NCBI GenBank assembly: GCA_964344605.1
Contig: CAYFNR010000001.1
Coordinates: forward strand, 23,439 to 87,438
Length of the DNA stretch: 64,000 bases
Direction of reading: 5' to 3'
Origin: Candidatus Woesearchaeota archaeon
GTDB taxonomy: Archaea > Nanobdellota > Nanobdellia > UBA10117 > ARS21
In this document: piece by piece, positions 1 to 64,000 of the stretch
How positions within the stretch are numbered: the first letter of the stretch is position 1
How the letters are laid out: each line of letters starts with the position of its first letter
Notes under the pieces: generated by a model
What the model saw: the letters and a program-made list of their open reading frames with translations, nothing else
The model's database searches: none
Told to the model about the DNA's origin: nothing
Program-made: the position numbers and the translations under genes

Positions 1-225
1 GGCAGCCTTTTGAAACGTCTTTCCAAAGAGATGGGAAGTACCCAGTTAGGTTCCGTTGGAATATCTGATTTCCAAAGAGCAACCAAACCTTATGACATGA
101 TTAGCGATATTGTTAAGGACGAAGAAAGATTGGTTGCTGGGTTGGAAAAGATGAAACTAGATGCTGACGCTTTGCAACGAGAATTCGACAGATTCTTTGT
201 AACTCTGAAAGGGCCTAAAGAGTAA
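1..225 (+). CDS. 3' end of a CDS running off the left edge (hypothetical protein)
   Basis: Frame is open from nt 1 to TAA at 223-225. The track start at nt 10 is TTG, so the real start is probably upstream of the window. No motif recognised. Confidence 0.4.
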   Translation, partial: GSLLKRLSKEMGSTQLGSVGISDFQRATKPYDMISDIVKDEERLVAGLEKMKLDADALQREFDRFFVTLKGPKE

Positions 226-273
226 TTCTGGCCTTTTCTTAAACTTTAATAATATCTTCCTACTTCTTAGACT

Positions 274-1164
274 ATGGAAAAGAAAGTTCTGGAAAAATAC
301 AAAAAAGCGGGTGAGATAGCCAAAAAAGTCAAGAAATTCGCTAAGAGTAGAATAAAACCAGGTATGACTCACTTAGAAGTCGCCGAAATGATTGATGATA
401 AAATCACCGAATTGGGTGCAAAACCTTCATTTCCCGCTGATGTTTCTGTCAACGATTGTGCAGCTCACTACTGTCCTTATTACCAAGACAAATCTGTACT
501 TAACAAAGGCGACTTGGTCAAAGTTGATATGGGTGCCCACATAGATGGATATCTTGTTGATACAGCTTTCACCATATCTTTGGGTGGTCCAAAAGAGCAT
601 AAAGAATTAATAGAAGCCGCTGAGGCGGCTGTTGCTGCTGCTTTGAAGCTCGCGAAGCCGGGTGTTTCCTTAGGCAAGATTGGTAGGGCAATTGAAGATG
701 AAATCAAGGCCAGAGGATTCAAATCCATAAGAAATTTATCGGGGCACACTGTTGAGCCTTACTTAGTACACGCTGGACTTGGCATACCAAATGTTGACAC
801 TGGGAGCTCAAAAAAGTTAGAAAAAGATTGGGTCGTTGCAATTGAACCCTTTCCAAGCACAGGCTCGGGAGAGGTAGTTGAAGGTAAATCTTGTAAAGTC
901 TTTGAAGTGAAGAAGTTGAAAAACGTTAGACAGCACCGCGATGTTCTCCAATATATTTGGGAAGAATACAGAACTCTGCCATTCTGTGAGCGAAATATCA
1001 TTAAGAAATTTGGTGTTCTCAAAACTCGTTTGGCTTTAAGGGACTTTGTAAGAACTGGCATTCTACATGAATATACAGTCTTAAACGAAGCTGAGAAAGG
1101 AAGCTTCGTCGCTCAAGCAGAGCATACAGTAATTGTTAACGAAGAACCGATTGTTCTGACTTGA
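274..1164 (+). CDS. map: Methionine aminopeptidase, type 2 (archaeal form)
   Basis: 296 aa with pita-bread metal-ligand blocks: VDMGAHIDGYLVDTA, SGHTVEPY, VVAIEPF, AQAEHTV. ATG start. Confidence 0.9.
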   Translation: MEKKVLEKYKKAGEIAKKVKKFAKSRIKPGMTHLEVAEMIDDKITELGAKPSFPADVSVNDCAAHYCPYYQDKSVLNKGDLVKVDMGAHIDGYLVDTAFTISLGGPKEHKELIEAAEAAVAAALKLAKPGVSLGKIGRAIEDEIKARGFKSIRNLSGHTVEPYLVHAGLGIPNVDTGSSKKLEKDWVVAIEPFPSTGSGEVVEGKSCKVFEVKKLKNVRQHRDVLQYIWEEYRTLPFCERNIIKKFGVLKTRLALRDFVRTGILHEYTVLNEAEKGSFVAQAEHTVIVNEEPIVLT

Positions 1165-1521
1165 TTACTGTCTGCCGGCACGTTCTTCTGCCAATTTTTC
1201 CTGCTCTGCTGCTAATCTAGAAAGTTGCCTGTGTTTATTGAAAAGCTGAACCATATATGCAACTAAGTTTTTTAATTCCACAATTGCAGTGCTTCTACGC
1301 TGATCACTGAAAGTCCTAGCATTCCTTATAGCACCCCTTGCTTTGACAAGTAGTTTTTCCGCAAGCTCGTCCATAAGGACTTCCTCTTTCCTAAAACCCA
1401 GTGCGATTTTCAAACGGGGAGACTGCCTATCTAACTTCAAAGCAACCGAAGCTATACGCGCCTCATTACGTATAGCACCTTCCAAAGTTCCAAAAAGTCT
1501 TTCGACTGCTTTGTAGTTCAT
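1165..1521 (-). CDS. Hypothetical helical protein
   Basis: 118-aa ORF with ATG start and an internal repeat of GAIRNxxR (GAIRNEARI / GAIRNARTF). No family recognised. Confidence 0.45.
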   Translation of the reverse strand: MNYKAVERLFGTLEGAIRNEARIASVALKLDRQSPRLKIALGFRKEEVLMDELAEKLLVKARGAIRNARTFSDQRRSTAIVELKNLVAYMVQLFNKHRQLSRLAAEQEKLAEERAGRQ

Positions 1522-1671
1522 TCAGGGTTTATCTACTTCAGCCTGAAGCCAGCGTAGTGTTTGTAGAATATTAGTTGAGGCAGTTATGTCTTCGTTCCAA
1601 GCGAGCTTTTTTCTAAACAAACCAAAAGCCATACACAAAAAGAACTTGTATCATATAAAACAATTTCTAAA

Positions 1672-4155
<2,484 letters not shown>

Positions 4156-4195
4156 TTAAATTTTAAAAGGGTGGCGAGTGGATGCTTCGGTTATC

Positions 4196-4429
4196 CTACT
4201 TTCTTACCTTGCTCTTTACGGTCACAAGCATCTCTGGAGCTCTTTCTTGAGCAGTTTCAAAAGCCATGTCTTCATAACCCATATTTAATAGAAAACTTAC
4301 CAGACGTCTTGCCGCAGCCTTATCAGCTTCGAATCTAACTTTACGCATGTAGGCAGCCTTTTTAGCCTTGACTTCAGGCTGCTGGTTGTATTTTTTCATA
4401 TACTGTTTTTTCTTTTTTGAAACTGACAT
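4196..4429 (-). CDS. Small basic hypothetical protein
   Basis: 77-aa ORF, ATG start, Lys/Arg-rich N-terminus. No family recognised. Confidence 0.4.
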   Translation of the reverse strand: MSVSKKKKQYMKKYNQQPEVKAKKAAYMRKVRFEADKAAARRLVSFLLNMGYEDMAFETAQERAPEMLVTVKSKVRK

Positions 4430-4487
4430 TTCTCTATATATTCTGGGTTAAATAAGACTATTTAAGAGTTATGGTGTTTAACTCAAC

Positions 4488-5189
4488 ATGAAGCTTAGGA
4501 CAGGTTCTGAAGTTTTTGACGGTTTCCTCAAAGGCGGCTACGAAGCTGAAGTAATATCAACAATTTATGGCGGCGCTGGCTCTGGAAAGACCAATCTGGC
4601 TTTACTTGCCGCACTTTCGGCATCAAATGGCGGAACTGTAATCTATATAGACACAGAAGGTGGTTTTTCCCCAGAGAGGGTTATGCAGTTGAGCCCAAAA
4701 AGAGGGCGTGAGCTTCTGAAGAATATAGTTATTCTGAAACCTACAACTTTCGAAGAACAGAAATTAAAATTTGATAAGTTAGAAAGTCTCGCTAAAAAAG
4801 AAAAAGCTAAACTAATCGTTGTGGACTCAATCTCAATGCTATATAGACTAGCACTTGGAAGCGAAGCGGCGTACGACACAAATAAAGAGATGGCTAGGCA
4901 ACTCGGTATTCTAAGGAAATTAAGTCACGATCTAAAAATACCTATAATCCTGACAAACCAAGTCTATTCTGACTTTGATAAGCCCGACGACATTAGAATG
5001 GTTGGCGGAGATCTTATGAAATACTTCTCAAAATGCATAATAAAACTCAATGCTGTTGATTCAAGTAAACGCAAAGCAGATCTAGTTAAACATCGTTCAC
5101 TACCTAACAAATCAACTTTCTTTGAAATTGCCGAAGAAGGTATTATCCCTGCCGACGAACCAAAAAGTAGAGGATTCAGCCTGTTTTAA
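4488..5189 (+). CDS. radB: RadB-type recombinase paralogue (RecA/RadA core only)
   Basis: 233 aa with Walker A GGAGSGKTN and Walker B LIVVDS. It has a RecA-fold core but lacks the N-terminal HhH domain of RadA. Confidence 0.8.
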   Translation: MKLRTGSEVFDGFLKGGYEAEVISTIYGGAGSGKTNLALLAALSASNGGTVIYIDTEGGFSPERVMQLSPKRGRELLKNIVILKPTTFEEQKLKFDKLESLAKKEKAKLIVVDSISMLYRLALGSEAAYDTNKEMARQLGILRKLSHDLKIPIILTNQVYSDFDKPDDIRMVGGDLMKYFSKCIIKLNAVDSSKRKADLVKHRSLPNKSTFFEIAEEGIIPADEPKSRGFSLF

Positions 5190-5333
5190 CGTAGGAATCT
5201 CGCGTAGTATAAAATAATTATAAACGCCATAAACAAAGCAGCTACTGTAATTAAGATATTTCTTCGGCGCCTAATTTTGCGGCTTTCTTTAAGGAAATCC
5301 TCTTCAGATATCTGGGAAAGGTCTTCCTCAACA

Positions 5334-7364
5334 TTATGTGGCTCTTTCATTTTTTTCCTTAGATTTACAATCTGGATTTGGACAGAACTGCCAAGGCCTT
5401 CTTCCCGTTCTCGCTTGGAGTAAGACAGATTCGCACTCTTTACATCTCCTTTTAGTAGCCGAAATTGTTCCTCTTTGTGGCAACGGCCAAGTTGTTCTGC
5501 ATTTAGGATAAGCATTGCAAGCAATAAAACGTTTCTTGCTGGCCTTTGAAACACGTACCACTAAAGAGCCTTTGCCACATTTTGGACAAGGCATAAGTTC
5601 CTGCTGTTTTCTTCTTGTTTGAACAAAGGCTTCTGACAAGGAACCGCCAATATCATCTGACTTTTCTTTAAGTTGTGCGTAGAGACTGGTTACCTTCACT
5701 TGTGCTTCTTTCAAAACCTTCTCTGGTTTAAGTTTGTTCTGTAAAATCCCTGTCATTTCCTGGTCAAAATGTCTTGTAAGTGTTACTGAAAGTATTTCGG
5801 GAGCACTTTTCCTCAGGACTTCGTACACTTTTAGACCGAAAGAAGTTACTTCAATCGGACTACCGCTTGTGTATTTCCTTTTCTCTAAAATTTCAAGTAT
5901 GGACGATCTCGTTGCTTTTGTTCCCAACCCTTCTTTCTCAAGCTTCTTAATTATAGATGCATGAGTGTATCTGGCAGGTGGTTGTGTCTCCTTTTCTGCG
6001 AGTTCTGTATTTTGTTTAAGCAAATGTCCAACTTTCAAATTAGGGAGCTCCACCTCTTTCCTTTTGGAATAAGGATGGTAAAGTTCTTGCCAGCCAACTT
6101 TGGTCGTGATTATTCCACCAAAGAGAAAATTCTCACCTTCCACCTTCATTTTAACCCGCGTAGATTCACGCTCTCCGGGACTACCAAAAACAGCAAAGAA
6201 ACGTCTAACAATTAAATCATAAAGACGTCCTTCTTGTGCCCCTAAACTTTTTGGAATTTCTCCCGTAGGATAGATCGCGGGATGTGCTGGGTCAGACTTT
6301 TTACCTTCATTAGGTATTAATTTTGTATACAAGACTTTTGCCACCAACTTTGAGTATTTACTTTGCCTAGATAATTTCCGAATTATAACTCCTAAGCCAA
6401 GTGATCTTGGTAGTTTTTGAGAAGATGTTCTCGGATAAGAAATATATGCTTTAGAATAAAGGTTCTGTGCCAGCCTCAGTGTCATTGAAGGAGGATATTT
6501 GAAAACCCTAAAAGCTTCTATTTGTAAACTAGTAAGATCGAAAGGGAAAGGAGGACTAACTCTTTGTTTCGTCTTCTTAACTTCCGACACAGTTCCGGGC
6601 TTGTCTTTGACTTTTGCGAAGATCCGCTCTGCTTCTCCTTTCTTCCAAAATTTATCTTTTTCGTGTATTGCCTGTATTTTTTGAGATTTTAGCCATAGGT
6701 TTGCGAAGATTTGCCAGAAAGGCTTTGGCTTGAATTTCTGAATCTCCAGCTCACGTTCCGCAAGTATTGCCAACGCTGGGCCTTGGACCCTTCCTATGCT
6801 CATAGGTTGGTATCTGTTAAGAGCCTTCGAAACTGCCGATCCAATGGCATAAGACAAATTTATTCCATAATACCAGTCCATTTTGTGTCGCACAACTCCA
6901 GCACGGGCTTGCGGCCAGTTAAGAGTCTTTGATTTGTTCTGATAGGATTTCTGAAGTTCCTGTGTTGTTAAAGTGGAAAACTTCATCCTGTTAGCGTCCT
7001 TCTTTTTGTAGAGCTCTTTTATTATATTCAGTCCTATCACTTCTCCTTCCACGTCATAGTCTGTTGCTACTGTGAACTGCTTTGCTTTTTTTCCCAGAGA
7101 CTTCAAGGTTTTCAAGTACTTCTTAGAAAATGCAGAGGATTTAGAGATTTCATATGTTGGAGCCCACTCGAGTTCGAAAGTTGGATAAAATCTTTTGGTC
7201 TTTTTTAGACCATACAAATGCCCCACTGCCGCAGCAACGAGCACCGTCCCACCTTGTACTTCGTAATAAGATACACTGTTAAGGGTTTTTTTGGCTGGCT
7301 TTCCAAAACTCTGCGCTATCTTAAGAGCCGCACTTGGTTTTTCCGCTATTATTAATTCTGTCAT
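5334..7364 (-). CDS. topA: DNA topoisomerase, type IA
   Basis: 676 aa. Toprim blocks ELIIAEKPSAA and ATDYDVEGE; active-site Tyr context ISYPRTSSQ. Two C-terminal Cys4 zinc ribbons (CPKCGKG...CNAYPKC; CKECES...CPNPDC). Confidence 0.9.
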   Translation of the reverse strand: MTELIIAEKPSAALKIAQSFGKPAKKTLNSVSYYEVQGGTVLVAAAVGHLYGLKKTKRFYPTFELEWAPTYEISKSSAFSKKYLKTLKSLGKKAKQFTVATDYDVEGEVIGLNIIKELYKKKDANRMKFSTLTTQELQKSYQNKSKTLNWPQARAGVVRHKMDWYYGINLSYAIGSAVSKALNRYQPMSIGRVQGPALAILAERELEIQKFKPKPFWQIFANLWLKSQKIQAIHEKDKFWKKGEAERIFAKVKDKPGTVSEVKKTKQRVSPPFPFDLTSLQIEAFRVFKYPPSMTLRLAQNLYSKAYISYPRTSSQKLPRSLGLGVIIRKLSRQSKYSKLVAKVLYTKLIPNEGKKSDPAHPAIYPTGEIPKSLGAQEGRLYDLIVRRFFAVFGSPGERESTRVKMKVEGENFLFGGIITTKVGWQELYHPYSKRKEVELPNLKVGHLLKQNTELAEKETQPPARYTHASIIKKLEKEGLGTKATRSSILEILEKRKYTSGSPIEVTSFGLKVYEVLRKSAPEILSVTLTRHFDQEMTGILQNKLKPEKVLKEAQVKVTSLYAQLKEKSDDIGGSLSEAFVQTRRKQQELMPCPKCGKGSLVVRVSKASKKRFIACNAYPKCRTTWPLPQRGTISATKRRCKECESVLLQARTGRRPWQFCPNPDCKSKEKNERAT

Positions 7365-7404
7365 GAAGTTAGACTGAGGAGAAAGAATAAAATAGTTTGG
7401 GATT

Positions 7405-8001
7405 TTAAACTTCTATTATTTTCCCCAACTTCCCAACACTATGGTGTTTTGTTTTCCCAATTGTGTCTTCCAAACCTTCTGTCTCGTGAATGTGTGCAGA
7501 CACGGCAATATCTGGCTGCAAGGAATCAATTATTGCTTTCAATCCAGTACTGCCTCTCCAACCACTCATTTTCGTAACTAAAGTGTTGTCTGGATGTACA
7601 TGAGTGATGACCATATTTTTCCTTGCTTGAACTTTCTCTAAATTAGATTTTAGAGTATTATAAATTTCATCTTCTGAGAGCTGGAACATTCCAATATTTG
7701 CAGAACCACATCCAACAACTCCAAGTTCACCTAATTTGTAATATCTATCATGAAGAGAAATTAAATCATATTTCTCAGCCAAAAATTCCGCTGTCGCTAG
7801 TGATTCGTGGTTTCCAGGCAGTAGCATAACTTTTTTTCCAGCTTTCAGTAATTCTCCCATAACTCCTTCTGCATCTTCACCTGGACCTGTAAAGTCTCCT
7901 GCAACAACTATTGCTTCTACCTCATTATCTTTGGCCTTCTTAGCCAAAGCTCTAGCTGCTTTTAAATCTCCATGGACACATCCAGTCACTAGTAATTTCA
8001 T
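7405..8001 (-). CDS. Metallophosphoesterase (calcineurin-like)
   Basis: 198 aa with GCVHGD, AGDF, GNHE and HVHP/AHIH motifs. Confidence 0.8.
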   Translation of the reverse strand: MKLLVTGCVHGDLKAARALAKKAKDNEVEAIVVAGDFTGPGEDAEGVMGELLKAGKKVMLLPGNHESLATAEFLAEKYDLISLHDRYYKLGELGVVGCGSANIGMFQLSEDEIYNTLKSNLEKVQARKNMVITHVHPDNTLVTKMSGWRGSTGLKAIIDSLQPDIAVSAHIHETEGLEDTIGKTKHHSVGKLGKIIEV

Positions 8002-8037
8002 CGTAGAAAGGGGAATTTTGGAAGTTTAAAAGAGTTT

Positions 8038-8382
8038 CTAAAGGCAGTCCATACAGTTTACAGCGATTATTGATATAATATAAATTAAGACCAAAAACAG
8101 CACCCAATACTTGCGCTCAAACCTCGTTTCTGCAATATAGATTATAGCTAGTGTCCATGCTACAAAAAACGATGTGAGTGGGACTATCGGACGTAAAACG
8201 AGCTCGAATAAGTTGTATCCTAACAACCAAAGAGTCCACTCAATTCCACTCCAAGAAACCAATACAAATAACAAAGATAGTAATAACATGTCTTTGCTCC
8301 CTTTCTTAAGAGCTACATCAAGAAAGTATATACTAATTAACGCCGCTATTATTGAATATGTCAAACCAACTGTGAAAATCAT
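8038..8382 (-). CDS. Hypothetical membrane protein
   Basis: 114 aa, about four hydrophobic segments. Its start overlaps the serS stop by 4 nt. Confidence 0.5.
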   Translation of the reverse strand: MIFTVGLTYSIIAALISIYFLDVALKKGSKDMLLLSLLFVLVSWSGIEWTLWLLGYNLFELVLRPIVPLTSFFVAWTLAIIYIAETRFERKYWVLFLVLIYIISIIAVNCMDCL

Positions 8383-9665
8383 TTTTTAGGTTTGATGGCT
8401 TTGAATCCAGTATACTTCCAAAGAGCTTTTGGAATTTTAACAGTTCCATCTTTTTGTTGAAAGTTCTCTAATATCGCAATTATAACTCGTGGAGTTGCTA
8501 TTGCTGTGTTATTCAACATGTGCACATATTCTTTCTTCCCATCTTTCCTAAGTACACGAGTGTTTAAGGCTTCAGATTGGTATGTTAGAGTATTGCTACA
8601 AGATGTCTCTTCTCGATAGGATCCCTTTTTCCTGTTCTGTCCAGGCATCCAAAGTTCAATGTCATATTGTAGGGCTTGCTTGTTCCCTAAATCTCCTGTA
8701 CAGATATTGACGACTCTGAAAGGCAGTCCAAGTAGTTTGAACATGTTCTCAGAATGCTTTTGCATATCGTTGAAGTGTTTGTAAGAGTTCTCAGGCTTAG
8801 TATACATGACTTGTTCTATTTTATTGAACTGGTGCATCCTGAAAATTCCTTTCGTATCTCTGCCGTGTGATCCTGCCTCACGTCTAAAGCAAGAACTAAT
8901 ACCTCCAATTTTAAGAGGTAGCTCTTCCTCTAAGATAGTTTGATTCTTGCGAAGGGCAATCAAAGGATGTTCTGAGGTCCCAATAAGATATAAATCCTCA
9001 CCTTCTATTTTATATATTGTGTCTTTGAACTCTGAAAGATTTACCCCTCCTGCCAAAGTTGCTCTGTTAAGCATTAACGGCGGCCAAGTCATGCTAAATC
9101 CTTGTTTGACAAGATAATCTACTGCAAACTGTTGTAGTGCTAGATCTAACAAAGCAGCTTCGTTCTTAAAGTAAACAAACCTAGACCCAGCGGCTTCCGC
9201 TGCACTTTCGAACTCGAACAAATCTAGAGATTCTCCTAACTCAATGTGGTCTTTTATAGGAAAATTGAATTTGGTTGGCTTACTCCAGAATTTTATTGGT
9301 TTGTTTTGGGAGTCATCCTTGCCTTTTGGAACAGAAGGGTGTAAGATATTGCCAACTTCTGCCCTTGCGACCTCGCGCTTGTTGAAATATTCCTTTGCTT
9401 TTTGCTGATTCTTCTTCAAATCAAGTATGGTCCTCTTCATCGAGGATATCTTGGCTACAGTTGACTTTTTTTGTTTTTTTAGCGCGTTAATCTCCTTAGA
9501 AACTTTATTTCTTTGGGCTCTTAGTTTTTCTACTTTATAATTCGTCTTTCTCCAGAGAGCATCATACTTAATCACAGCGTCTACGAATTTAATTCCGTGT
9601 CCTCTCTTCTTCTCAGAAGCTCTAATTATATGTGGACTTTCTCTAAAAAACCTTATATCGAGCAT
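8379..9665 (-). CDS. serS: Seryl-tRNA synthetase
   Basis: 428 aa with an N-terminal coiled-coil arm and a class II core (FRREAGSHGRDTKGIFRMHQF; TLNNTAIATPRVIIAILEN). Confidence 0.9.
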   Translation of the reverse strand: MLDIRFFRESPHIIRASEKKRGHGIKFVDAVIKYDALWRKTNYKVEKLRAQRNKVSKEINALKKQKKSTVAKISSMKRTILDLKKNQQKAKEYFNKREVARAEVGNILHPSVPKGKDDSQNKPIKFWSKPTKFNFPIKDHIELGESLDLFEFESAAEAAGSRFVYFKNEAALLDLALQQFAVDYLVKQGFSMTWPPLMLNRATLAGGVNLSEFKDTIYKIEGEDLYLIGTSEHPLIALRKNQTILEEELPLKIGGISSCFRREAGSHGRDTKGIFRMHQFNKIEQVMYTKPENSYKHFNDMQKHSENMFKLLGLPFRVVNICTGDLGNKQALQYDIELWMPGQNRKKGSYREETSCSNTLTYQSEALNTRVLRKDGKKEYVHMLNNTAIATPRVIIAILENFQQKDGTVKIPKALWKYTGFKAIKPKK

Positions 9666-9695
9666 GCTTAGAAATGGCTTGAAATGTTTATATAA

Positions 9696-11171
9696 TTATT
9701 GCCCTGAAAGGAAATCACAGACTAACCGTGGGCCAAAGCCAGTCCCCATGGGTGGATTATAAAACTTCCTTTTGTTTGAACGTGCCGTCCCAGCTATATC
9801 TATGTGTGTCCAAGGTGTGTCTCCTACAAACTCTTTGAGGAACAGTGCTGCTGTTATTGCTCCAGCACAATATCCTGGATAGTTGGATATGTTATTCAGG
9901 TCTGCTTTGCTACTCTTCAAAAATTCAGCATAATCTTTAGGTAAAGGCATTCTCCAAACAAGTTCGCCAGAACTTTCACCAGCAGACAATATTTTATCTG
10001 CGTCTTGGTCTGTGGAGAACAGACCAGCGTAATTGTGTCCCAAGGCAGCGATTACTGCGCCAGTTAATGTTGCAAAATCTACTATTTTTGTTGGTTTATA
10101 ATTCTTAACAGTGTAAGCCATGGCGTCTGCCAAAATAAGCCTTCCCTCTGCGTCTGTGTTGCCCACTTCAACAGTTTTACCTGAGTAAGATTTGAGAACA
10201 GATCCTGGTTTTTGGGAATTAGCACTTACTGCATTTTCACAGACAGGTGCTACTGCAATTACATTTTTATTAAGTCCAAGTTCTGATATGGCTTTAATTG
10301 CTGCTAGGACAACCGCTGCTCCAGACATGTCCATGTTCATCTCAGCCATCATTCTAGTTTTAATATCTAACCCACCAGTGTCATAAGTTATTCCTTTACC
10401 GACAAGCGCAATTTTTTCTTTGGACTTTGGATTGCCTTTGTACTCAATAATAATCATATGTGGTTCAAAACGACTGCCTTGCCCCACTCCCAAAATCATG
10501 TTCAATTTATTTTTCTTCAAAGCAGATCTGTTCAAAACTTTTATTTTGAGTTTCTTGGACTTCGCAATATCTCTCGCAACCTTCACCAAATACTCTGGAG
10601 TCACAACATCAGCATCGTCGCTCTGTAAATCTCTTACCAAGTAATTAGCGTCGCAAGTTACTTTAGAATAAAACAATGTTTTCTTTAACTCCTCCGTGAC
10701 TTTTGGCACTAAGATTGTGGCTTTGGAAACCCTGAATAATTTCGAGCCCTTCTCCGTTTTGTACTTGTCGAAGTCATAGTTAGAAAGTCTTAACCCATCC
10801 GAGATAGCTCTAACCAACTCTTTATCTGTGAATTCTAAGGTTGGCAGTGTAGCTAAGATGTGTTTTAGCTTCAAAGATGCTATTTTTCTTAAACCAACAT
10901 GGGTCGCCCGCCTTACTGTTTCTAAGTCTACTGCCTTTTTCTTCCCCAAACCAGAAAGGAGTATTCTTTTGAAAGGTTTTTTACGTACTGGCACAATAAG
11001 TGTATCAGAAAGTTTCCCTTTAAAAGAACTCAAAGAAACATTTTCCTGCGCTAATTTTTGTATCGCATTTTTTGGGGATTTCTTCATAGTTTTTGTTTCT
11101 TCTTCAGTCAAAAAAATTAGAATATCTGATTTTGATTCTAACAACTTACTTGAGCTTATGCCGACCTCCAT
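9696..11171 (-). CDS. pepA: Leucyl aminopeptidase, M17 family
   Basis: 491 aa with VGKGITYDTGGLDIK and NTDAEGRLILAD signature blocks. Confidence 0.9.
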   Translation of the reverse strand: MEVGISSSKLLESKSDILIFLTEEETKTMKKSPKNAIQKLAQENVSLSSFKGKLSDTLIVPVRKKPFKRILLSGLGKKKAVDLETVRRATHVGLRKIASLKLKHILATLPTLEFTDKELVRAISDGLRLSNYDFDKYKTEKGSKLFRVSKATILVPKVTEELKKTLFYSKVTCDANYLVRDLQSDDADVVTPEYLVKVARDIAKSKKLKIKVLNRSALKKNKLNMILGVGQGSRFEPHMIIIEYKGNPKSKEKIALVGKGITYDTGGLDIKTRMMAEMNMDMSGAAVVLAAIKAISELGLNKNVIAVAPVCENAVSANSQKPGSVLKSYSGKTVEVGNTDAEGRLILADAMAYTVKNYKPTKIVDFATLTGAVIAALGHNYAGLFSTDQDADKILSAGESSGELVWRMPLPKDYAEFLKSSKADLNNISNYPGYCAGAITAALFLKEFVGDTPWTHIDIAGTARSNKRKFYNPPMGTGFGPRLVCDFLSGQ

Positions 11172-11220
11172 TAAGTTTGGTTAATGGGGAATCTTTTTAT
11201 GTCTTATGCCAATTATTTGT

Positions 11221-13047
11221 TTAGACTTTTCTGATCTTTTTCAAAATTGACGTTTTGCCTTTCCAATTAAGTGCGTGCTCCAGGGCTCCATATATATCTT
11301 CTACAGGTATTATCTTGATCTTCTTTTTTCCAGAAAGAACTATATCCTCTAAGTTTGACTTTGGGATAATTACAGACTCCATGCCAGCCTCAATTGCAGC
11401 CTCGACTTTTGGTGTAATTCCTCCGACAGGTAAAACTTTGCCTCTAACTGATAAAGAACCCGTCATTGCTACGTTCTGTTTTATCGGGACCCCTTTCAAC
11501 GCAGATATTATTGCTGTAGCGACCGCTAAACTTGCAGAGTCTCCTTCAACACCCTCATAAGTTTGCAAGAATTGAACATAGATATCATATTTCTCTTTTA
11601 TATCTTCTCCAAAGCATTTCATGATTATGGCAGAAACATTTTCCACAGCTTCGCGGGCTATTTCACCCAATTTCCCCGTTGCTACTATGTCCTTCTTTTT
11701 TCCACCAGACGCAACCTCTGCCTCTATAGGCATAACAATTCCAGAATCACCAATAAGTGCTAGGCCATTTACTCTGCCAACATCGGTACCAGCTATTTTT
11801 ATGACATTATACTCTTTCTTCTTCTCTACATATCTATCTGCTACTTGCTGCTCCAGGCTTCTGGCTAAACGTTTCGCTGCCAGTATGTGCTTTGGCTCAA
11901 CGAAGTTTGCTTTTTGCTCGACTGCAATATCTCCCGCAGCCCTTACAAGGCCCCCTAATTCCCTTAACTTCAAAGTGAGCTTGCCTTTATGTCCCGCACG
12001 TCTTCTAGCTTCTTTTATGACCTGCTCAACGGCCGCATTTGTAAAATGTGGAATTTTGCCATCTTTCACAACTTCTTGGGCAACAAACTGTGCATAAAGC
12101 TTCCTATTTTTTACATTGTCTTCTACTGTCTCATTCATAACGACCTCGTAACCATACCCCCTTATTCTAGATCTCAAAGCTGGGTGCATTTTTTGTATTG
12201 TATCTTCATTTCCGGCCGCAATTAGAATGAAACTACAAGGTACTGGCTCCGTTCTAACCATTGCACCTGCAGATTTTTCTGATTGACCAGTTATAGGATA
12301 TTTCCCTTCTTGTATAGCTGTTAATAGATCTTGCTGTGTTTCAATACCTAGAATAGAAACTTCGTCTAAGAACAAAACACCTTTGTGGGCTTGATGTATC
12401 ATACCTGCCTCAACCCTAAGATGTGCAGGTGTACCTAGCCCTCCACTTTGGAAAGGATCGTGACGTACATCTCCAAGCAATGCACCGGCGTGAGCACCAG
12501 TAGCGTCTACAAAAGGCGCCTTAGTTTTATTAGCAGAGTCAACAAGCAACTTTGGTTCTAGAGACTGGCCTTTTTTCATACCTATGTTCATAGAAACTGC
12601 GAAGGCTAGCACAAAAACCATTCCAGCCAACAAAGACGCGGCCGCCATTATATCTCCATACACTATTCTAATCCACCAAGGGAGCATGATAGCTGCTATT
12701 GCTAATATCATAAAAAACAAATTTTTACGTTTGTTTTGATTCAATCCTCTGAGTTTTGCTTTTTCCAGTAAAGCAATTCCCCTCCCAGCACCCACGGTTT
12801 TAACTATTGGTTGATTTTCATTCTTCACATTGGGCAAAACCATAATATCTGTGAGTTGTTGTACAGGTAAGAGTTCGGCGAGAGCTTGGCCAAGCATGGA
12901 CTTGCCCGTCCCAGGTTTACCAATTAAAAGGACGTGTCTTTTTTGTTTAGCTGCTTTTTTGATTGTATCAACGCCACTATCTTGGCCGATAATCTGATTA
13001 ACGACATCCTTATCAACAAATATATCTGCTGTAGTTTTGAACTTCAT
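11221..13047 (-). CDS. lonB: Archaeal membrane-bound Lon protease (LonB type)
   Basis: Walker A GKPGTGKS, a hydrophobic insert ([15 protein letters not shown]...VFVLAFAV) inside the AAA module, and a C-terminal Lon protease domain ([16 protein letters not shown]). The track start at 13065 is TTG; the ATG at 13047 is preferred. Confidence 0.9.
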
Positions 13048-13094
13048 AGAAAAGTGTACGAGCAAAAGCTTATAATAATTTTGAGGAGTGCCAA

Positions 13095-13358
13095 CTAGTC
13101 TTCTTCTGCATGACTTGGAGCAGCTGCTCGTGAAACAATCATTATGGAACCAATTGACTTCACCAAATTATGAGGTACGATTACACCTTTTGCTCCAGGC
13201 ATTGCCTTTGACAAAAAGGACTCACGAACTGCTTTAACTCTCCAACTATCAATCTTGTTGTCTGTAATTATTGCTTCTTCAACCTGACCAAACAAATCTC
13301 CAGAATCTGTATAGACACGTATGCTTTCAACTTCACTTAATTTCTTCATCTGAAGCAT
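13095..13358 (-). CDS. PRC-barrel domain protein
   Basis: PRC-barrel-like core: [29 protein letters not shown]...[18 protein letters not shown]. The track ORF runs to 13439 and would overlap the divergent TraB start, so an internal ATG (13358 or 13349) is preferred. Confidence 0.6.
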
Positions 13359-13408
13359 AACAGCTAGAAGGGAAGTATTAATAAAAAGATTTCTCTTCTT
13401 TAAGATAT

Positions 13409-14092
13409 ATGGGTAGAATAGATGTAATTGGAACTTCACATATTTCGGAGCAGAGTGTTAGAAATCTCAGACAGAAGATTCATCTAGATAGGCCAGATAT
13501 TGTTGCTGTGGAGTTAGATATTGTACGGCTGCAAGAACTATTACGGCCTCAACACAAAAAGCGGCGTGTGAGTATAAAAGATATCTCAAACTTAGGTTTT
13601 TTTGGGTGGCTTTTCACAATCATTGGTTCTTTCGTTCAGAGGCGTTTAGGTAAAAGAGTTGGTGCCAAGCCCGGCAGTGACATGAAAGCTGCAGTCCTTG
13701 CTGCTAAAGAAGTCGGAGCACAAGTTGTCTTGATTGACAGAAACATAGGCGTTACTGTCAGACGTCTTTCAAAGAACGTGCCTCTTCGTGAAAAGTTATA
13801 TCTTGCTTGGTTTTTGTTATTTGGTTGGATTTTAGATAGGAAAGAACTAAGTAAGCTTAGAAAACTGGATCTCAAAAAAGTGCCTAGTGCGACATTAGTT
13901 AGGGAGATGATAACTGATTTTAGACATAAGTTTCCGCACATATACAAAGTTCTTGTTGCTGAACGAGATAAGTATATGGCTAGTAGAATTAAACTTGTAA
14001 AGAATAGATTTCCAAAAGCAAATATTTTTGTCGTTGTTGGAGCTGGACACGTTAAAGGGTTAAAGAAAGTTCTGGAGCACAACAATAAATAA
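13409..14092 (+). CDS. TraB/PrgY family protein
   Basis: 227 aa with N-terminal VIGTSHISEQS, a VVGAGHVKGL block and one central hydrophobic segment. Confidence 0.7.
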   Translation: MGRIDVIGTSHISEQSVRNLRQKIHLDRPDIVAVELDIVRLQELLRPQHKKRRVSIKDISNLGFFGWLFTIIGSFVQRRLGKRVGAKPGSDMKAAVLAAKEVGAQVVLIDRNIGVTVRRLSKNVPLREKLYLAWFLLFGWILDRKELSKLRKLDLKKVPSATLVREMITDFRHKFPHIYKVLVAERDKYMASRIKLVKNRFPKANIFVVVGAGHVKGLKKVLEHNNK

Positions 14093-14116
14093 AAACAGTT
14101 AAGTCATACTACTCAG

Positions 14117-15625
14117 ATGGATTTTCTAAGGGAGAAGATAAAGTTGCGCCTGTATCAGCAGACTATTTTGGCAAGCTGCAACAATAAAAATTCATTAGTC
14201 GTGTTACCAACTGGTTTAGGGAAAACTTACGTGGCAATTGGTTTAGCTGGATTAAAGGTTAAGAAGGGTTTGGTAATTATGATGGCGCCAACTAAACCTT
14301 TATGTGTCCAGCACAAAAACTCTTTTGCAGAATTTTTTAAGCCGGAGGAAAAATTAGGAATTTTGACAGGGAGCATCCCTCCAAGCGAAAGAAAACTTTT
14401 GTGGTCTACCTCCAAGCTCTTCTTTTGTACGCCGCAAACACTTGTAAAAGATATTATGAGAGGTTATGTGGATTTAAAGGATGTCGCTCTTTTAGTTTTT
14501 GATGAAGCACACAGGGCAACAGGAGATTATTCTTATGTCAGCCTAGCAAAAGAATTTTCTAAACGCTCAACCGGACATATTCTCGCTCTAAGCGCCTCAC
14601 CTGCTTCCAGCAAAGACAAGTTGGATGAGGTCTGTGGGAATCTTGATATTAAAAATATTGAAATAAAAACAGAGGAAGACGTTGACGTTTCTAAATACAT
14701 TAAAGAAAAGGAGATTGTCCGAGTCGAGGTAGAACTCCCTAAAGAAATAAAAGTTATACAGTCTCTTCTCGAAAAGAGTTTAATTTCACGTCTCAATAAA
14801 CTAAGGAGTGCAGGTTTGGTACACACGGCTGAAGTTTCTAAGTTAAGAAAATCTGATTTGTTGGCTTTGCAGAAGCGATTGGGTTCTGAGCTTAGTTCCA
14901 AAAAGTTTGAGGCGTATGGACAGATTTCTACAGTAGCAAGCTGTCTTAAACTACAACACGCACTTGCAATGGTACAAACACAAAGTATCGAAACCGTAAT
15001 AGATTTTTTCAAAAAATTGGAACAGCAAGCAAAAACCGTCAAAGCATCTAAACGGTTGCTTGCAGATGTAAATTTCAGAAAAGCTGTGACCAAAGCATAT
15101 GAGGCTGCTGGAGAAGGTTTAGAACATCCTAAATTCAGTGCTCTACGAAATATGTTAGTGGAAGAATTTTCTGAAGATATGAGAGCCATAGTTTTCGCTA
15201 GCTACAGGTCTTCAATATCACGTTTAATTTCTATGCTCAAAAAGATTGATGGTATAAATCCTGTGAAGTTTATAGGTCAGAAAAGGGGTATGAGTCAGAA
15301 ACGACAAGTGGCGACTTTAGAAAAATTCAAAGAAGGGAAATACAATGTTTTGGTAGCCTCCAGTATCAGTGAAGAAGGTCTCCATGTAGAGAACGCTGAT
15401 CTGGGAATCTTTTTTGAACCTGTGCCTTCTGCTTTAAGGAGTATACAACGGCGCGGGCGGATTGGACGAGTAAATATCGGGAAAGTTTACTTGCTTATAA
15501 CCAAAGACACAATAGACGAAAAGTATTATTGGTCTTCCTTACATAAAGAAAGAAGGATGGCGGATTTGCTTAATAATTTAAGAGACGATCTAAACAGTGG
15601 GCAAACAAAATTAAGTGACATTTGA
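14117..15625 (+). CDS. hef: Hef/FANCM-type SF2 helicase (helicase half of Hef)
   Basis: 502 aa with motif I LPTGLGKT, motif II VFDEAHRA, motif VI QRRGRIGR and an inserted helical domain between the RecA lobes. Confidence 0.85.
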   Translation: MDFLREKIKLRLYQQTILASCNNKNSLVVLPTGLGKTYVAIGLAGLKVKKGLVIMMAPTKPLCVQHKNSFAEFFKPEEKLGILTGSIPPSERKLLWSTSKLFFCTPQTLVKDIMRGYVDLKDVALLVFDEAHRATGDYSYVSLAKEFSKRSTGHILALSASPASSKDKLDEVCGNLDIKNIEIKTEEDVDVSKYIKEKEIVRVEVELPKEIKVIQSLLEKSLISRLNKLRSAGLVHTAEVSKLRKSDLLALQKRLGSELSSKKFEAYGQISTVASCLKLQHALAMVQTQSIETVIDFFKKLEQQAKTVKASKRLLADVNFRKAVTKAYEAAGEGLEHPKFSALRNMLVEEFSEDMRAIVFASYRSSISRLISMLKKIDGINPVKFIGQKRGMSQKRQVATLEKFKEGKYNVLVASSISEEGLHVENADLGIFFEPVPSALRSIQRRGRIGRVNIGKVYLLITKDTIDEKYYWSSLHKERRMADLLNNLRDDLNSGQTKLSDI

Positions 15626-15626
15626 A

Positions 15627-16274
15627 ATGGACAAGATTAGAATTTATGTTGATCATCGGGAAGGTGAACTAAGTACGCTACTCTCAGAACTTGGTGTAGA
15701 TGTGAATAAAGCCCTTTTGGAAGTAGGTGATTTCATTCTTTCTAGTGATGTTGTGGTTGAGCTGAAGACAGTCAGTGATTTTGTGACGTCTCTGGTGGAC
15801 GGTAGATTATTTAAACAAGCGAAAGAACTGAAAAGAAACTTTCCCAAACCACTTTATATTATTGAAGGTACTTTGCATGAAATGTTTGATAGTGGCGTGC
15901 ACCCTAACGCTTTGAGGGCGGCCCTGATTTCATTAACTTTAGACCAAAGATTTCCTCTACTTTTCAGTCAGAGCAAGGAAGAAACGGCGGATCTTCTCAT
16001 TTTAATAGCGAAACGTGAACAATTCAAAAATAGTAAAGAAGTTTCTTTGAGAGGTAGCCGACGACTGAAATCTTTGTTTGAGCAACAGCAATTTCTTATT
16101 GAAGGTCTTCCTTTAGTAGGTCCGAAACTTGCGAAAAGCTTGTTGCGAGAGTTTGGTAGTCCAGAGGAAGTTCTGACTGCTAGTTTTGAAGACCTACAGA
16201 AAGTTGATAAAATGGGGAAGAAAAAGGCGGCAACTGTCAGAAAACTTTTAGAAGAACAATACGAAGAAGATTAG
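15627..16274 (+). CDS. ERCC4/XPF-type nuclease with C-terminal (HhH)2 (nuclease half of Hef)
   Basis: ATG lies 1 nt after the helicase stop. VDHRE, and GDF...VVELKTVSD, which is GDXnERKX3D with R->L. HhH2 region: GLPLVGPKLAKSLLREFGSPEEV. Confidence 0.85.
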   Translation: MDKIRIYVDHREGELSTLLSELGVDVNKALLEVGDFILSSDVVVELKTVSDFVTSLVDGRLFKQAKELKRNFPKPLYIIEGTLHEMFDSGVHPNALRAALISLTLDQRFPLLFSQSKEETADLLILIAKREQFKNSKEVSLRGSRRLKSLFEQQQFLIEGLPLVGPKLAKSLLREFGSPEEVLTASFEDLQKVDKMGKKKAATVRKLLEEQYEED

Positions 16275-17095
16275 ATAACTACGCTAGCTAAGAATCCCAG
16301 TATGGAGCAAAGGGCGATGGGTGGTAGTGCAGGTATAGCCCTTCTTTCTGACTGACGAATAAGTAATTGGTTTATCAAAACAACGCCAACCAACGCACCA
16401 CCAACGACAAAAAAGGCAGACATCAAACTTGTTTTCATAACAGCTATCGCAAATATTAATGGGAAGGCTATATCTCCAGTTCCAAGAAGCATGAAATTAA
16501 GTTGTGCACCGGGCCGTATGTCTTTTACCCTCGCTTTTCCGGCAGCAGTGCTTCTAGGAATAACTATTGACATAATAACACCTTTATCCAATAACTTGTT
16601 GAACATCTTAACCATATGTTTTGTCTTATATACAGCTATAACATCATACACTGATAATGCTCCTAAAATCAATATTATTGCTGCTGGAGAAACTCCTAAA
16701 CCTATGCTCGCACTGATACCACTTATCGCCATGAGTATGACAAAGTTATGAGTAATAACATAAGGAAATAATAACCAGATAATAAGGACACCTAATGTTA
16801 AGACACTAGCAAGTATATTTGGGAAGAAGGCTGACAGTGCCGATTTTGATCCTATAAGTATCAAGAACACAAATAATATTTTAAATAAAGTTGCGCCTCT
16901 TAAAAATTTTAGGAATATTAAGAAGAATGCTGTAGCTATCAAAAATGCTGCTATGAAATCTAATGCTGTGAATTGGATAACTTGTGCAGTGAAGAAGTCC
17001 GACCTCATCAAACGGTATCCAACTAGGAGTCCGAATAACTGTATTGAAGCAAAAACAATTAATTCATAAAGTAAAAGTGGGATCATAACATACAT
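16271..17095 (-). CDS. Presenilin/signal-peptide-peptidase homologue (A22 aspartyl intramembrane protease)
   Basis: 274 aa, polytopic. YD motif (LSVYDVIAVY), GxGD motif (LLGTGDIAFP) and PAL motif (IPALPPIA). Confidence 0.8.
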   Translation of the reverse strand: MYVMIPLLLYELIVFASIQLFGLLVGYRLMRSDFFTAQVIQFTALDFIAAFLIATAFFLIFLKFLRGATLFKILFVFLILIGSKSALSAFFPNILASVLTLGVLIIWLLFPYVITHNFVILMAISGISASIGLGVSPAAIILILGALSVYDVIAVYKTKHMVKMFNKLLDKGVIMSIVIPRSTAAGKARVKDIRPGAQLNFMLLGTGDIAFPLIFAIAVMKTSLMSAFFVVGGALVGVVLINQLLIRQSERRAIPALPPIALCSILGFLASVVI

Positions 17096-17117
17096 AGTTT
17101 TTTGTGGGTTAAATAAT

Positions 17118-18488
17118 TTACTTAAATTTTAACATAGTTGACTTTCTTGTCTGAAGATTAAGAAGTGGAATATGTCCTGGATCTGGAGTGTGTCCCATTT
17201 TTTCTTGGAATTTTGTGGTTGATTGCCAACAACTGCACGAGAAACATAAACAATTTTTGTACTGTCCTATACTTGATTTATGGATATGACCTGATACAAC
17301 AATGTCTGGAACTTTAGATATTATTAATGGATCAGATTTCATAGGCAAAGTTAGATTATAGTCATGGGTTGGAGAAAGATGTCTACGTTTGAGTAAGAAT
17401 TGTTGTATTAAATCACCTCTGTCATATCCTCCAGCAAGTCTCAGGCCTTCAATCTTGTCTATGAACCTATCAAAACTATAACCATGATACATTAGAACAT
17501 CGAATCCAGTCTGACCATTTATATTATGAATTTTTGTGTAAGATGGATTTGGCACGACAGTCACATTTGGTAGTTCATAAACTGGGGCTGCGTAGTCAGT
17601 AGGGAGGACAGGTTGTGGTTCTTCTATACGAACTGCATCGTGATTTCCTGGACACAATATTATCTGTTTGTCTTGTGGAATTTTAGAAAGCTTCTTGGCC
17701 AACACATCATATTGTTTGTATATATCTGTTATTGTAAGTTCTTGTACTTGCCCAGGATATATGCCTACTCCATCTACCAAGTCACCTGCGAAGAAGATGT
17801 ACTTCGTTCGCCTAGCAGTCTCTCTCTGCTTATCATTTCCAACCTTTCCACTCAACCAATCAGTGAATTTTTCGAAATCGTCGTCTAAGTGATTAGCAGA
17901 GCCTACATGTATATCACTTGAAAAAGCAGTATAAACTTCCTCTTCAGCACTCGGTGCTGGTTTTTCAGGTATGTCCGGCCATATTACTTCCGCAACATAA
18001 AATGTGTTTCTAAAAACTTTCCCAACCAAACCTACTACTTCATCAAGCGTCAACATTTGAAGTGCTTCTACATTGGAGTCGTCCTTAGAAGAAATGAAAC
18101 CAGGAATAGCGTCCGACAAATCTTCCAATTTTAGCCTCAAAGAACCATTGGGCATACGATTCATGTCTGAAACCATTGCTATTATTGTCACCTCTTCGGC
18201 TGTTGGATTTGCCTTTGCTTGTGATATTGACATCGCATTAGATATTTGGGGGCGATTGAATAATAAATTCTTCATCATCGAGTATCTGTTCCTGAAATAT
18301 TCTGTAAAGTCATCCACCTTAATCTTCTTTGGTGTGTATTGTGTATTTTTAAGCACCTCAAAGCCATAGTCTATTTTATTTTTTGTTGTTTTAACGATGG
18401 AAACACCATTAACGAGAGCGTTGATATTTTCACCAGTAGGTAAGATTCCTTCTTTTATTAGTTGTTTAATAGCTCGTTCTCTTTTCAT
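17118..18488 (-). CDS. DNA polymerase D small subunit (DP1, exonuclease)
   Basis: Phosphoesterase motifs FFAGDLVDG, CPGNHDA, VSGHIH. The ATG at 18488 lies 1 nt after the cdc6 stop; the track start at 18509 would overlap cdc6. Confidence 0.9.
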   Translation of the reverse strand: MKRERAIKQLIKEGILPTGENINALVNGVSIVKTTKNKIDYGFEVLKNTQYTPKKIKVDDFTEYFRNRYSMMKNLLFNRPQISNAMSISQAKANPTAEEVTIIAMVSDMNRMPNGSLRLKLEDLSDAIPGFISSKDDSNVEALQMLTLDEVVGLVGKVFRNTFYVAEVIWPDIPEKPAPSAEEEVYTAFSSDIHVGSANHLDDDFEKFTDWLSGKVGNDKQRETARRTKYIFFAGDLVDGVGIYPGQVQELTITDIYKQYDVLAKKLSKIPQDKQIILCPGNHDAVRIEEPQPVLPTDYAAPVYELPNVTVVPNPSYTKIHNINGQTGFDVLMYHGYSFDRFIDKIEGLRLAGGYDRGDLIQQFLLKRRHLSPTHDYNLTLPMKSDPLIISKVPDIVVSGHIHKSSIGQYKNCLCFSCSCWQSTTKFQEKMGHTPDPGHIPLLNLQTRKSTMLKFK

Positions 18489-18489
18489 G

Positions 18490-19755
18490 TTATGAATATA
18501 TGCTAGCATGCACTATCTCTTTAAGTTGAAGGTATATGTCAGGTTGTACTGCTAAAGATATTTCTTTTGTTCGCCCGTACCTACCTTTACTTATTGTTTT
18601 AGCAGTTATCATACCCAACAAATCCAATTCAGTTATAAGATCTGATACTCTTCTTTGCGTTAATACGTGATTGTGGGTTTCTTTACAAAGCTCTTTGTAT
18701 TTATCAAAAACTTCTCCTGTTTCAAGGTAACCTTCTTTCTCTTCTGACAATAAGAAAATCGCGAACATGACAATTTGAGATTGTTTTGGTTGACCTTGAA
18801 GCACTTCAACAACCTTATTACGTTCTATTTTTGTATCTGCCAAATCTATATGTTTTGAAGATATAGATTTTTTGCCTTCTCTTTCCGCAAGTTCTCCAGA
18901 TACTCTAAGTAAATCTAGCGCCCTTCTTGCATCACCGTGCTCCCTGGCAGCGAATGCCGCACATTTCGCAAGAACTCCACTTTCAATTGTATCTCCCCTA
19001 AACGCGGCTTTCGCTCTCTTTTCGAGTATATCTTTTAACTCTAGTGCATTATAGGGTGTGAAAACCATCTCTTCTTCCCCCAAACTACTTTTGACTCGAG
19101 GATCTATATTGTCCATGAATCTTACATCATTCGATATTCCAATCACTGCAACTTGGGCGTTTTTTAAGTCCGAATTCATGCGTGTTAGTGTGTAGAGAAT
19201 ACCGTCTCCTGCTTTTTTTATGAGTTGGTCTATTTCATCCAAGACAATTAACACAATTTGTTTAGTATCTAATTTTTTTAAAAATAGTTTATATACTTCG
19301 CTTGTTGGTAGTCCTGTCATAGGTACGTCGGCCCCCAATTCTCTTGCAAGGTGTGCTATAACTCTATACTCAGTATCTGCTGCTTTTTTTAATTTACAAT
19401 TTAGAGATATGGCTTTGAAAGGGATATTTCTGTTCTGGGCTGTTTCACCTAATTTGTTTACTACATAAGTAGCACATAGTGTTTTTCCTGTACCTGTCTT
19501 TCCATATAAAAAAGTATTTGAAGGTTTTTCCAAACGTAAAGAAGGTGCCAGTATCAAAGATAATTGTTTAATTTGTTTTTCTCTATGCGGTATATTATTT
19601 GGGAGATATCTCATCATTAAGACATTCTTGTTCAAGAAAAGAGATTCTTTATCTAAGAAATCTTCAAAAAAAGATCCAAGGGATTCGTCTTTTTCCACAA
19701 CTTCGTGACTTTCATCTGCTACTTCTGCAGGGAGTTTCGTCTGGGAATCGACCAT
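18490..19755 (-). CDS. cdc6: Orc1/Cdc6 replication initiator
   Basis: Walker A GKTGTGKT, Walker B LIVLDEID, sensor regions and a C-terminal winged helix. The track start at 19773 is TTG; the ATG at 19755 is preferred. Confidence 0.9.
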   Translation of the reverse strand: MVDSQTKLPAEVADESHEVVEKDESLGSFFEDFLDKESLFLNKNVLMMRYLPNNIPHREKQIKQLSLILAPSLRLEKPSNTFLYGKTGTGKTLCATYVVNKLGETAQNRNIPFKAISLNCKLKKAADTEYRVIAHLARELGADVPMTGLPTSEVYKLFLKKLDTKQIVLIVLDEIDQLIKKAGDGILYTLTRMNSDLKNAQVAVIGISNDVRFMDNIDPRVKSSLGEEEMVFTPYNALELKDILEKRAKAAFRGDTIESGVLAKCAAFAAREHGDARRALDLLRVSGELAEREGKKSISSKHIDLADTKIERNKVVEVLQGQPKQSQIVMFAIFLLSEEKEGYLETGEVFDKYKELCKETHNHVLTQRRVSDLITELDLLGMITAKTISKGRYGRTKEISLAVQPDIYLQLKEIVHASIYS

Positions 19756-19858
19756 GACTTCCAAATGAATCAAAGGTTAATAAATATTGTTTGTATCTAT
19801 AAGATAGTTAATAAAGAATAACAAAAATCAACAGACTCAATAGATATTATCCATCACT

Positions 19859-19887
19859 ACCCCCTTAGCCCTTAGTTTCGTATGGAA
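19859..19887 (-). promoter_or_regulatory. ORB-like origin recognition box (long form), left
   Basis: Minus-strand reading is TTCCATACGAAACTAAGGGCTAAGGGGGT: a TTCCAnnnGAAA core plus a G-string. Confidence 0.6.
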
Positions 19888-19910
19888 GTTCATTTGGAAT
19901 TTTTTGAGGT

Positions 19911-20020
19911 TATCTCGTTATTATGTTATATTTATTTACTATATTGTAAAATAATATATAATAAGATATAAACAAAAACAACACACGACGAATAAATTTT
20001 ATTAAATATACAAACAACTG
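19911..20020. other. AT-rich duplex unwinding element candidate
   Basis: Includes ttattatgttatatttatttactatattgtaaaataatatataataagatataaac, which is almost devoid of G/C and lies between the inverted boxes. Confidence 0.55.
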
Positions 20021-20049
20021 AGAACAAACCAAACACCAAAACTTAATTG

Positions 20050-20078
20050 TCCAAAAGAAATGAAGGGCTGTGAGGGTC
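20050..20078 (+). promoter_or_regulatory. ORB-like origin recognition box (long form), right
   Basis: With the preceding g at 20049, GTCCAAAAGAAATGAAGGGCTGTGAGGGT (20049-20077) matches the left box (read on the opposite strand) at 21 of 29 aligned positions. It overlaps the stop codon of the PadR-like gene. Confidence 0.6.
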
Positions 20079-20430
20079 ATACTTTATTCTTGCTTCCAAG
20101 TCCAACGTCTTTTATTCTACTTAATACTTCTTTGGATCTTTTTGGTTTCGCATTCGGCCCCAGAGCAAAAACAACTCTTTTAACTTGATTTCCCCATGAG
20201 TAGTTGCCTTGGACATCTTCTACTGTGTGGATTCGAAACTCACCTAGTTCAACTCCTTTATTAAGGTGGTAATATATTGATCTTATACTTATATTTTGGC
20301 CAAATATTCGTACATACTTTTTATACAAGTCATAACCATAACTTTCTTTTAAGAAAAAGATAAGTTCTATGAGATTATCTCTTATTGGACTGCTTGTTGG
20401 CCTACCGCGTAAATCTTGTTTTTTAGCCAT
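20077..20430 (-). CDS. PadR-like winged-helix transcriptional regulator
   Basis: 117 aa with the PadR-type pattern LIELIFFLKESYGYDLYKKY...IRSIYYHLNKGVELGEF. Confidence 0.6.
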   Translation of the reverse strand: MAKKQDLRGRPTSSPIRDNLIELIFFLKESYGYDLYKKYVRIFGQNISIRSIYYHLNKGVELGEFRIHTVEDVQGNYSWGNQVKRVVFALGPNAKPKRSKEVLSRIKDVGLGSKNKV

Positions 20431-20527
20431 TAAATAAGAGTAAAATATAAACCTTAAAAAGAGTATTGCTAGTAATGTATGTTTGCCCGCAATATTATTT
20501 AAAAGTCCGAGACGTCAGGGGAGATAT

Positions 20528-23500
20528 ATGGATATAGACACCATATCAAATGAGAACGTTAAAAAATATTTCAAAGAGCTCCATACTGAAACATCGAGAT
20601 TGCACAACTTAGCAAACGAAGCACGAGCAAAAGGGTACGACCCCGAACCTCACGTTGATATTCCTTTGGCAGCAGGAGTTTCCCAAAGAGTAGAAGCTCT
20701 GATAGGATCTATATTCCCCCAAATCTTAAAATCAGGAGTTGCTGAGAGGATAGACGAACTAGAAAATAAATATTCTCCCGGAGAACTAAGAATCGCTTTT
20801 GTTTTGGCTGAAGAAATAGCGAACCAAAAATTCTGTAAGTTCGAAGACGAGGCAGAAAGTATAAACGCAGGAGTTCGTACTGGTTTCGCATATATTACTC
20901 AAGGAGTGGTTTCCGCACCACTCGAAGGTTTAATAGACATCAAGATAAAAGAACGTAGGGACGGCAAAAAGTATCTTGCTCTTTATTATGCTGGACCAAT
21001 ACGTGCGGCAGGAGGAACACCTGCTTCCATGACAGTTTTGATTGCAGATTATGTAAGGCAAAAAAAAGGTATAGATGTCTACGATCCAAATGAAGAAGAA
21101 GTCAAAAGATTTTATACTGAAGTAAGAGATTATTGTGAACGGGTAGTTAGGACACAATATACTCCTTCAGAAGAAGAGATAACATTTTTAATAGAACGTT
21201 TACCTGTAGCTCTTGATGGTGACCCAACAGAGAAGTTGGAAGTTTCTAATTACAAAAATTTAGAAAGGGTAGGGACAAACCGCATAAGGGGAGGTATGTG
21301 TCTTGTTTTAAGTGAAGCCCTCCCATTAAAAGCACCCAAAATATCAAAGCAAATCCAAAACTGGGCAAAAGATTTTGGTTTAGAGAACTGGTCGTGGTTG
21401 AAGGAATTTATAGAACTTAAAAAGCAGCTAAGATCAGGAGAATCTAATAACAATAAGGTAAATAAAAGTGTAACACCTGACTTTACTTATCTATCTGAGA
21501 TAGTAGCGGGCCGTCCGGTCTTTGGATATCCCTCACTAAGGGGTGGATTTCGTTTGCGTTATGGGCGAACACGTATGAGTGGTTGTGGTTCTTGGGCAAT
21601 ATCTCCGATAACCATGCAACTTCTAAATAAATATTTGGCTACAGGGAGCCAGTTAAGAGTAGAGAGGCCTGGAAAGTCCACCGCACTAACTGTATGTGAC
21701 TCCATAGCTGGCCCGACAGTAAAACTTAAGGACGGCTCAGTATTGTCTCCCACATCAGAACAGCAAGCCAAAAAAATAGTTTCCGAAGTTTCAGAGATTC
21801 TTTATCTGGGAGACATATTAATAAGCTATGGAGATTTCTTTGAGCAAGCCCACTGTCTAACTCCACCTGGGTACTGTCCTGAATGGTGGGCCCAAGAGTT
21901 GAAGAAAGCAAGTAAGGATTCACGCAAAGAACCAACGCAGCTAGAGAAAGAATTAATTGAAAATCCTTTCACAAAAAACCCAAGTCTAGCAGAAGCCCAG
22001 CAAATTTCGGAGAAGTTCAATATACCTTTGCACCCAAAACACACTTTCTTTTGGGATATATCTATAGATGAAGTGAAAACCTTACGTAAATTTCTTTCAG
22101 AAACCGATAAACCAAATTTTATAGTCACGGAACAAATCAAACGTAGTCTGGAGTTAATTGGATGTAGACATACTTACAAAGAAGAGAGAGTTATTTTGGA
22201 CCCTGAAGTGTATGCGGCACTTAAAGCAAACTTGTTTGGTGGTAGTCCTGTAGCCACGCATAAAGAGTCTTTGGCTTATGTGAATTCAGTATCAAAATAT
22301 AAGATTCGAGATAAATTTGGTACAGCTATTGGTGTTCGTATGGGTCGTCCTGAGAAGGCAAAGTTAAGACAACTCAAAGGATCACCCTCTATGATGTTTC
22401 CAGTAAGTGAGTCTGGTGGGAGATTAAGAAGTTTGCAGAGTGCCCTAGAAGTAGGAAGTATTACTTCAAACTTTCCAAATTTCTTCTGTAAATCTTGTAA
22501 CGGCAGAACAATATACTCAAAGTGTGAGGTCTGCAAATCCAGAACGGAGCTTGAAAGAGCATGTCAAATTTGTAAAATTAAGACAACAAAACAGCGATGC
22601 CATGACAAGCCCACTGTAGCCCATACAAAACGAAATATAGATATAAATCACTATTTCAATGCAGCAAAGCAGCAACTTAAACTCCAGAACCCTCCAGTTT
22701 TAATAAAAGGAGTCCGTGGGACATCTAACAAAGACCATATAACAGAATTCCTTCCTAAAGGTCTATTGCGAGCGAAGCATAAATTGAAGATAAATAAAGA
22801 CTGCACAATTAGATATGATTTAACTGAACTTGGAATAACTCATTTTAAGCCAAAGGAGATTGGGTTAAGCGTAGAAAGGGCCAAGGAGTTGGGTTACGTA
22901 AAAGATTACGAAGGAAAACCGCTAGAAACTGAAGAACAACTTATTGAGATATTTCCACAAGATGTTATTCTACCTAGCTGTCCAGAATCTGCAGACGAAA
23001 AAGCCGACGACGTTTTGATAAGGGTGGCTAGTTTCGTTGACGAAGAGTTGAAGTTAATATATGGAATGGACCCAATATATAATATCAAAAACCGTGAAGA
23101 CCTCATTGGACAACTTGTTATAGGACTTGCTCCACATACTTCAGCAGGAATCATAGGTAGAATTATAGGGTTCTCAACTAAAGTATGTATCTTTGCACAT
23201 CCTTTTTGGCATGCAGCCCAGAGGCGTGATTTAGATGGTGAAGAGACTTGCGTAATGCTTGCTATGGATGCCTTCCTAAATTTTTCTCGACAATATCTAC
23301 CTAATAGAAGAGGTAGTAGAAGTATGGATGCACCGTTGGTTCTTACGACAATGTTAGATTTGAAAGAAGTTGACGATGAAGTTTATGATTTGGATATAGC
23401 CACTAACTATCCTCTTGAGTTTTACGAAGCTGCTCTACAACTCAAAAACCCTTGGGATATCAAAAGTATTCCTCAAGTGAAATCACGTGTTGGAAAATCA

Positions 23501-23989
23501 GACCAGTATGATCCAATTGGGTTCACACACCCCGTTCATAGTTTGGAGCAAGGCGTAAGTGTTTCGGCGTATAAATCCATTCCTACAATGTTTGAAAAAG
23601 TTGAGGGCCAACTTGATCTGGCAAAGAAGATACGAGCTGTTAAGGTTGAAGACGTCGCACAACTTGTAATAGAAAGACATTTCATTCGTGATATCAAAGG
23701 AAATCTTAGGAAGTATACTATGCAATCTTTTAGATGTGTGGTTTGCAATGAGATCCACCGCAGACCACCTTTGGCAGGTAGGTGTGTCAATTGTAATAAT
23801 CATAGACTTGTTTTTACGATTGCAGAAGGGTCCGTAAAAAAATATGTTGACGCTACAATGGCACTCTCAAAATATGAAAATGTGCCCGAATATTTACAAC
23901 AAAGTTTAGAGATATTACAGAACCGTCTAAACTCAGTTTTCGAAGAAGAAAAGACAAAACAAATCAGATTGCAGGGGTTCCTAAGTTAG
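20528..23989 (+). CDS. DNA polymerase D large subunit (DP2, catalytic)
   Basis: 1153 aa from the ATG at 20528, preceded by GGGGAG; the track start at 20483 is TTG. Size and Cys-cluster layout fit DP2 (CKSCNGRTIYSKCEVC; CVVCNEIHRRPPLAGRCVNC). No intein-sized insertion. Confidence 0.93.
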   Translation: MDIDTISNENVKKYFKELHTETSRLHNLANEARAKGYDPEPHVDIPLAAGVSQRVEALIGSIFPQILKSGVAERIDELENKYSPGELRIAFVLAEEIANQKFCKFEDEAESINAGVRTGFAYITQGVVSAPLEGLIDIKIKERRDGKKYLALYYAGPIRAAGGTPASMTVLIADYVRQKKGIDVYDPNEEEVKRFYTEVRDYCERVVRTQYTPSEEEITFLIERLPVALDGDPTEKLEVSNYKNLERVGTNRIRGGMCLVLSEALPLKAPKISKQIQNWAKDFGLENWSWLKEFIELKKQLRSGESNNNKVNKSVTPDFTYLSEIVAGRPVFGYPSLRGGFRLRYGRTRMSGCGSWAISPITMQLLNKYLATGSQLRVERPGKSTALTVCDSIAGPTVKLKDGSVLSPTSEQQAKKIVSEVSEILYLGDILISYGDFFEQAHCLTPPGYCPEWWAQELKKASKDSRKEPTQLEKELIENPFTKNPSLAEAQQISEKFNIPLHPKHTFFWDISIDEVKTLRKFLSETDKPNFIVTEQIKRSLELIGCRHTYKEERVILDPEVYAALKANLFGGSPVATHKESLAYVNSVSKYKIRDKFGTAIGVRMGRPEKAKLRQLKGSPSMMFPVSESGGRLRSLQSALEVGSITSNFPNFFCKSCNGRTIYSKCEVCKSRTELERACQICKIKTTKQRCHDKPTVAHTKRNIDINHYFNAAKQQLKLQNPPVLIKGVRGTSNKDHITEFLPKGLLRAKHKLKINKDCTIRYDLTELGITHFKPKEIGLSVERAKELGYVKDYEGKPLETEEQLIEIFPQDVILPSCPESADEKADDVLIRVASFVDEELKLIYGMDPIYNIKNREDLIGQLVIGLAPHTSAGIIGRIIGFSTKVCIFAHPFWHAAQRRDLDGEETCVMLAMDAFLNFSRQYLPNRRGSRSMDAPLVLTTMLDLKEVDDEVYDLDIATNYPLEFYEAALQLKNPWDIKSIPQVKSRVGKSDQYDPIGFTHPVHSLEQGVSVSAYKSIPTMFEKVEGQLDLAKKIRAVKVEDVAQLVIERHFIRDIKGNLRKYTMQSFRCVVCNEIHRRPPLAGRCVNCNNHRLVFTIAEGSVKKYVDATMALSKYENVPEYLQQSLEILQNRLNSVFEEEKTKQIRLQGFLS

Positions 23990-24718
23990 ATGGTAAAGAT
24001 AATTTGTCCAGATGGGACCGAAAAGACGGTAGAAGAAGTTTTACAAAGTGATTACTACCCAAAGACCGTATTAAAAGCTCTTTTAGATGGACGAGACAAG
24101 AAAAAAAGATCTCCGAAAGACCGCCAACGTTTTGGTGTAACAAGGCTGGTTAACGACTGTTTGAGGAAATCCTACTACGATCTAACAGAAGAGGTCCCCA
24201 TATCATTAGAACAGCTTTGGATTTTTAGCAGAGGACATGCCATCCATAATTTCTTCCAAGAGCATCTTACTGATGACGAGAAAGAGAAGTTCGTCGAAAA
24301 ACCTTTTCATGCTTTTGATGCTATTGGTTTTGTGGACGCCATTCAAGATAATACATTACTCGAGTTTAAGACAACGAGTAACATACCTACAGCACCAAAA
24401 CAAAGCCATATTCTACAAGCACAGGCTTACTTTTCCATGTTACCAAAAGAAGATCAAGATGCCATTGAAAATTTAAAAATTATATATTTTAGCTTAAGTA
24501 GGATTAAAGTATACGAAGTTCCAAAACGCAATATACTACCTTATTTAGAAGCTAGAGGAACGCTCTTGGCCCAGGCACTTAACTCCCAAACACCACCTAA
24601 CAGAGAAGAGTGTTGGTTGTGTAACGTCTGTGAATTCAGTAAAATCTGTCGTCCAAAAATGCTATATCCAAAAGAATATAATAATTCTGGACCGAATCAT
24701 AGGCAGAGTGAATTATGA
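23990..24718 (+). CDS. Cas4/RecB-like PD-(D/E)XK nuclease with Fe-S cluster cysteines
   Basis: N-terminal Cys (NDCLRKSYY), the D...EFK nuclease motif (VDAIQDNTLLEFKT), QxxxY (QAQAY) and C-terminal CWLCNVCEFSKIC. The ATG directly abuts the DP2 stop (TAG 23987-23989). Confidence 0.8.
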   Translation: MVKIICPDGTEKTVEEVLQSDYYPKTVLKALLDGRDKKKRSPKDRQRFGVTRLVNDCLRKSYYDLTEEVPISLEQLWIFSRGHAIHNFFQEHLTDDEKEKFVEKPFHAFDAIGFVDAIQDNTLLEFKTTSNIPTAPKQSHILQAQAYFSMLPKEDQDAIENLKIIYFSLSRIKVYEVPKRNILPYLEARGTLLAQALNSQTPPNREECWLCNVCEFSKICRPKMLYPKEYNNSGPNHRQSEL

Positions 24719-24821
24719 GTTGTTTCCAATGAGTTACTAAATGGAAGAGGATCTCTAATAGCTTCCAATAAACTTACAGATAATAAGGTCCGAGTATAAT
24801 GAATTCTATTCTCTAGCAGAT

Positions 24822-24843
24822 TTCCATCGGAAATAAAGGGGTC
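24822..24843 (+). repeat. Short ORB-like box, copy 1
   Basis: TTCCATCGGAAATAAAGGGGTC. Shares the TTCCAnnnGAAA core and GGGGT string with the oriC boxes. Confidence 0.6.
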
Positions 24844-24859
24844 TTTATTGGAAAGATGT

Positions 24860-24881
24860 TTCCAATAGAAATAAAGGGGTC
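24860..24881 (+). repeat. Short ORB-like box, copy 2
   Basis: TTCCAATAGAAATAAAGGGGTC. Same orientation, 38 nt downstream of copy 1, identical at 19 of 22 positions. Each copy is followed by TTGGAAAGA, giving a TTTCCA/TGGAAA dyad. Confidence 0.6.
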
Positions 24882-24995
24882 ACTTGGAAAGAGGGCTATT
24901 TCAAGCTCATTTTAGTTAAACAAAGAGAAAATAAAGCTTGTAGGTTGTAACTATTCTACTGTAGCTAAAACGTCGTCTATTGGAAAATACGAAAG

Positions 24996-25006
24996 TATAT
25001 ATATTT
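24996..25006 (+). promoter_or_regulatory. TATA-box candidate for the 25023 gene (leaderless-type spacing)
   Basis: tatatatattt, preceded by purine-rich cgaaag, ends about 17 nt before the ATG at 25023. Confidence 0.4.
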
Positions 25007-25022
25007 AGTTTTCTGAATAAGT

Positions 25023-25550
25023 ATGATTATGGTTATTTTTGACAACCAGAAACCTTCTGCTGAGCTCAAAGCAACGCTTAAGAACTTTCTAAAAAACCAA
25101 GATGCTGAGATAAAAGAATTGAAAAGTGAGATATCTCAACTCAAAAAGGATCAGACAAAACTAAAAGAAAAATACGAATTTGTTCTGGAAACTTTATTGG
25201 AAAAGTTGGGAAAAGGTTCCGACCGCTTTCCGACCGAGAATTCCGATATGGCACGGACAGTAATCAGAACAGCTAGACAGTCCATACAACTTAGTGATAT
25301 ACAGCTACTTATGCTCCTTGAGAATAGTAAAGCAACAAACAGGACGTTTGCTGTGACAGTGAACCAACTTATAACTGCTTTTTCTATAGAAGTGACAGGC
25401 AGAACATTAAGGAATAAGTTAGCATCTTTAGAGATGAGAGGGCTAGTCGCATCTTTTGGAAGCAGACCAAAATACTTCTTCTTAACTTCTTCTGGAGTAA
25501 ATCTTCTTCAGAAGCAAAAAAGGGGAGTCTTAAGTTTTGAGCCTCTTTGA
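25023..25550 (+). CDS. Coiled-coil plus winged-helix DNA-binding protein (hypothetical)
   Basis: 175 aa. N-terminal heptad-like KELKSEISQLKKDQTKLKEKYEF; C-terminal wHTH-like LITAFSIEVTGRTLRNKLASLEMRGLVASFGSRPKYFFLTSSG. Confidence 0.5.
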   Translation: MIMVIFDNQKPSAELKATLKNFLKNQDAEIKELKSEISQLKKDQTKLKEKYEFVLETLLEKLGKGSDRFPTENSDMARTVIRTARQSIQLSDIQLLMLLENSKATNRTFAVTVNQLITAFSIEVTGRTLRNKLASLEMRGLVASFGSRPKYFFLTSSGVNLLQKQKRGVLSFEPL

Positions 25551-25552
25551 TA

Positions 25553-26758
25553 TTATATTGTGCTCCCAACAATAACAGGTAGACTAAGTACACCCATTGC
25601 GTGGATCTTTTTTACACCAGATAATTGACTCAGTATGCCTATTGAAGTTGCAATAGTCATCACTACTAGGCCTAAAAATCCCGAAAACGCTAAAACCATC
25701 GATGTGACTAAAAGTATAATAGCAAAAGATATAGTTGAATAAGGTATGGTGTCTATATTCTTGGCAAAGCTCTTCCCTACTTTAATTGTTATATAAACTG
25801 CCAACCAAACTGCCGAAAAAGCTACGGCTACAAGCACCATATATTCTTGAAAACCTATGTTAGACATCTGTTGAACTACTACCAAAACCCCACTGCGGGC
25901 CTTACCTATAATGTACAAAGTTGTCAAAGTGAATAAAGTGTCGACTGTGTTTATACCACCCAAGATTACTAAAAACCTCTCTGGTCTTTTGAAGCCGGAA
26001 AATCCTTGAGCCAATATGGCTGCTTGTGAAGGTCCCAAAGTAGGGAGTAGACCCATTAAACTTCCCGCTAGAACAGCTTTAAAACCATCCTTTATATTAG
26101 AAAATGAGAAAATTTTTGTTTCGTAGTCAAACTTCTGTTTAGGAATTTTAATTTCTGATTTCAGCGATAGGATTAAGACACTTATACCAAATAGTCCAGA
26201 AAGCATAGGAAATAAAGGTTGCCTCACAGGGAGGGCTCCCAAAACAATAACACCCAAACTACCTGCTAAGAAGTAGATGATTGCAGCCCAAACTATTTTT
26301 TTATTTTCAACTTCTAAAATGATGAAATATGCCGCCAAAGTTACTAAAACTGGTGCAGCAAGGAATGCTAGATGTGGTTCAAGGAGTTTTATGATTTTTA
26401 TCAAAAGAGGTAGAAGCATCAGTGTTAATAAAAATGCAGAAACTCCTCCACTAAGAGTATATTTCAAAGCTTTCAAGCCTAAACCCTCTGCTAGCATCCT
26501 GTGTCCAGGTAAAACAGACAAGACTGTAGACGATTCTGGAGCCCCAAGGAAAATACTAGGTATATAATCAACAAAAGAATGAACAACAACCATAGATATC
26601 AAAAATGCACCAATTGTAAGAAACTCAAATTTTTCCAACACAAATCCTACAGAACTAACAACTAAGATCGCGATAGTATTAGTGTGTAAACCAGGAATTA
26701 GCCCAGTAATTGTCCCAACAAGACTACCAGCCAAAACGGCTAGAATTAGCTCCCACAT
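25553..26758 (-). CDS. TctA-like / DUF112 family integral membrane transporter
   Basis: About 400 aa, polytopic, with N-terminal GSLVGTITGLIPGLHTN typical of the family. The track start at 26767 is TTG; the ATG at 26758 is preferred. Confidence 0.65.
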   Translation of the reverse strand: MWELILAVLAGSLVGTITGLIPGLHTNTIAILVVSSVGFVLEKFEFLTIGAFLISMVVVHSFVDYIPSIFLGAPESSTVLSVLPGHRMLAEGLGLKALKYTLSGGVSAFLLTLMLLPLLIKIIKLLEPHLAFLAAPVLVTLAAYFIILEVENKKIVWAAIIYFLAGSLGVIVLGALPVRQPLFPMLSGLFGISVLILSLKSEIKIPKQKFDYETKIFSFSNIKDGFKAVLAGSLMGLLPTLGPSQAAILAQGFSGFKRPERFLVILGGINTVDTLFTLTTLYIIGKARSGVLVVVQQMSNIGFQEYMVLVAVAFSAVWLAVYITIKVGKSFAKNIDTIPYSTISFAIILLVTSMVLAFSGFLGLVVMTIATSIGILSQLSGVKKIHAMGVLSLPVIVGSTI

Positions 26759-27126
26759 TTTAAACAAGTAATCTCATCAGCAATGATTTCTAATTTTCCC
26801 TTGTAGAGGGAAGCCTCTCCAGATACACCTATCTTATCTCCTTTGGAAATAACTTCCTCTAAGCTGTCAAAGACGACCACAAGTAATTCTCCGCTTATAT
26901 CTTCAACAGTAAAGAAAGTAGAAGTTTCTTTATAGCTTGCACTTTGGACAGAACCCTCAATATAAACTTGATTTCCAATATTATCAATAACTTCAGATAT
27001 AAGTATTGATTTGGGTTCAACGAATTCAGTCATAACTAAAAGTGATAGTAGCCCTACGAGGGCGAAGCTTAACGACAGCCTTAAGAGCTTGCTGTCTTCC
27101 ATATCTATAATTTGAGAGCCCCACAT
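26746..27126 (-). CDS. Membrane-anchored OB-fold protein
   Basis: 126 aa with one N-terminal TM helix, then an OB-like segment: VYIEGSVQSASYKETSTFFTVEDISGELLVVVF...GDKIGVSGEASLYKGKLEI. Confidence 0.55.
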   Translation of the reverse strand: MWGSQIIDMEDSKLLRLSLSFALVGLLSLLVMTEFVEPKSILISEVIDNIGNQVYIEGSVQSASYKETSTFFTVEDISGELLVVVFDSLEEVISKGDKIGVSGEASLYKGKLEIIADEITCLKCGS

Positions 27127-27150
27127 TTATAATTTAATCTTCTTGAGTGA

Positions 27151-28053
27151 ATGAATCTATTTAATTCAATCATGGCTCTTAATCTGATGAAAGAGTACCA
27201 ACATATAGTCTCAAAAATTCTCAGCGACGGAGCCCAAAAACCTAATAGGACAGGCATTGGATCTTATATGGTGCCTGGATTAAAATTCCAACATGATATG
27301 TCTAAGGGCTTTCCATTACTAACAACAAAAAAAATGCCGTATCACTTGATTGTATCGGAACTAGAGTTCTTCATTAAGGGTGTGACGGATAAGCGATGGC
27401 TACAGTTCCGGGGCAATCACATATGGGATGAGTGGTGTAATCCAGAAATAGTACCTTATGGACACGATGAAGAGACAAGAGAAAGGATGATAGACGAGCG
27501 TGATCTCGGCCCAGTTTATGGCTTTCAATGGAGATATTTCGGTGCTGAGTATAAGGGATGTGATGAAGATTATAACGGAGAAGGTGTAGACCAACTGGCA
27601 AATCTTGTAGACATGCTTAAAGAGAACCCACATGACCGTAGGATGGTTGTATCTTCTTGGAATCCAGTCCAACAACACCAAATGGCAATACCTCCTTGCC
27701 ATTATAGTTTCCAAGTAGTCACATCTGAAGATAGATTAAATTTACTGTGGAACCAACGTTCTGTTGATACTATGTTGGGCTTACCTTTTAATATAGCAAG
27801 TTATGCTACCCTTCTACATTTATTGTCTAAGGAGGCCGGACTAGAAGAGGGCACACTTTCTGGTTTTCTGGGAGATGTTCATATATATGAAAATCACGTT
27901 GAAGGGGCGGAAGAGCAAGTCAAAAGAGAACCTTTCAACTTACCAAAAATTAAAACTGAGAACTTCACTTCAATCTTTGATTGGGAGTATACAGATACTG
28001 AATTGGTTGGTTATGAACACCATCCTTTACTAAAATTTGACATTGCTGTGTAA
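27151..28053 (+). CDS. thyA: Thymidylate synthase (ThyA type)
   Basis: PNRTGIGS, the catalytic Cys context AIPPCHYSFQV, and DTMLGLPFNIASYATLLHL. The start could instead be a downstream ATG (27172 or 27187). Confidence 0.93.
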   Translation: MNLFNSIMALNLMKEYQHIVSKILSDGAQKPNRTGIGSYMVPGLKFQHDMSKGFPLLTTKKMPYHLIVSELEFFIKGVTDKRWLQFRGNHIWDEWCNPEIVPYGHDEETRERMIDERDLGPVYGFQWRYFGAEYKGCDEDYNGEGVDQLANLVDMLKENPHDRRMVVSSWNPVQQHQMAIPPCHYSFQVVTSEDRLNLLWNQRSVDTMLGLPFNIASYATLLHLLSKEAGLEEGTLSGFLGDVHIYENHVEGAEEQVKREPFNLPKIKTENFTSIFDWEYTDTELVGYEHHPLLKFDIAV

Positions 28054-28562
28054 TGGGAAAGATGAAGAGACCATCAAAAGATGAGTATTATCTAGGAATA
28101 GCTTTGGCTTACTCAAAAAGATCAACTTGTTTGCTTAGACGATATGGAGCAATAATTGTAGTTGACGATGCTGTAGTCAGTCAAGGGTATAATGGATCTC
28201 CTAGAGGTATGGAAAACTATGTTGAATCTGGAGAATGTCCTAGAATGAAAGCTGGTTGCAAACCCGGAGAAGGCTACGACCTTTGTATAGAGATACATGC
28301 TGAAGCAAACGCAGTCATCAACGCAGCCAGAACAGGCGCTAAAGTTGTTGGTGGGATTTTGTATGTTGCAGGAGAGCACGTTGAAACGGGCAAATTAAGC
28401 AATGCAACTCCTTGCAAGCAATGCGCTGCTTTAATCATAAATTCTGGAGTAAGCAAAGTTATTTCTCAACACGAAAATGAGATTGTGACATATGACCCAC
28501 AGAGATGGGTGAAAAATGGTTTACCAGATTATAGTGCTTTGAACACGCCCAAAGAAGAGTAG
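28053..28562 (+). CDS. dCMP deaminase (CMP/dCMP-type zinc deaminase)
   Basis: HAEANAV and PCKQCA zinc-ligand motifs. Its ATG overlaps the thyA TAA (TAATG). Confidence 0.9.
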   Translation: MGKMKRPSKDEYYLGIALAYSKRSTCLLRRYGAIIVVDDAVVSQGYNGSPRGMENYVESGECPRMKAGCKPGEGYDLCIEIHAEANAVINAARTGAKVVGGILYVAGEHVETGKLSNATPCKQCAALIINSGVSKVISQHENEIVTYDPQRWVKNGLPDYSALNTPKEE

Positions 28563-29071
28563 ATTGGTCCGCTCTTTTTTAATTTACTCTCCATAAGATG
28601 AAACTCTTTTACTTTGAATTTACCAAAGCTTTTAATTTCGTACTTTTCAAATAATTTTTTCGTAGTTGATTTAGTACTGGATTTTACCCTACAAAAAGTT
28701 GCATGGTTGTGAAAAGGCCTACCTTCTTTTTCGAACCCTAGCTTGAACAACATGTCTTCAATATCGGTTGCTAACTTTGTGAGTTCTTCGTTAGTGAATC
28801 CAACCCATAATACTCTTGGACTCGTTTGGGTTGGGAATGCACCAACACCTTTTAACTCACAATCAAAACTATTGAATTTAATCTTTGACAGTGCTTTCTT
28901 TAATCCATCTAATTTTGACTCATCGACCCAACCTAAAAATTTCATAGTTATGTGTATATTGTCAGAATCAACAAACTTACCTTCTACTGTTTTTCCGAAT
29001 TCTAAACTTGCTTTGTAGATATCATCCCTTATTCTCTTAGGAATTTCTATAGATATGAAAAGCCTAATCAT
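28529..29071 (-). CDS. 2H phosphoesterase, 2'-5' RNA ligase / ThpR (LigT) family
   Basis: 180 aa with the two HxT/S motifs HITMKF and HATFCR. Confidence 0.8.
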   Translation of the reverse strand: MIRLFISIEIPKRIRDDIYKASLEFGKTVEGKFVDSDNIHITMKFLGWVDESKLDGLKKALSKIKFNSFDCELKGVGAFPTQTSPRVLWVGFTNEELTKLATDIEDMLFKLGFEKEGRPFHNHATFCRVKSSTKSTTKKLFEKYEIKSFGKFKVKEFHLMESKLKKSGPIYSSLGVFKAL

Positions 29072-29108
29072 AATTTAGTAATAGTGATTCTACCAAATAA
29101 AGCTTTAT

Positions 29109-29807
29109 ATGACTCTCTCACTTGGTTACGACATGTTACTTCCTGGCTTTCAAGAAAATTCTTTTACAGCATGGCCAGGAAGATTAAGTTCGGTAGTCTA
29201 TTTTTCAAGGACAAATTTACTACCTCCCTATATGCGCGGACAAGCTAGAAACCTACATCTCCACCCAACACCCTGGACAAAAATTCGTCTTGCTCTAGAG
29301 AAGAATAAAAATTGGATAGACGGCGTTGTTTTGACTGGAGGAGAGCCCACTTTATACCCTCACCTATCTTTACTTTGTAATAAGATAAAGTTGGCTGGAT
29401 TCCCTGTAAAGATTGATACGAATGGAACAAATCCAGATATTTTATTGGAGTTGATCCAAAAGAAGTTGGTAGATTTTGTTTCATTGTATGTTTATGCGCC
29501 GCTTGACTTCCAAAAACACAGCAGAGCAACATCACTTAGAGACAAGCAACTTTTTATGGCAATTAGACGGAGCGTCTCAAATGTTGTTACTGGTGGTTTC
29601 CCACATGAGATAGTTACAATAGCAGCCCACGAGTTCCATTCAACCCAAGACATAAGAGACATAACGAGCCAAGTCAGACTTGCGCAAAAATACGTCATTC
29701 AAAACTCGCAAAATGAATATGCATTGACTGACCGTGAGCTTAATACTTTAGCATTCGCTGCTAAAGATACTATCCGCAACACGGAAATCCGAAAAACTAC
29801 TACTTAA
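29109..29807 (+). CDS. Radical-SAM activase homologue (NrdG-like family) lacking the CX3CX2C cluster motif
   Basis: Family blocks GFQENSFTAWPGR, GVVLTGGEPTL and VKIDTNGTNPDILLELI are present. FSRTNLLPPYMRG sits where FxxGCNxRCPYCHN is expected, and the whole protein has a single Cys. Confidence 0.7.
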   Translation: MTLSLGYDMLLPGFQENSFTAWPGRLSSVVYFSRTNLLPPYMRGQARNLHLHPTPWTKIRLALEKNKNWIDGVVLTGGEPTLYPHLSLLCNKIKLAGFPVKIDTNGTNPDILLELIQKKLVDFVSLYVYAPLDFQKHSRATSLRDKQLFMAIRRSVSNVVTGGFPHEIVTIAAHEFHSTQDIRDITSQVRLAQKYVIQNSQNEYALTDRELNTLAFAAKDTIRNTEIRKTTT

Positions 29808-29878
29808 GAATAGAAAATCTTATATTCAAACTACGGAAGAATAGAAGAGTATATAATAGATTAAAGGACAATACTGTC

Positions 29879-30136
29879 ATGGCTAATCGAAACCTTTCAA
29901 AAGATATTGTTGGAAAAACCGTCGTTTCTAAATCAGGTAAGAGGTTTGGTCTTGTTGGTGATATAATTTTTGAGTCAAGAACTGGCGAGTTAATTTACGT
30001 TTCACTGAAGACACCAACAGCACATGCAAAAGGCTTGGACCTTGAAAAAGGTCGTTCTGGTTCGCTTTTGATACCTTTTAGCGCAGTAATCTCAATAGGA
30101 GATTTTTTAATAGTCTCTGAAGAAGACATTATTTGA
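29879..30136 (+). CDS. PRC-barrel domain protein
   Basis: 85 aa with IVGKTVVSKSGKRFGLVGDIIFESRTGELIYVSL...LIPFSAVISIGDFLIV. Confidence 0.6.
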   Translation: MANRNLSKDIVGKTVVSKSGKRFGLVGDIIFESRTGELIYVSLKTPTAHAKGLDLEKGRSGSLLIPFSAVISIGDFLIVSEEDII

Positions 30137-30143
30137 TACTTAT

Positions 30144-30812
30144 TTAATTAGGTAGAACAATAGCTTTTACACCATTAGATTTTAAATATTTAATATCTTT
30201 TTTATTAGGTAAACACATGCCAGGCAAGGAAAAATCCGCAAATAAGATTTTTTCCTTACTTAGATCTTCACAGACTTTTTTAGATGGTTTCATCATATAG
30301 CCTTTCTCGTTAAAAGGAGATAATATGTAATTTACTCCTGAATCCCACTGATTTAATTTCGTAAGCAAATGCCCTAAGTTTTTAGTGGATAGGCCTGGTT
30401 CTGCGCCAAATTTCTTCACAAGATTAACAAAAACCTCAAGAAGTTTTTTATTGTTATTTGCAATGGCAAGATCAGTTATTTGTGCATGTAAGAAAATAAA
30501 TTTAGGTTTATGTTTTTTGAAATCCAACAGCTCCACAAAGAGCAAGACTTCTAATAGGCTGCCAAAATTCTTCTTTAAAACTTTCCTCCCTCGCTTGGCC
30601 CCAAATAAACCAAGTCTCAATAATTTGACCGGTCCAAGTCTCAACACTCTTCGCACACCCATCCCAACCAAACCATATCTATTCATGTCGCGTATATATT
30701 GCGATGCGTTAGGTATTATAGGTATGACCTTAACATCTCCAGAAATTGTACTGTTTGTAGTGAATACAGTCCCAGAAGCACCATCTTTGGATGTAAAGCG
30801 AATACTTTTCAT
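30144..30812 (-). CDS. Hypothetical protein (first gene of the glycan locus)
   Basis: 222-aa ORF, ATG start, overlaps the upstream gene's stop by 4 nt. No family recognised. Confidence 0.45.
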   Translation of the reverse strand: MKSIRFTSKDGASGTVFTTNSTISGDVKVIPIIPNASQYIRDMNRYGLVGMGVRRVLRLGPVKLLRLGLFGAKRGRKVLKKNFGSLLEVLLFVELLDFKKHKPKFIFLHAQITDLAIANNNKKLLEVFVNLVKKFGAEPGLSTKNLGHLLTKLNQWDSGVNYILSPFNEKGYMMKPSKKVCEDLSKEKILFADFSLPGMCLPNKKDIKYLKSNGVKAIVLPN

Positions 30813-32707
30813 ATCAACACCTCCTTGCCTCGCTTCGCGGATCGATATATAGCGTCTACTACTTTTTGAACTTCAAGTCCTTCTCGCATAGTTATATGTC
30901 TACTTTTTTCTTTGTTTAAGGCCTTGATGAACTCTACGTCTTGCATATAATATCCATCACCTCCAATATCAAATTCAGACAAGTCTTCTAACTCGCTTTT
31001 GTATATCTTTCTCTTCTTATTTTTTGTCTGTAATTCTACTAAATTATTCGTAACTTCCAAAGTTCCTTTTGTCCCATAGAGTTTAATGTTAATATCTAAT
31101 GTCTGGTGTCCGGGTTCGCTCCAAGAGATAAATATCTTTCCACGTTTTTTACCATATATCGCTTGGATTTCAGCCATGTCTTCAACTTCTTTTGAATGGG
31201 GATTTGACAGTGTGGCACGAATTTTAGAAGCTCGTCCTAAGAGGTTGTTAAGTAGATAGATAAGATGTGAACCATGGACTGCAACACACCCTCCACCAGC
31301 AATACTTTTGGCGGTACGCCAACCTTTCTGCTTGCCAAAAACTTGTGAAACTAAGGCGCTTGCTTCAAAACGTTCGATATTTCCAATGTCTTTTAATAAA
31401 CTCTGTGCCTTCTGAAAAGTTGGACTAAAAGCAAGCATATATCCAACAGAGTTTTCCACCCCAAACTTTTCTACTGTACTTACTATCTTCTTTGCATTTT
31501 TTAGATTATCTGCTAGAGGTTTCTCAGCAAAAACAGCAAGGTCATTTGAAGCACAGAATTTAACTAAGTCTTTGTTTGCAGAAGGTGGCACGCATAAAAA
31601 GACAGCGTCAGGTTTAGCTTCGCGAGTCATTTCCTTTATATCTGTAAAGAAAGGAGCTGCTACCCCAATAGATTTAGAATAGGTCTCCATTTTTGTGTTG
31701 TTATCAACTACACCAACTACTCTAGCTCCAGAGATTTGATTAATAAGGGAAGCGTGTACAACCCCCATCTTTCCAAAACCTACAACACCAATTCGTTTTT
31801 CGTCGTGCCTTGTTTTGATGTTTCTAGATGCCCTTAAACCATCTGTGAGGTTTTTTGGAGAGTATCCAAAATCCCTTTTAGCATGGGACAAATCGACTTC
31901 TGTTTCTTGTACTAAACCAAGAACATTGTCTTTTGTAACTGGAGGATTCTTAACAAATAAAGATAAAATGCTTAATCCAGAATAGGTAAGCCAGAATGGG
32001 ACATATATTTTTCTCTTCTTTTTTTCACAAACAGTATCTATAAAGCTCTTAAAAGTAAGTCTTGTTCCCCCCGCAATATCATAAATACTGTTTTTAGTTG
32101 CATCCTTTTCCAGGCAAGAGATAATAGCAGAATTTAGATCATCTACGTGCGTGGGTTGCATTTTATAATTGCCTGTACTTATTATAGGTATCACTGGCAA
32201 GCTCTTGGCGAGCTTTTGTATCTTGGCGAATAGGCCTTTTGAACCCCACCCATAAACCAGAGCTGGTTTTAGGATTGTGACGTCTAGATTAGAACTCAAG
32301 AATAGATCGTCTGCAGCAGATTTTGTTTTAGCATACTGTCCCTTTTTTCTACGTTTTGTTGATTGTGTGCTAATTACAATAACTCTGTCTATCTTGAGCT
32401 GTTCGCAAGCCTCAATCAACTTTTTTGCACCGTCAACGTTGACATATTCGCTTTTCCTAAGATCAGAGGCCTTTTCCGATGTTGAGGCTGCTAGATGAAC
32501 AACAGAGTTGCACCCTTTCAAAGCTCTTAGAATTGAATTTTTGTCTGTGATGTCTCCCTTGACTATTTCGACATTAGGGAGAGCTTCTATATCTGAACAA
32601 TCACTTGTTTTCCTAACTAAACAGGACACGTTGTACCTCTTCTCACTTAACGAATTTGTTAGGTGACTTCCTATAAAACCGGACGCTCCCGTCACAAGAA
32701 CCTTCAT
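30809..32707 (-). CDS. Fusion of an NAD-dependent epimerase/dehydratase (extended SDR) and a Gfo/Idh/MocA oxidoreductase
   Basis: N-terminal VLVTGASGFIGSHL Rossmann motif. The second half has IGVVGFGKMGVVHA and FAEKPLA, the Gfo/Idh/MocA EKP motif. Confidence 0.85.
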   Translation of the reverse strand: MKVLVTGASGFIGSHLTNSLSEKRYNVSCLVRKTSDCSDIEALPNVEIVKGDITDKNSILRALKGCNSVVHLAASTSEKASDLRKSEYVNVDGAKKLIEACEQLKIDRVIVISTQSTKRRKKGQYAKTKSAADDLFLSSNLDVTILKPALVYGWGSKGLFAKIQKLAKSLPVIPIISTGNYKMQPTHVDDLNSAIISCLEKDATKNSIYDIAGGTRLTFKSFIDTVCEKKKRKIYVPFWLTYSGLSILSLFVKNPPVTKDNVLGLVQETEVDLSHAKRDFGYSPKNLTDGLRASRNIKTRHDEKRIGVVGFGKMGVVHASLINQISGARVVGVVDNNTKMETYSKSIGVAAPFFTDIKEMTREAKPDAVFLCVPPSANKDLVKFCASNDLAVFAEKPLADNLKNAKKIVSTVEKFGVENSVGYMLAFSPTFQKAQSLLKDIGNIERFEASALVSQVFGKQKGWRTAKSIAGGGCVAVHGSHLIYLLNNLLGRASKIRATLSNPHSKEVEDMAEIQAIYGKKRGKIFISWSEPGHQTLDINIKLYGTKGTLEVTNNLVELQTKNKKRKIYKSELEDLSEFDIGGDGYYMQDVEFIKALNKEKSRHITMREGLEVQKVVDAIYRSAKRGKEVLI

Positions 32708-32709
32708 TT

Positions 32710-33726
32710 TTAAGTATTCTCCTCAACGAACTTGACTAACCAACTAGTAACATCAATTTTGTCTTTTAACATACAATCCCTCTTTTTTTGCCACTCTTTT
32801 TTTAGGTTTTTCCTTCTCAACAGGTCAAGTGCTTTTTTCATAGCTTTTTCTTGTTTAGATATGTTGTAAACAAGACCATACTTTTTTTCTAGTTCATTTG
32901 TATAACCTCTGCGAGAGCTTGATACATAGATTGCCGGAACTCCTAAAACAGCTGCTTCAGATGCAATGGTGGCACTTTCTCCTATATATAAAGTCGCAAA
33001 TGCTAGGAAATCATGTAGTTCATCATAACGAAGCTTGAACCTGAATTTTTCCAATTCTTGTGGTAATGGATCTTCTGAGCTTATGAATACTTTTCCGTGT
33101 TTTTCCAATTCTTTTACAAACTTAATTTTATCTACAAATCCCTCCTCACCTATCTCGTGATATGTTCCCCAAGAAACAAATCTTAGTAGGAAGAATGTGT
33201 CTGATTTTTTGAGACCATATCTCTTCAATACGTTTTGATTCGGTTTGAACTTATTGGGATGTAAGAAAGCTAGTTCGTGGTACCCCCCATAGGTGATGTG
33301 GTTCCCCCAAACTTTTCCTTCGTAACAACTAGGTGTACATACAAAATCAACTAAAGGATAAACTATTTTATTAGAGAGTTCAGAATTTTCTGTGTCCCAG
33401 AATACAAACTTTTTAATTCCCTTAAATCTGCCAGAAGTGGCTATTGTTGGACCCATTAGTCCAAGCATGGCATTAGGCTTAAATTTTTTAACCACTTTTC
33501 TAAATCTCCAATTTCTATAGATTAACTCCCAAATTAAGTGTCCCATGCCTGGTCTGAATTTACTTAAAGAAGTGTATTTTATATTGTAGAGATCTAGTAA
33601 ATCTAAAGCAATATCTTTTTCTCTCGTAGTGACTAGAACTTTGTGTCCGTTTGATTTTACTTCTTTTATGAAATTTCTGAAAAAATGTACATGGGCAGGA
33701 TGCAAGATATCTATTAGTAACTTCAT
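32710..33726 (-). CDS. DUF354 family protein (GT-B / UDP-GlcNAc 2-epimerase-like fold)
   Basis: 338 aa with the N-terminal MKLLIDILHPAHVHFFRNFIKEVKSNGHKV block characteristic of DUF354. Confidence 0.7.
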   Translation of the reverse strand: MKLLIDILHPAHVHFFRNFIKEVKSNGHKVLVTTREKDIALDLLDLYNIKYTSLSKFRPGMGHLIWELIYRNWRFRKVVKKFKPNAMLGLMGPTIATSGRFKGIKKFVFWDTENSELSNKIVYPLVDFVCTPSCYEGKVWGNHITYGGYHELAFLHPNKFKPNQNVLKRYGLKKSDTFFLLRFVSWGTYHEIGEEGFVDKIKFVKELEKHGKVFISSEDPLPQELEKFRFKLRYDELHDFLAFATLYIGESATIASEAAVLGVPAIYVSSSRRGYTNELEKKYGLVYNISKQEKAMKKALDLLRRKNLKKEWQKKRDCMLKDKIDVTSWLVKFVEENT

Positions 33727-33778
33727 TCTAGAACTTAGAAGAGTAAATCTTTATAATGTTCCTATAAAAGCGTACACA

Positions 33779-35473
33779 ATGGAGCCACTTCACCAGTTGA
33801 TTGCAGATTATCTGGCAAAGCATTCATCAGACGAAGGGCTGTTTGACCCCATCGAAAAAAGACACGTGAGAAATGGGTATGGTAATGCATTCTTCTCTTT
33901 GTTATGTGACCAACTTTATCTTGATAGTGGGAAAATAGAATGGAAAAAAAGGAGAGATATTTCTTTGAAGGCCGAACTTAAGTCCATTAAAAATTATTCT
34001 AAAGAGAAAGGATTGTTTCGTTGGGAATTTAAAAACTATGCGTTATTGAGTCTATACTACTCAAACAAAAACCGAAAATCTAAGAAGATAAATAAGTCAT
34101 TGACAAAAGAATTAGAGTCTTACTTGCAGTCAATGATTTATTTAGGCTCTTACCAAACAAATTATTTCGCATTAAGGGGGATTAATTACTTACTAAAATA
34201 TTTGTGTTTTGGTGACCCAAAAGATAAGAAAAAAGCAAAGCAACAAATTAGAGTTGTATTATCACGTCAAACTCCAGAAGGTTTCTTTTGGGATACACCA
34301 AAACATAAGACTTTCCAATATCATGCTTTTACATTGATGCTATTGTGTAAGTTCTACTCAATTAGTAAATGGAGACCTGTTTTACCACACATCAAAAAAG
34401 GACTCAAACTCTTAAAGAATATAACAGACAACAACGGAGACTTTAATTATTTTGGTCGGAGCCAAAGGCAGTTGTTTGGATATGGCAATGGGATACTGGC
34501 ATTTTCGTTAGGTCACAGTATTATTCCTAATCAAAATTATGACCGCATGGCAAAATTGGTGTTAGATTTTATAAAACCTCACACTAGAAAGATGAGAATA
34601 GTTATGAACAAAGATCAGGACTTGTTCGCTGGTTGGTATAAATACAACTGCTTAACAGACCACATAACTTTTTCAGCTTACACTTTGTTAGAGTCAGATA
34701 AACTCCTAGACTTTGGTAAAATAAAAAAACCAACATTCAAAAATGAGGAACATTTCCTGCCGAGCCTGAACATATTTTTAAAAAGGGCAAGTAATTATTT
34801 CGTTTGTGTATGTGCTGAGCCCAGTAAAGCCAAATCACAACCCACCGGTCTTGTACATATTTGTCCTAAAGTTGTTAGTACTTCGGGAGGTGCACCATAT
34901 AATTTAGTTGAGGGTTATTTAGACTCTTCCCAAAACTTTTTCGGACCAAAGATAAATGGACGAAATCCCTTTCTTAAAAACGCTAAGTTACATATATATC
35001 ATAATTCATTATCTCTTATCTCTGATTGTAAAGATGCCGTGACGGAAATGTTATGGGATTTTAACAAAGGAGTATCTGTTAAAATAAAAGTTAAACCTAA
35101 ACGGAAGACAAAAATTAATTTAATACACTACGTAGCTGATAAACCGTTAGAATCAGAATTAAAAGCCTTTGGAGTTGGACAGATTATATCTCCAGAAGGG
35201 CTCATGACTGTTCGCGAATCAAAATCCAAATACACAAACAAGAAACTCCAAACTCAAATAAATATGATCCAAGGTAAATATGAAAGGCAAAAAACACTGC
35301 ATTCTTATATTGATACAAAGCCAAGAAAACCGACGGCGTCCTTTATGTCATATTATATATTAATGCCAACACATTTTGCGAAAGTATTTATTAGAAAAAT
35401 CAAGAGACCAAGAGAAATAATTGCAATGTTTAGATATTATAATATAAGAAAGAAATATTATGTCTCAGAGTAA
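33779..35473 (+). CDS. Hypothetical protein, possibly an alpha/alpha-toroid polysaccharide-modifying enzyme
   Basis: 564 aa from the ATG at 33779; the track start at 33629 would overlap the DUF354 gene. The QTPEGFFWD and NGDFNYFGRSQ repeats resemble toroid-fold enzymes, but the assignment is weak. Confidence 0.5.
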   Translation: MEPLHQLIADYLAKHSSDEGLFDPIEKRHVRNGYGNAFFSLLCDQLYLDSGKIEWKKRRDISLKAELKSIKNYSKEKGLFRWEFKNYALLSLYYSNKNRKSKKINKSLTKELESYLQSMIYLGSYQTNYFALRGINYLLKYLCFGDPKDKKKAKQQIRVVLSRQTPEGFFWDTPKHKTFQYHAFTLMLLCKFYSISKWRPVLPHIKKGLKLLKNITDNNGDFNYFGRSQRQLFGYGNGILAFSLGHSIIPNQNYDRMAKLVLDFIKPHTRKMRIVMNKDQDLFAGWYKYNCLTDHITFSAYTLLESDKLLDFGKIKKPTFKNEEHFLPSLNIFLKRASNYFVCVCAEPSKAKSQPTGLVHICPKVVSTSGGAPYNLVEGYLDSSQNFFGPKINGRNPFLKNAKLHIYHNSLSLISDCKDAVTEMLWDFNKGVSVKIKVKPKRKTKINLIHYVADKPLESELKAFGVGQIISPEGLMTVRESKSKYTNKKLQTQINMIQGKYERQKTLHSYIDTKPRKPTASFMSYYILMPTHFAKVFIRKIKRPREIIAMFRYYNIRKKYYVSE

Positions 35474-36430
35474 ATTATTTTCTTCAGCCCAATCAACTGT
35501 TCTTTTAATACCTTCTTTAAGTTGAACTTTAGGTTCGTAATTAATTTCTTTACGTGCACGATCTATTCGAAAGCTTCTACTCCTTGTTATATTCTTTGCC
35601 CTGCTTTTACTTAACGGCAGTTTTTTCCCAGAGACTTTAGAAACTAAATCAAAACAAATCCCAGCGGTCAGACCCACAATACGTGGAATCTTTACAGGTT
35701 TTCTAACTTTCAGGCGGTCCGAAATTATCTCACTTAGCTCACACAAAGAGTAAGGTTTGATGTCTGAGATTATATATTCTCTATTCTGCACGTCTGGATT
35801 TCTTAATATTGTAAGTGTTGCATTTACTACGTCATCTATGAAAACCATGTTGAATAGATTTTCACCCGACCCAAAAATAGCAAATCTTCTCTTTTTTATG
35901 GTTTTTATAATATTAAAGATATTATAAGGATCTCCCGGTCCATAAATATAGGAAGGCCTCAATATTGTGAAATTCATTTTGCTGTGTTTTCTAAACTCCC
36001 TCACAATTTCCTCTACAACTACTTTTGATTTACCATAATTATCGTAGGGTTTGAGTGGAGAATTCTCGTGAGTATTCAAAGACTCACCATAAACAGTTAC
36101 ACTGCTAAAAAACAGAAAATGCTTCACATCATTTTTTTCACAAGCATTTAGTAATCTCTTGGTGCCGTCAACATTAATTTCGTTCATAGAATCCAAGCTT
36201 TTGCCTCGCCTAGCAACTGCTAGATGTACAACGTTATCTATGTCTTTTGTGGCTTTCTCAAGAGATTTTTTATTTGTTAGATCTCCGTACACAATTTGTA
36301 TATCTAAATCTTTTAGTTGGCTCAGATCGGAAGCTTTCCTGGACAATACTCTGACGGCCCTACCTTCCTTAATCATTTCTCTAACGAGTGCACCACCGAC
36401 AAAACCTGTTGCACCAGTGACTAAGTCCAT
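35465..36430 (-). CDS. NAD-dependent epimerase/dehydratase (extended SDR)
   Basis: MDLVTGATGFVGG Rossmann motif and a YxxxK context (YGKSK). The ATG at 36430 overlaps the upstream TAA; the track start at 36445 is GTG. Confidence 0.85.
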   Translation of the reverse strand: MDLVTGATGFVGGALVREMIKEGRAVRVLSRKASDLSQLKDLDIQIVYGDLTNKKSLEKATKDIDNVVHLAVARRGKSLDSMNEINVDGTKRLLNACEKNDVKHFLFFSSVTVYGESLNTHENSPLKPYDNYGKSKVVVEEIVREFRKHSKMNFTILRPSYIYGPGDPYNIFNIIKTIKKRRFAIFGSGENLFNMVFIDDVVNATLTILRNPDVQNREYIISDIKPYSLCELSEIISDRLKVRKPVKIPRIVGLTAGICFDLVSKVSGKKLPLSKSRAKNITRSRSFRIDRARKEINYEPKVQLKEGIKRTVDWAEENNLL

Positions 36431-37461
36431 TACTTCTTCACCCACTCTTTTTCGATAATTTTGTTGTCGTTAATCCATTTAACCATGGAAGATACACCTT
36501 GTTCCAGACTATATTTTTGTTTGTATCCTAATTCTTTCTCAATCTTAGTGCAGTCTGAGTTCCATGCTCCAATCAGACCTTTTAATGTTCTAAGTCTTAA
36601 GATAAACCTTTTCCTTAAAGATACAGCCACTAATTCCCCAACAATCGCTATAGGATACGCTAAAAGTTTTGGAAAGTGGATATATTTTACTTGTGGATTC
36701 GCATATTGTGCAATTTCCATTAAGACTTCTTTGTATGTTCTCTTACTAGGTTCCGATACATTGAATGTGTGGATGCCCTTCTTCTTTTTCTGTGATGCAA
36801 GCAATATGCTATCAGCTGTATTTCCAGCATAATTGAACTCATACAAGTTTTTTCCTTTACCTACTATAACGAATCTCTTCTTTCGCAACATTTTGTAGAG
36901 ACGTATTGGTGTTGAGTTTATATGGGCTCTTGGACCATATATTGGAAATACTCTGAGGATTAGACAAGGGATTTTTGTTCTTTTGTAGAATAATTTAACA
37001 GCTTTTTCGGCTGCCAGTTTACTCCATCCATAATTAGTATCTGGACGCTCCTCGCTACTCTCTGAAATAAACTTCCTTTTCTTTGCTCTTGGACCCACTA
37101 CTGAACAACTACTAATGTAAACAAACTGCTTTATGTTGTTACTCTTAGAAGAATTTAATAAGTTAGCAGTTCCAAGGACATTTTCTTTGTAGTAAACTTC
37201 CTTAGTGGCATTTGCTCCAGGACTTAAGGAGTAGTTATGTATTACTATTGAATTTTTTGGTATGTGATTAGAGAAGGTGGAAGGTTTTTTCAACTCACCT
37301 TTAACTATTTTAACGCCGCCAATACTTTCCAAAAAAGAAGTATCGTGGTGGTCTTTAACGAGTGCAGTTACTTCAAAGCCCTGTGCCACCAGTCTCTCAA
37401 CTATATGGCTACCAAGTAGGCCCGCAGCACCAGTAATAAACACTTTTTCAGACTCCGTCAT
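36430..37461 (-). CDS. NAD-dependent epimerase/dehydratase (extended SDR)
   Basis: VFITGAAGLLGSHIV Rossmann motif and the YGWSK catalytic Tyr/Lys context. Confidence 0.85.
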   Translation of the reverse strand: MTESEKVFITGAAGLLGSHIVERLVAQGFEVTALVKDHHDTSFLESIGGVKIVKGELKKPSTFSNHIPKNSIVIHNYSLSPGANATKEVYYKENVLGTANLLNSSKSNNIKQFVYISSCSVVGPRAKKRKFISESSEERPDTNYGWSKLAAEKAVKLFYKRTKIPCLILRVFPIYGPRAHINSTPIRLYKMLRKKRFVIVGKGKNLYEFNYAGNTADSILLASQKKKKGIHTFNVSEPSKRTYKEVLMEIAQYANPQVKYIHFPKLLAYPIAIVGELVAVSLRKRFILRLRTLKGLIGAWNSDCTKIEKELGYKQKYSLEQGVSSMVKWINDNKIIEKEWVKK

Positions 37462-37505
37462 TTGAGAACTCCAACGACAAATTCTTTAAAAGGTTTCGTT
37501 GGCAA

Positions 37506-38990
37506 CTAAATAAACCTGTAGAATTTGTAGAAAGTATCGAATAATCCAGGCATGACTTGAAGTACAGAACATCCAGCCTGTGCAGCTGAAAACTTAGCAA
37601 TCTTGTAAGGATTTGATTTCCATCTTTTTTTAAGTTCTTTTTTCTTACGCAACTTCATTTGCTCACCTACTATTGTAGCATTGAATTTAGCAACTTCCTT
37701 CTTTACTTCTTGAGGTGTTTTAAAACTATTACCAATTATTCCAGAATAATTCAAAACATCTTCCCAGTTTTTTAACGGAAAGCCCATTTTTTGACCTTGC
37801 TTCCACAGTATTGTCCCGGGATAGGGCATCATTACATTCGTTAACGCTGTTACTTTATCTAGTGGGAACTGTGTGACAAAATTAAGAGTTTCTCTAATTG
37901 TGTCTCTGGTTTCCTTTGGTGACCCTGTGATCAAATATATTTTAACATATATGCCTAATTTGACCATGTAATCTATATCTTTTTTTAATTTGTTAAGTTC
38001 AATCGTTGCTTTCCCAATTGCTGTCTGAACATCATTATTTGCCGATTCTAGTCCTAAATGAATTATTCTACATCCAGAATCATATGCCATCTTAGTTTTT
38101 TCTTTAGTTTGGTATTCCGGACGAGATTCATAGCCCCAAGTCAAGCCTCTTTTCTTAAGCTCTGAGCAAACTTGTTCCGTCCAGTCATCATCAACAGAAA
38201 ATATCTCATCTATAAAATATATATAATCAACATTGAGTTCCTTTAATTGATCAAGCTCCTTTGCTATAGTTTTTATACTCTTAAGCCTGAATTTTCCTCT
38301 AAAACCTGCTCTAAAGCAAAATGTGCAGTTATATATACACCCCCGGCTAGCTTCGTACGCCGCTACACGCTTGGCCTTTATGTGGTGAGGCGGTTTTGGC
38401 CAAGTATAATTATCTATGCTTAATTTTTTGAAGTTCATTATGGGGAGTTCTGTTAGATCCTCAACATTTGCATTGTTAGTACTGTAACTCCACCCTTTCT
38501 TTCCTTTATGTGTTACATAATCAAAGTCAACTTTTTTACCCATCTGCAGTCTTTTAACGACGTCCGAAGCAACAATATCTGGTTCCCCACAAACCACATA
38601 ATCTGCCTTTGAACTATCGAACGTTGTTGGGATTGCTGAGGCGTGTGGCCCAACCAGCACAACTTTTATTTTTGGATTAATTTCTTTTATTCTATCTATT
38701 TCAGAAATTGGAAGTACGGCGTCGACAGTACCGTCGCGCCAAAAGTTGTAAGATGGAGCAGAACTGGTAACTATAATTTCAGATGCTTTTATTTTGTTGA
38801 TTATATCTTTGAGACTTTTATTTTCCCCCCACAAATCTATTAATTCATTTTCTATCCCTACTTTGTCCATGTAGTCAGATATATACATGAGATCAAGAGG
38901 ATAAAGTGGATTGTGTTCTGCAAAACGCCCCTTTTTATCTAAGTTTCTCCAATTGATATTCACAACAAGAACTGGCGAGTTTTTGGCCAT
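37506..38990 (-). CDS. B12-binding-domain radical SAM enzyme
   Basis: 494 aa. The N-terminal flavodoxin-like B12 domain region is followed by EASRGCIYNCTFC, the CX3CX2C motif. Confidence 0.8.
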   Translation of the reverse strand: MAKNSPVLVVNINWRNLDKKGRFAEHNPLYPLDLMYISDYMDKVGIENELIDLWGENKSLKDIINKIKASEIIVTSSAPSYNFWRDGTVDAVLPISEIDRIKEINPKIKVVLVGPHASAIPTTFDSSKADYVVCGEPDIVASDVVKRLQMGKKVDFDYVTHKGKKGWSYSTNNANVEDLTELPIMNFKKLSIDNYTWPKPPHHIKAKRVAAYEASRGCIYNCTFCFRAGFRGKFRLKSIKTIAKELDQLKELNVDYIYFIDEIFSVDDDWTEQVCSELKKRGLTWGYESRPEYQTKEKTKMAYDSGCRIIHLGLESANNDVQTAIGKATIELNKLKKDIDYMVKLGIYVKIYLITGSPKETRDTIRETLNFVTQFPLDKVTALTNVMMPYPGTILWKQGQKMGFPLKNWEDVLNYSGIIGNSFKTPQEVKKEVAKFNATIVGEQMKLRKKKELKKRWKSNPYKIAKFSAAQAGCSVLQVMPGLFDTFYKFYRFI

Positions 38991-39022
38991 TGTTGAGGCT
39001 CCAAATTTATATTTTATAAGCT

Positions 39023-39967
39023 TTACCTAACTTGGTTCGCGCTAAACATATCTTTTTCAAAAAATAGCAATACAGCAAGTAATCCTTGAGAGTATCGTAA
39101 GAATAGGAATACTAACTGCACACTTATTGTTAGTAAGGCAGGCACTCCAATTAGACTGAATAATACAACACTTGAACCTTCTCTTATACCTAAACCACTT
39201 ATAGATATTGGGAGAAGACTGATTATAATTAGTAGTGCATTAATTGTGAATATCTTGTACAGAGCAATAGGGTTATTGAATGCTATAAATAGAAAGTAAA
39301 TTACTATAGCTTGGACAATTAGTTTTATAATTGTAGCAACTGCGTCCAAAAAAATCAAGTCTTTATGTTTCGAAGTATAGCTTAGAAGTGATTTTGAGAA
39401 CCCTCTAAATTTTCTAGAATACTTTCTTAAAATAAGTTTCTTTATTAATTGTCTCCCCATTCTGCTTAGAAGAAATAGTGCTAGTAAACATAGGACAAGA
39501 ACACCTAAGGTTAGACGTATCGCATCTTTGGGAGCTAGATAAAAAAAGGCGCCGACAGTGGCTATAAAAGATAGTAGAAAAAGAGTCACAACTTTATCCA
39601 AAACGTTGATTGCAGAGGCTTCCCCAACTTCCTGTCCTTCTTTATATAGAAAGAATATCATGGAGAACTCGCCAAGCTTGCCTGGTACAAACAAGCCGAC
39701 AGTCGTTGATATGATGTAGTATTTTACTAGTTTTAGGTAAGATATCTTAGTGCTACTTCCTTTTAATAATATTAGGAAATTCATCGAACCAATTAACAAA
39801 ATAACTACATTAAGGGCAAGAAGAGGAATTAACCAAAACACACTAAAGCCGTTTAAAACTTGAATAATATTTGGAATACCTATTTTGTAGAGAATAAGTC
39901 CTAGTAGGAAAAGTCCAAAGACTAATTTTATTAGTATATCTGATTTTTTGTATTTGTTTCTAAACAT
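39023..39967 (-). CDS. UPF0104 / LPG-synthase-TM-like (flippase-like) membrane protein
   Basis: 314 aa, about 8 TM segments, immediately downstream of the GT2 gene (2-nt gap). Confidence 0.55.
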   Translation of the reverse strand: MFRNKYKKSDILIKLVFGLFLLGLILYKIGIPNIIQVLNGFSVFWLIPLLALNVVILLIGSMNFLILLKGSSTKISYLKLVKYYIISTTVGLFVPGKLGEFSMIFFLYKEGQEVGEASAINVLDKVVTLFLLSFIATVGAFFYLAPKDAIRLTLGVLVLCLLALFLLSRMGRQLIKKLILRKYSRKFRGFSKSLLSYTSKHKDLIFLDAVATIIKLIVQAIVIYFLFIAFNNPIALYKIFTINALLIIISLLPISISGLGIREGSSVVLFSLIGVPALLTISVQLVFLFLRYSQGLLAVLLFFEKDMFSANQVR

Positions 39968-39969
39968 TT

Positions 39970-40857
39970 TCAGTCTTGTTTAAGCATGTCCGCTAAAAAT
40001 CCAAATAAAATTATTTGGACCCCAGTAAGTACCAACAGAGCACTCAAGATAACTCGAGGTATTCCACCGGCACCCCCTACTGTCAAGATATTATACATAA
40101 TTATAACTCCAATTAAACCTCCCGCCGAGATTAATGTGAACCCAAGAGACCCAAAGAATTTCAGAGGGTGGTAATCTCGGTAGATTCTTAATATATTTAC
40201 CCAAGCACGTAGAGCATATTCAAACGGGCTCCCAAATAACCTACTCTCTCGTGTTCTACGAATTCTGATTGGAACTTCAGATATTTTATATCCTTGTTTT
40301 GAGGCTCGTATTAGTTGTTCTTGAGTATAAGTGAAACGATTAATTAACTGTATATCTCTTGCTAGCTCAGCAGTAAATGCTCTGAATCCTGTTGTGGAAT
40401 CAGTCACTCTCTGACCAATTAATGAGCTTAAAGCACCAGCAAAAACTCTATTTGTTATATCTTTTACAAACGAGAAATGCCTGCCTTTGGAAAACCTGCT
40501 GCCAAGAACAAGGTCACTCCCCTTCTCAACAGATCTTATCAATTGAGGTATGTATGTGGAAGGATATTGACCATCCGCATCCGTGTGTACGATAATATCT
40601 GCTTTAAGTTTTAGGCAGTGTTCCATTTCTGTTTTAAAGGCCTCAGCTAACCCTTGATTTTTATTGTGGGAGACAACCTTAGCCCCAGATTTCCTAGCAA
40701 TTTCAACTGTAGAATCTTTGGAACCGTCATCAACTACTAAAACTTTGTATTTGTATTTGGTTTTGTCAAGGACTTGCTTTATTTCCCCAATAACTTTTCC
40801 TATAGTCCTTTCTTCATTGTATGCGGGAATTGTAATAACTATCAATTTGGAAGGCAT
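39970..40857 (-). CDS. GT2 polyprenyl-phosphate glycosyltransferase (GtrB / Dpm1-like)
   Basis: IPAYNEE, VVDDGSKD and HTDADGQ motifs, plus two C-terminal TM helices as in GtrB. Confidence 0.88.
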   Translation of the reverse strand: MPSKLIVITIPAYNEERTIGKVIGEIKQVLDKTKYKYKVLVVDDGSKDSTVEIARKSGAKVVSHNKNQGLAEAFKTEMEHCLKLKADIIVHTDADGQYPSTYIPQLIRSVEKGSDLVLGSRFSKGRHFSFVKDITNRVFAGALSSLIGQRVTDSTTGFRAFTAELARDIQLINRFTYTQEQLIRASKQGYKISEVPIRIRRTRESRLFGSPFEYALRAWVNILRIYRDYHPLKFFGSLGFTLISAGGLIGVIIMYNILTVGGAGGIPRVILSALLVLTGVQIILFGFLADMLKQD

Positions 40858-40907
40858 GCCCCTTTCTACTGAGCAAGTTATTTAAGTCTAACCATATAAA
40901 TAAGGAA

Positions 40908-42779
40908 ATGGGTATTGAGCTGTTTGCCGTTGCTTTATTCTTTGTACTTTCTTTTGGCTTTGGTCATTCTTTGACCAGATTAGTTAATGAACCACCAGGT
41001 TTTATTGAACGCTGGACGGCACGACTGACTTTAGGTCTTGCCACACTAATTATTTTTGGAGTTGTTGTAAATTTATTAGGTTTGCCTATAGATTGGAAGA
41101 TATTTCTACTGTTTAGTTCATTAATACCTATTGTATCTTTATTTAAATCTAGAAATTTCAAGTTTAGATTAAAGTTGAAAAAATCCCAAATATTTTCGGC
41201 GGCGGCTTTGTTGATTTTCCTTGTTTCCTTAGGAGTAAATCTTTCTGGAGCATTTAGTTACCCTTATTTGGAAGATGACGATCCTTGGCAACACGCGCTG
41301 GCGGCTAAATATGTTGCCACAGAAAAGATGTTAAACAATCCAGATAATTTCAATATTAAATATTTGGATCCTTATCCTCCAGCCTATGCTATGACTATGG
41401 GACTATTACACCAAGTTTCTAGCTCAATCTCATGGACCCTCAAATTTTTTAATGCATTAATAGCTTCTTTGACTTTGTTAATCTTCTATTTTTTTGCAAA
41501 GGAATTTACTGGAAACAAACAAATTGCTCTGCTGTCAACATTTATTTTGGCTAGTGTTCCTTCTTTCCTGACCCACTTCATTTGGGCTCATTCTTTAGTT
41601 ATTTTAATGTTCATCACAAGCCTGTATGCTTTAGAGAGAACAAAACACGACAAGAGCTGGATATATCCTGCCGCTATATCTATAGCAGCAATACTTCTGA
41701 CTCAACCATCTCAAGCGCTTAAAATAGGGTTCCTAATTTTAGGCTATTTTGTTATTTTTTCTTTTTCCAATAAAAAGTTCCAAGTTAATACCTTCACTGC
41801 AATGTTTGGTGGTTTTATCTTGTCTTTGGTCTGGTGGGCATTCAAGATTCCGGCTTTGATAGGTTCTAGAACGACTCGTCTGACAGAAAAAGTGTCAACG
41901 GAGCCAGGTCTATGGGGTTGGCTGAAGCTTCATTTTCCACCAAATAGCGGAACAGCTACACGTGCATATAATGTTAATGACTTTTTCATTGCAAAGTCTT
42001 ATGGCTTAATAAACAACCCTGTTGGTTTAGGTATTTTTGTGAGTCTGTTAACTGTTTTTGCATTAGTAATAATTTTTATTAGATACAGAAAATATTTTAG
42101 GAGAGAAATGTATTGGGTACCAGTAACTCTATTTTGGCTGGTTTTCACATTTTTAGCAATAAACACTATGACTTTTGATTTACCTATAGGCTTCTTCGGC
42201 TTTAGAACGTGGATGTTATTAGCGATTCCTGTGAGCTTGCTTTCTGGTTTTGCAGGCATTAAATTAGCTGAACTTTGTAGAAGGTTAGGTGTGAACAAAA
42301 GCTTGGTTTTGTTTGTTTTGGTGTTAGGGATATTTGCAACGAGCGGTTATCAGAAATATTCTATTAATACTTCAACTTGGCCACCGGGGGCAACGTGGAC
42401 ATCTATAGAAGAAGTGAACACATACCTTTGGCTTAAAGATTTACCTGTAGATACAAAAGTTTTCGATCCGGCACCAGCAGTTCCGGAGAGATTCATAATT
42501 GGTTTGGATAAGTATAGCTGTGCTTGGTGTCCAGATACACAGAATCTCCGAGATAATTTTTGGAGTCTTAGTGTAGAAGATACATACTCTATCCTAAACA
42601 GTCAGGAGTATGAATATGTGATTGTTGGTGGAATGTCTATTAAACAGTTAAGCGAAACAGTTGGATCAAGTGAAGCGCAGGAAATGGTGCAGAATAAAGT
42701 ACAGGAACTAGGTTCTTCAACTTATTTTGATATTGCTTATCAAACCAATAGTGCCATAATTTTCAAGATACGGAGATGA
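40908..42779 (+). CDS. GT-C fold membrane glycosyltransferase (PMT/ArnT-like)
   Basis: 623 aa with more than 10 TM segments. An acidic first-loop motif (YLEDDDPWQH) and a C-terminal soluble domain are present. No WWDYG motif, so it is not called AglB. Confidence 0.65.
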   Translation: MGIELFAVALFFVLSFGFGHSLTRLVNEPPGFIERWTARLTLGLATLIIFGVVVNLLGLPIDWKIFLLFSSLIPIVSLFKSRNFKFRLKLKKSQIFSAAALLIFLVSLGVNLSGAFSYPYLEDDDPWQHALAAKYVATEKMLNNPDNFNIKYLDPYPPAYAMTMGLLHQVSSSISWTLKFFNALIASLTLLIFYFFAKEFTGNKQIALLSTFILASVPSFLTHFIWAHSLVILMFITSLYALERTKHDKSWIYPAAISIAAILLTQPSQALKIGFLILGYFVIFSFSNKKFQVNTFTAMFGGFILSLVWWAFKIPALIGSRTTRLTEKVSTEPGLWGWLKLHFPPNSGTATRAYNVNDFFIAKSYGLINNPVGLGIFVSLLTVFALVIIFIRYRKYFRREMYWVPVTLFWLVFTFLAINTMTFDLPIGFFGFRTWMLLAIPVSLLSGFAGIKLAELCRRLGVNKSLVLFVLVLGIFATSGYQKYSINTSTWPPGATWTSIEEVNTYLWLKDLPVDTKVFDPAPAVPERFIIGLDKYSCAWCPDTQNLRDNFWSLSVEDTYSILNSQEYEYVIVGGMSIKQLSETVGSSEAQEMVQNKVQELGSSTYFDIAYQTNSAIIFKIRR

Positions 42780-44287
42780 CAAGCTATTTGCAGAGAGCAG
42801 TTAAAGGTACTGGAGTATTGTTTGTATTAGGGGTAGTTTCATACTTTTTTGGTTATCTAACTAGAATTATTTTAGCCAGGAACCTATCAGTAGAACAATA
42901 TGGTTTGTTTTATGCAGTGCTTTCTTTTATTGTGTTCTCAACGATATTCGCAGATATGGGTTTGGGTAACGCACTGATAAAATTCATCGCCCAGTATGAG
43001 GCCAAAAAGAAATTCTCTAAGATTAAGACTTTGATTTTATCAGCCCAGCTTTTCAAAGTTTTATTCACTTGGGTTATAATCACCATCTTTTTTGCTGTTT
43101 CGAAATATTTGTCCGTATATTACTTCAAAGAACCGTTATCTTTTTCTGTATTTAGGGCACTTCTCATATATCTTATAGCTGCAAATATTTTGTTTTTTGG
43201 AGCCAAAGAGATCTTGAGAGGATTCCAAAATATAACTTGGTTCGCGACGGCTGACCCTTTCAAAAATATATTCACTTTTTTACTTGTAGTGATCTTCCTC
43301 AAATTAGGATTCGAAATATTTGCTGCGGTTTATGCTTATATTCTGGGAGTAGTCCTCACTTTTCTTGTCTTGCTCCCACAATTATCTAAATATTTGTTTA
43401 TCTTAAAAAGCAAAGTCAGAAATTTTTGGCCAACTACAAGACAGTTGTTCAGTTTTAGTATACCCGTAACTTTTACGGGATTTGGAGATATGGTGATTTC
43501 ATATGTAGATATTTTATTACTAACTTATTTTGCATCGCTTACTGCTGTTGGAGTATACAACGTAATCTTGCCGACAGCGATGATGTTCCTTTTCTTCGGA
43601 CGTGCAATTTCTGGTGTTTTTTTCCCAATGGTTTCGGAGCTCTGGAGTAAAGGGGACAAACAACGTGTGAAGAAAGGAGTTGGGCTTATTTACACTTACT
43701 CTTTTGTTTTTATTGTCCCGGTTCTTCTTGCTGTAGGTTTATTTGGTCAAGAATTTATCACACTATTTTTTGGATCAGACTATGCTTCAGGTACAAATGC
43801 TTTTAGGATTCTTTTGTTTGGTGTTCTATTCTTCGTAGTCGCTCAGTCTAATCATCATGTAATATCAGCCATCGGAAAGCCAGCAATTGTTACAAAAATA
43901 ATATTAACCGTCGCAGCAATTAATTTTGGTCTTAATCTAATTCTCATACCTGTTTTTAAGTTAACTGGGGCGGCGATTGCAACGGCAGTTAGTTATTTTG
44001 CCGCGCTTTTAATTTCATCTCGCAAGTTAAGACAGTTTGTAGGTCTTAACTTGCCTTGGAGTATCTGGGCAAGAACTATTCTTTCAGGAGCAGTTTTCGT
44101 GGTTATTTTTTATTATGTACTCTCACTTGGAGTCAGTATTTGGATAAAATCTTTCCTAGCTTTTGTAATATCCTCTATAATTTATGTATTCTTAATATTT
44201 ACCTTAAAAGTTGTGAGTTTAAAGGAGGTTAAACTTTTACTTCGTCAGTTTGTACCGAAAGCAACCGTTAAAAGTTATTCCAAGTAA
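42776..44287 (+). CDS. MOP-superfamily polysaccharide flippase (Wzx-like)
   Basis: 503 aa, about 12-14 TM segments. Its start ATGA overlaps the GT-C stop. Confidence 0.8.
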   Translation: MTSYLQRAVKGTGVLFVLGVVSYFFGYLTRIILARNLSVEQYGLFYAVLSFIVFSTIFADMGLGNALIKFIAQYEAKKKFSKIKTLILSAQLFKVLFTWVIITIFFAVSKYLSVYYFKEPLSFSVFRALLIYLIAANILFFGAKEILRGFQNITWFATADPFKNIFTFLLVVIFLKLGFEIFAAVYAYILGVVLTFLVLLPQLSKYLFILKSKVRNFWPTTRQLFSFSIPVTFTGFGDMVISYVDILLLTYFASLTAVGVYNVILPTAMMFLFFGRAISGVFFPMVSELWSKGDKQRVKKGVGLIYTYSFVFIVPVLLAVGLFGQEFITLFFGSDYASGTNAFRILLFGVLFFVVAQSNHHVISAIGKPAIVTKIILTVAAINFGLNLILIPVFKLTGAAIATAVSYFAALLISSRKLRQFVGLNLPWSIWARTILSGAVFVVIFYYVLSLGVSIWIKSFLAFVISSIIYVFLIFTLKVVSLKEVKLLLRQFVPKATVKSYSK

Positions 44288-44295
44288 AAAGTGAA

Positions 44296-45495
44296 ATGAG
44301 AGAAATAAAAAAAGACTTAGTAGAAATAAGCAAGTTTGTTGATTATGTATTAATTCGTAACTATGAATTTCTTTTCGATCCAAAAGAAGAGGCCCATCAT
44401 GACATAGATATATTAGTTAAAGGGTTGAAATCGTCCGATAATAAGGAACTTCTGAAAATGGGATATTTTTTAATACATAACTCTAAATACAGAACAAAGT
44501 ATGCCAAATATTTGCCAAAGAAAGATAGGATTATGTTCCTAGACTTTCATAAAAAGAATCTAACTGGAAACCCAGTTTCTTACATCTTTGAAGATGAGTT
44601 ATTAAGAAGCAAGAGATCAAAACAAGGCATTCAGATACCAAGTGTTGAAACTCACTTATCTGCTCTTCTGATGCGTGAATTGGTTTCTGAAGGTTTCAAA
44701 GATAAATATAGAAAGAGACTTCAGATGTTGCTGAAATATAGTAATAAACAAAAAGTTGCAAGTTTGCTTTCTAAGAATCTAAGTAGAAAAGATGTTAGAA
44801 AAGTCATACTTTTTTTAATAAAAGGAGATTTCGACTCTTTAGACAACATACAACCTAAAATAAAGTGCAAGTTTGTATTGAGAAATTTATCTTCTTACTT
44901 TTTGACTCTTCTAACTTTGAGAAAGATAAGGTCCAGGACCATAGCTATAATTGGCATGGATGGTTCTGGTAAAAGTACTATTGTTAAGAAATGTGAAAAG
45001 ACTTTATTGGATTCTGGAGTAAATGTAAAACGAGTTTATATGGGCCGTGGAAAGGGAAATATAATACCTATTAAGAGACCTGCAGGATTTGTTAAAACTA
45101 GGATTGAGAAATTTCCTAAATCTTTGAAGAGTATTTTGTATTCTGGAGGATCTTTTTTGTACACAATGGATTTTATTATGCGGCATTTAACTACTAAGAG
45201 AGATAGTAGGATTGTGTTAAGTGATAGATACTCTTCAGATATTTTGTTGATGCAAAATGTTCCCAGATGGTTACGTCGAGCATTATATCTCCCATTGCCA
45301 AAAGCACGTGAGTATGTGTACCTTTTTAATGACCTATCTGAGTTAAGAAAACGCAAAGGCCACAGATTAAATGATTTGAAGAGACAGCAAAAAGAATTCC
45401 AATGGGCAAACAAAATACTGAAGCCCCACAAGATAAAAAACCAAGATATGAATAAAACAATGGATAGTACTTTGCGAATTATACTTTCAAGCTGA
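44296..45495 (+). CDS. Two-domain protein: N-terminal nucleotidyltransferase-like region plus C-terminal P-loop kinase (dTMP-kinase / APS-kinase-like)
   Basis: HHDIDILV in the N-terminal half. The C-terminal half has Walker A IGMDGSGKST and a VLSDRY block. Confidence 0.5.
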   Translation: MREIKKDLVEISKFVDYVLIRNYEFLFDPKEEAHHDIDILVKGLKSSDNKELLKMGYFLIHNSKYRTKYAKYLPKKDRIMFLDFHKKNLTGNPVSYIFEDELLRSKRSKQGIQIPSVETHLSALLMRELVSEGFKDKYRKRLQMLLKYSNKQKVASLLSKNLSRKDVRKVILFLIKGDFDSLDNIQPKIKCKFVLRNLSSYFLTLLTLRKIRSRTIAIIGMDGSGKSTIVKKCEKTLLDSGVNVKRVYMGRGKGNIIPIKRPAGFVKTRIEKFPKSLKSILYSGGSFLYTMDFIMRHLTTKRDSRIVLSDRYSSDILLMQNVPRWLRRALYLPLPKAREYVYLFNDLSELRKRKGHRLNDLKRQQKEFQWANKILKPHKIKNQDMNKTMDSTLRIILSS

Positions 45496-46596
45496 GTTAT
45501 AAATTTCTAAATATTTTTTTGCAATCTTTTTTTCATCAAATAACTTTGATTTTTTGTGGGCTGACTTTATCAATTTGTTTCTTAATTTAGTATCAGATAA
45601 AATTCTATCAATCTGTGTAACCAAACCATTAACATCACCTGGCTTAGACATTAATACATCTTCCCCATCTTTGACTATTTCAGTAATTTCGGGGAGTTTA
45701 CTTGTTACAACTGGAGTCTTACAAGCCATACTTTCTAATAAGCAAGAAGGGTTGCCTTCTGTTGCGATTAGATTTTTGTAAGGAAGGACAACTGCGTCTG
45801 CTACGTTGATGTATTCAACAATATCTTTAACTTCCAAAACAAGTTTTACGTTTTTGTTTCTGAGAGCTGCCTTTATAACTGGAGCATCTATTTCTCTTAC
45901 TTTGTGCCTAGGTGCTATTATAAATTGTATATTTGGATGTTTTTCGGTTAAAGTTGGTATTGCTTTGACTAGATATTGTAGACCTTTTTCTTCCCAAAGC
46001 GCTCCAAAATAGAGAATAACTTTTTTGTTTGTAAACCCAAATTTCTTCTTTAAGGTAGTTTTATTGCTTGATTTGAATTTCGAACAATCAATATTAGACC
46101 TTACAACAACAATTTTTTTATTGGGTACTCCACGAGCAATCAATCTTTTTTTGAATATCTCTGTGGGCACAGTTATTTTGTCAGCATGAGATAGAACCTT
46201 CAAAAATTTAAATCTGTAGAAGTCTTTTCTTGAGTAGGATTTGAGTGTATTTATTGTTTTGCACCTGAGAAAGGTTTTAGCTATTAATGTTTTAAAACTT
46301 AGGATTGGAGCAGCACTAAAGTTGTGGACTACATCAAATTTTCTCCCACGTAGACTTTGCACATAGAAAAGTCCCAAAAGTCCAGTGAGGAGTTCGGACT
46401 TAAAAGGATGGTGGATGTTTATTTTGCCGAGCCTTTCATGTTTAGGTATATTTCCATTTCCTCGATTGATTATTGCTACTTTGTGTCCCTTTTCACTAAA
46501 ATTTTTTGCTAGAGCCTTGACTGTTATTTCGGTGGCTTCTCTATTTTTCTTCCTACCTTTTCTGACGAACGTGGTGGTTAGCAAAGCAATGTCCAT
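45487..46596 (-). CDS. GT4-family (GT-B) glycosyltransferase
   Basis: 369 aa with the C-terminal EX7E-type region ATEGNPSCLLESMACKTPVV. Confidence 0.85.
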   Translation of the reverse strand: MDIALLTTTFVRKGRKKNREATEITVKALAKNFSEKGHKVAIINRGNGNIPKHERLGKINIHHPFKSELLTGLLGLFYVQSLRGRKFDVVHNFSAAPILSFKTLIAKTFLRCKTINTLKSYSRKDFYRFKFLKVLSHADKITVPTEIFKKRLIARGVPNKKIVVVRSNIDCSKFKSSNKTTLKKKFGFTNKKVILYFGALWEEKGLQYLVKAIPTLTEKHPNIQFIIAPRHKVREIDAPVIKAALRNKNVKLVLEVKDIVEYINVADAVVLPYKNLIATEGNPSCLLESMACKTPVVTSKLPEITEIVKDGEDVLMSKPGDVNGLVTQIDRILSDTKLRNKLIKSAHKKSKLFDEKKIAKKYLEIYNSA

Positions 46597-46659
46597 AACT
46601 TATCTTCTGTAATACGGTTTAAAAATCTTTATAAACGTTTTTCTAGATTTCTGGTCGCT

Positions 46660-48009
46660 ATGGAAAATTTGTACCCTTATACTTTGGATAAGCACCAAAA
46701 TAAACCAAAACCATATCATTTCATTGAATATGGTGGGAAAGATATAATTACAGAATTCAAAGAATCTAGGGCAGCCGCTCTTAAGTACTTTGATGATACT
46801 GAAAGCAAACAATATACTTTGTTTCGTTTGTCTAACTCTGATAAGACGGCTATGGAGAAATTTAATACTGGAGAGAAAGTAGAAACAAAGCAATTGTTAG
46901 AAGAGCTATGTTATTATTTGTTTTCAGGAGAAGATATGGCAGAGTATAGGGACATGTTTGAGGAATTACGCAGAATGTCAGAGCTTAGGAAACTTAAGAA
47001 TAGTTATGGTGGGAAATTTGGTGGGAGTGGAGCGGATGTAGAAACATATGTTTTTTTGGCAAATGCTTTGAGTTTACATCATGAAACAACTGGAGACTTG
47101 CAATCGCTGAGTACTTTGCTTAAGACAAATGACCGAATTATATCGATGAAAGAAGATTTGAACAAAGAAAGAAGATACTTAGCTGCTAGAGCTATAGAAC
47201 AAGAAAGCTCGCATCTTAGAAAAATCTACGCTTCTCTTGAAAATCGTCCCCTTGGAGATAGACTTAATCCAATAGAATCTAGTAAGCCTTCTTTAGAGAA
47301 AATACAAAGATTAGGCTTACTTGCACAAGATTCTCCAAGATCTAGAGCATATATCCAAACTCTGGCACAAAATGGACTGCTGCCCGAGAGAGCAATTATA
47401 CTGAGTAAAGATGTTGAAGATTATGGTTTAGGAGAGGTGGTAGAAAATCCCTTCTTTGATACTCATGAGAAACTCACGGAAACCATATCTTATTATGATA
47501 TACCTTACCAGATGGTGCAAGCGAACAACTTCAACGACCAAAAAGTTGTGGATGCAGTAAAGGATAGTGATGGAGATTATTTCGTGTTTAGTGGGTCAGG
47601 GATACTTAGGAAAGATATTTTATCTACAGGCAAAAAATTGATACACATACATCCAGGCAAACTTCCTGAGTTTAGAGGCTCAACTGTTATATATTACACT
47701 CTTCTTTCAGGAAATGTTTGTACGGCATCAGCTTTTGTTATCAGTGATAAAATAGATATGGGAGAAGTTATTACTTCAAAAGAATTTTTGCCGCCAACCC
47801 CAGACATGGATAATGGCAGGGTTTATGATCCATATATTAGAGCGAATGTTCTTGTGGATGTTATTAGGGAACTGAGAGACAAAGGAAAACTGGAAACCTA
47901 TACACAAAACAAAGGTGGCCAGACTTATTATATTATACACCCTATCCTCAGAACACTAACTGATGCGTATGTGCGTGATGAAATACAGTCGTTAGAAGAT
48001 ATAGTTTAA
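46660..48009 (+). CDS. Protein with a C-terminal formyltransferase-like domain and an unknown N-terminal ~250 aa
   Basis: LIHIHPGKLPEFRGSTVIYYTLLSG and ISDKIDMGEVI resemble the formyl_trans_N core, but His replaces the catalytic Asn of the NxH motif. Confidence 0.55.
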   Translation: MENLYPYTLDKHQNKPKPYHFIEYGGKDIITEFKESRAAALKYFDDTESKQYTLFRLSNSDKTAMEKFNTGEKVETKQLLEELCYYLFSGEDMAEYRDMFEELRRMSELRKLKNSYGGKFGGSGADVETYVFLANALSLHHETTGDLQSLSTLLKTNDRIISMKEDLNKERRYLAARAIEQESSHLRKIYASLENRPLGDRLNPIESSKPSLEKIQRLGLLAQDSPRSRAYIQTLAQNGLLPERAIILSKDVEDYGLGEVVENPFFDTHEKLTETISYYDIPYQMVQANNFNDQKVVDAVKDSDGDYFVFSGSGILRKDILSTGKKLIHIHPGKLPEFRGSTVIYYTLLSGNVCTASAFVISDKIDMGEVITSKEFLPPTPDMDNGRVYDPYIRANVLVDVIRELRDKGKLETYTQNKGGQTYYIIHPILRTLTDAYVRDEIQSLEDIV

Positions 48010-48785
48010 GTTGATGAATTGTAAAATCTCTTCAAGCTATTTTCTTCAGCCCAAGCAAGCGCTTTTTCATAATCATTAACTGTATCAAATTCCAGCCAAC
48101 CTTGTGATATTTTTATTGCTTTGACTTTTACGCCATTATCTATTAGTGCTTGGAGAAAATCGGTCATGTAACCTTCTTTGAGAGAGGGAGAATTGTACCA
48201 CGGCTTATCCCAAAACCTATTTTTTGCTCGACCATATACTTTTTCTGCTTTATTTAAGATACCTTTTGAGAATTTTACCATCCCGATATATCTTGCGTCG
48301 ATATCTTTATTTATTGGGTTTGGGTCTCCTAAAGAGACTATATTATCTGCGTCCAATTCAAGACTTTCAGTATCTTCTTTATCACTTCCATGCCTGGCCA
48401 TCCAATAATCTCTCCAGTTTATATCAACAACACATCCTACTTCACCTTCAAAATCAATAACTTTTCTCAATACATCTTCTTCGAATAGAATATCTCCATA
48501 AATCATTAAGATGTCATCATCGAATTCTTTTTTAGAAAGGAAAAAATTGACTAACATATTTACACCAGACTCAGCTTGCTCTAGGTATTTTACTCCTTCT
48601 ATATCTATTTTATTGGACAGGTACCCTCTTACAACAATTATGTCTGTTATACCACATTCACGCAATAAGTCCACTTGTCTTTGGAGGATGGTTTTTCCTA
48701 AAAAAGGGAGCATGCATTTGGGTATAGTTTTAGTGTATTTTTTTAGCCTAGTTCCTTCTCCTGCAGCCAATATGACGGCTTTCAT
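48006..48785 (-). CDS. LicC-type nucleotidyltransferase (Cj1416-like candidate cytidylyltransferase)
   Basis: MKAVILAAGEGTRLKKYTKTIPKCMLPFLGKTIL N-terminal signature. Last gene of a three-gene minus-strand unit. Confidence 0.8.
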   Translation of the reverse strand: MKAVILAAGEGTRLKKYTKTIPKCMLPFLGKTILQRQVDLLRECGITDIIVVRGYLSNKIDIEGVKYLEQAESGVNMLVNFFLSKKEFDDDILMIYGDILFEEDVLRKVIDFEGEVGCVVDINWRDYWMARHGSDKEDTESLELDADNIVSLGDPNPINKDIDARYIGMVKFSKGILNKAEKVYGRAKNRFWDKPWYNSPSLKEGYMTDFLQALIDNGVKVKAIKISQGWLEFDTVNDYEKALAWAEENSLKRFYNSST

Positions 48786-49393
48786 CTCCAGAATAACCTC
48801 CTCTCTAAAAAAGCTTTAATTAACTTTTTATTAACTCCTTCATTTGGACTGGGTCTTTCTGGGTGCCATATAAATCCCGCGATGGGTTTGTTAGGATGGA
48901 ACAAGCCTTCCACAGTACTATCTTCAGCTATTGCAAAGGGTTTTAATTCTGGAGCCAAACTATTTTTTTGCATCCCATAATCATGAAATGAATTGACCTC
49001 AAATTCTTTACCAATAAGTTCCGCGACCCTTTCTTCAGTGATACTAACTTTGTGATTTTTTGATGTGTGGTTGTCTACTTCTACAAGTTTTCCTCCAAAG
49101 AATAGGTTAATGAATTCAATACCTTTACATATACCTAAAATTGGTATATTCTTTTCCAAAGCTTTTTTTACAAGTTTAGACTCTGTTTCATCTCTGGCTT
49201 GTGTTGCTTCGCCCCCACTTAGAATAATACCTTGAACTGGAAGGGCAAGGTACTCCTCAGTAAGTCCTGGTACATTAGGTACAGGGATTAGTGTTACTCC
49301 AAACGATTTGAAATATTCAACATACGGCCTTTCTAGGTAGTCTACTGTATTGTACATTTCTTTTCTCGATCGCTGAGATATTAAGATCAGCAT
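48782..49393 (-). CDS. Class-I glutamine amidotransferase-like / peptidase C26 hydrolase (Cj1417-like candidate)
   Basis: 203 aa with the nucleophile elbow LGICKGIEFIN, plus NSFHDYG and the GFIWHPE His/Glu region. Confidence 0.8.
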   Translation of the reverse strand: MLILISQRSRKEMYNTVDYLERPYVEYFKSFGVTLIPVPNVPGLTEEYLALPVQGIILSGGEATQARDETESKLVKKALEKNIPILGICKGIEFINLFFGGKLVEVDNHTSKNHKVSITEERVAELIGKEFEVNSFHDYGMQKNSLAPELKPFAIAEDSTVEGLFHPNKPIAGFIWHPERPSPNEGVNKKLIKAFLERRLFWR

Positions 49394-49394
49394 T

Positions 49395-52271
49395 TTATTT
49401 CACTATTTTAATGTTCTCCTTTTTACAATCCAATAATAACGTTTTTCCACCTTTAATCTGTTCGAATAATTCACCGCACCCGATTGCGGCCGGAAGTCCG
49501 AACTCTGCGCAGCGTATGGACATATGGGAAGCGACTCCACCATACTTGGTGATTAGACCAGCAGGCTTTTTTGTGAATATCCAATCGTAACCTGGATCTC
49601 CATTTTCTATAAGTACAATTTTATTTTCTAAGTTTGGGGTTGTATCATTGCCAGTCAAAACAAAAATATCTGCTTCTACTCTCTTTTGTGTCGTAAAATT
49701 GGGTTTTGGTTTGTAGGAGGATACGACTTCAAAATCTTTCCAGGATTGTATGATTGGTGGCAAGATTAGGGAGTTATTTATTCGGCGCTCTCCGATGCGA
49801 TGTTCTATTACTGTTTCTAATATAGATTTAATTTTTCCTATATCTTCTATTTCCGAAGCAAGCTTTATAGAATTAATATCTAACTGAGATAATAACTCTC
49901 TTGAAAATCCCAAGTCTCTCCCAGCATCCGCAATTAACTCCATTGCATCGCTAAGATTTTTAGAAAACTCAAATTTCGAAAATTCTCTAGACTCTAACGC
50001 GTCTTTCGTAAACGCGAAAAGTTCTTTTGAGTTGAATATGAGACCGTGCTCTTTTAATATATCTGAGATTTTTTTGTGAACGGCACCGTCAATTTCGAAA
50101 CTTTCCTTATTTTCTTGCTGTATTGAGTTCAACTTTCCACCTAATAAATCAGGATTTTTATCATACCTCTGTACCGTAATGTCATACGTTCCCGGACGTA
50201 GGTGCCCATATAGATTAAGGAATTTTTCTTTGCTGAGTTCGCCGTTAACTAAGGTATTAAAATCATCGTTCATTTTGGAAGCTACCGTGTATATGGAATT
50301 CATGAAGTTCTGATAAAAGGTTTTTTCAATAATACCTTCTGTCGATAAGCTGTTCAAAATTATTTTACCAATAAAAGCAAGTCTTGCTAACCTTGAGAAC
50401 TGGACAGTCCCTTGAGACACACAATTATCAAGTAAGTCCACAGCTAGACTTAGTTTTTCTTGTGTAGAGACTCCTTTCGAAACTTTATCATGAATTTTTT
50501 TCCTGAAAGCTTCCATATTTTTTGCTGTGTTTAGATCTGTTTTAATATCTTCTTTGTTCGCAAATAAGTTATTGGTCAAATCTAGTAACGCTGTCCTGAG
50601 TTCAGCTATTTCTTGGTTAGAGAAACCAGCTTCCTTCAGCTCTTTCGAACGTTTTTCAAAACCCAAATCATAACAAGTATACAGAACTTTAAACTCAACT
50701 TTATCTTGTAGCTCTTGATTATTTCTCAATTTGTTTATGTAAAAATCAACCAGTTTTCCCCTTAATTTTTTTGAAACTGGACTTGGTACAAATGAGTTAA
50801 ATGTATTCCTCACATTTATATATGGTTTATTTCCAAAAAGAACGACAAGCTTTGCAGGGTTGACATCGTAGTAGTTTTGAGATGTCCTTGCCTTGTGCCA
50901 GGCTGAATCTGTAATTATGTAATCATATAAAGAGTAATCTAGATAATTAGGATTTGATCCAATTATTTCAGCAGGGTTCCAATCGGGCATGTCGGCAAAG
51001 ATAGTGTTATCTCCTGCTAAATGTTCTTGCCTTTGCGAAATGTTCGAGAATTGTTGTTTTAGGTCTTCAATTTTTTCTTTCACTTCAACGTCTAGATTAT
51101 AAGAGGATTTTATATTTACACTCATAGGTCTGACTTGAAAGATTACGACTTCCCCATCTTTATTTACAGCAAATTCTATATCCAATTCCATGTTCGGTAA
51201 GAGTGATTCAATCTCTTTTACAGCAAGAAGAACTTTTTGTAAGTTCGCGGGGAAATTTTCCTCGTCGCAAGAACGCGAAATATATACAACTTTATTCTCA
51301 AGACCTTTTGTTACTGTGTCAGTTAAACCTGTAACATCATCGTAATTGATTACGTAATAGGGATTGTTCGTTTCCAACTGTCTTGTAAAAATAACTCCAC
51401 TACATTTTGGGTCTTTTGTCTGTCTTTGTACAAGTATTTGATTGCTTGTATGGTAGGAGTTTTTTTTAGTATATGTTTCAATTACTTTTTCAACTGCAGT
51501 TTTAATTTCTTTTTTGTCCCTGACTTTAACATCTAGTTCACTATAGAAGTAACCTGCCATGGAGTTTTCAAGAGAATCTTCATTCAATGCAGAACTCCTG
51601 ACAACAATTTTTTCTGAGCCAGAGAAAAACTCTTGTATTTGATTTAAAACATATTGTTCATTACTTTCCCATTCAGCTACAGTAAATACGAAAGAATCCT
51701 CAATCTTTCCATTTTTTAGAGTCAATTGTAGCGATTTGAGAGTGTCGGCTTTTGTAGATATTTTCGCTTTTGCCGAGCCTTCAGAAAACTCTTGTATTTT
51801 AAAAAACTTGGTGAAGGTCTCAAAATCTTTGAATAAATTTTTATAATGTTCAAACAGTTTATTAATTATTCTAAAGTCAGATAGACCAGCATAGTAAGGA
51901 TGTTGTACAAGCCTAGCCCCAATTTGTTGTAAGCTTGAAGCTGCAGGATATTTTCTCCAGTTAGACCCTAACACAACCAATAATTCAACGTCCGGGAATC
52001 TTTCCCTAATCTTCTTTAAGTTAATTATTGGGTCAAAGTCTTCTTGTATTATTACTTCATCAACACATTTTAATCCAGATACTACAGCTTTTCTTTCTTC
52101 TAAATTCGCTATTGGTTTTCTTTTGGTTGTTTGGGTAGCTTCGTCGCTAAGTACACCACAAATATGATAATCCCCTATGGAGTTCGCAAATTCCAAAGAT
52201 CTAAGATGGCCGTAGTGGAACAAATCAGCAACTACTGGACTGTAAGTGATACGTTTAATTTTCTTAGACAT
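49395..52271 (-). CDS. Fusion of a TagD-like cytidylyltransferase domain and a PEP-synthase/PPDK-like phosphohistidine kinase (Cj1418-like candidate amide kinase)
   Basis: 958 aa. N-terminal HxGH (DLFHYGHLRS). ATP-grasp PPDK_N-like blocks IVVRSSALNEDSLENSMAGYFYS and DIEFAVNKDGEVVIFQVRPM. C-terminal swivel domain GGVASHMSIRCAEFGLPAAIG, with the His codon at 49524-49526. Confidence 0.85.
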   Translation of the reverse strand: MSKKIKRITYSPVVADLFHYGHLRSLEFANSIGDYHICGVLSDEATQTTKRKPIANLEERKAVVSGLKCVDEVIIQEDFDPIINLKKIRERFPDVELLVVLGSNWRKYPAASSLQQIGARLVQHPYYAGLSDFRIINKLFEHYKNLFKDFETFTKFFKIQEFSEGSAKAKISTKADTLKSLQLTLKNGKIEDSFVFTVAEWESNEQYVLNQIQEFFSGSEKIVVRSSALNEDSLENSMAGYFYSELDVKVRDKKEIKTAVEKVIETYTKKNSYHTSNQILVQRQTKDPKCSGVIFTRQLETNNPYYVINYDDVTGLTDTVTKGLENKVVYISRSCDEENFPANLQKVLLAVKEIESLLPNMELDIEFAVNKDGEVVIFQVRPMSVNIKSSYNLDVEVKEKIEDLKQQFSNISQRQEHLAGDNTIFADMPDWNPAEIIGSNPNYLDYSLYDYIITDSAWHKARTSQNYYDVNPAKLVVLFGNKPYINVRNTFNSFVPSPVSKKLRGKLVDFYINKLRNNQELQDKVEFKVLYTCYDLGFEKRSKELKEAGFSNQEIAELRTALLDLTNNLFANKEDIKTDLNTAKNMEAFRKKIHDKVSKGVSTQEKLSLAVDLLDNCVSQGTVQFSRLARLAFIGKIILNSLSTEGIIEKTFYQNFMNSIYTVASKMNDDFNTLVNGELSKEKFLNLYGHLRPGTYDITVQRYDKNPDLLGGKLNSIQQENKESFEIDGAVHKKISDILKEHGLIFNSKELFAFTKDALESREFSKFEFSKNLSDAMELIADAGRDLGFSRELLSQLDINSIKLASEIEDIGKIKSILETVIEHRIGERRINNSLILPPIIQSWKDFEVVSSYKPKPNFTTQKRVEADIFVLTGNDTTPNLENKIVLIENGDPGYDWIFTKKPAGLITKYGGVASHMSIRCAEFGLPAAIGCGELFEQIKGGKTLLLDCKKENIKIVK

Positions 52272-52288
52272 TAGTTGCCTCTTGTGAG

Positions 52289-52302
52289 ATATTTATTTAA
52301 AG
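52289..52302 (-). promoter_or_regulatory. TATA-box candidate for the 52271 kinase operon
   Basis: The minus strand reads ctttaaataaatat, ending about 18 nt upstream of the ATG, in a divergent intergenic region. Confidence 0.35.
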
Positions 52303-52384
52303 ATAATGAAAGAAAAGTACACAGATTCGAATTGTAGAATAGTATTTGATAATCTTTATTAACTAATTACTTCAACAAGCCAGA

Positions 52385-53167
52385 ATGGCCGAGAAGAGCC
52401 TGTACCAAATTTATATGAAGGATGGCATGTATCAATCTAATTTAAGAGGCCATAGTCTGTACTTAAAATTTATTCGTTGGTTGGGATTTTTTCCATTTTA
52501 CATATTTCATAAATTAGGTCTCACAGCAAATGCAGCGTCCTTTGTAGGGTTCTTAATAGAATTGCTTGGGGTTGGACTTTTCCTAACGTCACATTATTTT
52601 TTGGCGGCGCTTATGATTTTCATAGGTGTAGTTTTTGATTTCTTTGATGGTGTTCTCGCAAGAACGCGAAATGAAGTTGGAACTCTCAATACAGCCCTAC
52701 TCTGTAGTTTACATCATTTCTTCACACCTACTTTAGTTCTAGCTGCAGGATTTATTAATTACTATTTTTTGACTAAAGATGTTGATGTCCTTTTGCTTGC
52801 TCTTGTTGTAGGGGTGGCTTCTGCCATGACTTTTCAACTTATTATAATACGTGGCAGAGCCCTGTTTAAGTACTATCCTGGCTTTGCAAACAAACAAGAA
52901 GAAGTTCTTGTCAATAGGAGACATAGTATAATATTCAGAACAGAACAGTTGCTGGAGAGAATTATTGATCACGGATATGCTATGATATTAGTATATGCTG
53001 TTAATCCTTTGGTATTCATTGGTCTGTTTTCAATTTTGATACCAGCAAGGCTTTTGAGCGTTTTCACTTATTTTTACTTTACAAACAGGAAACTCGAGAA
53101 GCAACTTGTAAAGTATAAGAAAGAACATACTAAAGGAGAAGGAGGTAGAAAGCTATATAATATTTAG
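52385..53167 (+). CDS. CDP-alcohol phosphatidyltransferase-like membrane protein, divergent motif
   Basis: 260 aa, polytopic. DFFDGVLAR is present, but the downstream GxxxDxxxD is replaced (TRNEVGTLNTALLCSLHH). Confidence 0.65.
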   Translation: MAEKSLYQIYMKDGMYQSNLRGHSLYLKFIRWLGFFPFYIFHKLGLTANAASFVGFLIELLGVGLFLTSHYFLAALMIFIGVVFDFFDGVLARTRNEVGTLNTALLCSLHHFFTPTLVLAAGFINYYFLTKDVDVLLLALVVGVASAMTFQLIIIRGRALFKYYPGFANKQEEVLVNRRHSIIFRTEQLLERIIDHGYAMILVYAVNPLVFIGLFSILIPARLLSVFTYFYFTNRKLEKQLVKYKKEHTKGEGGRKLYNI

Positions 53168-53184
53168 CGTTAAGGTGATATAAA

Positions 53185-54051
53185 ATGGCAGAAGAAAAGA
53201 AAGGAAATCCAACAACTTTTTTAGATTGGGGAAAAACAACTGGAAACCACAGAGTTACATATGCCTATCATGAAGGTCAAGAGGCCTATGATCTGTATAT
53301 GGGTGCAAGATATGTTTGCGATATGATTGCATATCGCAATGGAGAAATAGATAAAGTGTTTCATCCAGAAGACTTAAGAGATAATACCAGAAAATACTCG
53401 GGTCTTGTTGCATGCGATAATGGCTCAGACGAACTTACTTTTTATGAAGTTGGTTCTTCAGTAATGGGTGTTATAGATGCTTTGGAGTATTTGAATATTG
53501 AGTATAACCAACTAGATATCAAAGATACTAAATTCCTTGGAGTTGATAACTCTAAGTGGATGAATGCTGTTGCTGAATATACTCATGAGCAGTACAATTT
53601 AAAATTATGGGAAGATGTAAAAGATGCTGAAGGTGTAGAGTGTGATTTGTTCTTTGCAAAAGGTGTTTCTTTGATGTATGCTTTCCAAGATGAAGACGCC
53701 ATGTGTGACGTGCTAAAAAATAGCAAACTCGCGATATTTGATTACACTTTTTCTTTGGATGGGAAAATACAAGATCATACTGGAACAGGATTAGGAGTTA
53801 CTTATTTGAATTTAGACAAATGTAAAGGAATTCTCGAGAGAGAAAAGGGTAAAATATTGGTGATGAAGCCCTATCAAATCAAAACTTACCATCAAGGAGA
53901 CCCGACTAAAGCCAGTTTTGATTGTATATATGGGGAGAGGGAAATAATTGATAAGTATCTTGCTGATTTAGAAGATAAAACTGGTGAGAATCTATACAAC
54001 TATGGAAATCCAAAGTTCATAAAAGGTGGTAGAGTTTACAACATAGAGTAG
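53185..54051 (+). CDS. Hypothetical soluble protein, possible Rossmann-fold methyltransferase
   Basis: 288 aa, preceded by AAGGTGAT. A weak motif-I-like FYEVGSSVMG is followed by FLGVDNS and CDLFFAKGVSLMYAF. The assignment is tentative. Confidence 0.45.
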   Translation: MAEEKKGNPTTFLDWGKTTGNHRVTYAYHEGQEAYDLYMGARYVCDMIAYRNGEIDKVFHPEDLRDNTRKYSGLVACDNGSDELTFYEVGSSVMGVIDALEYLNIEYNQLDIKDTKFLGVDNSKWMNAVAEYTHEQYNLKLWEDVKDAEGVECDLFFAKGVSLMYAFQDEDAMCDVLKNSKLAIFDYTFSLDGKIQDHTGTGLGVTYLNLDKCKGILEREKGKILVMKPYQIKTYHQGDPTKASFDCIYGEREIIDKYLADLEDKTGENLYNYGNPKFIKGGRVYNIE

Positions 54052-54052
54052 T

Positions 54053-54820
54053 CTACCTCTTCTTTTCTATTTTTTTCAATATATTATATGTAGACTTGAA
54101 AAAAACAACAGATCTAAGTGGTACAAATAATCCGTAAAAGATTAAGTAGGAGCTTGTTATATTATACTCAAAGAAATAAAGCAGCAGGACAACAGTAGTT
54201 ATTTCTCTAAGCCGATATGTTGGAAAGGATGCCAATTTTAGAAGTAGTAAATCTTTTCTATTTGCTAACCCTATTTGAGAAGGAATTGCTTTATGCAGCT
54301 TATATGCGCGTCCTTTAACAGCTTCCGGATTTCTTAAAATTACCAACTGCTTTAATAAGAGTAGAAATCCTGTCGCCAATTGAAAAAAACCAGCAGCAAA
54401 ACCTGCATATAATAGCCAGATATCTCCGCTTAACTTGTAAAAACCAAACCCGAGACCAACAAATATGAAAGAGGGGTTGATATGGTGATATGTTCTTCCT
54501 AAGAATCCACTCTGTAATTTCGTAACACCTTTCCTACACCTCGCAACGAGTCCGTCCATATAATCAAAAAACTCTCCAAAATAAAATAGTAGCAGCCCAA
54601 GTGCAAAGTATATAGGCTTTCCAAAAGCAAAGAATAAGGAAGCCAAGAGTATAATTAATATAGAAAGTAGAGTTACCATGTTGGCCGTTATTGGTGTTTT
54701 TAGAATAGCCCATACACAATATACAGCTATTCTCCTAAAAAATTTATACACGATGCTAACTTTAAAATGTCGATCTCTATTATATGCCTGCTTTTTGATT
54801 TCTCTCACACTAGTTTTCAT
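54053..54820 (-). CDS. CDP-alcohol phosphatidyltransferase-like membrane protein, divergent motif
   Basis: 255 aa, polytopic. ITANMVTLLS and DYMDGLVAR are present, and the second half-motif is replaced (CRKGVTKLQSGFLGRTYHH). Confidence 0.65.
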   Translation of the reverse strand: MKTSVREIKKQAYNRDRHFKVSIVYKFFRRIAVYCVWAILKTPITANMVTLLSILIILLASLFFAFGKPIYFALGLLLFYFGEFFDYMDGLVARCRKGVTKLQSGFLGRTYHHINPSFIFVGLGFGFYKLSGDIWLLYAGFAAGFFQLATGFLLLLKQLVILRNPEAVKGRAYKLHKAIPSQIGLANRKDLLLLKLASFPTYRLREITTVVLLLYFFEYNITSSYLIFYGLFVPLRSVVFFKSTYNILKKIEKKR

Positions 54821-56070
54821 TTGAATAACACGTTGAATTTGCTTTTGTCATATAACCCTTCTGAAACTTTTCCGTCGAAGTCTTTTTTATTGAGTAGCAA
54901 ATGGTGCTCGTTGTGGGAAGTAGAAACTAAATCTCCTACAAAAACCGGGCCCTTACAAACCCTTTGCATTTCTTTCACAACTTTGGACGCGTGCTCTTTA
55001 TCTGGGAAATACTGAAAGATGGAATATGCAAACACTTTATCGAAGCTGTTATCTATAAAAGGCAAAATACTCGCTTCTCCAACCACAACATTATTTTTTA
55101 GTATTTTGTTGTGTTTTTTAACCATAGATTTCGCATAATCCATGCCAATATAGTTACACTTTAAATATTGTGCAATCATGCCTGCTCCACATCCAACTTC
55201 TAAAACTTTATCCTTTTCTTTGATATTGAGGATATCTGTTAGTTCGTTTGCAATTTTTCCGATATTAGCACCAGTTAAATCAAAACCATCGAGCCTGACA
55301 AGATCTGAAGTGTCTTCATTTCCTTTACGCTCCCATATCTCTTTCCAATTGAGCTTGAAGGCTTTTTCCAGTTTAGGATAAGTTATTTCCCTGGCTCTTT
55401 GTAGATCCTCCTGTGTATCTATCTTTGTCCAAATAAGGTCTTCAACACATAGAGAAGATATGGGAGTTCCTTTTTTAGCTAATTTTAAGATACCTTCTTC
55501 AAGCCACAACTTCTTATTATCTCTTATTTTTGCCAGTTCATTAACGAAGTCCTTTGTTAATTTAGATATGCCAATAAATTCACCACTGGATTTGTCCCTG
55601 TTCAAATCTTTTCCTAGATTAGTAATATAATTTGACTCGTCTGTGTACACTAAAATTTCATCTCCAGACCCGCTAATTTTTGAAGTTAATATGATATTTT
55701 CCTCTTTGGCAGATAATATTTTTTTAATGGCACTTGGAGTATATAATAAATCGGATTCAATAACTAGCACAGCATCATCTATCAAATCTTTAGCACAAAG
55801 TAAAGAAAATAAACTATCAGTTTCAAGGTATTCGCTGTTATCAACATAAGTTATCTTTATACTATTATATATATTACCCAATCTTCTTTTAATTTTATCT
55901 CCCAAATATCCTGTAACCAAAATTACTTCATTTATTCCATTATGTAATAGTGACTTAAACGAATAATCTAATAAAGATTCACCTTTAATATCTACCAAAC
56001 ATTTTGGCATGTTGTTTGTGAGAGGGCTAAGTCTCCTTCCTTGCCCCGCGGCAAGAATCACAGTTTTCAT
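54817..56070 (-). CDS. Fusion of a LicC-type nucleotidyltransferase and a class I SAM-dependent methyltransferase
   Basis: N-terminal MKTVILAAGQGRRLSPLTNNMPKCLV. C-terminal motif I VLEVGCGAGMIAQYL and motif II-like FDKVFAYSIFQYF. Confidence 0.85.
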   Translation of the reverse strand: MKTVILAAGQGRRLSPLTNNMPKCLVDIKGESLLDYSFKSLLHNGINEVILVTGYLGDKIKRRLGNIYNSIKITYVDNSEYLETDSLFSLLCAKDLIDDAVLVIESDLLYTPSAIKKILSAKEENIILTSKISGSGDEILVYTDESNYITNLGKDLNRDKSSGEFIGISKLTKDFVNELAKIRDNKKLWLEEGILKLAKKGTPISSLCVEDLIWTKIDTQEDLQRAREITYPKLEKAFKLNWKEIWERKGNEDTSDLVRLDGFDLTGANIGKIANELTDILNIKEKDKVLEVGCGAGMIAQYLKCNYIGMDYAKSMVKKHNKILKNNVVVGEASILPFIDNSFDKVFAYSIFQYFPDKEHASKVVKEMQRVCKGPVFVGDLVSTSHNEHHLLLNKKDFDGKVSEGLYDKSKFNVLFK

Positions 56071-56072
56071 TC

Positions 56073-57137
56073 CTAGCTAAGGATATCCTCTTTTTTAATA
56101 TCTTTTAAGGCTCCGAGCAGTACTTCATTATCTTTTTTATTTCTTACTCCTAAACGTATAAATGAATCGGTGTCAAACTCTTTCTGGTTCAGACCTTCTT
56201 TTACCATGAGCCTATGATTATCATATAGTGTCTCAGCTAGCTTTCTAGCACTACCTTCAACTTTACAAAATACTGCGTTTGCGCTGGTTGGATAAGGAGT
56301 TAGGTAAGGTATATCATTTAGATTTTCAAGAAACCATTTAGTATCTTCAACACTTTTAACAATAGATTCTTCATGTTCCTCTTTATAATCTGGAAGCATT
56401 TCGATTATATATTCAGTAACTGAGTTTATGTTCCAAATAGGTAAGTGAGCTCTTACTTTCTTTTTTACATTTTCATTGCTCGTAAGCATGTAACCCAACC
56501 TAAGACCTGCAATGCCAATAGATTTCGTACAGCTCGCAACAACAATTAAATTATCATATTTCGATATAAGTTGTTCTGCAGAGTGCTCCGGACCAGCGAA
56601 AGTCATAAACGCTTCGTCAACAATTAAGTTCACTCCAGAGTTTAATATATATTCAATATCCTTTATAGGTGTAAGATTGCCAACAGGATTGTTTGGATTT
56701 ATTATAACGGCGTATTCGCTGTTTGATTCGTTTACTTCTTCTATTAATTTGTTTGGGTCTAAAATGAAATCATTTTCTTCGTCCAAAAGATATTTATGGA
56801 TTTTATCCTCTGGCAATCTCACAAATTCATTGAAAGTAGGCAGTGCGACTGTGACTTTAGTTATCACATGGTCATTAAGCATACGAATGAGTTCAGAGGA
56901 ACCATTTCCTATAACAAGGTTGTCTGCATTGAAGTAATCTTCATCTTTCCATTTAGCAAGTAGTTCTGCTATTACACGCTGACTTGAGGGGTAATAATTC
57001 CCTATTTTTGGCAGTTGGTCCGCCAGCTCCTTATAAAACTCTTTTGTTGGAAAATAGTGATTGAATAAATAGTGAAAGTCCAAGTGGTCATCTCGCCAAT
57101 AACCTCCGTGCCTGCTTCTTATCTCGTCAATTCCCAA
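56073..57137 (-). CDS. Class I/II PLP enzyme of the HisC/CobD type (candidate phospho-amino-acid decarboxylase or aminotransferase)
   Basis: N-terminal HGG, then NPNNPVG, LIVDEAF and the PLP-Lys context SCTKSIGIAGLRLGY. TTG start 2 nt after the upstream stop; there is no ATG until about residue 84. Confidence 0.75.
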   Translation of the reverse strand: MGIDEIRSRHGGYWRDDHLDFHYLFNHYFPTKEFYKELADQLPKIGNYYPSSQRVIAELLAKWKDEDYFNADNLVIGNGSSELIRMLNDHVITKVTVALPTFNEFVRLPEDKIHKYLLDEENDFILDPNKLIEEVNESNSEYAVIINPNNPVGNLTPIKDIEYILNSGVNLIVDEAFMTFAGPEHSAEQLISKYDNLIVVASCTKSIGIAGLRLGYMLTSNENVKKKVRAHLPIWNINSVTEYIIEMLPDYKEEHEESIVKSVEDTKWFLENLNDIPYLTPYPTSANAVFCKVEGSARKLAETLYDNHRLMVKEGLNQKEFDTDSFIRLGVRNKKDNEVLLGALKDIKKEDILS

Positions 57138-57139
57138 GA

Positions 57140-58978
57140 TTAAACACCTTCAAATATTTCCTCTGCCATTTTAAGATCATTTACATCATCAATCTCAAAC
57201 CACTTACCTTTCGTCTCAGGTGCTGAGATTGTACATCCCTTAGTTACGATATTCTTAAAAATTGTTTCAATTGGTTCCGTTCCGCCAGTTTCTTCAATGT
57301 GAGTCTTTAGCTCAGGTTTGAGCCAAGTATTAATGAACTCTTTCGAAAAGCTATGTATATTTACAGTTTTGTATTTGTTCTCAATTTTGAATTCCTCTGG
57401 CCTGTCTTTTTTATGTATCCACGCCTTGACTATCCCATTATCAACTTCCACAAAAGACCCATCTAACTTTGAGTTCCACTTTTCTACCAAGGTTTTGTTC
57501 TTGTGTTTATCATCTATGAACGATTTAAGTAACTTGCTTTCAAAGAAGATGTCACCTTCTAAAATTAACAGATCTTCATCCAAATTTTTTATTCCAATCC
57601 ATAAAGAATAGCTGTTGTTTGTTTTATCATAAATATTACTTTTGATATATTTTATTTTAATCCTTTTAAAGGAATCTCCAATTTTTTCTTGGATTTTGTT
57701 CGCCAAGTATCCTACAACAAGTGTAACTTCGTTGATTCCAAATTCATTTAATCTACTAAGTGTGTTTTCAAGTATTGATTTACCATTTATTTTAACAAGA
57801 CATTTTGGTATATCGTCAGTGACAGGCTTTAAGCGAGTTCCCATGCCAGCAAGTAAAATAATAGCTTTTTTTGGTTTAACCGTTTTTGAAGTAGATGGAC
57901 TAAAACCAACTCTACATAATACTTCTTTAAAATTTTTAAGGAAGCTGTCAATATCTTCTTTGAACAAATTCCCAAGAGTTGCAACTCTAAATATACCTTT
58001 GTCTAAAGTACTTTGTCCGGAGTATATTGTAAAACCTCTCTTTTTCAGTTCGTCGTGTATTACCCAGTAATCCATATCTTTTGGTAAGTGTATTGAAGTG
58101 AGTATATTTGATTGCAAGTTATCTGGGAGTATAAATTTAAACCCCATTTCACGTAGACCTTCGCGCATATACTCCGCGTTTTCTTTCTGCCGTTTAATTC
58201 TGTTCTCTACTCCTTCTTTAATTAGCTCATCAAGTGCTTTGTCCAAGGCAAAAAATAATTGTACAGCTGGAGTAAAAGGTAGCTGCTTACTTTTTTCTGC
58301 ACTTTCCCATTGATTATACAGATTAAAATAGAAACTACGAGATTTACCTTTCAGTTTTTCTATATCACTTTTTTTCGCTATAACAAAAGAGATTCCAGGA
58401 AAACTTTGTAGACATTTATTGGCACTAACAGTACAGAAATTAATATTATCTTTTACTACATCTATTTTATATCCCCCAAGACTGCTGATAGTATCTGCAA
58501 CGGTAATTACACCATATTTTTTGGCCAACTGTCCTAAGTCATGTAGAGGTAGAATCATTCCAGTTGTGGTCTCGTGGTGCACAAAAACCATATGTGTAAT
58601 ATCTGGGTTGGATTCTAACTTTGAGTCTATTTGTCCCAAATCAATTGGTTTTAATGGGTCAAATTTGAGCTCAATTAGAGGTATATTGTAGCGTTCTGTT
58701 ATTTCACCAAGTCTTTTTGCATACTTACCATTATTTATCAGTAAAACTTTTCCGTGAATAGAAGATATAATTGCTTCATTACATCCTGTACCTGATGATA
58801 CGAAAGCAACAACTGAATGAGTCTCTTCACCATTCACAACTTTCAAAAGTTTCTTTCTAACTTTTGTTAAAACCTCAAAGAATTCTGACTCTCTGTGACA
58901 TATATCGTGGGTCTTGATAGCATTTCGGACTCCATTAGAAACATTTGTTGGGCCCGGATTAAAGAGCATATTTTTCAT
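57140..58978 (-). CDS. Fusion of a 2-aminoethylphosphonate:pyruvate aminotransferase-like domain (class V) and a LicC/PntC-type nucleotidyltransferase
   Basis: PhnW-like blocks LFNPGPTNVS, VHHETTTGMILPL, SANKCLQSFPGISFVIA, FRVATLG. The C-terminal half has AIILLAGMGTRLKPVTDDIPKCLVKINGKSIL. The track start at 59020 is TTG; the ATG at 58978 or 58969 is preferred. Confidence 0.85.
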   Translation of the reverse strand: MKNMLFNPGPTNVSNGVRNAIKTHDICHRESEFFEVLTKVRKKLLKVVNGEETHSVVAFVSSGTGCNEAIISSIHGKVLLINNGKYAKRLGEITERYNIPLIELKFDPLKPIDLGQIDSKLESNPDITHMVFVHHETTTGMILPLHDLGQLAKKYGVITVADTISSLGGYKIDVVKDNINFCTVSANKCLQSFPGISFVIAKKSDIEKLKGKSRSFYFNLYNQWESAEKSKQLPFTPAVQLFFALDKALDELIKEGVENRIKRQKENAEYMREGLREMGFKFILPDNLQSNILTSIHLPKDMDYWVIHDELKKRGFTIYSGQSTLDKGIFRVATLGNLFKEDIDSFLKNFKEVLCRVGFSPSTSKTVKPKKAIILLAGMGTRLKPVTDDIPKCLVKINGKSILENTLSRLNEFGINEVTLVVGYLANKIQEKIGDSFKRIKIKYIKSNIYDKTNNSYSLWIGIKNLDEDLLILEGDIFFESKLLKSFIDDKHKNKTLVEKWNSKLDGSFVEVDNGIVKAWIHKKDRPEEFKIENKYKTVNIHSFSKEFINTWLKPELKTHIEETGGTEPIETIFKNIVTKGCTISAPETKGKWFEIDDVNDLKMAEEIFEGV

Positions 58979-59041
58979 TGGCCTAATTTTAGAGTAGTCG
59001 CTTAAAAGGATTTCGCGCAATTATTCTATATTACTCTTCTA

Positions 59042-60691
59042 CTATTCTTTTTGGGACAGCATTTCACAAGCATCTTTATAATTTTGGAAAGTATTCATTT
59101 CTATCCAACCTTCACTAACTTCTTGCGCGTATATGGTATGTCCTTGATTAATCATTTCTTGTAAGGTGTGATCCATATCCAAATTTTTAACTTCACCCTT
59201 TTCCACCAATTTTCTTACAGTATCCTTAAATGAGTTGGTTCCTTTCTTCGAAAGCAAGGTTACTCCACAAAACTCAAAGTTTGCCTCAGTCCTAGGTATG
59301 TCTTGTCCTATTTGAGAAATTATGTTATACTTTCGAGGATTTAGAATCCTAGAACCTTTAATTGGAGAGTATTTAGCAACTACAAGATCTAGTTTTTTGT
59401 CTTTGAATTTGGACTTAGTATAAGATTTATCAATTGATATAGTTATGTCTTTATCACTTTTTAATAACTTTTCAATCAGTTCAGGCTCAAATAAAATGTC
59501 TCCAAAAAGTACCAAAACACGACCTTCCAGTTCTTCTTTGGCAAGCATTATTGAATGTATAGATCCTGAATTTTCATAATCTTCATTAATAATGACGGAA
59601 ACATCTTCAACATCAGAAGCATTTAATCTTTCATGATTATATCCTGCTACTAAGATTATCTTCGTTATTCCTAAGCTTTTCAGACCCTCTATATTCCGTT
59701 TTAGTAAAGATTTACCATTTATGTCAAGTAATGCCAAAGGAGTTTCTGGCAAAACATGTGCTAGGGATTTTGGTGGACGCCCCGCGATAGGTATTATTGC
59801 AGTAATAGACTCTTTGTCTAATCCTAGAAACCGTTCTTCATTAGCCTTCATTTCATAAGTTCCTTGTAGCTCAAACACCTCTTTTAACGTAGCTAGTTTT
59901 GGGCTGACTGTTTTTACTCCACCAGATATTTGTATCTCATCCAGAGTTTCCTTAACGGATTTTATTATAGAACGCATTACGTGATTTGCATAAATTACCA
60001 TTTTTATTTTAGGGTATCTTGATATCATTTTTTCATCCATGCCTGAGTATGTTGTTGGCACAATTACTAGTGGCACGTTTTTATCCCATTTCTTTACGAA
60101 CTCTATTATCTCTGTAGGGTCAGATTTTTTAGAATGTATCATTATACCATCAACACCAGCTTCAACGTACGCCTTCGCGCGTTTCATTGCTTCTTCTTGT
60201 CCCCAGCCTGCAATCAAAGCTTCTACTCTTGCTATGACCATAAACTCTTTTGTTTCCTGTGCGTTTTTTGCCGCCATTATCTTTCCAACAAATTCAGAAA
60301 CAGAGGCCAGTTCTTGTCTGCCGCCAGCAAGTAAACTATTTTGCTTTGGAAATTTTTTATCTTCCATGATGACCCCGGCGATTCCAGCAGCTTCAAACTT
60401 TTTAATCATCCTTATCACATTCATGGAATTACCATATCCTTGATCAACGTCCACGACCACAGGTATTGATACAGCATCGTTCATACTTATAGCAGCATTC
60501 AGATAGTCAGTCATAGTTAAGATATTTGCATCTGGGACTGCATGAGATGCCGATACTTCCAAAGAGGATGCCCAAACACCTTCGAATCCACCCCCCTCTA
60601 CTAATTTAGCAGTGGCTCCGTTGTGAGCACCAACAATCCGAATTAACTTTTCACTTGCAAATAATTCTCTTAGTGCAGCTGCTTTATTCAT
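59042..60691 (-). CDS. pepM: Phosphoenolpyruvate mutase fused to a C-terminal (divergent) nucleotidyltransferase domain
   Basis: IVGAHNGATAKLVE, VDVDQGYGN, and the PepM-discriminating EDKX5NS motif as EDKKFPKQNS (codons 60335-60364). The C-terminal ~250 aa is LicC-like with a degenerate G-loop (PIAGRPPKSL). Confidence 0.9.
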   Translation of the reverse strand: MNKAAALRELFASEKLIRIVGAHNGATAKLVEGGGFEGVWASSLEVSASHAVPDANILTMTDYLNAAISMNDAVSIPVVVDVDQGYGNSMNVIRMIKKFEAAGIAGVIMEDKKFPKQNSLLAGGRQELASVSEFVGKIMAAKNAQETKEFMVIARVEALIAGWGQEEAMKRAKAYVEAGVDGIMIHSKKSDPTEIIEFVKKWDKNVPLVIVPTTYSGMDEKMISRYPKIKMVIYANHVMRSIIKSVKETLDEIQISGGVKTVSPKLATLKEVFELQGTYEMKANEERFLGLDKESITAIIPIAGRPPKSLAHVLPETPLALLDINGKSLLKRNIEGLKSLGITKIILVAGYNHERLNASDVEDVSVIINEDYENSGSIHSIMLAKEELEGRVLVLFGDILFEPELIEKLLKSDKDITISIDKSYTKSKFKDKKLDLVVAKYSPIKGSRILNPRKYNIISQIGQDIPRTEANFEFCGVTLLSKKGTNSFKDTVRKLVEKGEVKNLDMDHTLQEMINQGHTIYAQEVSEGWIEMNTFQNYKDACEMLSQKE

Positions 60692-60710
60692 GCGCCGAAA
60701 TCTTTGATAA

Positions 60711-60725
60711 ATGTATATAAGTATT
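60711..60725 (-). promoter_or_regulatory. TATA-box candidate for the pepM operon
   Basis: The minus strand reads aatacttatatacat, with TATA ending about 22 nt upstream of the pepM ATG (leaderless-type spacing). Confidence 0.35.
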
Positions 60726-60739
60726 ATGAAAACGAAGTC

Positions 60740-61444
60740 TCATTTATTTTTCATAGACTTCTTATCATATTTTAATACAGTTCTTAATTGCATTGCTAGA
60801 ATTACTATCCAAAATAAATTACCAAATGTTGCAAAGAAAATTAGAATCCATTCTGCTAAATTAAGTGCTACCAATATTGGCAGGAACACAAATAGTGTAG
60901 ATGTCCCATATACAAACCGCAGTTTGTTCTTTTTATTTATCAATTTTATTTTTCTCTTTGACAGTAAAGGATCAAAATCATATTTGAAAATATAAATTAT
61001 AAGAAATTGTAGTGGGAAGCATATTGCTGCTAGTGTTCCCCAAAGTAGCCAAGTATATTCTCTTAGTCCTAAAGCTACAGACAGGAAAATAAAAGGCAAT
61101 GATAAGTATCCAATCATACTGTCCAGCCACTTACCTTTCAGGCTTGATAATTTCATTACTCTAGCCATTTTTCCATCGAGGTGATCCAAAATGTAAGTCA
61201 AGAAAATTAAAATAGCACCGAGTAGTCTGTAGGTATAAGGGTTGTTGCTGAAGCCACTAAAACCTAAAAATGCCAGACCACCAATCATTACAAAAATTGA
61301 AAGATAAGTTATTTGATTTGGAGTTATACTTGTATATCTGAGCATAAATTTGGTTAAAGGTATGGTTACTTTCCTAAATAAATATCCCAAAATATCAGTT
61401 TCTTTGTTTTTAACCATTAGCTTCAAGTCATATTTTTTCTTCAT
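60740..61444 (-). CDS. CDP-alcohol phosphatidyltransferase family membrane protein
   Basis: 234 aa, polytopic. The motif DHLDGKMARVMKLSSLKGKWLDSMIG matches DxxDGxxARx8GxxxD but has Gly in place of the final Asp. Confidence 0.7.
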   Translation of the reverse strand: MKKKYDLKLMVKNKETDILGYLFRKVTIPLTKFMLRYTSITPNQITYLSIFVMIGGLAFLGFSGFSNNPYTYRLLGAILIFLTYILDHLDGKMARVMKLSSLKGKWLDSMIGYLSLPFIFLSVALGLREYTWLLWGTLAAICFPLQFLIIYIFKYDFDPLLSKRKIKLINKKNKLRFVYGTSTLFVFLPILVALNLAEWILIFFATFGNLFWIVILAMQLRTVLKYDKKSMKNK

Positions 61445-61531
61445 ATCACAGTGTTTGAGTAGGGTTATTTAAGTCTAGTGAAACGAATTTCCCTTCATAA
61501 TACTTTTATTTTCTATCAAAAAAGTTCTACT

Positions 61532-62542
61532 ATGCTAAACTATGGTTTGATTGGATGTGGATCTGTGGGAAAAGTACATTGTCATCATTTCTCAGAAGAC
61601 GAAAGAATTAGCAGAGTGGTTGTGTGCGATACAAGCCAGCTAGCTTTAAATTATTTTAGAGAGAATTTTAAAATAGATGAAGTTTATTCTGACTACAAGA
61701 AGATGTTGGAAGAGGAGGACTTAGATATAGTTTCTGTCGCGACCCCTCCAGGATATCATTTAGAACACGCTAATGCCGCAGCATTTAGTGGGTCCCATGT
61801 ACTGTGTGAGAAACCCCTTGCTGCAACATTGGACGACTCAATTGAGATTGTTGAGTACTTCAAAAAACAAGGATTAAAATTGGGAGTCATGATGCCTCGT
61901 AGATTTTATAATAACAGCCAAGTTTTGAAGGACGCCCTGGACAATGGCGCGCTTGGAGATATAACTCAAGTACAGCTTAACTTCAAAGCGAATAAAGACA
62001 AATTTTACTATAGAGGATGGAGGGCCAGAAAGTCTGAGGCCGGAGGTGGCATATTACCTAGCCAAATGATTCACTCTTTAGACCGCTTGATATTTTTGTT
62101 TGGTAAACCGGTTAAAGTTGAAGGTATGGTTCGGACAACCCGTAATTATTTAGAAATTGAAGATGAAGTGGACGCAAAAATATGGTTTGATAATGGTGTT
62201 GAGGCAGAGATAACAGGTACAAATAACTCTGACCAGAACTGGAGGGATCCATTATATATTGGTGGGGAGAAGGGCATGGCAGTTATAGAGTCTTGCGAAA
62301 CTTTTGGATGGAGAGTTCCAGGTTTTGATAGACCAGAAGTCGACGAAAGAGATGATATCCCTCGGAGATTTAAGAATGAATACTATGGTCCTGGACATGA
62401 AGGTGTGATTGAGGATTTTATATCATCAGTAATTGAAGACAGAGAACCGAAAATAACTGCTGAACAGTCTTTGGATGTGCTCAAAGTAATATTTGGCATA
62501 TATAGGGCGTCTGAGGAAGGAAAAGCAGTTAATTTAGTTTAG
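61532..62542 (+). CDS. Gfo/Idh/MocA family oxidoreductase
   Basis: GLIGCGSVGKVH Rossmann motif and the CEKPLA motif. The track start at 61478 is GTG; the ATG at 61532 is preferred. Confidence 0.85.
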   Translation: MLNYGLIGCGSVGKVHCHHFSEDERISRVVVCDTSQLALNYFRENFKIDEVYSDYKKMLEEEDLDIVSVATPPGYHLEHANAAAFSGSHVLCEKPLAATLDDSIEIVEYFKKQGLKLGVMMPRRFYNNSQVLKDALDNGALGDITQVQLNFKANKDKFYYRGWRARKSEAGGGILPSQMIHSLDRLIFLFGKPVKVEGMVRTTRNYLEIEDEVDAKIWFDNGVEAEITGTNNSDQNWRDPLYIGGEKGMAVIESCETFGWRVPGFDRPEVDERDDIPRRFKNEYYGPGHEGVIEDFISSVIEDREPKITAEQSLDVLKVIFGIYRASEEGKAVNLV

Positions 62543-63291
62543 TCGTCTCCATAATACTCTTTCTCATAAACCTTGAAATCGTGACCCGGCAAAATAAAAT
62601 CTGAATTTGTTTTTATCTTTTCAAAACTTTCCCAAGTACCAATTATGTCCATATAGCGTCCTATCATCGTAAATTTGGCACGCTTTTTTTCGTCAAACTG
62701 AAAGTTTTCATAAGACATGACAGCATCTCCACAGATACAGTATGTTCCTTTATTTGTGTCAACCAAAACTGACTGATGGCCAGGAGAATGTCCATAAGTT
62801 GCTATTACTTTAACACCAGGAGTGATTTCCGCATCCCCATCTATTAGTTCAAATTTCGTATTTTTCCAAGATGGTTCTATATTGTTTTTGTTGAAGTCGT
62901 AGGAGTTCCAGTAAGGCGGAATTGGTTTTTTTGCAAATTCCAATTCTTTTCTCTGAACATAGAATTTAGCGTTGATGAACTTGTCATGGTTTGCACAGTG
63001 GTCCCAATGTAAGTGAGTAAAAATAACAATGTCAATTTCCTCCGGAGAAATCCCTGCTACTTTCTTCAACGATAAATCAATCCTTTCATTTGGGCCCTGT
63101 ACGGAATCAGGATAGTTTGTTGCATTTTCGCTGCTACACATTCCTGTATCAACCAATATTTTCTTTTCACTCGTAAGTATGAGCCATGCAGTAGATGGAA
63201 CATAAATTGTTTTATCCAAGTCTTTTCCAAGAGTTATAGTCATGCCTTTATTGCATTTAATCTGCCCAGTTTTTATTGGAATAATTTTCAT
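62539..63291 (-). CDS. Metallo-beta-lactamase-fold hydrolase
   Basis: 250 aa with HLHWDH (HxHxDH), plus downstream His/Asp ligands (YGHSPGH, CGDA, PGHD). Confidence 0.85.
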   Translation of the reverse strand: MKIIPIKTGQIKCNKGMTITLGKDLDKTIYVPSTAWLILTSEKKILVDTGMCSSENATNYPDSVQGPNERIDLSLKKVAGISPEEIDIVIFTHLHWDHCANHDKFINAKFYVQRKELEFAKKPIPPYWNSYDFNKNNIEPSWKNTKFELIDGDAEITPGVKVIATYGHSPGHQSVLVDTNKGTYCICGDAVMSYENFQFDEKKRAKFTMIGRYMDIIGTWESFEKIKTNSDFILPGHDFKVYEKEYYGDD

Positions 63292-63332
63292 ATCTTAGAA
63301 AGTGTTAAAAGCTTGAGCACTTCTTAAAAATT

Positions 63333-63953
63333 ATGAAACTCTATATTGTTAGGCATGGAGAAACCACAGCCAACGTCGACGATGTTCTTCAAGGACAACT
63401 TCCAGGTGCTCTCAATGATTTAGGATATAAACAGGCAGAATTAATTGCGAAGACTCTCAAGGATATAAAATTTGATATTATCTTGTCTAGCGATCTAAAA
63501 AGGGCAAAAGATACGGCAGATGAAATAGCAAAGTTTCATACTTGTCCCTATAAGACCAACAGGAATTTGAGAGAAAGGCATTTTGGAGTCTATCAAGGCA
63601 AAGACAGAACACCTTTTTACGAAAGTGAAAGGGGGTCGAAAAATCCTTACTTACACAAGCCAAAAGAAGGAGAAAGTTTTACTGACCTTTACAACCGGGC
63701 CAAAAAGTTCTTGAATAAATTGGAGAAAGAGTACAGTACTAAAGTTGTGTTATTGGTTTCGCATGGAGATATAACAAGAATGATTCTGGGAGTCCTCTTA
63801 GGTAAGGACGTTGAAGGAGCATCTCAAGTAAAGCAATCAAATGCATGCATAAATATTCTTGAAGTAGGTAAAAATCTTAAGAGCAAGGTTGTAGAGTTAA
63901 ACTCAACAGAACATCTTGGAGAATTTGTGAGTCATAATCCTTCTGAAATCTAA
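63333..63953 (+). CDS. Histidine phosphatase (phosphoglycerate-mutase superfamily)
   Basis: LYIVRHGETTAN RHG motif, RERHFG, and a VSHGD second His. Confidence 0.85.
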   Translation: MKLYIVRHGETTANVDDVLQGQLPGALNDLGYKQAELIAKTLKDIKFDIILSSDLKRAKDTADEIAKFHTCPYKTNRNLRERHFGVYQGKDRTPFYESERGSKNPYLHKPKEGESFTDLYNRAKKFLNKLEKEYSTKVVLLVSHGDITRMILGVLLGKDVEGASQVKQSNACINILEVGKNLKSKVVELNSTEHLGEFVSHNPSEI

Positions 63954-64000
63954 GTTAAAAGCTTGTTTAACTCTTTCTCTAGATCATCCGCACCTGTAAA

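What the first reader, a model, noticed from the sequence alone, without database searches (positions are those of the whole stretch)
48006..52271. Archaeal counterpart of the Campylobacter cytidine-diphosphoramidate (O-methyl-phosphoramidate precursor) pathway: a Cj1416/Cj1417/Cj1418-like trio in conserved order
Seen: three co-directional minus-strand genes are packed as one unit (1-nt gap at 49394, 4-nt overlap at 48782-48785). (i) A PPDK/PEP-synthase-like kinase has an ATP-grasp region (IVVRSSALNEDSLENSMAGYFYS; DIEFAVNKDGEVVIFQVRPM) and a C-terminal swivel phosphohistidine domain (GGVASHMSIRCAEFGLPAAIG, His codon 49524-49526). (ii) A class-I GATase/peptidase-C26-like hydrolase carries GICKG...WHPE. 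(iii) A LicC-type nucleotidyltransferase carries AAGEGTRL...IPKCML. Established: in C. jejuni these three families, adjacent and in this order, are Cj1418, Cj1417 and Cj1416. Cj1418 is an L-glutamine kinase that phosphorylates the amide N through a phospho-His intermediate. Cj1416 is the CTP:phosphoglutamine cytidylyltransferase. Cj1417 is the gamma-glutamyl-CDP-amidate hydrolase. Together they make cytidine diphosphoramidate, the donor precursor for the capsular MeOPN modification (Raushel/Holden work). Inference: this archaeal glycan locus makes a nucleotide-activated phosphoramidate (P-N bond). I am not aware of this chemistry being described in Archaea. No APS-kinase-like Cj1415 gene is adjacent.
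Basis: partly seen in the sequence, partly recalled or inferred. Interest (0 to 1): 0.88.

Follow-up and report, generated by a model that had tools for sequence, protein, structure and literature searches.

The report
Archaeal glutamine-kinase phosphoramidate gene cassette
A DPANN archaeon carries the same three-gene cassette that Campylobacter uses to make a nitrogen-phosphorus sugar-coat donor; the cassette proves to be widespread in bacteria and archaea, and here it has an extra fused enzyme domain and unfamiliar partner genes.

Summary
Three tightly packed minus-strand genes encode a PEP-utilising kinase, a C26/GATase hydrolase and a LicC-type nucleotidyltransferase. The kinase scores 846 bits against NCBIfam PRK05849 (cutoff 501). 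The hydrolase's best family is gamma-glutamyl-CDP-amidate hydrolase. In 60 of 70 related loci from bacteria and archaea the order kinase, hydrolase, transferase is kept. Kinase-hydrolase, transferase-kinase and APS-kinase-kinase fusions exist elsewhere. The Cj1418/1417/1416 reading is therefore well supported, though by homology only.

It also missed a conserved formyltransferase-fold partner gene (46660-48009).

No APS-kinase (Cj1415) homologue occurs in the 64 kb. CDP-alcohol-phosphotransferase-like genes and a phosphonate (PEP mutase) cluster flank the cassette.

Novelty is moderate. At least 544 GTDB species encode the kinase, including cultivable haloarchaea. JGI already labels archaeal homologues "glutamine kinase". 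A Borg study already predicted the pathway in archaeal elements. The downstream chemistry here remains unknown.

The parts
49395..52271 (-). 958-aa fusion protein: an N-terminal TagD-like cytidylyltransferase domain joined to a glutamine-kinase-type PEP-utilising enzyme
   Evidence: Pfam finds CTP_transf_like, PPDK_N and PEP-utilizers. NCBIfam NF004508 scores 846 bits over residues 167-957. The AlphaFold model has pLDDT 81.4, and its best PDB fold match is rifampin phosphotransferase.
51852..52253 (-). Cytidylyltransferase (HxGH) domain, residues about 7-140, with motif FHYGH at residues 18-22
   Evidence: The best PDB sequence hit is the Fom1 CyTase domain 5x3d (47.8 bits). Fold matches are 5x3d at TMt 0.77 with 33% identity, and TagD 2b7l at TMt 0.82. 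H19, G21 and H22 are at least 90% conserved in 20 homologues.
49401..51773 (-). Kinase proper, residues 167-957: ATP-grasp domain, central helical domain and C-terminal swivel phosphohistidine domain
49524..49526 (-). Codon of His916, the predicted phospho-carrier histidine (GGVASH)
   Evidence: His916 is invariant in alignment A1 and lies inside the PEP-utilizers mobile domain.
48782..49393 (-). 203-aa class-I GATase / C26 hydrolase, the predicted gamma-glutamyl-CDP-amidate hydrolase (triad Cys89, His177, Glu179)
   Evidence: The best NCBIfam hit is NF045546 at 99.5 bits over its full length; the next best family scores 62.8. The triad is 100% conserved in 67 cassette homologues.
48006..48785 (-). 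259-aa LicC-type nucleotidyltransferase, the predicted CTP:phosphoglutamine cytidylyltransferase
   Evidence: Pfam finds NTP_transf_3 and NTP_transferase. LicC 1jyk scores 45.7 bits. It is the conserved third gene of the cassette. JGI names the 49%-identical homologue P0210 'L-glutamine-phosphate cytidylyltransferase'. G9, G11, R13, K23 and D98 are conserved.
46660..48009 (+). 449-aa conserved partner: an N-terminal helical domain of unknown function joined to a C-terminal formyltransferase-fold domain (HxHPG..RG..IDxG)
   Evidence: Pfam finds Formyl_trans_N. The model has pLDDT 86.9 and matches Fmt, ArnA and sugar N-formyltransferases. The two halves occur as separate adjacent genes next to the cassette in other bacteria and archaea; 24 loci carry this family. 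Fusions of this fold with APS kinase exist (P0251 and P0252).
52272..52384 (.). 113-bp AT-rich divergent intergenic region between the cassette and the 52385-54051 gene pair
   Evidence: Read directly from the sequence. A promoter function is inferred, not tested.
52385..53167 (+). 260-aa membrane protein resembling CDP-alcohol phosphotransferases, divergent from the kinase; a candidate transferase
   Evidence: Pfam CDP-OH_P_transf scores 23.9 bits. The DxxDGxxAR motif is present but the distal Asp pair is absent. Its role is inferred only.
53185..54051 (+). 288-aa protein of unknown family that recurs beside the cassette
   Evidence: It has no Pfam, NCBIfam or PDB-sequence hit. Homologues of 45-49% identity lie next to the cassette in L006, L013 and L024, and a weaker one in L025.
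54053..54820 (-). 255-aa CDP-alcohol-phosphotransferase-like membrane protein
   Evidence: Pfam scores 30.7 bits. Relatives lie near the cassette in 15 other loci.
54817..61444 (-). Adjacent phosphonate-type gene block, probably a separate pathway in the same surface-decoration island. It comprises an NT-methyltransferase fusion (54817-56070), an aminotransferase (56073-57137), an aminotransferase-V plus NT fusion (57140-59020), a PEP mutase plus NT fusion (59042-60691) and a third CDP-OH_P_transf gene (60740-61444).
   Evidence: Pfam results.

Best explanation
The three genes are an operon for a nucleotide-activated phosphoramidate, working as Cj1418, Cj1416 and Cj1417 do in Campylobacter.

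Inferred steps:
1. [quoted passage not shown]
2. A cytidylyltransferase joins CMP from CTP to that phosphate, giving CDP-L-glutamine. This could be the 259-aa LicC-type enzyme, the TagD-like domain fused to the kinase, or both.
3. The C26 hydrolase (Cys89/His177/Glu179) removes glutamate, leaving cytidine diphosphoramidate.

The product then decorates a surface glycan or lipid of this DPANN (Woesearchaeota-like) archaeon. The later steps differ from Campylobacter. The window has no APS-kinase-type 3'-kinase. It has instead a conserved formyltransferase-fold partner and CDP-alcohol-phosphotransferase-like membrane proteins.

Shown: the gene structure, family assignments, conserved catalytic residues, conserved gene order and the fusions seen elsewhere. 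Inferred: every substrate and product.
For: Family assignments:
- The kinase scores 846 bits on NF004508/PRK05849 (cutoff 501) and 61 bits or less on PEP synthase, PigC and rifampin-phosphotransferase models.
- JGI names same-architecture homologues of 48-53% identity 'glutamine kinase'.
- His916 is invariant.
- The fold is the three-domain rifampin-phosphotransferase type.
- The hydrolase's best family is gamma-glutamyl-CDP-amidate hydrolase over its full length (99.5 bits, next family 62.8). Cassette hydrolases from Legionella, Cohnella, Marinobacter, Bacteriovorax, Pacearchaeota and Haloferax score 68-134 bits, so the window protein is typical of the cassette outside Campylobacter. Its triad is 100% conserved.
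- JGI names a transferase homologue 'L-glutamine-phosphate cytidylyltransferase'.

Linkage:
- The order kinase, C26, NT on one strand holds in 60 of 70 loci from DPANN, haloarchaea, a thaumarchaeote and many bacterial phyla.
- Fusions elsewhere tie the parts together: Kin-C26 (P0365, P0373), NT-Kin, APS-kinase-Kin, APS-kinase-CT-Kin (P0056) and formyltransferase-fold with APS kinase.

Context:
- The surroundings are a glycan island with a flippase-like protein and GT2 and GT4 glycosyltransferases.
- The Campylobacter pathway is established: Cj1415-1418 make CDP-phosphoramidate 3'-phosphate from glutamine, ATP and CTP (PMC11800397).
Against: - There is no biochemical or analytical evidence for a P-N product in any archaeon.
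- I could not obtain the Cj1416, Cj1417 or Cj1418 sequences, so similarity to them is indirect, through HMMs, database names and synteny.
- The hydrolase is below the NF045546 equivalog cutoff (99.5 against 250).
- The transferase matches only generic nucleotidyltransferase models.
- The link between NF004508 (named 'hypothetical protein') and Cj1418 rests on my own recollection plus the JGI names.
- The second, fused cytidylyltransferase domain is unexplained. It does not replace the 259-aa gene, which is kept in CT-fused loci, including the triple-fusion locus L083.
- No Cj1415 homologue occurs in the 64 kb. No recognisable Cj1421/1422-type transferase could be searched for.
Confidence: 0.75

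Rival explanations
1. The cassette stops at CDP-L-glutamine or uses another amino-acid amide. A CDP-linked amino-acid phosphate is the real donor, transferred by the neighbouring CDP-alcohol-phosphotransferase-like proteins, much as CDP-threonine is used in C. difficile flagellin glycosylation. The C26 protein would then act elsewhere, for example in salvage or proofreading.
For: CDP-activated amino acids serve as phosphotransfer donors in C. difficile (bioRxiv 10.64898/2026.02.12.704994). CDP-OH_P_transf-like genes lie near the cassette in 16 of 81 loci and are enriched beside CT-fused kinases (10 of 21 against 5 of 59). No APS kinase is present in the window.
Against: The C26 hydrolase is almost always the middle gene of the cassette and is sometimes fused to the kinase, which argues for an obligatory deglutamylation step. 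Its best family is the CDP-amidate hydrolase. The C. difficile pathway uses a phosphoserine-phosphatase-like enzyme, not a PEP-utilising kinase. The window's 255-aa and 260-aa CPT-like proteins lack the distal Asp pair of the family signature. The CPT enrichment is confounded by lineage.
Confidence: 0.1
2. The trio belongs to the adjacent phosphonate pathway (PEP mutase block at 54817-61444). The PEP-utilising kinase and the cytidylyltransferases would activate a phosphonate rather than glutamine.
For: PEP mutase-NT and aminotransferase-NT fusions lie 2.5-9 kb away. The fused CT domain is most similar to the Fom1 cytidylyltransferase domain, which acts on a phosphonate. The same combination of genes is reported in the Cobalt Borg. 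In L036 a match to the CT domain and a 40%-identical match to the window's PEP mutase-NT fusion protein lie about 7 kb upstream of a cassette.
Against: In the 80 related loci, true PEP-mutase hits near the cassette are rare. L036 is the only clear case; the other hits are cross-matches to the NT part. The cassette is conserved without phosphonate genes in most lineages. A glutamine-type hydrolase has no role in known phosphonate routes. The phosphonate block has three NT domains of its own.
Confidence: 0.05
3. The three genes are unrelated housekeeping enzymes (a PEP synthase, a GMP or anthranilate-synthase glutaminase subunit, and a sugar-1-phosphate nucleotidyltransferase) that happen to be neighbours.
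For: Each protein gives weak hits to such families: PEP synthase 60 bits, guaA 63 bits and archaeal GlmU 82 bits. RefSeq annotates bacterial cassettes only generically.
Against: The kinase scores 846 bits on a distinct family model. The gene order is conserved in 60 of 70 loci across two domains. Fusions link the kinase to the hydrolase, to NT domains and to APS kinase.
Confidence: 0.02

Closest known systems
Campylobacter jejuni MeOPN precursor pathway (Cj1418 L-glutamine kinase, Cj1416 CTP:phosphoglutamine cytidylyltransferase, Cj1417 gamma-glutamyl-CDP-amidate hydrolase, Cj1415 CDP-amidate 3'-kinase)
   Same: The same three protein families occur in the same transcription order. The swivel histidine, the Cys-His-Glu triad and the NT signature are conserved. 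The genes are embedded in a surface-glycan locus.
   Different: The kinase carries an extra N-terminal TagD-like cytidylyltransferase domain. No APS-kinase homologue occurs in the 64 kb. A formyltransferase-fold protein is a conserved partner; to my knowledge the Campylobacter locus has none. CDP-alcohol-phosphotransferase-like proteins and a phosphonate block are neighbours. The hydrolase is below the Campylobacter-centred equivalog cutoff. The organism is a DPANN archaeon.
Predicted MeOPN gene cluster of the Cobalt Borg (genes 308-311, plus 319) of Methanoperedens (bioRxiv 10.1101/2024.11.05.622173)
   Same: Both are in an archaeal setting. Both combine a glutamine-kinase-like gene, a hydrolase, a cytidylyltransferase, a PEP mutase-cytidylyltransferase fusion and a PntC-aminotransferase fusion in one surface-decoration region. 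Both are in-silico predictions only.
   Different: The Borg is an extrachromosomal element; the window is chromosomal, carrying PolD, LonB and SerRS. The CT-kinase fusion and the formyltransferase-fold partner are not mentioned in the passages of that paper that I read.
Rifampin phosphotransferase / PEP synthase / PPDK (PEP-utilising phosphohistidine enzymes)
   Same: All share the architecture of an ATP-grasp domain, a substrate domain and a swivel-histidine domain. The best PDB fold matches are 5hv1 and 5fbs.
   Different: The sequence family is distinct (27-61 bits on their models against 846 on PRK05849). The genomic partners differ.
Fom1 (cytidylyltransferase-PEP mutase fusion of fosfomycin biosynthesis) and Kennedy-type CT plus CDP-alcohol phosphotransferase pairs
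   Same: A TagD-like HxGH cytidylyltransferase domain is fused to an enzyme of phosphorus metabolism (33% identity to the Fom1 CyTase domain). CDP-alcohol-phosphotransferase-like genes lie next door.
   Different: The fusion partner is a glutamine-kinase-type enzyme, not PEP mutase. The substrate of the CT domain is unknown.

Membership tests
L-glutamine kinase (Cj1418 type, EC 2.7.3.13; NCBIfam NF004508/PRK05849) | Scores above the curated cutoff on the family HMM and far above sister families | tested here: met
   846.3 bits against a cutoff of 501. PEP synthase, PigC and rifampin-phosphotransferase models score 61 bits or less. That Cj1418 belongs to PRK05849 rests on my own knowledge and on the JGI name 'glutamine kinase' given to homologues.
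L-glutamine kinase (Cj1418 type) | ATP-grasp domain, central domain and C-terminal swivel domain with a phospho-carrier histidine | tested here: met
   Pfam finds PPDK_N and PEP-utilizers. His916 is invariant. The fold matches rifampin phosphotransferase.
L-glutamine kinase (Cj1418 type) | Direct sequence or phylogenetic grouping with Cj1418 itself | not tested
   The Campylobacter sequence could not be obtained with the tools. The 80 best loci did not reach Campylobacter, and the primary papers are not held.
L-glutamine kinase (Cj1418 type) | ATP + L-Gln gives AMP + Pi + N5-phospho-L-glutamine | not testable with these tools
   This needs an enzyme assay (31P NMR).
gamma-glutamyl-CDP-amidate hydrolase (Cj1417 type; NCBIfam NF045546) | Class-I glutamine amidotransferase fold with a Cys-His-Glu triad | tested here: met
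   Pfam finds Peptidase_C26 and GATase. C89, H177 and E179 are 100% conserved in 67 homologues.
gamma-glutamyl-CDP-amidate hydrolase (Cj1417 type; NCBIfam NF045546) | Reaches the equivalog cutoff of NF045546 | tested here: not met
   99.5 bits against a cutoff of 250, although it is the best family over the full length. All six other cassette hydrolases tested also fall below the cutoff (68-134 bits), so the cutoff appears to be centred on Campylobacter.
CTP:phosphoglutamine cytidylyltransferase (Cj1416 type) | LicC/NTP_transf_3 fold with the GxGxR...K signature, encoded as the third gene of the cassette | tested here: met
CTP:phosphoglutamine cytidylyltransferase (Cj1416 type) | Specific family-level assignment rather than a generic nucleotidyltransferase match | tested here: inconclusive
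   Among the 25 best of 36 NCBIfam matches listed, none is a dedicated model. One homologue of 49% identity is named L-glutamine-phosphate cytidylyltransferase by JGI, while NCBI uses 'phosphocholine cytidylyltransferase family'.
Complete MeOPN system (Cj1415-Cj1422) | APS-kinase-type cytidine diphosphoramidate 3'-kinase (Cj1415) | tested here: not met
   No tblastn hit in the window (best E 0.78). The P-loop protein at 44296-45495 shares only the Walker A motif with the cassette APS kinases. The gene may lie elsewhere in the genome.
Complete MeOPN system (Cj1415-Cj1422) | MeOPN transferases (Cj1421/1422) and O-methyltransferase(s) | not tested
   No reference sequences were available. The only methyltransferase domain nearby is fused to an NT at 54817-56070.
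TagD/ECT/Fom1-type cytidylyltransferase (the N-terminal domain) | HxGH nucleotide-binding motif and the small Rossmann-like fold | tested here: met
   FHYGH at residues 18-22. Pfam CTP_transf_like scores 49.4 bits. H19, G21 and H22 are at least 90% conserved. TMt is 0.77-0.82 to 5x3d and 2b7l.

The most novel reading that the evidence does not exclude
In this DPANN lineage the phosphoramidate pathway is rewired into a Kennedy-type route. The fused TagD-like cytidylyltransferase channels the kinase's labile product. The resulting CDP-amidate (or CDP-glutamine) is used directly by the neighbouring CDP-alcohol-phosphotransferase-like membrane proteins, with release of CMP and no PAPS-like 3'-phosphorylation. 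This would install a P-N head group on a lipid or glycan. The conserved formyltransferase-fold partner would modify the nitrogen, for example to an N-formyl phosphoramidate. Together these would make a previously unseen archaeal surface modification, sitting beside a C-P (phosphonate) decoration pathway.
Probability: 0.15. Interest if true: 0.85.

Novelty: new variant of a known kind. Interest (0 to 1): 0.55.

Why it matters
[quoted passage not shown]" (PMC6429109). The survey here shows the committed-step kinase in at least 544 GTDB species and about 1,500 protein clusters. It is nearly always linked to the same hydrolase and transferase. The hosts include DPANN archaea, cultivable haloarchaea and many environmental bacteria. 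If the homology holds biochemically, P-N surface chemistry is common and spans two domains of life. It would also come in variants with new partner enzymes: fused cytidylyltransferases of two unrelated folds, a formyltransferase-fold protein, and sulfotransferase-like or CDP-alcohol-phosphotransferase-like candidates. For host-dependent DPANN cells, surface decoration is likely to matter for host contact.

Tried and rejected
- **Primary Campylobacter papers.** I tried to read the Raushel/Holden papers (PMC5629633, PMC5938751, PMC6643271, PMC5938747). None is held.
- **Campylobacter sequences.** I could not reach them. The genome scan returned only the 80 best loci, and none is Campylobacter. 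The plasmid collection holds 14 bacterial cassettes, again none from Campylobacter.
- **44296-45495 as a Cj1415 analogue.** Rejected. Only the Walker A motif aligns with cassette APS kinases.
- **C. difficile CDP-threonine (Fta) pathway as a closer relative.** Rejected. Its phosphorylating enzyme is phosphoserine-phosphatase-like, not PEP-utilising.
- **Dependence on the neighbouring phosphonate genes.** Rejected. PEP mutase is absent near most cassettes.
- **Fused CT domain replacing the 259-aa transferase.** Rejected. Nearly all CT-fused loci keep that gene (L006 is an exception), including the APS-kinase-CT-kinase triple-fusion locus.
- **CT fusion or formyltransferase partner against APS kinase.** I looked for anticorrelation and found none (p 0.77 and 0.39).
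- **53185-54051.** It gave no Pfam, NCBIfam or PDB-sequence match.
- **RNA features.** Rfam and tRNA scans of the window found nothing.

Full report
**Observation**

The three minus-strand ORFs are exactly as described: 49395-52271 (958 aa), 48782-49393 (203 aa) and 48006-48785 (259 aa). There is a 1-nt gap at 49394 and a 4-nt overlap at 48782-48785. All quoted motifs are present, and His916 maps to 49524-49526.

Pfam finds PPDK_N and the PEP-utilizers mobile domain in the large protein. It finds Peptidase_C26/GATase in the second protein and NTP_transf_3/NTP_transferase in the third.

Residues about 7-140 of the large protein are a CTP_transf_like domain with the HxGH motif (FHYGH). Its closest solved relative is the cytidylyltransferase domain of Fom1. 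By sequence, 5x3d scores 47.8 bits. By fold, it gives TMt 0.77 at 33% identity, and TagD gives TMt 0.82.

**Organism**

The window is chromosomal archaeal DNA. It encodes both PolD subunits, an archaeal LonB, CDC48 and SerRS. The closest homologues of the kinase come from Woesearchaeota and Nanoarchaeota MAGs, and identical contigs come from an ENA metagenome. The cassette sits in a surface-glycan island of about 30 kb with slightly lower GC. The island holds a flippase-like protein, GT2 and GT4 glycosyltransferases, sugar epimerases and a B12-radical SAM enzyme.

**Family assignments**

*Kinase.* Residues 167-957 score 846 bits on NCBIfam NF004508/PRK05849 (cutoff 501). PEP synthase, PigC and rifampin-phosphotransferase models give 61 bits or less. 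JGI names several homologues of 48-53% identity and the same architecture 'glutamine kinase'. His916 is invariant. The predicted structure (pLDDT 81.4) has the three-domain rifampin-phosphotransferase architecture. No Cj1418 structure turned up in the PDB copy searched.

*Hydrolase.* Its best family, over the full length, is NF045546, gamma-glutamyl-CDP-amidate hydrolase. It scores 99.5 bits, against 62.8 for the next family, but the equivalog cutoff is 250. As a calibration, cassette-linked hydrolases from Legionella, Cohnella, Marinobacter, Bacteriovorax, Pacearchaeota and Haloferax score 68-134 bits. All have the same best family. The window protein is therefore typical of the cassette outside Campylobacter. 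Cys89, His177 and Glu179 are 100% conserved in 67 homologues.

*Transferase.* It matches only generic models. However, JGI names a 49%-identical homologue 'L-glutamine-phosphate cytidylyltransferase'.

**Conservation of the cassette**

The 80 best loci include:
- DPANN archaea: Woese-, Pace- and Iainarchaeia, and a MAG labelled Altiarchaeales;
- three haloarchaea: Natrarchaeobius oligotrophus, Haloferax elongans ATCC BAA-1513 and strain SHRA6;
- a Marine Group I thaumarchaeote;
- many bacteria: Leptospira, Legionella, Marinobacter, Pseudomonas, Cohnella, Planctomycetota, Omnitrophota and CPR.

Of 70 loci with at least 2 kb downstream of the kinase, 60 have kinase, C26 and NT on one strand in that order. 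In 49 of them the genes are tightly packed. An exhaustive search of 1.84 billion representative proteins gives 1,519 clusters at E of 1e-30 or better.

Fusions seen elsewhere tie the components together:
- kinase-C26 (P0365, P0373);
- APS-kinase-kinase and APS-kinase-CT-kinase;
- formyltransferase-fold with APS kinase (P0251, P0252).

An NJ tree places the DPANN kinases in one clade, with a CPR sequence as sister. The haloarchaeal sequences sit in two places among bacteria, which suggests several transfers.

Fourteen bacterial plasmids carry the cassette. RefSeq names the genes only generically: 'PEP-utilizing enzyme', 'gamma-glutamyl-GABA hydrolase family' and 'phosphocholine cytidylyltransferase family'.

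**Mechanism**

The best-supported reading follows the Campylobacter scheme. In Campylobacter, Cj1415-1418 make CDP-phosphoramidate 3'-phosphate from glutamine, ATP and CTP (PMC11800397).
1. The kinase makes L-glutamine phosphate through phospho-His916.
2. A cytidylyltransferase makes CDP-L-glutamine.
3. The C26 enzyme releases glutamate to give cytidine diphosphoramidate.

All substrates are inferred.

**What differs here**

*A second nucleotidyltransferase.* The kinase carries a second, fused nucleotidyltransferase. Among the 150 best representative clusters the architectures are:
- 67 unfused kinases;
- 29 with the TagD-type domain, as in the window;
- 50 with an unrelated LicC/NT259-like domain at the same N-terminal position.

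Loci with a fused kinase nevertheless usually keep the separate 259-aa-type gene. This includes the triple-fusion locus L083. Two unrelated folds recruited to the same position suggests tight coupling of cytidylyl transfer to the kinase. Channelling of a labile product is one possible reason. Why two transferases are needed is unexplained.

*No APS kinase.* No homologue exists in the 64 kb. The P-loop protein at 44296-45495 shares only the Walker A motif with cassette APS kinases.

*A formyltransferase-fold partner.* The convergent neighbour 46660-48009 joins a helical domain of unknown function to a genuine formyltransferase fold. Its model has pLDDT 86.9, and its best matches are Fmt, ArnA and sugar N-formyltransferases. 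The residues HxHPG, RG and IDxG are invariant. Its two halves occur as separate genes next to the cassette in Leptospira, Cohnella, Pseudomonas and other DPANN, often together with an APS kinase. The family never co-occurs with another recurrent neighbour, a protein with an apparent N-terminal membrane anchor and a GDS (SGNH-like) motif and no Pfam match: 0 of 24 against 13 of 56 loci, p = 0.008.

*CDP-alcohol-phosphotransferase-like neighbours.* These flank the cassette at 52385-53167 and 54053-54820. Relatives are enriched beside CT-fused kinases (10 of 21 against 5 of 59, p = 3e-4). This is confounded by lineage, and the two window proteins lack the distal Asp pair of the family signature.

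*A phosphonate-type block.* Genes at 54817-61444 encode a PEP mutase-NT fusion, an aminotransferase-V-NT fusion, a further aminotransferase, an NT-methyltransferase fusion and a third CDP-OH_P_transf protein. No phosphonopyruvate decarboxylase was found among the window ORFs scanned.

**Comparison with what is known, and novelty**

The trio is a member of the Cj1418/1417/1416 kind. The idea of an archaeal counterpart is not wholly new. A Borg study already predicts a glutamine kinase, hydrolase and cytidylyltransferase in the Cobalt Borg of Methanoperedens. It places them beside a PEP mutase-cytidylyltransferase fusion and a PntC-aminotransferase fusion. That is essentially the gene set seen in this window.

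In the held library no paper mentions MeOPN together with DPANN or haloarchaea. A 2019 review still states that these modifications are known only from Campylobacter.

Three things appear new relative to that literature: the breadth of the cassette, the convergent nucleotidyltransferase-kinase fusions, and the formyltransferase-fold partner. I therefore rate the finding a new variant of a known kind, of moderate interest.

A practical point is that Haloferax elongans carries sulfatase-like, kinase, C26, NT and APS-kinase genes in a row. This offers a cultivable archaeon in which to test for P-N chemistry.

**Limits**

There was no direct comparison with the Campylobacter proteins and no biochemistry. 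My ORF clustering used simple calls and thresholds. The association tests ignore phylogenetic non-independence.

Noticed in passing
window 51852-52253 (-), and proteins P0299-P0401: The kinase family is fused at its N-terminus to a nucleotidyltransferase of two unrelated folds in different lineages: TagD/HxGH type in DPANN (29 of the 150 best representative clusters) and LicC/NTP_transf_3 type in bacteria and haloarchaea (50 of 150). A separate LicC-type gene is still kept downstream. The need for two transferases is unexplained.
   Followed up: partly
window 46660-48009 (+): A 449-aa protein with a helical N-terminal half of unknown family and a C-terminal formyltransferase fold that keeps the His/His/Asp motif. 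It is a conserved partner of the cassette in bacteria and archaea and is fused to APS kinase in P0251 and P0252. Its substrate is unknown; N-formylation of the phosphoramidate is a guess.
   Followed up: partly
window 54817-61444 (-): A phosphonate-type block: PEP mutase+NT fusion (59042-60691), aminotransferase-V+NT fusion resembling PntC-AEPT (57140-59020), class I/II aminotransferase (56073-57137), NT+methyltransferase fusion (54817-56070) and a CDP-OH_P_transf gene (60740-61444). No phosphonopyruvate decarboxylase was found among the window ORFs scanned, so the route after phosphonopyruvate may be unusual. Counting the cassette, five nucleotidyltransferase domains lie within about 13 kb.
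   Followed up: partly
window 53185-54051 (+): A 288-aa protein with no Pfam, NCBIfam or PDB-sequence match. Homologues of 45-49% identity sit beside the cassette in L006, L013 and L024, and a weaker one in the bacterial locus L025.
   Followed up: partly
window 52385-53167 (+) and 54053-54820 (-): Two CDP-alcohol-phosphotransferase-like membrane proteins keep DxxDGxxAR but lack the distal Asp pair of the canonical signature. Relatives near other cassettes often have His in place of the last Asp.
   Followed up: partly
window 44296-45495 (+): A 399-aa protein with a weak NTP_transf_5-like N-terminal part and a C-terminal Walker A P-loop (IAIIGMDGSGKST). It has no homologue in any of the 80 related loci and is not an APS-kinase analogue.
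   Followed up: yes
L047 7533-14478 (Haloferax elongans ATCC BAA-1513): A compact module of sulfatase-family protein (600 aa), kinase, C26, NT and APS kinase, followed by an IS1595 transposase. This is the full Cj1415-1418 set in a cultivable archaeon, probably acquired from bacteria.
   Followed up: partly
L086 (Azospirillum lipoferum 4B plasmid AZO_p6) 3641-13107: A plasmid-borne cassette with an 846-aa protein (650 aa unknown plus APS kinase), a SAM methyltransferase, the trio, and two sulfotransferase-domain proteins. The sulfotransferase-domain proteins are plausible users of a PAPS-like 3'-phospho-CDP-amidate donor.
   Followed up: no
L002, L003, L004, L008, L009, L013, L023, L025, L026, L042, L067, L071, L072: A protein of about 425 aa with an apparent N-terminal membrane anchor and a GDS (SGNH-like) motif, but no Pfam match, recurs beside the cassette. 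It never co-occurs with the formyltransferase-fold partner (0 of 24 against 13 of 56 loci).
   Followed up: no
window 30000-63000: The glycan and phosphorus-chemistry island has lower GC (0.33-0.36) than the housekeeping part of the window (0.38-0.41). It also holds a B12-binding radical SAM enzyme (37506-38990) and an LPG_synthase_TM protein (39023-39967).
   Followed up: no

Follow-up and report, generated by a model that had tools for sequence, protein, structure and literature searches.

Predicted phosphoramidate and phosphonate head-group modules lie side by side in a surface-glycan island of a Woesearchaeota-like DPANN archaeon

Two gene sets of known kinds, one for P-N (phosphoramidate) and one for C-P (phosphonate) chemistry, were found next to each other in the 64-kb stretch of DNA analyzed here (the window). 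Both modules are inside a surface-glycan island that abuts aglB/STT3. They are adjacent through mosaic assembly and do not form one conserved dual system. Our preferred reading, to which we give a probability of about 0.6, is that they are two independent head-group modules, neighbors in the island, that make P-N and C-P donors. What the analysis established is the identity of the domains, the motifs, the layout of the operons, the co-occurrence statistics and the lineage of the host; substrates, transfer step, acceptor and the separateness of the two products are all inferred.

Layout and surroundings of the locus

As a preliminary description of this DNA had claimed, five nucleotidyltransferase (NT) domains lie between positions 46660 and 61444, and the remaining 49 kb of the window hold none. 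When every ORF of 90 aa or more in the window was searched by phmmer with the five NT domains, matches were confined to the five genes that carry them; thus, the clustering is real and does not characterize the window as a whole. Also in this stretch are a true PEP mutase, an AEP transaminase, three CDP-alcohol-phosphotransferase-like membrane proteins and a Cj1416-1418-like trio, made up of an NT, an amidotransferase (GATase) and a glutamine kinase (Table 1). Domains were assigned with Pfam and NCBIfam profiles and best PDB matches. With Pfam and NCBIfam, all the domains previously listed were recovered, at the same positions or within a few tens of bases, together with the trio, pepM and the three membrane proteins.

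The genes had been taken for a single set. Instead, there are two separate transcription units in the sequence layout, the P-N module at 46660-54051 and the C-P module at 54053-61444. The first minus-strand unit reads K958-GATase-NT259. The second, a single, tightly packed pepM operon on the minus strand, reads CDP234-PepM-AEPT-CobD-NT/MT-CDP255, and the plus-strand pair CDP260-U288 stands between the two. Every ORF is intact and the catalytic motifs are kept (EDKxxxxxNS, His916, HxGH, GxGTRL, and GICKG and HPE of the amidotransferase).

The adjacent GT2, Wzx and GT4 genes were found as expected, but the support for the "GT-C" gene (40908-42779) is about 12 hydrophobic segments and a PMT match that, at 20 bits, falls short of the cut-off of 22.7. 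U399 combines an NTP_transf_5-like domain with a P-loop. To the right of the window, the island runs on with two GT4 genes, a GT2 gene and STT3/AglB; it extends roughly from window position 30 kb to about 10 kb beyond the window end, where aglB/STT3 sits. This bears out the earlier view of a glycan locus. STT3 also adjoins the phosphonate cluster in locus L127. An archaeal host had been raised as a possibility: the named best matches of PolD DP2 are all from Woesearchaeota, Nanoarchaeota or DPANN, placing the host among DPANN archaea as a Woesearchaeota-like member. The contig is chromosome-like, with PolD, LonB, CDC48 and topoisomerase genes, and was recovered from several samples with identical proteins. 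An LPG_synthase_TM protein is encoded near the locus.

Table 1. Features of the locus (window coordinates) and the evidence for their assignment
Feature	Position	Strand	Assignment and evidence
Flanking glycan-assembly genes	39970-46596		GT2, GT-C-like membrane protein, Wzx-type flippase, U399, GT4 (Pfam)
FT449	46660-48009	+	Formyltransferase-like C-terminal half, motif IHIHPGKLPEFRGS; Pfam Formyl_trans_N 31.8 bits; N-terminal domain of ~260 aa
NT259	48006-48785	-	Stand-alone LicC-like NT, motif LAAGEGTRL; NTP_transf_3 47.6 bits, NTP_transferase 38.1 bits; PDB
GAT203	48782-49393	-	Class-I glutamine amidotransferase-fold hydrolase; GICKG nucleophile motif, HPE
K958 (958 aa)	49395-52271	-	N-terminal CyT_N plus glutamine-kinase-type remainder
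K958 kinase portion	49395-51773	-	Cj1418-type; PPDK_N ATP-binding and PEP-utilizers swivel domains; PRK05849 846 bits (cut-off 501)
CyT_N (K958 residues 7-137)	~51861-52253	-	HxGH-type (FHYGH) cytidylyltransferase; Pfam CTP_transf_like 49.4 bits
CDP260	52385-53167	+	Pfam CDP-OH_P_transf 23.9 bits; motif and hydropathy
U288	53185-54051	+	Soluble protein; P-N module by co-occurrence
CDP255	54053-54820	-	Pfam CDP-OH_P_transf 30.7 bits; last gene of pepM operon
NT-MT417	54817-56070	-	PntC-like cytidylyltransferase (aa 1-259) and class-I SAM methyltransferase (aa 274-388); Pfam
CobD354	56073-57137	-	PLP enzyme, HisC/CobD subfamily, inside pepM operon; Pfam Aminotran_1_2 91.8 bits
AEPT-NT626	57140-59020	-	2-Aminoethylphosphonate transaminase (aa 16-369) and PntC-like NT (aa 384-620); TIGR03301 395.6 bits (cut-off 360.8)
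PepM-NT549	59042-60691	-	PEP mutase (aa 1-290, motif EDKKFPKQNS; Pfam PEP_mutase 185 bits) and NTP_transf_3 (aa 296-540)
CDP234	60740-61444	-	Pfam CDP-OH_P_transf 41.9 bits; first gene of pepM operon

The P-N module

The P-N pathway was assigned on the model of Cj1415-1418 of Campylobacter jejuni, characterized enzymes that convert glutamine, ATP and CTP to CDP-phosphoramidate 3'-phosphate (PMC11800397). By this model, the kinase part of K958 would phosphorylate L-glutamine on its amide nitrogen via a phospho-histidine (His916), NT259 would couple the phosphorylated glutamine to CMP to give CDP-L-glutamine, and GAT203 would strip the glutamate to leave cytidine diphosphoramidate. His916 is invariant within GGVASHMSIRCAEFG (alignment A1), and homologues of K958 carry the JGI name "glutamine kinase". 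NT259 is, by analogy, the likely positional counterpart of Cj1416 (CTP:phosphoglutamine cytidylyltransferase). GAT203 is the probable counterpart of Cj1417, as its top NCBIfam match is the gamma-glutamyl-CDP-amidate hydrolase NF045546 (full length, E 2.6e-28), with a score of 99.5 bits that is under the cut-off of 250.

The trio is a conserved unit in archaea and bacteria. Among 80 genome loci with a glutamine kinase (1.24 Mb of flanks), a GAT203-type amidotransferase lies beside the kinase in 68 and an NT259 homologue adjoins it in 59. The kinase is commonly fused to either NT type or to an APS-kinase domain, and an NT259-type domain is joined to its N-terminus in other lineages (L047 and a class of ~1020 aa). 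The best PDB match of the domain fused here, CyT_N, is the CyTase domain of Fom1 (5x3d, E 4.5e-12), a cytidylyltransferase-PEP mutase fusion of fosfomycin biosynthesis; the domain is on PepM in Fom1 and on the glutamine kinase here. Ethanolamine-phosphate cytidylyltransferase and TagD (1coz) are its other close solved relatives. The CyT_N-kinase fusion occurs in 29 of the 80 loci, 24 of which also keep the LicC-like NT. Since this fusion is common in loci without phosphonate genes, the substrate of CyT_N is probably not a phosphonate.

FT449, U288 and CDP260 are recurrent companions of the trio. FT449 was assigned to the module on co-occurrence: tblastn found a homologue in 22/80 kinase loci, and many bacteria have it as two separate, neighboring genes (clusters 12 and 6). 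Homologues of U288 adjoin the trio in five loci (L008, L016, L028, L029 and L057), and Pfam and PDB searches with U288, a profile search included, returned no match. A Cj1415-type kinase was not found in the window; an APS-kinase homologue of this type is present in 22 of the 80 relatives.

The C-P module

PepM-NT549 would produce phosphonopyruvate. In the alignment it groups with the mutases 5unc and 1m1b (NS) as opposed to the phosphonopyruvate hydrolase 2dua (TS). The AEP transaminase and probably CobD354 would then form an amino-phosphonate (AEP or a close relative), which the PntC-like NT domains would convert to a CMP-phosphonate, and the methyltransferase of NT-MT417 may N-methylate the latter. 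AEPT-NT626 matches PDB 6pd1 with E 2.5e-75 (query residues 10-372 on chain residues 242-613); its domain order is opposite to that of Tde1415. In the PDB, the NT domain of NT-MT417 comes closest to the PntC domain of Tde1415 (6pd1, E 1.1e-31). A cluster that has no kinase, L083, holds an MT-NT fusion and a free MT.

CobD354 is flanked by the AEPT-NT and NT-MT genes with a 2-bp gap on each side. Its nearest relatives appear to be O-phospho-amino-acid decarboxylases: the top NCBIfam match, CobD threonine-phosphate decarboxylase, scores 141 bits, under the cut-off of 290, followed by HisC at 126 bits, and the best PDB match is 6oux, a "threonine phosphate decarboxylase-like enzyme" (E 2.5e-33). 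A phosphonopyruvate decarboxylase (Ppd) was not found by tblastn (E up to 10) in the 64-kb window or in the 10 kb to its right, which leaves the step following PepM unexplained.

The CDP-alcohol-phosphotransferase-like proteins

CDP260, CDP255 and CDP234 each score above the Pfam CDP-OH_P_transf gathering score of 22. They are the likely transferases of both modules: they would take over the P-X group of the cytidine donor, attach it to a hydroxyl on a lipid-linked glycan or a lipid, and release CMP. DxxDGxxAR is kept in CDP260, where G2, D3 and D4 of the signature are absent and replaced by an HH pair, and in CDP255, where D3 and D4 are absent (HH variant). The signature of CDP234 is full apart from a glycine at D4. 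The fourth aspartate is therefore missing in all three proteins and the third in two of them, so that their transferase activity is putative. Such variants, D4-to-His among them, make up a conserved subfamily spanning many lineages and are no one-off loss.

Similar genes accompany both kinds of module. An orthologue of CDP255 is within the L083 phosphonate cluster (97 bits), and orthologues of CDP234 are found in L083 and beside the trio in L006. In 19/80 loci, CDP-OH-like genes occur no more than 10 kb from the kinase. They directly adjoin it in L007, L045, L052, L057 and L072; in L129 the position is immediately after the trio, and in L130 one gene upstream of the kinase. In the DPANN phosphonate clusters L125 and L127, the rule is likewise an NT followed by CDP-OH.

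Both modules deviate from their characterized versions in that no Ppd and no Cj1415-type kinase were found, the last aspartate is missing from all three CDP-alcohol motifs, and a CobD-like enzyme is part of the pepM operon. The first three of these points were missed by the preliminary description.

Linkage of the two modules in relatives

One system pairing C-P and P-N chemistry had been proposed, with the proviso that modules never linked in relatives would speak against it. Co-occurrence of pepM and the trio came close to that outcome. pepM lies within 10 kb of the kinase in 1 of the 80 genome loci, and an AEP transaminase is near the kinase in none; pepM is absent from the three closest metagenomic kinase relatives too. 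On the PepM side, neither the kinase nor the amidotransferase is present in any of seven loci (L083/84, L086, L087, L125, L126 and L127), which are the closest PepM-NT relatives. In L020 and L128, which have the closest kinase relatives (60% identity), the synteny GT2-Wzx-GT4-FT-NT-GATase-kinase is shared with the window, and ATP-sulfurylase and sulfatase genes take the place of the phosphonate module.

The pairing recurs in a Kiritimatiellae locus, L047, where CyT-PepM, Ppd and Fe-ADH are co-stranded with an NT-kinase fusion and GATase. The preliminary description knew of no characterized precedent; the pairing has already been described, by annotation only, in genes 308-311, 319 and 320 of the Cobalt Borg, an extrachromosomal element of Methanoperedens (2024 preprint, bioRxiv 10.1101/2024.11.05.622173). 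Compared by annotation, the two loci share a PepM-NT fusion, glutamine kinase, CDP-glutamine hydrolase, NT and PntC-AEPT fusion, as well as CDP-alcohol phosphotransferase and flippase-like genes in a glycoconjugate region. The Borg is an extrachromosomal element of a methanotroph, whereas the contig here is a chromosome-like one from a DPANN archaeon. The PepM-NT gene of the Borg is directly beside the kinase, while the remainder of the pepM operon and two further genes intervene here, and the active site of the Borg CDP-alcohol protein is reported to be exactly conserved, in contrast to the three incomplete ones here.

Comparison with characterized systems

Nearest to the P-N module is the C. 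jejuni MeOPN precursor pathway (Cj1418 glutamine kinase, Cj1416 cytidylyltransferase, Cj1417 hydrolase and Cj1415 kinase; PMC11800397). In both, a PPDK-like kinase whose swivel domain has a histidine, a LicC-like NT and a hydrolase of the amidotransferase fold are encoded by three adjacent, co-directional core genes in a surface-polysaccharide locus, and the C. jejuni capsule locus likewise has a CobD-like enzyme, the serine-phosphate decarboxylase Cj1436. Our locus differs in its archaeal host, in the extra HxGH cytidylyltransferase domain on the kinase and in the absence of the Cj1415-type APS-kinase homologue from the window. The partners that recur with the trio are a protein resembling formyltransferases, U288 and the CDP-alcohol-phosphotransferase-like membrane proteins, where C. 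jejuni has the Cj1421/22-type transferases, and the glycan context is Wzx/AglB-type rather than an ABC-transporter capsule.

The C-P module is closest to Pnt clusters, namely Ppm-PntC fusions, the PntC-AEPT Tde1415 of Treponema denticola (PMC6697681) and the Burkholderiales_CDP-OH group (PMC8942020). The Ppm-NTP_transf_3 fusion, the AEPT-PntC-like NT fusion, a second or third PntC-like NT and CDP-alcohol phosphotransferase genes are shared, as are the predicted donor, CMP-AEP, and the predicted cell-surface decoration. Unlike those clusters, the module has no detected Ppd, the reversed AEPT-NT order, an NT fused to a methyltransferase, a CobD-like PLP enzyme in the operon, incomplete CDP-alcohol signatures, a DPANN host and an adjoining aglB.

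Alternative explanations

One integrated pathway could make a hybrid product (e.g., a phosphonamidate or a glycan needing both groups) or a co-regulated dual decoration. The adjoining modules in the window, the gene order of the Cobalt Borg, where PepM-NT directly adjoins the genes for kinase, hydrolase and NT, the shared strand in L047 and the resemblance of CyT_N to the phosphonate-activating domain of Fom1 are all in its favor. However, the co-occurrence counts on both sides make it improbable, as do the separate transcription units, the frequent CyT-kinase fusions where pepM is absent, and L020 and L128, which retain the flanking synteny yet carry a sulfation-type gene set. The three known pairings also differ in phosphonate branch (AEP here, HEP in L047) and in fusions, which points to independent assembly. 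Another possible explanation concerns the acceptor, which could be a membrane lipid: in a Kennedy-type route, CDP- or CMP-activated head groups would be placed on scavenged archaeol-type cores to give phosphono- and phosphoramido-lipids. CDP-alcohol phosphotransferases are classically lipid head-group enzymes, and many DPANN archaea, the group to which this host belongs, are thought to depend on host lipids. The best NCBIfam matches of CDP260, CDP255 and CDP234 are archaetidylinositol-phosphate and PIP synthases, far under the cut-offs, and the LPG_synthase_TM protein is close by. Phosphonolipids are the predicted products of bacterial ppm clusters that include CDP-OH genes (PMC8942020). Still, a lipid acceptor seems unlikely: the modules sit amid Wzx, GT2, GT4 and GT-C-like genes beside STT3/AglB, a glycan context that repeats in L127, L129 and L130, the catalytic signature is incomplete, and lipid-synthesis genes are absent from the locus.

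The missing Ppd allows two further explanations. AEP might be made without it if phosphonopyruvate were transaminated to phosphonoalanine and then decarboxylated by the CobD-like enzyme to 2-AEP; alternatively, this enzyme could be a PalB-like phosphonopyruvate transaminase, with phosphonoalanine as the head group. The position of the gene between AEPT-NT and NT-MT suits this route, as does the O-phospho-amino-acid decarboxylation by its nearest characterized relatives, including Cj1436 (PMC11800397). A PF00155 aminotransferase beside ppm without ppd is a published marker of the phosphonoalanine branch (PMC8942020), and Ppd is absent, too, from L083/84, the closest PepM-NT/AEPT-NT cluster. But a CobD-like gene is likewise missing from L083/84, and such genomes may therefore simply have their Ppd gene at another site; the contig here covers only 96 kb of a larger genome. 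In addition, the AEPT domain scores above the equivalog cut-off of ordinary AEP transaminases, canonical Ppd is present in other close relatives (L086, L087, L125 and L127), and the CobD-like enzyme could turn phosphoserine into phosphoethanolamine for a separate head group. We regard the Ppd-free route as quite doubtful. Partial decay of the locus, with catalytically dead CDP-OH-like proteins and only ordinary (phosphoethanolamine-type) head groups or none, would account for the missing Ppd and the lack of D4 in all three proteins, and reduced DPANN genomes often hold incomplete pathways. This is very improbable given the intact ORFs and conserved motifs, the identical proteins across samples and the conserved subfamily of D4 variants.

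Two independent modules of known kinds remain our preferred reading. Their gene content fits the earlier suggestion of several cytidine-activated phosphorus head groups that would be passed to a glycan or lipid. The locus is a real mosaic decoration island in which each gene set is of a known kind, and the recurrence of the pairing in the Cobalt Borg and L047 may reflect some functional reason for co-location.

Layout of the locus

ORF listing and profile searches recovered every element that the preliminary description had named in this locus (see the table below). The five nucleotidyltransferase (NT) domains described there were confirmed in five genes, and a phmmer search with these five domains found none elsewhere in the 64-kb window. 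We divided the locus into a phosphoramidate (P-N) module and a phosphonate (C-P) module, which meet at 54051/54053. The formyltransferase-like protein FT449, the CDP-alcohol-phosphotransferase-like protein CDP260, and U288 were assigned to the P-N module because they recur around the kinase in other genomes. CDP255 and CDP234 were assigned to the C-P module because both have orthologues in L083, a cluster that lacks the kinase.

The C-P module is the second minus-strand block and runs from 61444 to 54053 in the order CDP234, PepM-NT, AEPT-NT, a CobD-like PLP enzyme (CobD354), an NT-methyltransferase fusion (NT-MT), and CDP255. Its genes are tightly packed: successive gaps measure 48, 21, 2, and 2 bp, and one pair of genes overlaps by 4 bp. 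The locus' only SAM methyltransferase domain is the one fused to an NT domain in this pepM operon.

Features of the locus and its surroundings
Feature	Position	Strand	Basis or context
B12-binding radical-SAM enzyme	37506-38990	minus	adjoins LPG_synthase_TM protein
LPG_synthase_TM membrane protein	39023-39967	minus	
U399	44296-45495		
FT449	46660-48009	plus	convergent with NT259
NT259, LicC-like nucleotidyltransferase	48006-48785	minus	ORF listing and profile searches
GAT203, class-I amidotransferase fold	48782-49393	minus	ORF listing and profile searches
958-aa kinase protein	49395-52271	minus	ORF listing and profile searches
CDP260 and U288	52385-54051	plus	between two minus-strand blocks
CDP260, CDP-alcohol-phosphotransferase-like	52385-53167	plus	
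CDP255, CDP-alcohol-phosphotransferase-like	54053-54820	minus	
AEPT-NT	57140-59020	minus	
NT domain of PepM-NT	59072-59806	minus	
CDP234, CDP-alcohol-phosphotransferase-like	60740-61444	minus	
643-aa protein with sixth NT domain	starts about 63950; L121:10618-12549	minus	past the window end

The P-N module and the glutamine-kinase family

Residues 7-137 of the 958-aa protein form an HxGH cytidylyltransferase domain, which is closest to the Fom1 CyTase domain, ethanolamine-phosphate cytidylyltransferase, and TagD. Residues 167-957 matched NCBIfam PRK05849 with 846 bits (cut-off 501). Judged by its sequence, the protein is a putative L-glutamine kinase, with the PPDK-like ATP-binding and phospho-histidine swivel domains of such enzymes. 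His916 of the swivel domain, located in GGVASHMSIRCAEFG, was conserved without exception across 19 aligned homologues, and JGI labels homologues of the protein 'glutamine kinase'.

Two further genes complete the trio. The best NCBIfam match of GAT203 was the gamma-glutamyl-CDP-amidate hydrolase NF045546 (Cj1417 family), which aligned over its full length and scored 99.5 bits, under the cut-off of 250. This amidotransferase (GATase) gene is adjacent to and co-directional with the kinase and was kept in 68 of the 80 kinase loci that we took from the matches listed (tblastn). The LicC-like NT, a candidate counterpart of Cj1416, adjoins the kinase and was kept in 59 of these loci (tblastn). In other lineages it is fused to the kinase.

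The glutamine-kinase family (window 49395-51776) comprises 1,519 clusters at 50% identity (E up to 1e-30). At least 568 relatives were confirmed among 599 pattern-matched stretches, with one genome per GTDB species, and DPANN archaea commonly carry members of the family. Three main architectures were distinguished: stand-alone (about 790 aa), fused to the cytidylyltransferase domain (about 960 aa), and fused to a LicC-like NT (about 1020 aa). Fusions to an APS kinase are rare.

The P-N module is a recognizable relative of C. jejuni Cj1416-1418, but it differs in lacking a Cj1415-type kinase (pathway as summarized in PMC11800397). An APS-kinase-like protein of that type occurs in 22 of the 80 kinase loci from the matches listed and is fused to the kinase in some proteins. 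A tblastn search of the window and its right flank with 22 APS-kinase-like queries from related loci found none (E up to 1e-3). The APS-kinase family identity of these queries was confirmed separately.

Recurrent neighbors of the kinase were found by unbiased ORF clustering around it. In many bacteria, a formyltransferase-like protein and a protein of about 200 aa are encoded by separate adjacent genes beside the trio (clusters 12 and 6; for example, L008, L028, L051, and L052), and FT449 is a fusion of the two. No protein of this type is in the C. jejuni gene set given in PMC11800397. In the FT449 formyltransferase motif, IHIHPG, a His occupies the position of the canonical catalytic Asn. Homologues of U288 were found in five kinase loci from the matches listed, and its family profile had no match in PDB or Pfam. 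AlphaFold2 single-sequence models had a mean pLDDT of 34.7 for U288 and 34.0 for FT449.

CDP-alcohol-phosphotransferase-like proteins

CDP260, CDP255, and CDP234 each have three to five strongly hydrophobic segments, and all pass the PF01066 gathering cut-off of 22, with 23.9, 30.7, and 41.9 bits, respectively. The complete signature with four Asp, DxxDGxxAR(x8)GxxxDxxxD, was found in none of the three. CDP234 has Gly in place of the fourth Asp (D4), and in CDP260 and CDP255 an HH pair stands where G2, D3, and D4 would be. Other CDP-alcohol proteins beside the same kinase retain the canonical DxxxD. The D4-to-His and related variants are a conserved subfamily, not isolated decay. D4 is replaced by His in the relatives in L009, L011, L015, L016, L018, L019, and L030.

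Genes of this kind occur in 19 of the 80 kinase loci from the matches listed and often directly adjoin the kinase. In the metagenomic locus L129, one follows the kinase, GATase, and NT immediately on the same strand. We infer that these proteins would be the likeliest to act as transferases on either type of cytidine-activated donor, with the genuine caveat that their signature is incomplete.

Enzymes of the C-P module

The mutase and hydrolase models of NCBIfam tied for PepM at 304.4 bits each, both under their own cut-offs, which raised the possibility of a phosphonopyruvate hydrolase. The motif EDKKFPKQNS resolves this tie: its NS aligns with the NS of the mutases 5unc and 1m1b, in contrast to the TS of phosphonopyruvate hydrolase 2dua. 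PepM was therefore identified as a mutase and the hydrolase was ruled out. The transaminase domain of AEPT-NT passes the AEP transaminase equivalog model TIGR03301 with 395.6 bits (cut-off 360.8). The PDB matches of AEPT-NT were AEP transaminases and Tde1415, the latter over both domains. Crystallized Tde1415 has the order NT-AEPT, whereas AEPT-NT is the order common to the window, L083, and L086; the fusion hence arose independently on at least two occasions. For the NT domain of NT-MT, the match to the Tde1415 PntC domain had an E value of 1.1e-31. The substrate preference of PntC depends on steric detail.

The NT domain fused to PepM, like those of 17 homologues, has IIPAAG and then a loop of variable sequence. 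The canonical LAAGxGxRL is replaced across the whole PepM-NT clade and is present in the other three LicC-like domains. We found no evidence of an assay of a PepM-fused NT domain of the IIPAAG type.

The C-P module is a recognizable relative of the Ppm/AEPT/PntC enzymes but differs in its incomplete CDP-alcohol signature and in the absence of phosphonopyruvate decarboxylase (Ppd). With the L086 Ppd as tblastn query, the window gave no match (E up to 10), and no TPP-domain gene was found in the 10 kb to its right. Ppd is also absent from L083/84 and is present in L086, L087, L125, and L127.

CobD354 is the enzyme that could bear on this gap. It scored 141 bits with the CobD model TIGR01140, under the cut-off of 290, and 126 bits with HisC, and its best PDB match was 6oux, a 'threonine phosphate decarboxylase-like enzyme'. 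It probably belongs to the HisC/CobD subfamily, which acts on phosphorylated substrates, and its nearest characterized relatives are threonine-phosphate and serine-phosphate decarboxylases. CobD354 might have one of three roles: decarboxylation of phosphonoalanine to give AEP, synthesis of phosphoethanolamine for a third head group, or PalB-like transamination of phosphonopyruvate. In the published classification, a PF00155 gene beside ppm without ppd marks the phosphonoalanine branch (PMC8942020). A Ppd-independent route in the C-P module is unlikely in our estimate, since Ppd may be encoded elsewhere in the genome.

Two modules that meet sporadically

The preliminary description had read the locus as a single system joining C-P and P-N chemistry. 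For the kinase side, we surveyed the 80 loci kept from the matches listed (one genome per GTDB species), with flanks of up to 10 kb and 1.24 Mb in total. Using the window proteins in tblastn, pepM was found in only one of these 80 loci (L047, Kiritimatiellae) and the AEP transaminase in none. pepM was also absent from three close metagenomic kinase relatives, L128, L129, and L130. The closest kinase relatives among the matches listed, L020 and L128 (60% identity), share with the window the synteny GT2-Wzx-GT4-FT-NT-GATase-kinase. Where the window has its phosphonate module, they have genes for an ATP sulfurylase and for sulfatase-family and phosphodiesterase-family proteins (L020:3997-9931 and L128:6016-9913), which may be a sulfation module serving as an alternative decoration. 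Both loci also have a HIT-domain protein inserted between GATase and NT.

The picture from the PepM side is similar. The closest PepM-NT relatives, in L083/84, L086, and L087 (57-60% identity), and the DPANN or DPANN-like loci L125, L126, and L127 carry NT and CDP-alcohol genes, and neither the kinase nor the amidotransferase was found in any of them. The phosphonate branches of PepM-NT relatives vary and include AEP, phosphonoacetate, and valinophos-like reductive types. In L126 (Nanoarchaeota GCA_016782615.1), positions 11667-17128 encode PepM-NT, a zinc ADH, a semialdehyde dehydrogenase, a 2-hydroxyacid dehydrogenase, an Fe-ADH, and a phosphoglycerate kinase, and no Ppd was found in this cluster. 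It looks like a valinophos-type reductive route from phosphonopyruvate in a DPANN archaeon. The sparse co-occurrence from both sides indicates that the two modules are independent units.

The pairing does recur. L047 combines CyT-PepM, Ppd, and Fe-ADH with an NT-kinase fusion and GATase. In the Cobalt Borg, PepM-NT, glutamine kinase, hydrolase, NT, PntC-AEPT, and a CDP-alcohol phosphotransferase have been annotated together in a 2024 preprint (bioRxiv 10.1101/2024.11.05.622173), an in silico precedent for the combination. The three pairings have different fusions and phosphonate branches, which agrees better with recurrent mosaic assembly in glycan islands than with a pathway dedicated to both chemistries. 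The locus itself is real and was correctly observed, but the claim of novelty for one C-P/P-N pairing system is not supported by comparative genomics.

Host and genomic setting

The low GC content of the window and the resemblance of its gene cluster to one in a Borg raised the possibility that it belongs to a Borg-like element. The window also encodes both PolD subunits, LonB, CDC48, and topoisomerase I. The named best matches of the PolD large subunit and of the kinase fusion were all Woesearchaeota, Nanoarchaeota, or 'DPANN group', and those of PepM-NT were Woesearchaeota and Nanoarchaeota plus several bacterial phyla. A Borg-like origin was rejected on the DPANN best matches of these three proteins. 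The same contig was recovered by assembly in several samples within ENA project PRJEB17505. Scans of the window for tRNAs and Rfam families found nothing and thus did not help to place the host, and a sigma-70 promoter and terminator scan was set aside as it has no meaning for an archaeon.

To the left of the locus are genes for a GT4, a Wzx-type flippase, a GT-C-like protein, a GT2, LPG_synthase_TM, sugar epimerases or dehydratases, and a B12-radical-SAM enzyme. To its right, the 643-aa protein carries a sixth, LicC-like NT domain together with an AAA_33 P-loop kinase-like domain and a HAD phosphatase, and is followed by two GT4, a GT2, an 814-aa STT3/AglB, SpoIIM, and SecD. The sixth NT domain and AglB show that the head-group locus reaches past the end first assigned to it and abuts an N-oligosaccharyltransferase gene. 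With the glycan genes on the left and the glycosyltransferases and AglB on the right, the locus belongs to a glycan-assembly island beside that gene.

Two genes on the left have counterparts in phosphonate clusters. U399 has an NTP_transf_5-like N-terminal region (sub-threshold) and a P-loop kinase-like C-terminal half with the motif GMDGSGKST, and a similar protein of 420 aa is encoded in L127, a cluster with phosphonate genes and AglB. B12-radical-SAM genes recur in the DPANN phosphonate clusters L083, L125 (two copies), and L126, and their adjacency to LPG_synthase_TM is repeated in L125. By analogy with Fom3 or PhpK, their presence may indicate C- or P-methylation of a phosphonate. The gene in the window was rejected as a member of the pepM module because it has only 22-28% similarity to its L083 counterpart.

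Implications for DPANN surface chemistry

Co-location of two chemistries does not by itself make a new system. Of greater interest are two leads: a P-N module of the DPANN type that has CDP-alcohol-phosphotransferase-like partners, and a pepM operon that lacks Ppd and includes a CobD-like enzyme. In the most far-reaching reading, DPANN archaea would place both phosphoramidate and (N-methyl)aminoethylphosphonate on N-glycans or scavenged lipids in a Kennedy-like manner. A divergent, D4-less CDP-alcohol branch would use cytidine diphosphoramidate and CMP-phosphonates directly, with no need for the Campylobacter 3'-phosphorylation step (Cj1415) or Cj1421/22 transferases, and the phosphonate would be made without Ppd through phosphonoalanine and a CobD-like decarboxylase. 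We give this full reading a probability of roughly 0.12.

To our knowledge, phosphoramidate decorations have been chemically characterized in Campylobacter only, and we know of no study of the DPANN partners of the trio, namely the CDP-alcohol-phosphotransferase-like and formyltransferase-like proteins and U288. The large size of the kinase family means that P-N chemistry of this type may far exceed the range covered by the Campylobacter literature. The Ppd-less pepM operon is a possible alternative route to AEP. If the membrane proteins are the transferases, they would represent a second, simpler route for installing P-N groups, plus C-P groups in the neighboring module, and would offer a way to approach surface chemistry in uncultured episymbiotic archaea.

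What the first reader, a model, noticed from the sequence alone, without database searches (positions are those of the whole stretch)
52385..61444. Three CDP-alcohol-phosphotransferase-like membrane proteins with a broken catalytic motif; two share a His-His pair
Seen: all three proteins (52385-53167, 54053-54820, 60740-61444) keep the first half of the family signature, DxxDGxxAR (DFFDGVLAR, DYMDGLVAR, DHLDGKMAR). The second half, GxxxDxxxD, is not intact. The 60740 protein reads G-KWL-D-SMI-G, so the last Asp is Gly. The other two lack the Gly and both Asp residues and instead carry a conserved HH pair 17-19 residues after the AR (…CSLHHF, …RTYHHI). Established: in characterised CDP-alcohol phosphotransferases the Asp residues bind the metals and the last Asp is the proposed catalytic base. 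Inference: these paralogues may use non-canonical donors (CMP-phosphonate or CDP-amidate) or non-canonical chemistry. That would fit their interleaving with the activating enzymes. They would be the obvious candidates for the transfer step, since no homologue of the large Campylobacter MeOPN transferases (Cj1421/Cj1422) is evident here.
Basis: partly seen in the sequence, partly recalled or inferred. Interest (0 to 1): 0.65.

Follow-up and report, generated by a model that had tools for sequence, protein, structure and literature searches.

The report
CDP-alcohol phosphotransferases lacking the catalytic aspartate
Three membrane enzymes in an archaeal surface-sugar gene cluster really do lack the aspartate thought essential for their family; two carry a histidine there instead, a change shared by a large group of unstudied relatives in archaea and bacteria.

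Summary
All three ORFs score above Pfam's cut-off for PF01066. They keep DxxDGxxAR and the TM1 cytosine-binding motif, and their models match AF2299 and PIP synthase.

No alignment restores the canonical second half-motif. P3 (60740-61444) reads G104xxxD108xxxG112, so only D4 is lost. P1 and P2 have no acidic residue there: G2/D3/D4 read T103/C107/H111 in P1 and S104/G108/H112 in P2.

The "HH pair" is really one homologous His at the D4 position. The second His lies on opposite sides in the two proteins.

D4-to-His is not private to this locus. At least 114 of the 149 best representative relatives carry it. Most of these keep G2 and D3. Only 15 are canonical. They are relatives of AF2299 and usually sit beside nucleotidyltransferase and glycan-assembly genes. 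P3's small clade has G, S, N or A at D4.

I read P1 and P2 as active head-group transferases that use His as general base. P3's activity is uncertain. The motif change is not specific to phosphonate or phosphoramidate donors. I found no publication or curated family describing this variant. Nothing here tests activity.

The parts
52385..53167 (+). P1, a His-type CDP-alcohol-phosphotransferase homologue (260 aa) that also lacks G2 and D3
   Evidence: PF01066 at 23.9 bits. AF2 model with pLDDT 71; Foldseek best matches AF2299 and PIP synthase, prob 1.0. Relatives P0003 and P0004 (54% and 43% identity) keep LCSxHH.
52637..52663 (+). P1 first half-motif, D85-FF-D88-G89-VL-A92-R93
   Evidence: Read directly from the sequence.
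52703..52717 (+). P1 C107-S-L-H110-H111. C107 is at the D3 position and H111 (or H110) at the D4 position.
   Evidence: phmmer against 6h53. hhalign A1 vs A5 and A1 vs A6. H111 is invariant in A1.
53185..54051 (+). Unannotated 288-aa gene directly downstream of P1. It is co-conserved with phosphonate and phosphoramidate modules elsewhere.
   Evidence: No Pfam, NCBIfam or PDB hit. 50% identity to L086:7504-8289 in the same module. Fifteen metagenome homologues lie beside Ppm, NTase and CobD-like genes.
54053..54820 (-). P2, a His-type CDP-alcohol-phosphotransferase homologue (255 aa) lacking G2 and D3. Its start overlaps the stop of the upstream NTase-methyltransferase gene by 4 nt.
   Evidence: PF01066 at 30.7 bits. 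24% identity to P1 over the full length. Found only itself in the word-indexed search. Relatives came from the full HMMER search, e.g. P0013 and P0019.
54485..54565 (-). P2 motif region: D86-YM-D89-G90-LV-A93-R94 ... S104(G2) ... G108(D3) ... H112(D4)-H113
54817..56070 (-). Nucleotidyltransferase fused to a SAM methyltransferase
   Evidence: PF00483, PF12804 and PF08241.
56073..57137 (-). PLP enzyme of the CobD / HisC family (threonine-phosphate decarboxylase-like)
   Evidence: TIGR01140 at 141 bits, below its cut-off; PF00155. 53-70% identity to genes beside Ppm in L094, L098, L099, L101, L106 and L108.
57140..59020 (-). 2-aminoethylphosphonate aminotransferase fused to a nucleotidyltransferase
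   Evidence: TIGR03301 at 395.6 bits, above its cut-off of 360.8; PF00483.
59042..60691 (-). PEP mutase fused to a MobA-like nucleotidyltransferase
   Evidence: PF13714 at 185 bits and PF12804. Contains EDKKFPKQNS, which fits the Ppm-specific EDKxxxxxNS motif (sequence; motif from PMC6697681).
60740..61444 (-). P3, an AF2299-like CDP-alcohol-phosphotransferase homologue (234 aa) with D1, D2, G2 and D3 intact and Gly at D4
   Evidence: PF01066 at 41.9 bits over profile positions 3-143. AF2299 E=4.8e-10. Foldseek match to 4o6m with E=1e-6 and TM 0.67. The clade has G/G/G/G/S/N/A/G at D4.
61109..61186 (-). P3 motif: D87-HL-D90-G91-KM-A94-R95-x8-G104-KWL-D108-SMI-G112
48006..52271 (-). Phosphoramidate-activating module, transcribed divergently from P1. 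It comprises a Cj1418-like glutamine kinase with an N-terminal cytidylyltransferase-like domain (49395-52271), a Cj1417-like amidohydrolase (48782-49393) and a Cj1416-like NTase (48006-48785).
   Evidence: NF004508 at 846 bits, above its cut-off of 501. NF045546 at 99.5 bits, below its cut-off. PF12804. The same module with a His-type CDP-AP occurs in L086.

Best explanation
P1, P2 and P3 are divergent members of the AF2299/DIPPS-like branch of the CDP-alcohol phosphotransferases. This branch takes soluble CDP- or CMP-linked head groups. In this archaeal locus they most likely move the head groups made by the neighbouring nucleotidyltransferases onto a membrane-bound glycan or lipid acceptor at the cytoplasmic face, before export by the Wzx-type flippase. 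Candidate head groups are CMP-aminoethylphosphonate or a methylated derivative, a CDP-amino-alcohol, and possibly CDP-amidate.

Shown: the nucleotide-binding half of the site is kept. This comprises the TM1 (P/A)NxxT/S motif and D1xxD2GxxAR on TM2.

Inferred for P1 and P2: a His on the first turns of TM3, conserved across the family at the position of the fourth Asp, takes over as general base and/or second-metal ligand. D85/D88 in P1 (D86/D89 in P2) hold the metal that binds the diphosphate. In P1, C107 may replace D3 as a ligand.

Inferred for P3: metal binding through D1-D3 is intact but no base is conserved. P3 either relies on its substrate or on a metal-bound hydroxide, or acts on an acceptor that needs no deprotonation, or is inactive.

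No step of catalysis has been tested.
For: Family and fold:
- PF01066 scores above threshold for all three.
- AF2299 and PIP synthase are the best sequence and fold matches.

Nucleotide site kept:
- D1, D2 and G are present in 157 of 157 aligned sequences, A in 150 and R in 152.
- The TM1 motif reads ANAAS in P1, ANMVT in P2 and PNQIT in P3 (sequence). Its role in cytosine binding is described in PMC4634129.

His at the D4 position:
- hhalign of 20 typical relatives against 12 of the 15 canonical-motif sequences among the 149 best representatives aligns His with D4 without a gap, at probability 100%.
- The same His-to-D4 alignment is seen against AF2299 at E=1.8e-26.
- An alignment-free count of the 149 best representatives gives 88 with D/E..H, 26 with a non-acidic residue then H, and 15 canonical.
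- All 31 independent best-scoring representatives (P0003, P0004, P0010-P0036, with P0029 and P0034-P0035 included; scores 87.5-398 bits) have the His.

Selection on these genes: relatives at 41-54% identity keep length and motif.

Genomic coupling to nucleotidyltransferases: an NTase gene lies immediately adjacent, often overlapping, in the window (P2), L002, L005, L008, L009, L013, L092 and L093.

Glycan context: Wzx, Wzy, GT2, GT4, PMT_2 and STT3 genes are found in these loci.

No catalytic partner nearby: there is no canonical CDP-AP in the 64-kb window for a non-catalytic paralogue to pair with.

Phosphonate link: P3-like genes abut Ppm genes in the window and L002, and a His-type gene abuts Ppm-NTase in L093.
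Against: - Even a conservative D4-to-Asn change nearly abolishes activity in M. tuberculosis PIP synthase (PMC4634129). Loss of D4 could therefore mean loss of activity.
- The D4 position is not uniform in this clade. Besides His it holds G, Y, S, T or N in some representatives. It holds Ala in 56 of 80 genome loci, mostly Streptomyces. This is hard to square with an indispensable base.
- P1 and P2 also lack D3, a metal ligand.
- P3's clade has no conserved residue at D4.
- The AF2 models are of moderate to low confidence (pLDDT 71 and 62, built from 4-5 sequences). No coordinates were available, so I could not measure whether the His faces D1/D2.
- Donor, acceptor and activity are all inferred from neighbouring genes.
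Confidence: 0.5

Rival explanations
1. The three proteins are non-catalytic paralogues (pseudoenzymes). They keep the nucleotide-binding half and the fold, and serve as partners, scaffolds or substrate holders for another transferase rather than making the phosphodiester themselves.
For: D4-to-Asn nearly abolishes PIP synthase activity (PMC4634129). In 50 of 56 genome loci the small D4-to-Ala paralogue lies about 1.8 kb downstream of a roughly 600-aa paralogue with the full canonical motif. CDP-APs are homodimers, so a heterodimer is conceivable (dimer from PMC6506517). P3's clade has a non-conserved residue at D4. Phosphonate modules elsewhere work without any CDP-AP in the sequence fetched.
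Against: The window holds no canonical CDP-AP to partner with. A dead enzyme would not be expected to keep a His at exactly the base position in at least 114 of 149 representative clusters while the rest of the protein is only about 20-30% identical. In many loci the His-type is the sole CDP-AP and is translationally coupled to an NTase.
Confidence: 0.2
2. The proteins are active, and the altered half-motif reflects a different acceptor or metal rather than a different base. One option is a phosphate-monoester acceptor such as polyprenyl or dolichyl phosphate, which needs no deprotonation and would make them initiating transferases forming lipid-PP-X. Another is a softer metal (Zn, Mn or Fe) held by Cys and His in P1.
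For: The D4 position is variable (H, A, G, Y, S, N) across a clade that otherwise keeps D1-D3, as expected if no strong base is needed. His-type genes sit between Wzx and Wzy genes in L011 and beside Wzx in L086 and L091. Cys recurs at the D3 position, in 16 of 157 aligned sequences (15 independent of the window's own P1), and in P1 it lies 3-4 residues from the His pair, on one helix face.
Against: I know of no precedent for a phosphate acceptor in this family. Gly alternates with Cys at the D3 position, and P2 has Gly, so the Cys is not essential. I did not check whether these loci lack a conventional initiating phosphoglycosyltransferase.
Confidence: 0.15
3. One reading: the broken motif is an adaptation to non-canonical donors (CMP-phosphonate or CDP-amidate), and these paralogues are the dedicated phosphonyl and phosphoramidyl transferases.
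For: P3-like genes abut Ppm genes in the window and L002. The branch lacking D3 occurs in Ppm loci in the window, L002, L091 and L093. A His-type gene lies within the Cj1416-18 module in L086, as P1 does in the window. A Borg locus described in bioRxiv 10.1101/2024.11.05.622173 combines the same modules with a CDP-AP.
Against: The His signature is common in loci with glycerol-3-phosphate dehydrogenase plus NTase, kinases, or Wzx/Wzy genes, with no Ppm or Cj1418 homologue in the stretch fetched. The Borg CDP-AP is reported to have the exactly conserved active site. CMP-AEP is drawn as a substrate of ordinary EPT1 (PMC9765203). The attack on P with CMP leaving is the same chemistry for a phosphonate. 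Within the loci, P1- and P2-like genes usually follow NTases that sit next to HAD, Fe-ADH, FGGY-kinase or aldolase genes rather than Ppm.
Confidence: 0.15

Closest known systems
AF2299 (Archaeoglobus fulgidus; PDB 4o6m, 4o6n, 4q7c), a CDP-alcohol phosphotransferase of unknown physiological substrate
   Same: It is the best sequence and fold match for P3 (E=4.8e-10; Foldseek E=1e-6, TM 0.67) and for the His-type profile (E=1.8e-26). It shares the six-TM core, the DGEIAR-type first half-motif, the x8 spacing and the TM1 PNQIT motif.
   Different: AF2299 has the full G2xxxD3xxxD4 and an N-terminal cytoplasmic domain. P1-P3 have neither D4 nor that domain. P1 and P2 also lack G2 and D3.
IPCT-DIPPS (A. 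fulgidus, PDB 4mnd), a CDP-inositol:inositol-1-phosphate transferase
   Same: It belongs to the same branch, which uses a soluble CDP-alcohol donor made by an attached or adjacent cytidylyltransferase. The arrangement matches the NTase-then-CDP-AP gene pairs seen here.
   Different: It has the canonical four-Asp motif and both its substrates are soluble. There are no inositol-phosphate genes in the window.
Phosphatidylinositol-phosphate synthases (M. tuberculosis PgsA1, PDB 6h53/6h59/6h5a; R. salmoninarum PIPS, PDB 5d92)
   Same: Same fold and first half-motif. They provide the register used for P1 and P2.
   Different: They use CDP-diacylglycerol as donor. D1-D4 bind two Mg ions and D4 is the proposed base, and D93N is nearly inactive (PMC6506517, PMC4634129). 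P1 and P2 have Cys or Gly at D3 and His at D4.
Campylobacter jejuni MeOPN pathway (Cj1415-Cj1418 with the transferases Cj1421/Cj1422)
   Same: The window has homologues of Cj1418 (846 bits, above cut-off), Cj1417 and Cj1416 next to P1.
   Different: I did not identify a Cj1421/Cj1422-type transferase, and I did not search for one. A CDP-AP-type membrane protein sits in the module instead, as it does in L086.
Phosphonyl tailoring (Pnt) clusters with Ppm-cytidylyltransferase fusions (Rice et al. 2019, PMC6697681)
   Same: The window has a Ppm-PF12804 fusion, an AEP transaminase-NTase fusion and a cell-surface glycan context.
   Different: That paper names LicD-like phosphotransferases and glycosyltransferases among the neighbouring cell-wall glycan genes, and does not mention CDP-alcohol phosphotransferases. 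Here the candidates are CDP-AP homologues. No Ppd was found in the operon.

Membership tests
CDP-alcohol phosphotransferase (Pfam PF01066) | Score above Pfam's gathering threshold (22 bits) | tested here: met
   23.9, 30.7 and 41.9 bits for P1, P2 and P3. P1 and P2 match only profile positions 3-58.
CDP-alcohol phosphotransferase (Pfam PF01066) | Six-TM fold like the solved members | tested here: met
   For P1, Foldseek gives AF2299 and PIPS at prob 1.0, TM about 0.5 and E about 0.03 (model pLDDT 71). For P3, AF2299 at E=1e-6 and TM 0.67 (pLDDT 62). P2 was not modelled.
CDP-alcohol phosphotransferase (Pfam PF01066) | First half of the signature, D1xxD2GxxAR on TM2 | tested here: met
   DFFDGVLAR, DYMDGLVAR and DHLDGKMAR.
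CDP-alcohol phosphotransferase (Pfam PF01066) | Second half of the signature, G2xxxD3xxxD4 on TM3. The eight signature residues are described as absolutely conserved in PMC4634129. | tested here: not met
   P3 reads G104, D108, G112. P1 reads T103, C107, H111. P2 reads S104, G108, H112.
CDP-alcohol phosphotransferase (Pfam PF01066) | TM1 P(D/N)xx(T/S) motif that binds the cytosine | tested here: met
   P3 has PNQIT. P1 has ANAAS and P2 has ANMVT, with Pro replaced by Ala (sequence). N49 is nearly invariant in A4.
CDP-alcohol phosphotransferase (Pfam PF01066) | [quoted passage not shown] | not testable with these tools
   This needs a biochemical assay.
His-type AF2299-like subfamily (defined here: DxxDGxxAR-x8/9-[GSA]xxx[DECG..]xxxH) | His at the D4 position in register with the canonical relatives | tested here: met
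   P1 and P2 meet it. P3 does not, having Gly there.
His-type AF2299-like subfamily (defined here) | G2 and D3 retained, as in most members (88 of 149) | tested here: not met
   P1 and P2 belong to the 26-of-149 branch with a non-acidic residue at D3.
MeOPN transferases Cj1421/Cj1422 | Sequence homology to Cj1421/Cj1422 | not tested
   No reference sequence was at hand. None of the window ORFs scanned gave a hit pointing to that family.

The most novel reading that the evidence does not exclude
A large unrecognised clade of AF2299-like CDP-alcohol phosphotransferases works without the fourth Asp that is described as absolutely conserved. It uses His, or in some lineages no side chain at all, at that position. 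Its members are the missing membrane transferases that put phosphonate, phosphoramidate and phospho-alcohol head groups onto archaeal and bacterial surface glycans. Some may act on polyprenyl phosphate as initiating enzymes. On this reading P1, P2 and P3 would be the first candidate phosphonyl and phosphoramidyl transferases of archaea.
Probability: 0.3. Interest if true: 0.7.

Novelty: new variant of a known kind. Interest (0 to 1): 0.55.

Why it matters
The CDP-alcohol phosphotransferase mechanism is taught around four invariant aspartates, with the last one as the catalytic base. If the His-type enzymes are active, that rule needs revising. A whole clade now annotated only as "CDP-alcohol phosphatidyltransferase family" would become a defined target.

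It would also name a transferase class for the last, still uncertain step of phosphonate head-group attachment. That step is relevant to marine phosphonate cycling and to surface antigens. It would extend MeOPN-type phosphoramidate decoration to archaea.

If the proteins prove inactive, they are a clear case of conserved pseudoenzymes paired with biosynthetic operons.

Tried and rejected
- Word-indexed homologue searches found almost nothing. P2 found only itself, P1 found two relatives and P3 found four. The full HMMER search was needed.
- A 70-sequence alignment was too diverse for the locus finder.
- The invariance of His in alignments A4 and A5 is circular, because I picked sequences that have it. 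I therefore rely on the unselected tables.
- I considered sequencing error or pseudogenes and rejected this. The substitutions are kept in relatives at 41-54% identity, and the ORFs are intact.
- I considered a Borg or virus origin. The window carries Cdc6/Orc1, both PolD subunits, LonB, Cdc48 and SerRS, with genes on both strands, so it looks chromosomal.
- I looked for a compensating conserved acidic residue elsewhere in P1 and P2 and found none. The invariant columns are D85, D88, G89, R93 and H111.
- I looked for a canonical partner CDP-AP in the window and found none.
- I looked for Ppd among the ORFs scanned and found none. Not every ORF was scanned.
- NCBIfam has no specific model for the His-type; all hits are far below their cut-offs.
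- Literature searches on D4-to-His, DUF5941, CDP-AP in glycan clusters and CMP-AEP transferases gave nothing relevant.
- There are no tRNA or Rfam hits in the window.
- Residue-level geometry could not be checked, because the structure tools return no coordinates.

Full report
**What is at the coordinates**

I call them P1 (52385-53167, +, 260 aa), P2 (54053-54820, -, 255 aa) and P3 (60740-61444, -, 234 aa).

- All three score above Pfam's gathering threshold for PF01066, the CDP-alcohol phosphatidyltransferase family. The scores are 23.9, 30.7 and 41.9 bits.
- P1 and P2 match only the first third of the profile (positions 3-58). P3 matches positions 3-143.
- NCBIfam gives only sub-threshold hits, to archaetidylinositol-phosphate synthase, PIP synthase and IPCT-DIPPS.
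- These are the only D..DG..AR motifs in any frame of the window.

The window comes from an archaeal chromosome. It carries both PolD subunits, Cdc6/Orc1, LonB, Cdc48 and seryl-tRNA synthetase. The source is an ENA metagenome assembly.

**Register of the motif**

The family signature is D1xxD2G1xxAR...G2xxxD3xxxD4, described as eight absolutely conserved residues. The first three Asp bind metal and D4 is the proposed catalytic base. D93N in M. tuberculosis PIP synthase is almost inactive (PMC4634129; PMC6506517).

For P3 there is no ambiguity. The sequence reads D87-HL-D90-G91-KM-A94-R95, then eight residues, then G104-KWL-D108-SMI-G112. phmmer aligns it to AF2299 without a gap, and G112 falls opposite AF2299's D4.

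For P1 and P2 the first turns of TM3 contain no Asp or Glu at all.

- phmmer against M. tuberculosis PgsA1 puts Cys (P1) or Gly (P2) on D3 and a His on D4.
- Profile-profile alignment of the P1/P2 group against 20 typical relatives places a one-residue insertion in the TM2-TM3 loop. This gives T103/C107/H111 for P1.
- Those typical relatives align with 12 of the 15 canonical-motif sequences among the best representatives, and with AF2299, without a gap. His falls opposite D4.
- A direct alignment of the P1/P2 group to the canonical sequences shifts by one residue and puts H110 on D4. Either way a His sits there in P1.
- Three things favour the first register. The hydrophobic pair before D3 (FL or YL) is conserved. 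A small residue sits at G2. A loop is the likelier place for an insertion.
- The AF2 model of P1 (pLDDT 71) has a helix at 71-94, a loop at 95-100 and a helix at 101-130. This puts D85/D88 and C107/H111 at matching depths on antiparallel helices. That is inferred from secondary structure only.

It does not.

**Correction to the "HH pair"**

P1 and P2 are 24% identical over their full length. In their alignment P1's H111 pairs with P2's H112. P1's H110 pairs with P2's Y111, and P2's H113 pairs with P1's F112. The shared feature is one His, not a pair.

**How widespread it is**

I ran a full HMMER search of 1.84 billion representative proteins with a profile built from P1, its two relatives and P2. 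It gave 3251 hits at E<=1e-3 and 273 at E<=1e-10.

An alignment-free count of the 149 representative hits, with the window's own proteins and the P3 clade excluded, gave these classes:

| Class (D3 position .. D4 position) | Count |
|---|---|
| D/E .. H | 88 |
| non-acidic .. H | 26 |
| canonical D .. D | 15 |
| other | 20 |

Several of the "other" class are His-type with unusual spacing. The rest have G, Y, S, T or N at the D4 position.

D4-to-His is therefore the usual state of a large clade, and most members keep G2 and D3. P1 and P2 belong to a sub-branch that has also lost D3, which is Cys or Gly in most of that branch.

The profile was built from His-bearing sequences. That biases the ranking slightly, but it cannot create over a hundred distinct 50%-identity clusters.

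P3's own small clade comprises P0006-P0009 and paralogues in L002 and L005. It keeps D1, D2, G1, A, R, G2 and D3 without exception, and shows G, G, G, G, S, N, A, G at D4.

No NCBIfam model is specific for any of these. I found no paper describing the variant.

**Context elsewhere**

P1's relatives lie in archaeal glycan loci. These contain STT3, GT2/GT4, PMT_2, further CDP-AP paralogues, NTase plus HAD genes and a PEP mutase.

Members of the branch lacking D3 show the following arrangements:

- P0011 and P0022 sit in tandem beside Wzx, cytidylyltransferases, a B12 radical-SAM gene and a cytidylyltransferase-Ppm fusion (L091).
- P0013 is overlapped by an upstream NTase, with two more CDP-APs and a phosphonate ABC transporter nearby (L092).
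- P0019 follows aldolase, FGGY kinase, Fe-ADH and NTase genes. In the same locus a typical His-type gene abuts a Ppm-NTase gene, and a canonical paralogue is also present (L093).

Typical His-type genes show other arrangements:

- Some follow glycerol-3-phosphate dehydrogenase plus NTase (L008, L013).
- One is fused to an APH-type kinase next to an NTase-DHQS gene (L009).
- One sits between Wzx and Wzy (L011).

The consistent partners are a nucleotidyltransferase and glycan-assembly genes. Phosphonate or phosphoramidate genes are not consistent partners.

A scan of species-representative genomes found at least 534 relatives. The best 80 are mostly Streptomyces, Actinomadura and Kitasatospora. 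In these a paralogue of about 259 aa has Ala (56 loci) or His (23 loci) at D4. It usually lies about 1.8 kb downstream of a protein of about 600 aa that combines a canonical CDP-AP with DUF5941. That partner is present in 50 of 56 Ala-type loci and 12 of 23 His-type loci. This pairing is the best argument for a non-catalytic role in some lineages.

**The window's own cluster**

On the minus strand, in order of transcription, lie:

- P3;
- Ppm-NTase, which carries the Ppm-specific EDKxxxxxNS motif described in PMC6697681;
- AEP aminotransferase-NTase (TIGR03301, above its cut-off);
- a CobD/HisC-family PLP enzyme;
- NTase-methyltransferase;
- P2, whose start overlaps the preceding stop.

P1 and an unannotated 288-aa gene are transcribed divergently from homologues of Cj1418 (846 bits, above its cut-off, with an extra N-terminal cytidylyltransferase-like domain), Cj1417 and Cj1416.

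A Methanosarcinales MAG (L086) has the same phosphoramidate module at 40-58% identity. It also has the 288-aa gene at 50% identity, a formyltransferase-like gene, a Wzx gene and a His-type CDP-AP. A similar combination is described in Methanoperedens Borgs. There the CDP-AP is reported to have the exactly conserved active site (bioRxiv 10.1101/2024.11.05.622173).

**Interpretation**

Three observations argue that P1 and P2 are working enzymes with His as the general base or second-metal ligand:

- the nucleotide site is retained;
- the His is conserved at exactly the base position;
- the genes are tightly coupled to NTase genes.

P3 can bind metal and nucleotide, but no conserved residue stands in for the base. 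I give the active-transferase reading 0.5.

Each of the main rivals has some support:

- pseudoenzyme partners (0.2);
- a different acceptor or metal (0.15);

The donor-driven idea is weakened by the many His-type loci without phosphonate or phosphoramidate genes. It is also weakened because attack on a CMP-phosphonate is the same reaction as attack on a CDP-alcohol. CMP-AEP is drawn as an EPT1 substrate in PMC9765203.

**A competing candidate for the late step**

The 288-aa gene (53185-54051) has 15 metagenome homologues at 48-63% identity.

- They lie beside Ppm, NTase and the same CobD-like gene (L094, L098, L099, L101, L105, L106, L108).
- Two lie beside Ppm, Ppd, Fe-ADH and a sulfatase-family gene (L096, L097).
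- A 26% homologue lies beside an APS-kinase-like gene and homologues of Cj1416, Cj1417 and Cj1418 (L109).
- None of these loci contains a CDP-AP motif in the sequence fetched.

The CDP-APs are therefore not obligatory partners of these head-group pathways. The 288-aa protein is a shared late-step candidate, possibly an O-methyltransferase judging by eye from its EVGSS and GVDNS stretches.

**Verdict**

It is best described as membership in an unrecognised His-type variant of the AF2299-like CDP-alcohol phosphotransferases, plus a second small clade (P3) with no conserved residue at D4. This is a new variant of a known kind. It is of moderate interest and can be tested directly.

Noticed in passing
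window 53185-54051 (+); L086:7504-8289; L094-L109: An unannotated 288-aa protein with no Pfam, NCBIfam or PDB hit is co-conserved with both phosphonate modules (Ppm/NTase/CobD-like, or Ppm/Ppd/Fe-ADH/sulfatase) and phosphoramidate modules (Cj1415-18 homologues). These occur in 16 metagenome loci that contain no CDP-AP motif. By eye it has class-I methyltransferase-like stretches (YEVGSSVMG, FLGVDNS). It is a candidate shared late-step enzyme.
   Followed up: partly
window 56073-57137 (-), with 57140-60691: I found no phosphonopyruvate decarboxylase (TPP enzyme) in the operon or among the window ORFs scanned. A CobD/HisC-family PLP enzyme sits there instead. It is 53-70% identical to genes lying between Ppm and an NTase in six metagenome loci. 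This may indicate a Ppd-independent route, for example phosphonopyruvate to phosphonoalanine to AEP.
   Followed up: partly
window 48006-52271 (-); L086:8290-11776; L109:881-5026: Homologues of the Campylobacter MeOPN activation enzymes (Cj1418, Cj1417, Cj1416) occur in an archaeal chromosome. The Cj1418-like kinase carries an extra N-terminal cytidylyltransferase-like domain. The same module is present in a Methanosarcinales MAG, and a low-GC (25%) contig also has an APS-kinase-like (Cj1415-like) gene.
   Followed up: partly
L014-L090 (e.g. L027:2432-4204 and 5989-6768): Streptomyces, Actinomadura, Kitasatospora, Bifidobacterium and Nanopelagicales share a conserved gene pair. One member is a canonical CDP-AP of about 600 aa fused to DUF5941. 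The other, about 1.8 kb downstream, is a paralogue of about 259 aa with Ala (56 loci) or His (23 loci) at the D4 position. This may be a heterodimer or a catalytic/non-catalytic pair. No paper in the searched library mentions DUF5941.
   Followed up: partly
window 37506-38990 (-); L005:8687-11571; L091:5920-7326; L092:4594-5979: B12-binding radical-SAM genes recur in these loci. In L091 one lies directly upstream of a cytidylyltransferase-Ppm fusion. From my own knowledge, this is reminiscent of Fom3-type methylation of cytidylylated phosphonates.
   Followed up: no
window 46660-48009 (+); L086:6813-7529: A 449-aa protein with a C-terminal formyltransferase-like domain lies beside the phosphoramidate module. 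That C-terminal part is 39% identical to a gene in the Methanosarcinales module. Its role is unknown.
   Followed up: no
window 17118-23989: The PolD small subunit, Cdc6/Orc1 and the PolD large subunit lie next to one another. This suggests the window is close to a chromosomal replication origin.
   Followed up: no
L001:1-871 (just beyond the window's 3' end): The source contig continues with a 643-aa protein combining NTP_transferase, AAA_33 (P-loop kinase) and HAD domains. This is another activating enzyme, and a possible counterpart of the Cj1415 kinase.
   Followed up: no
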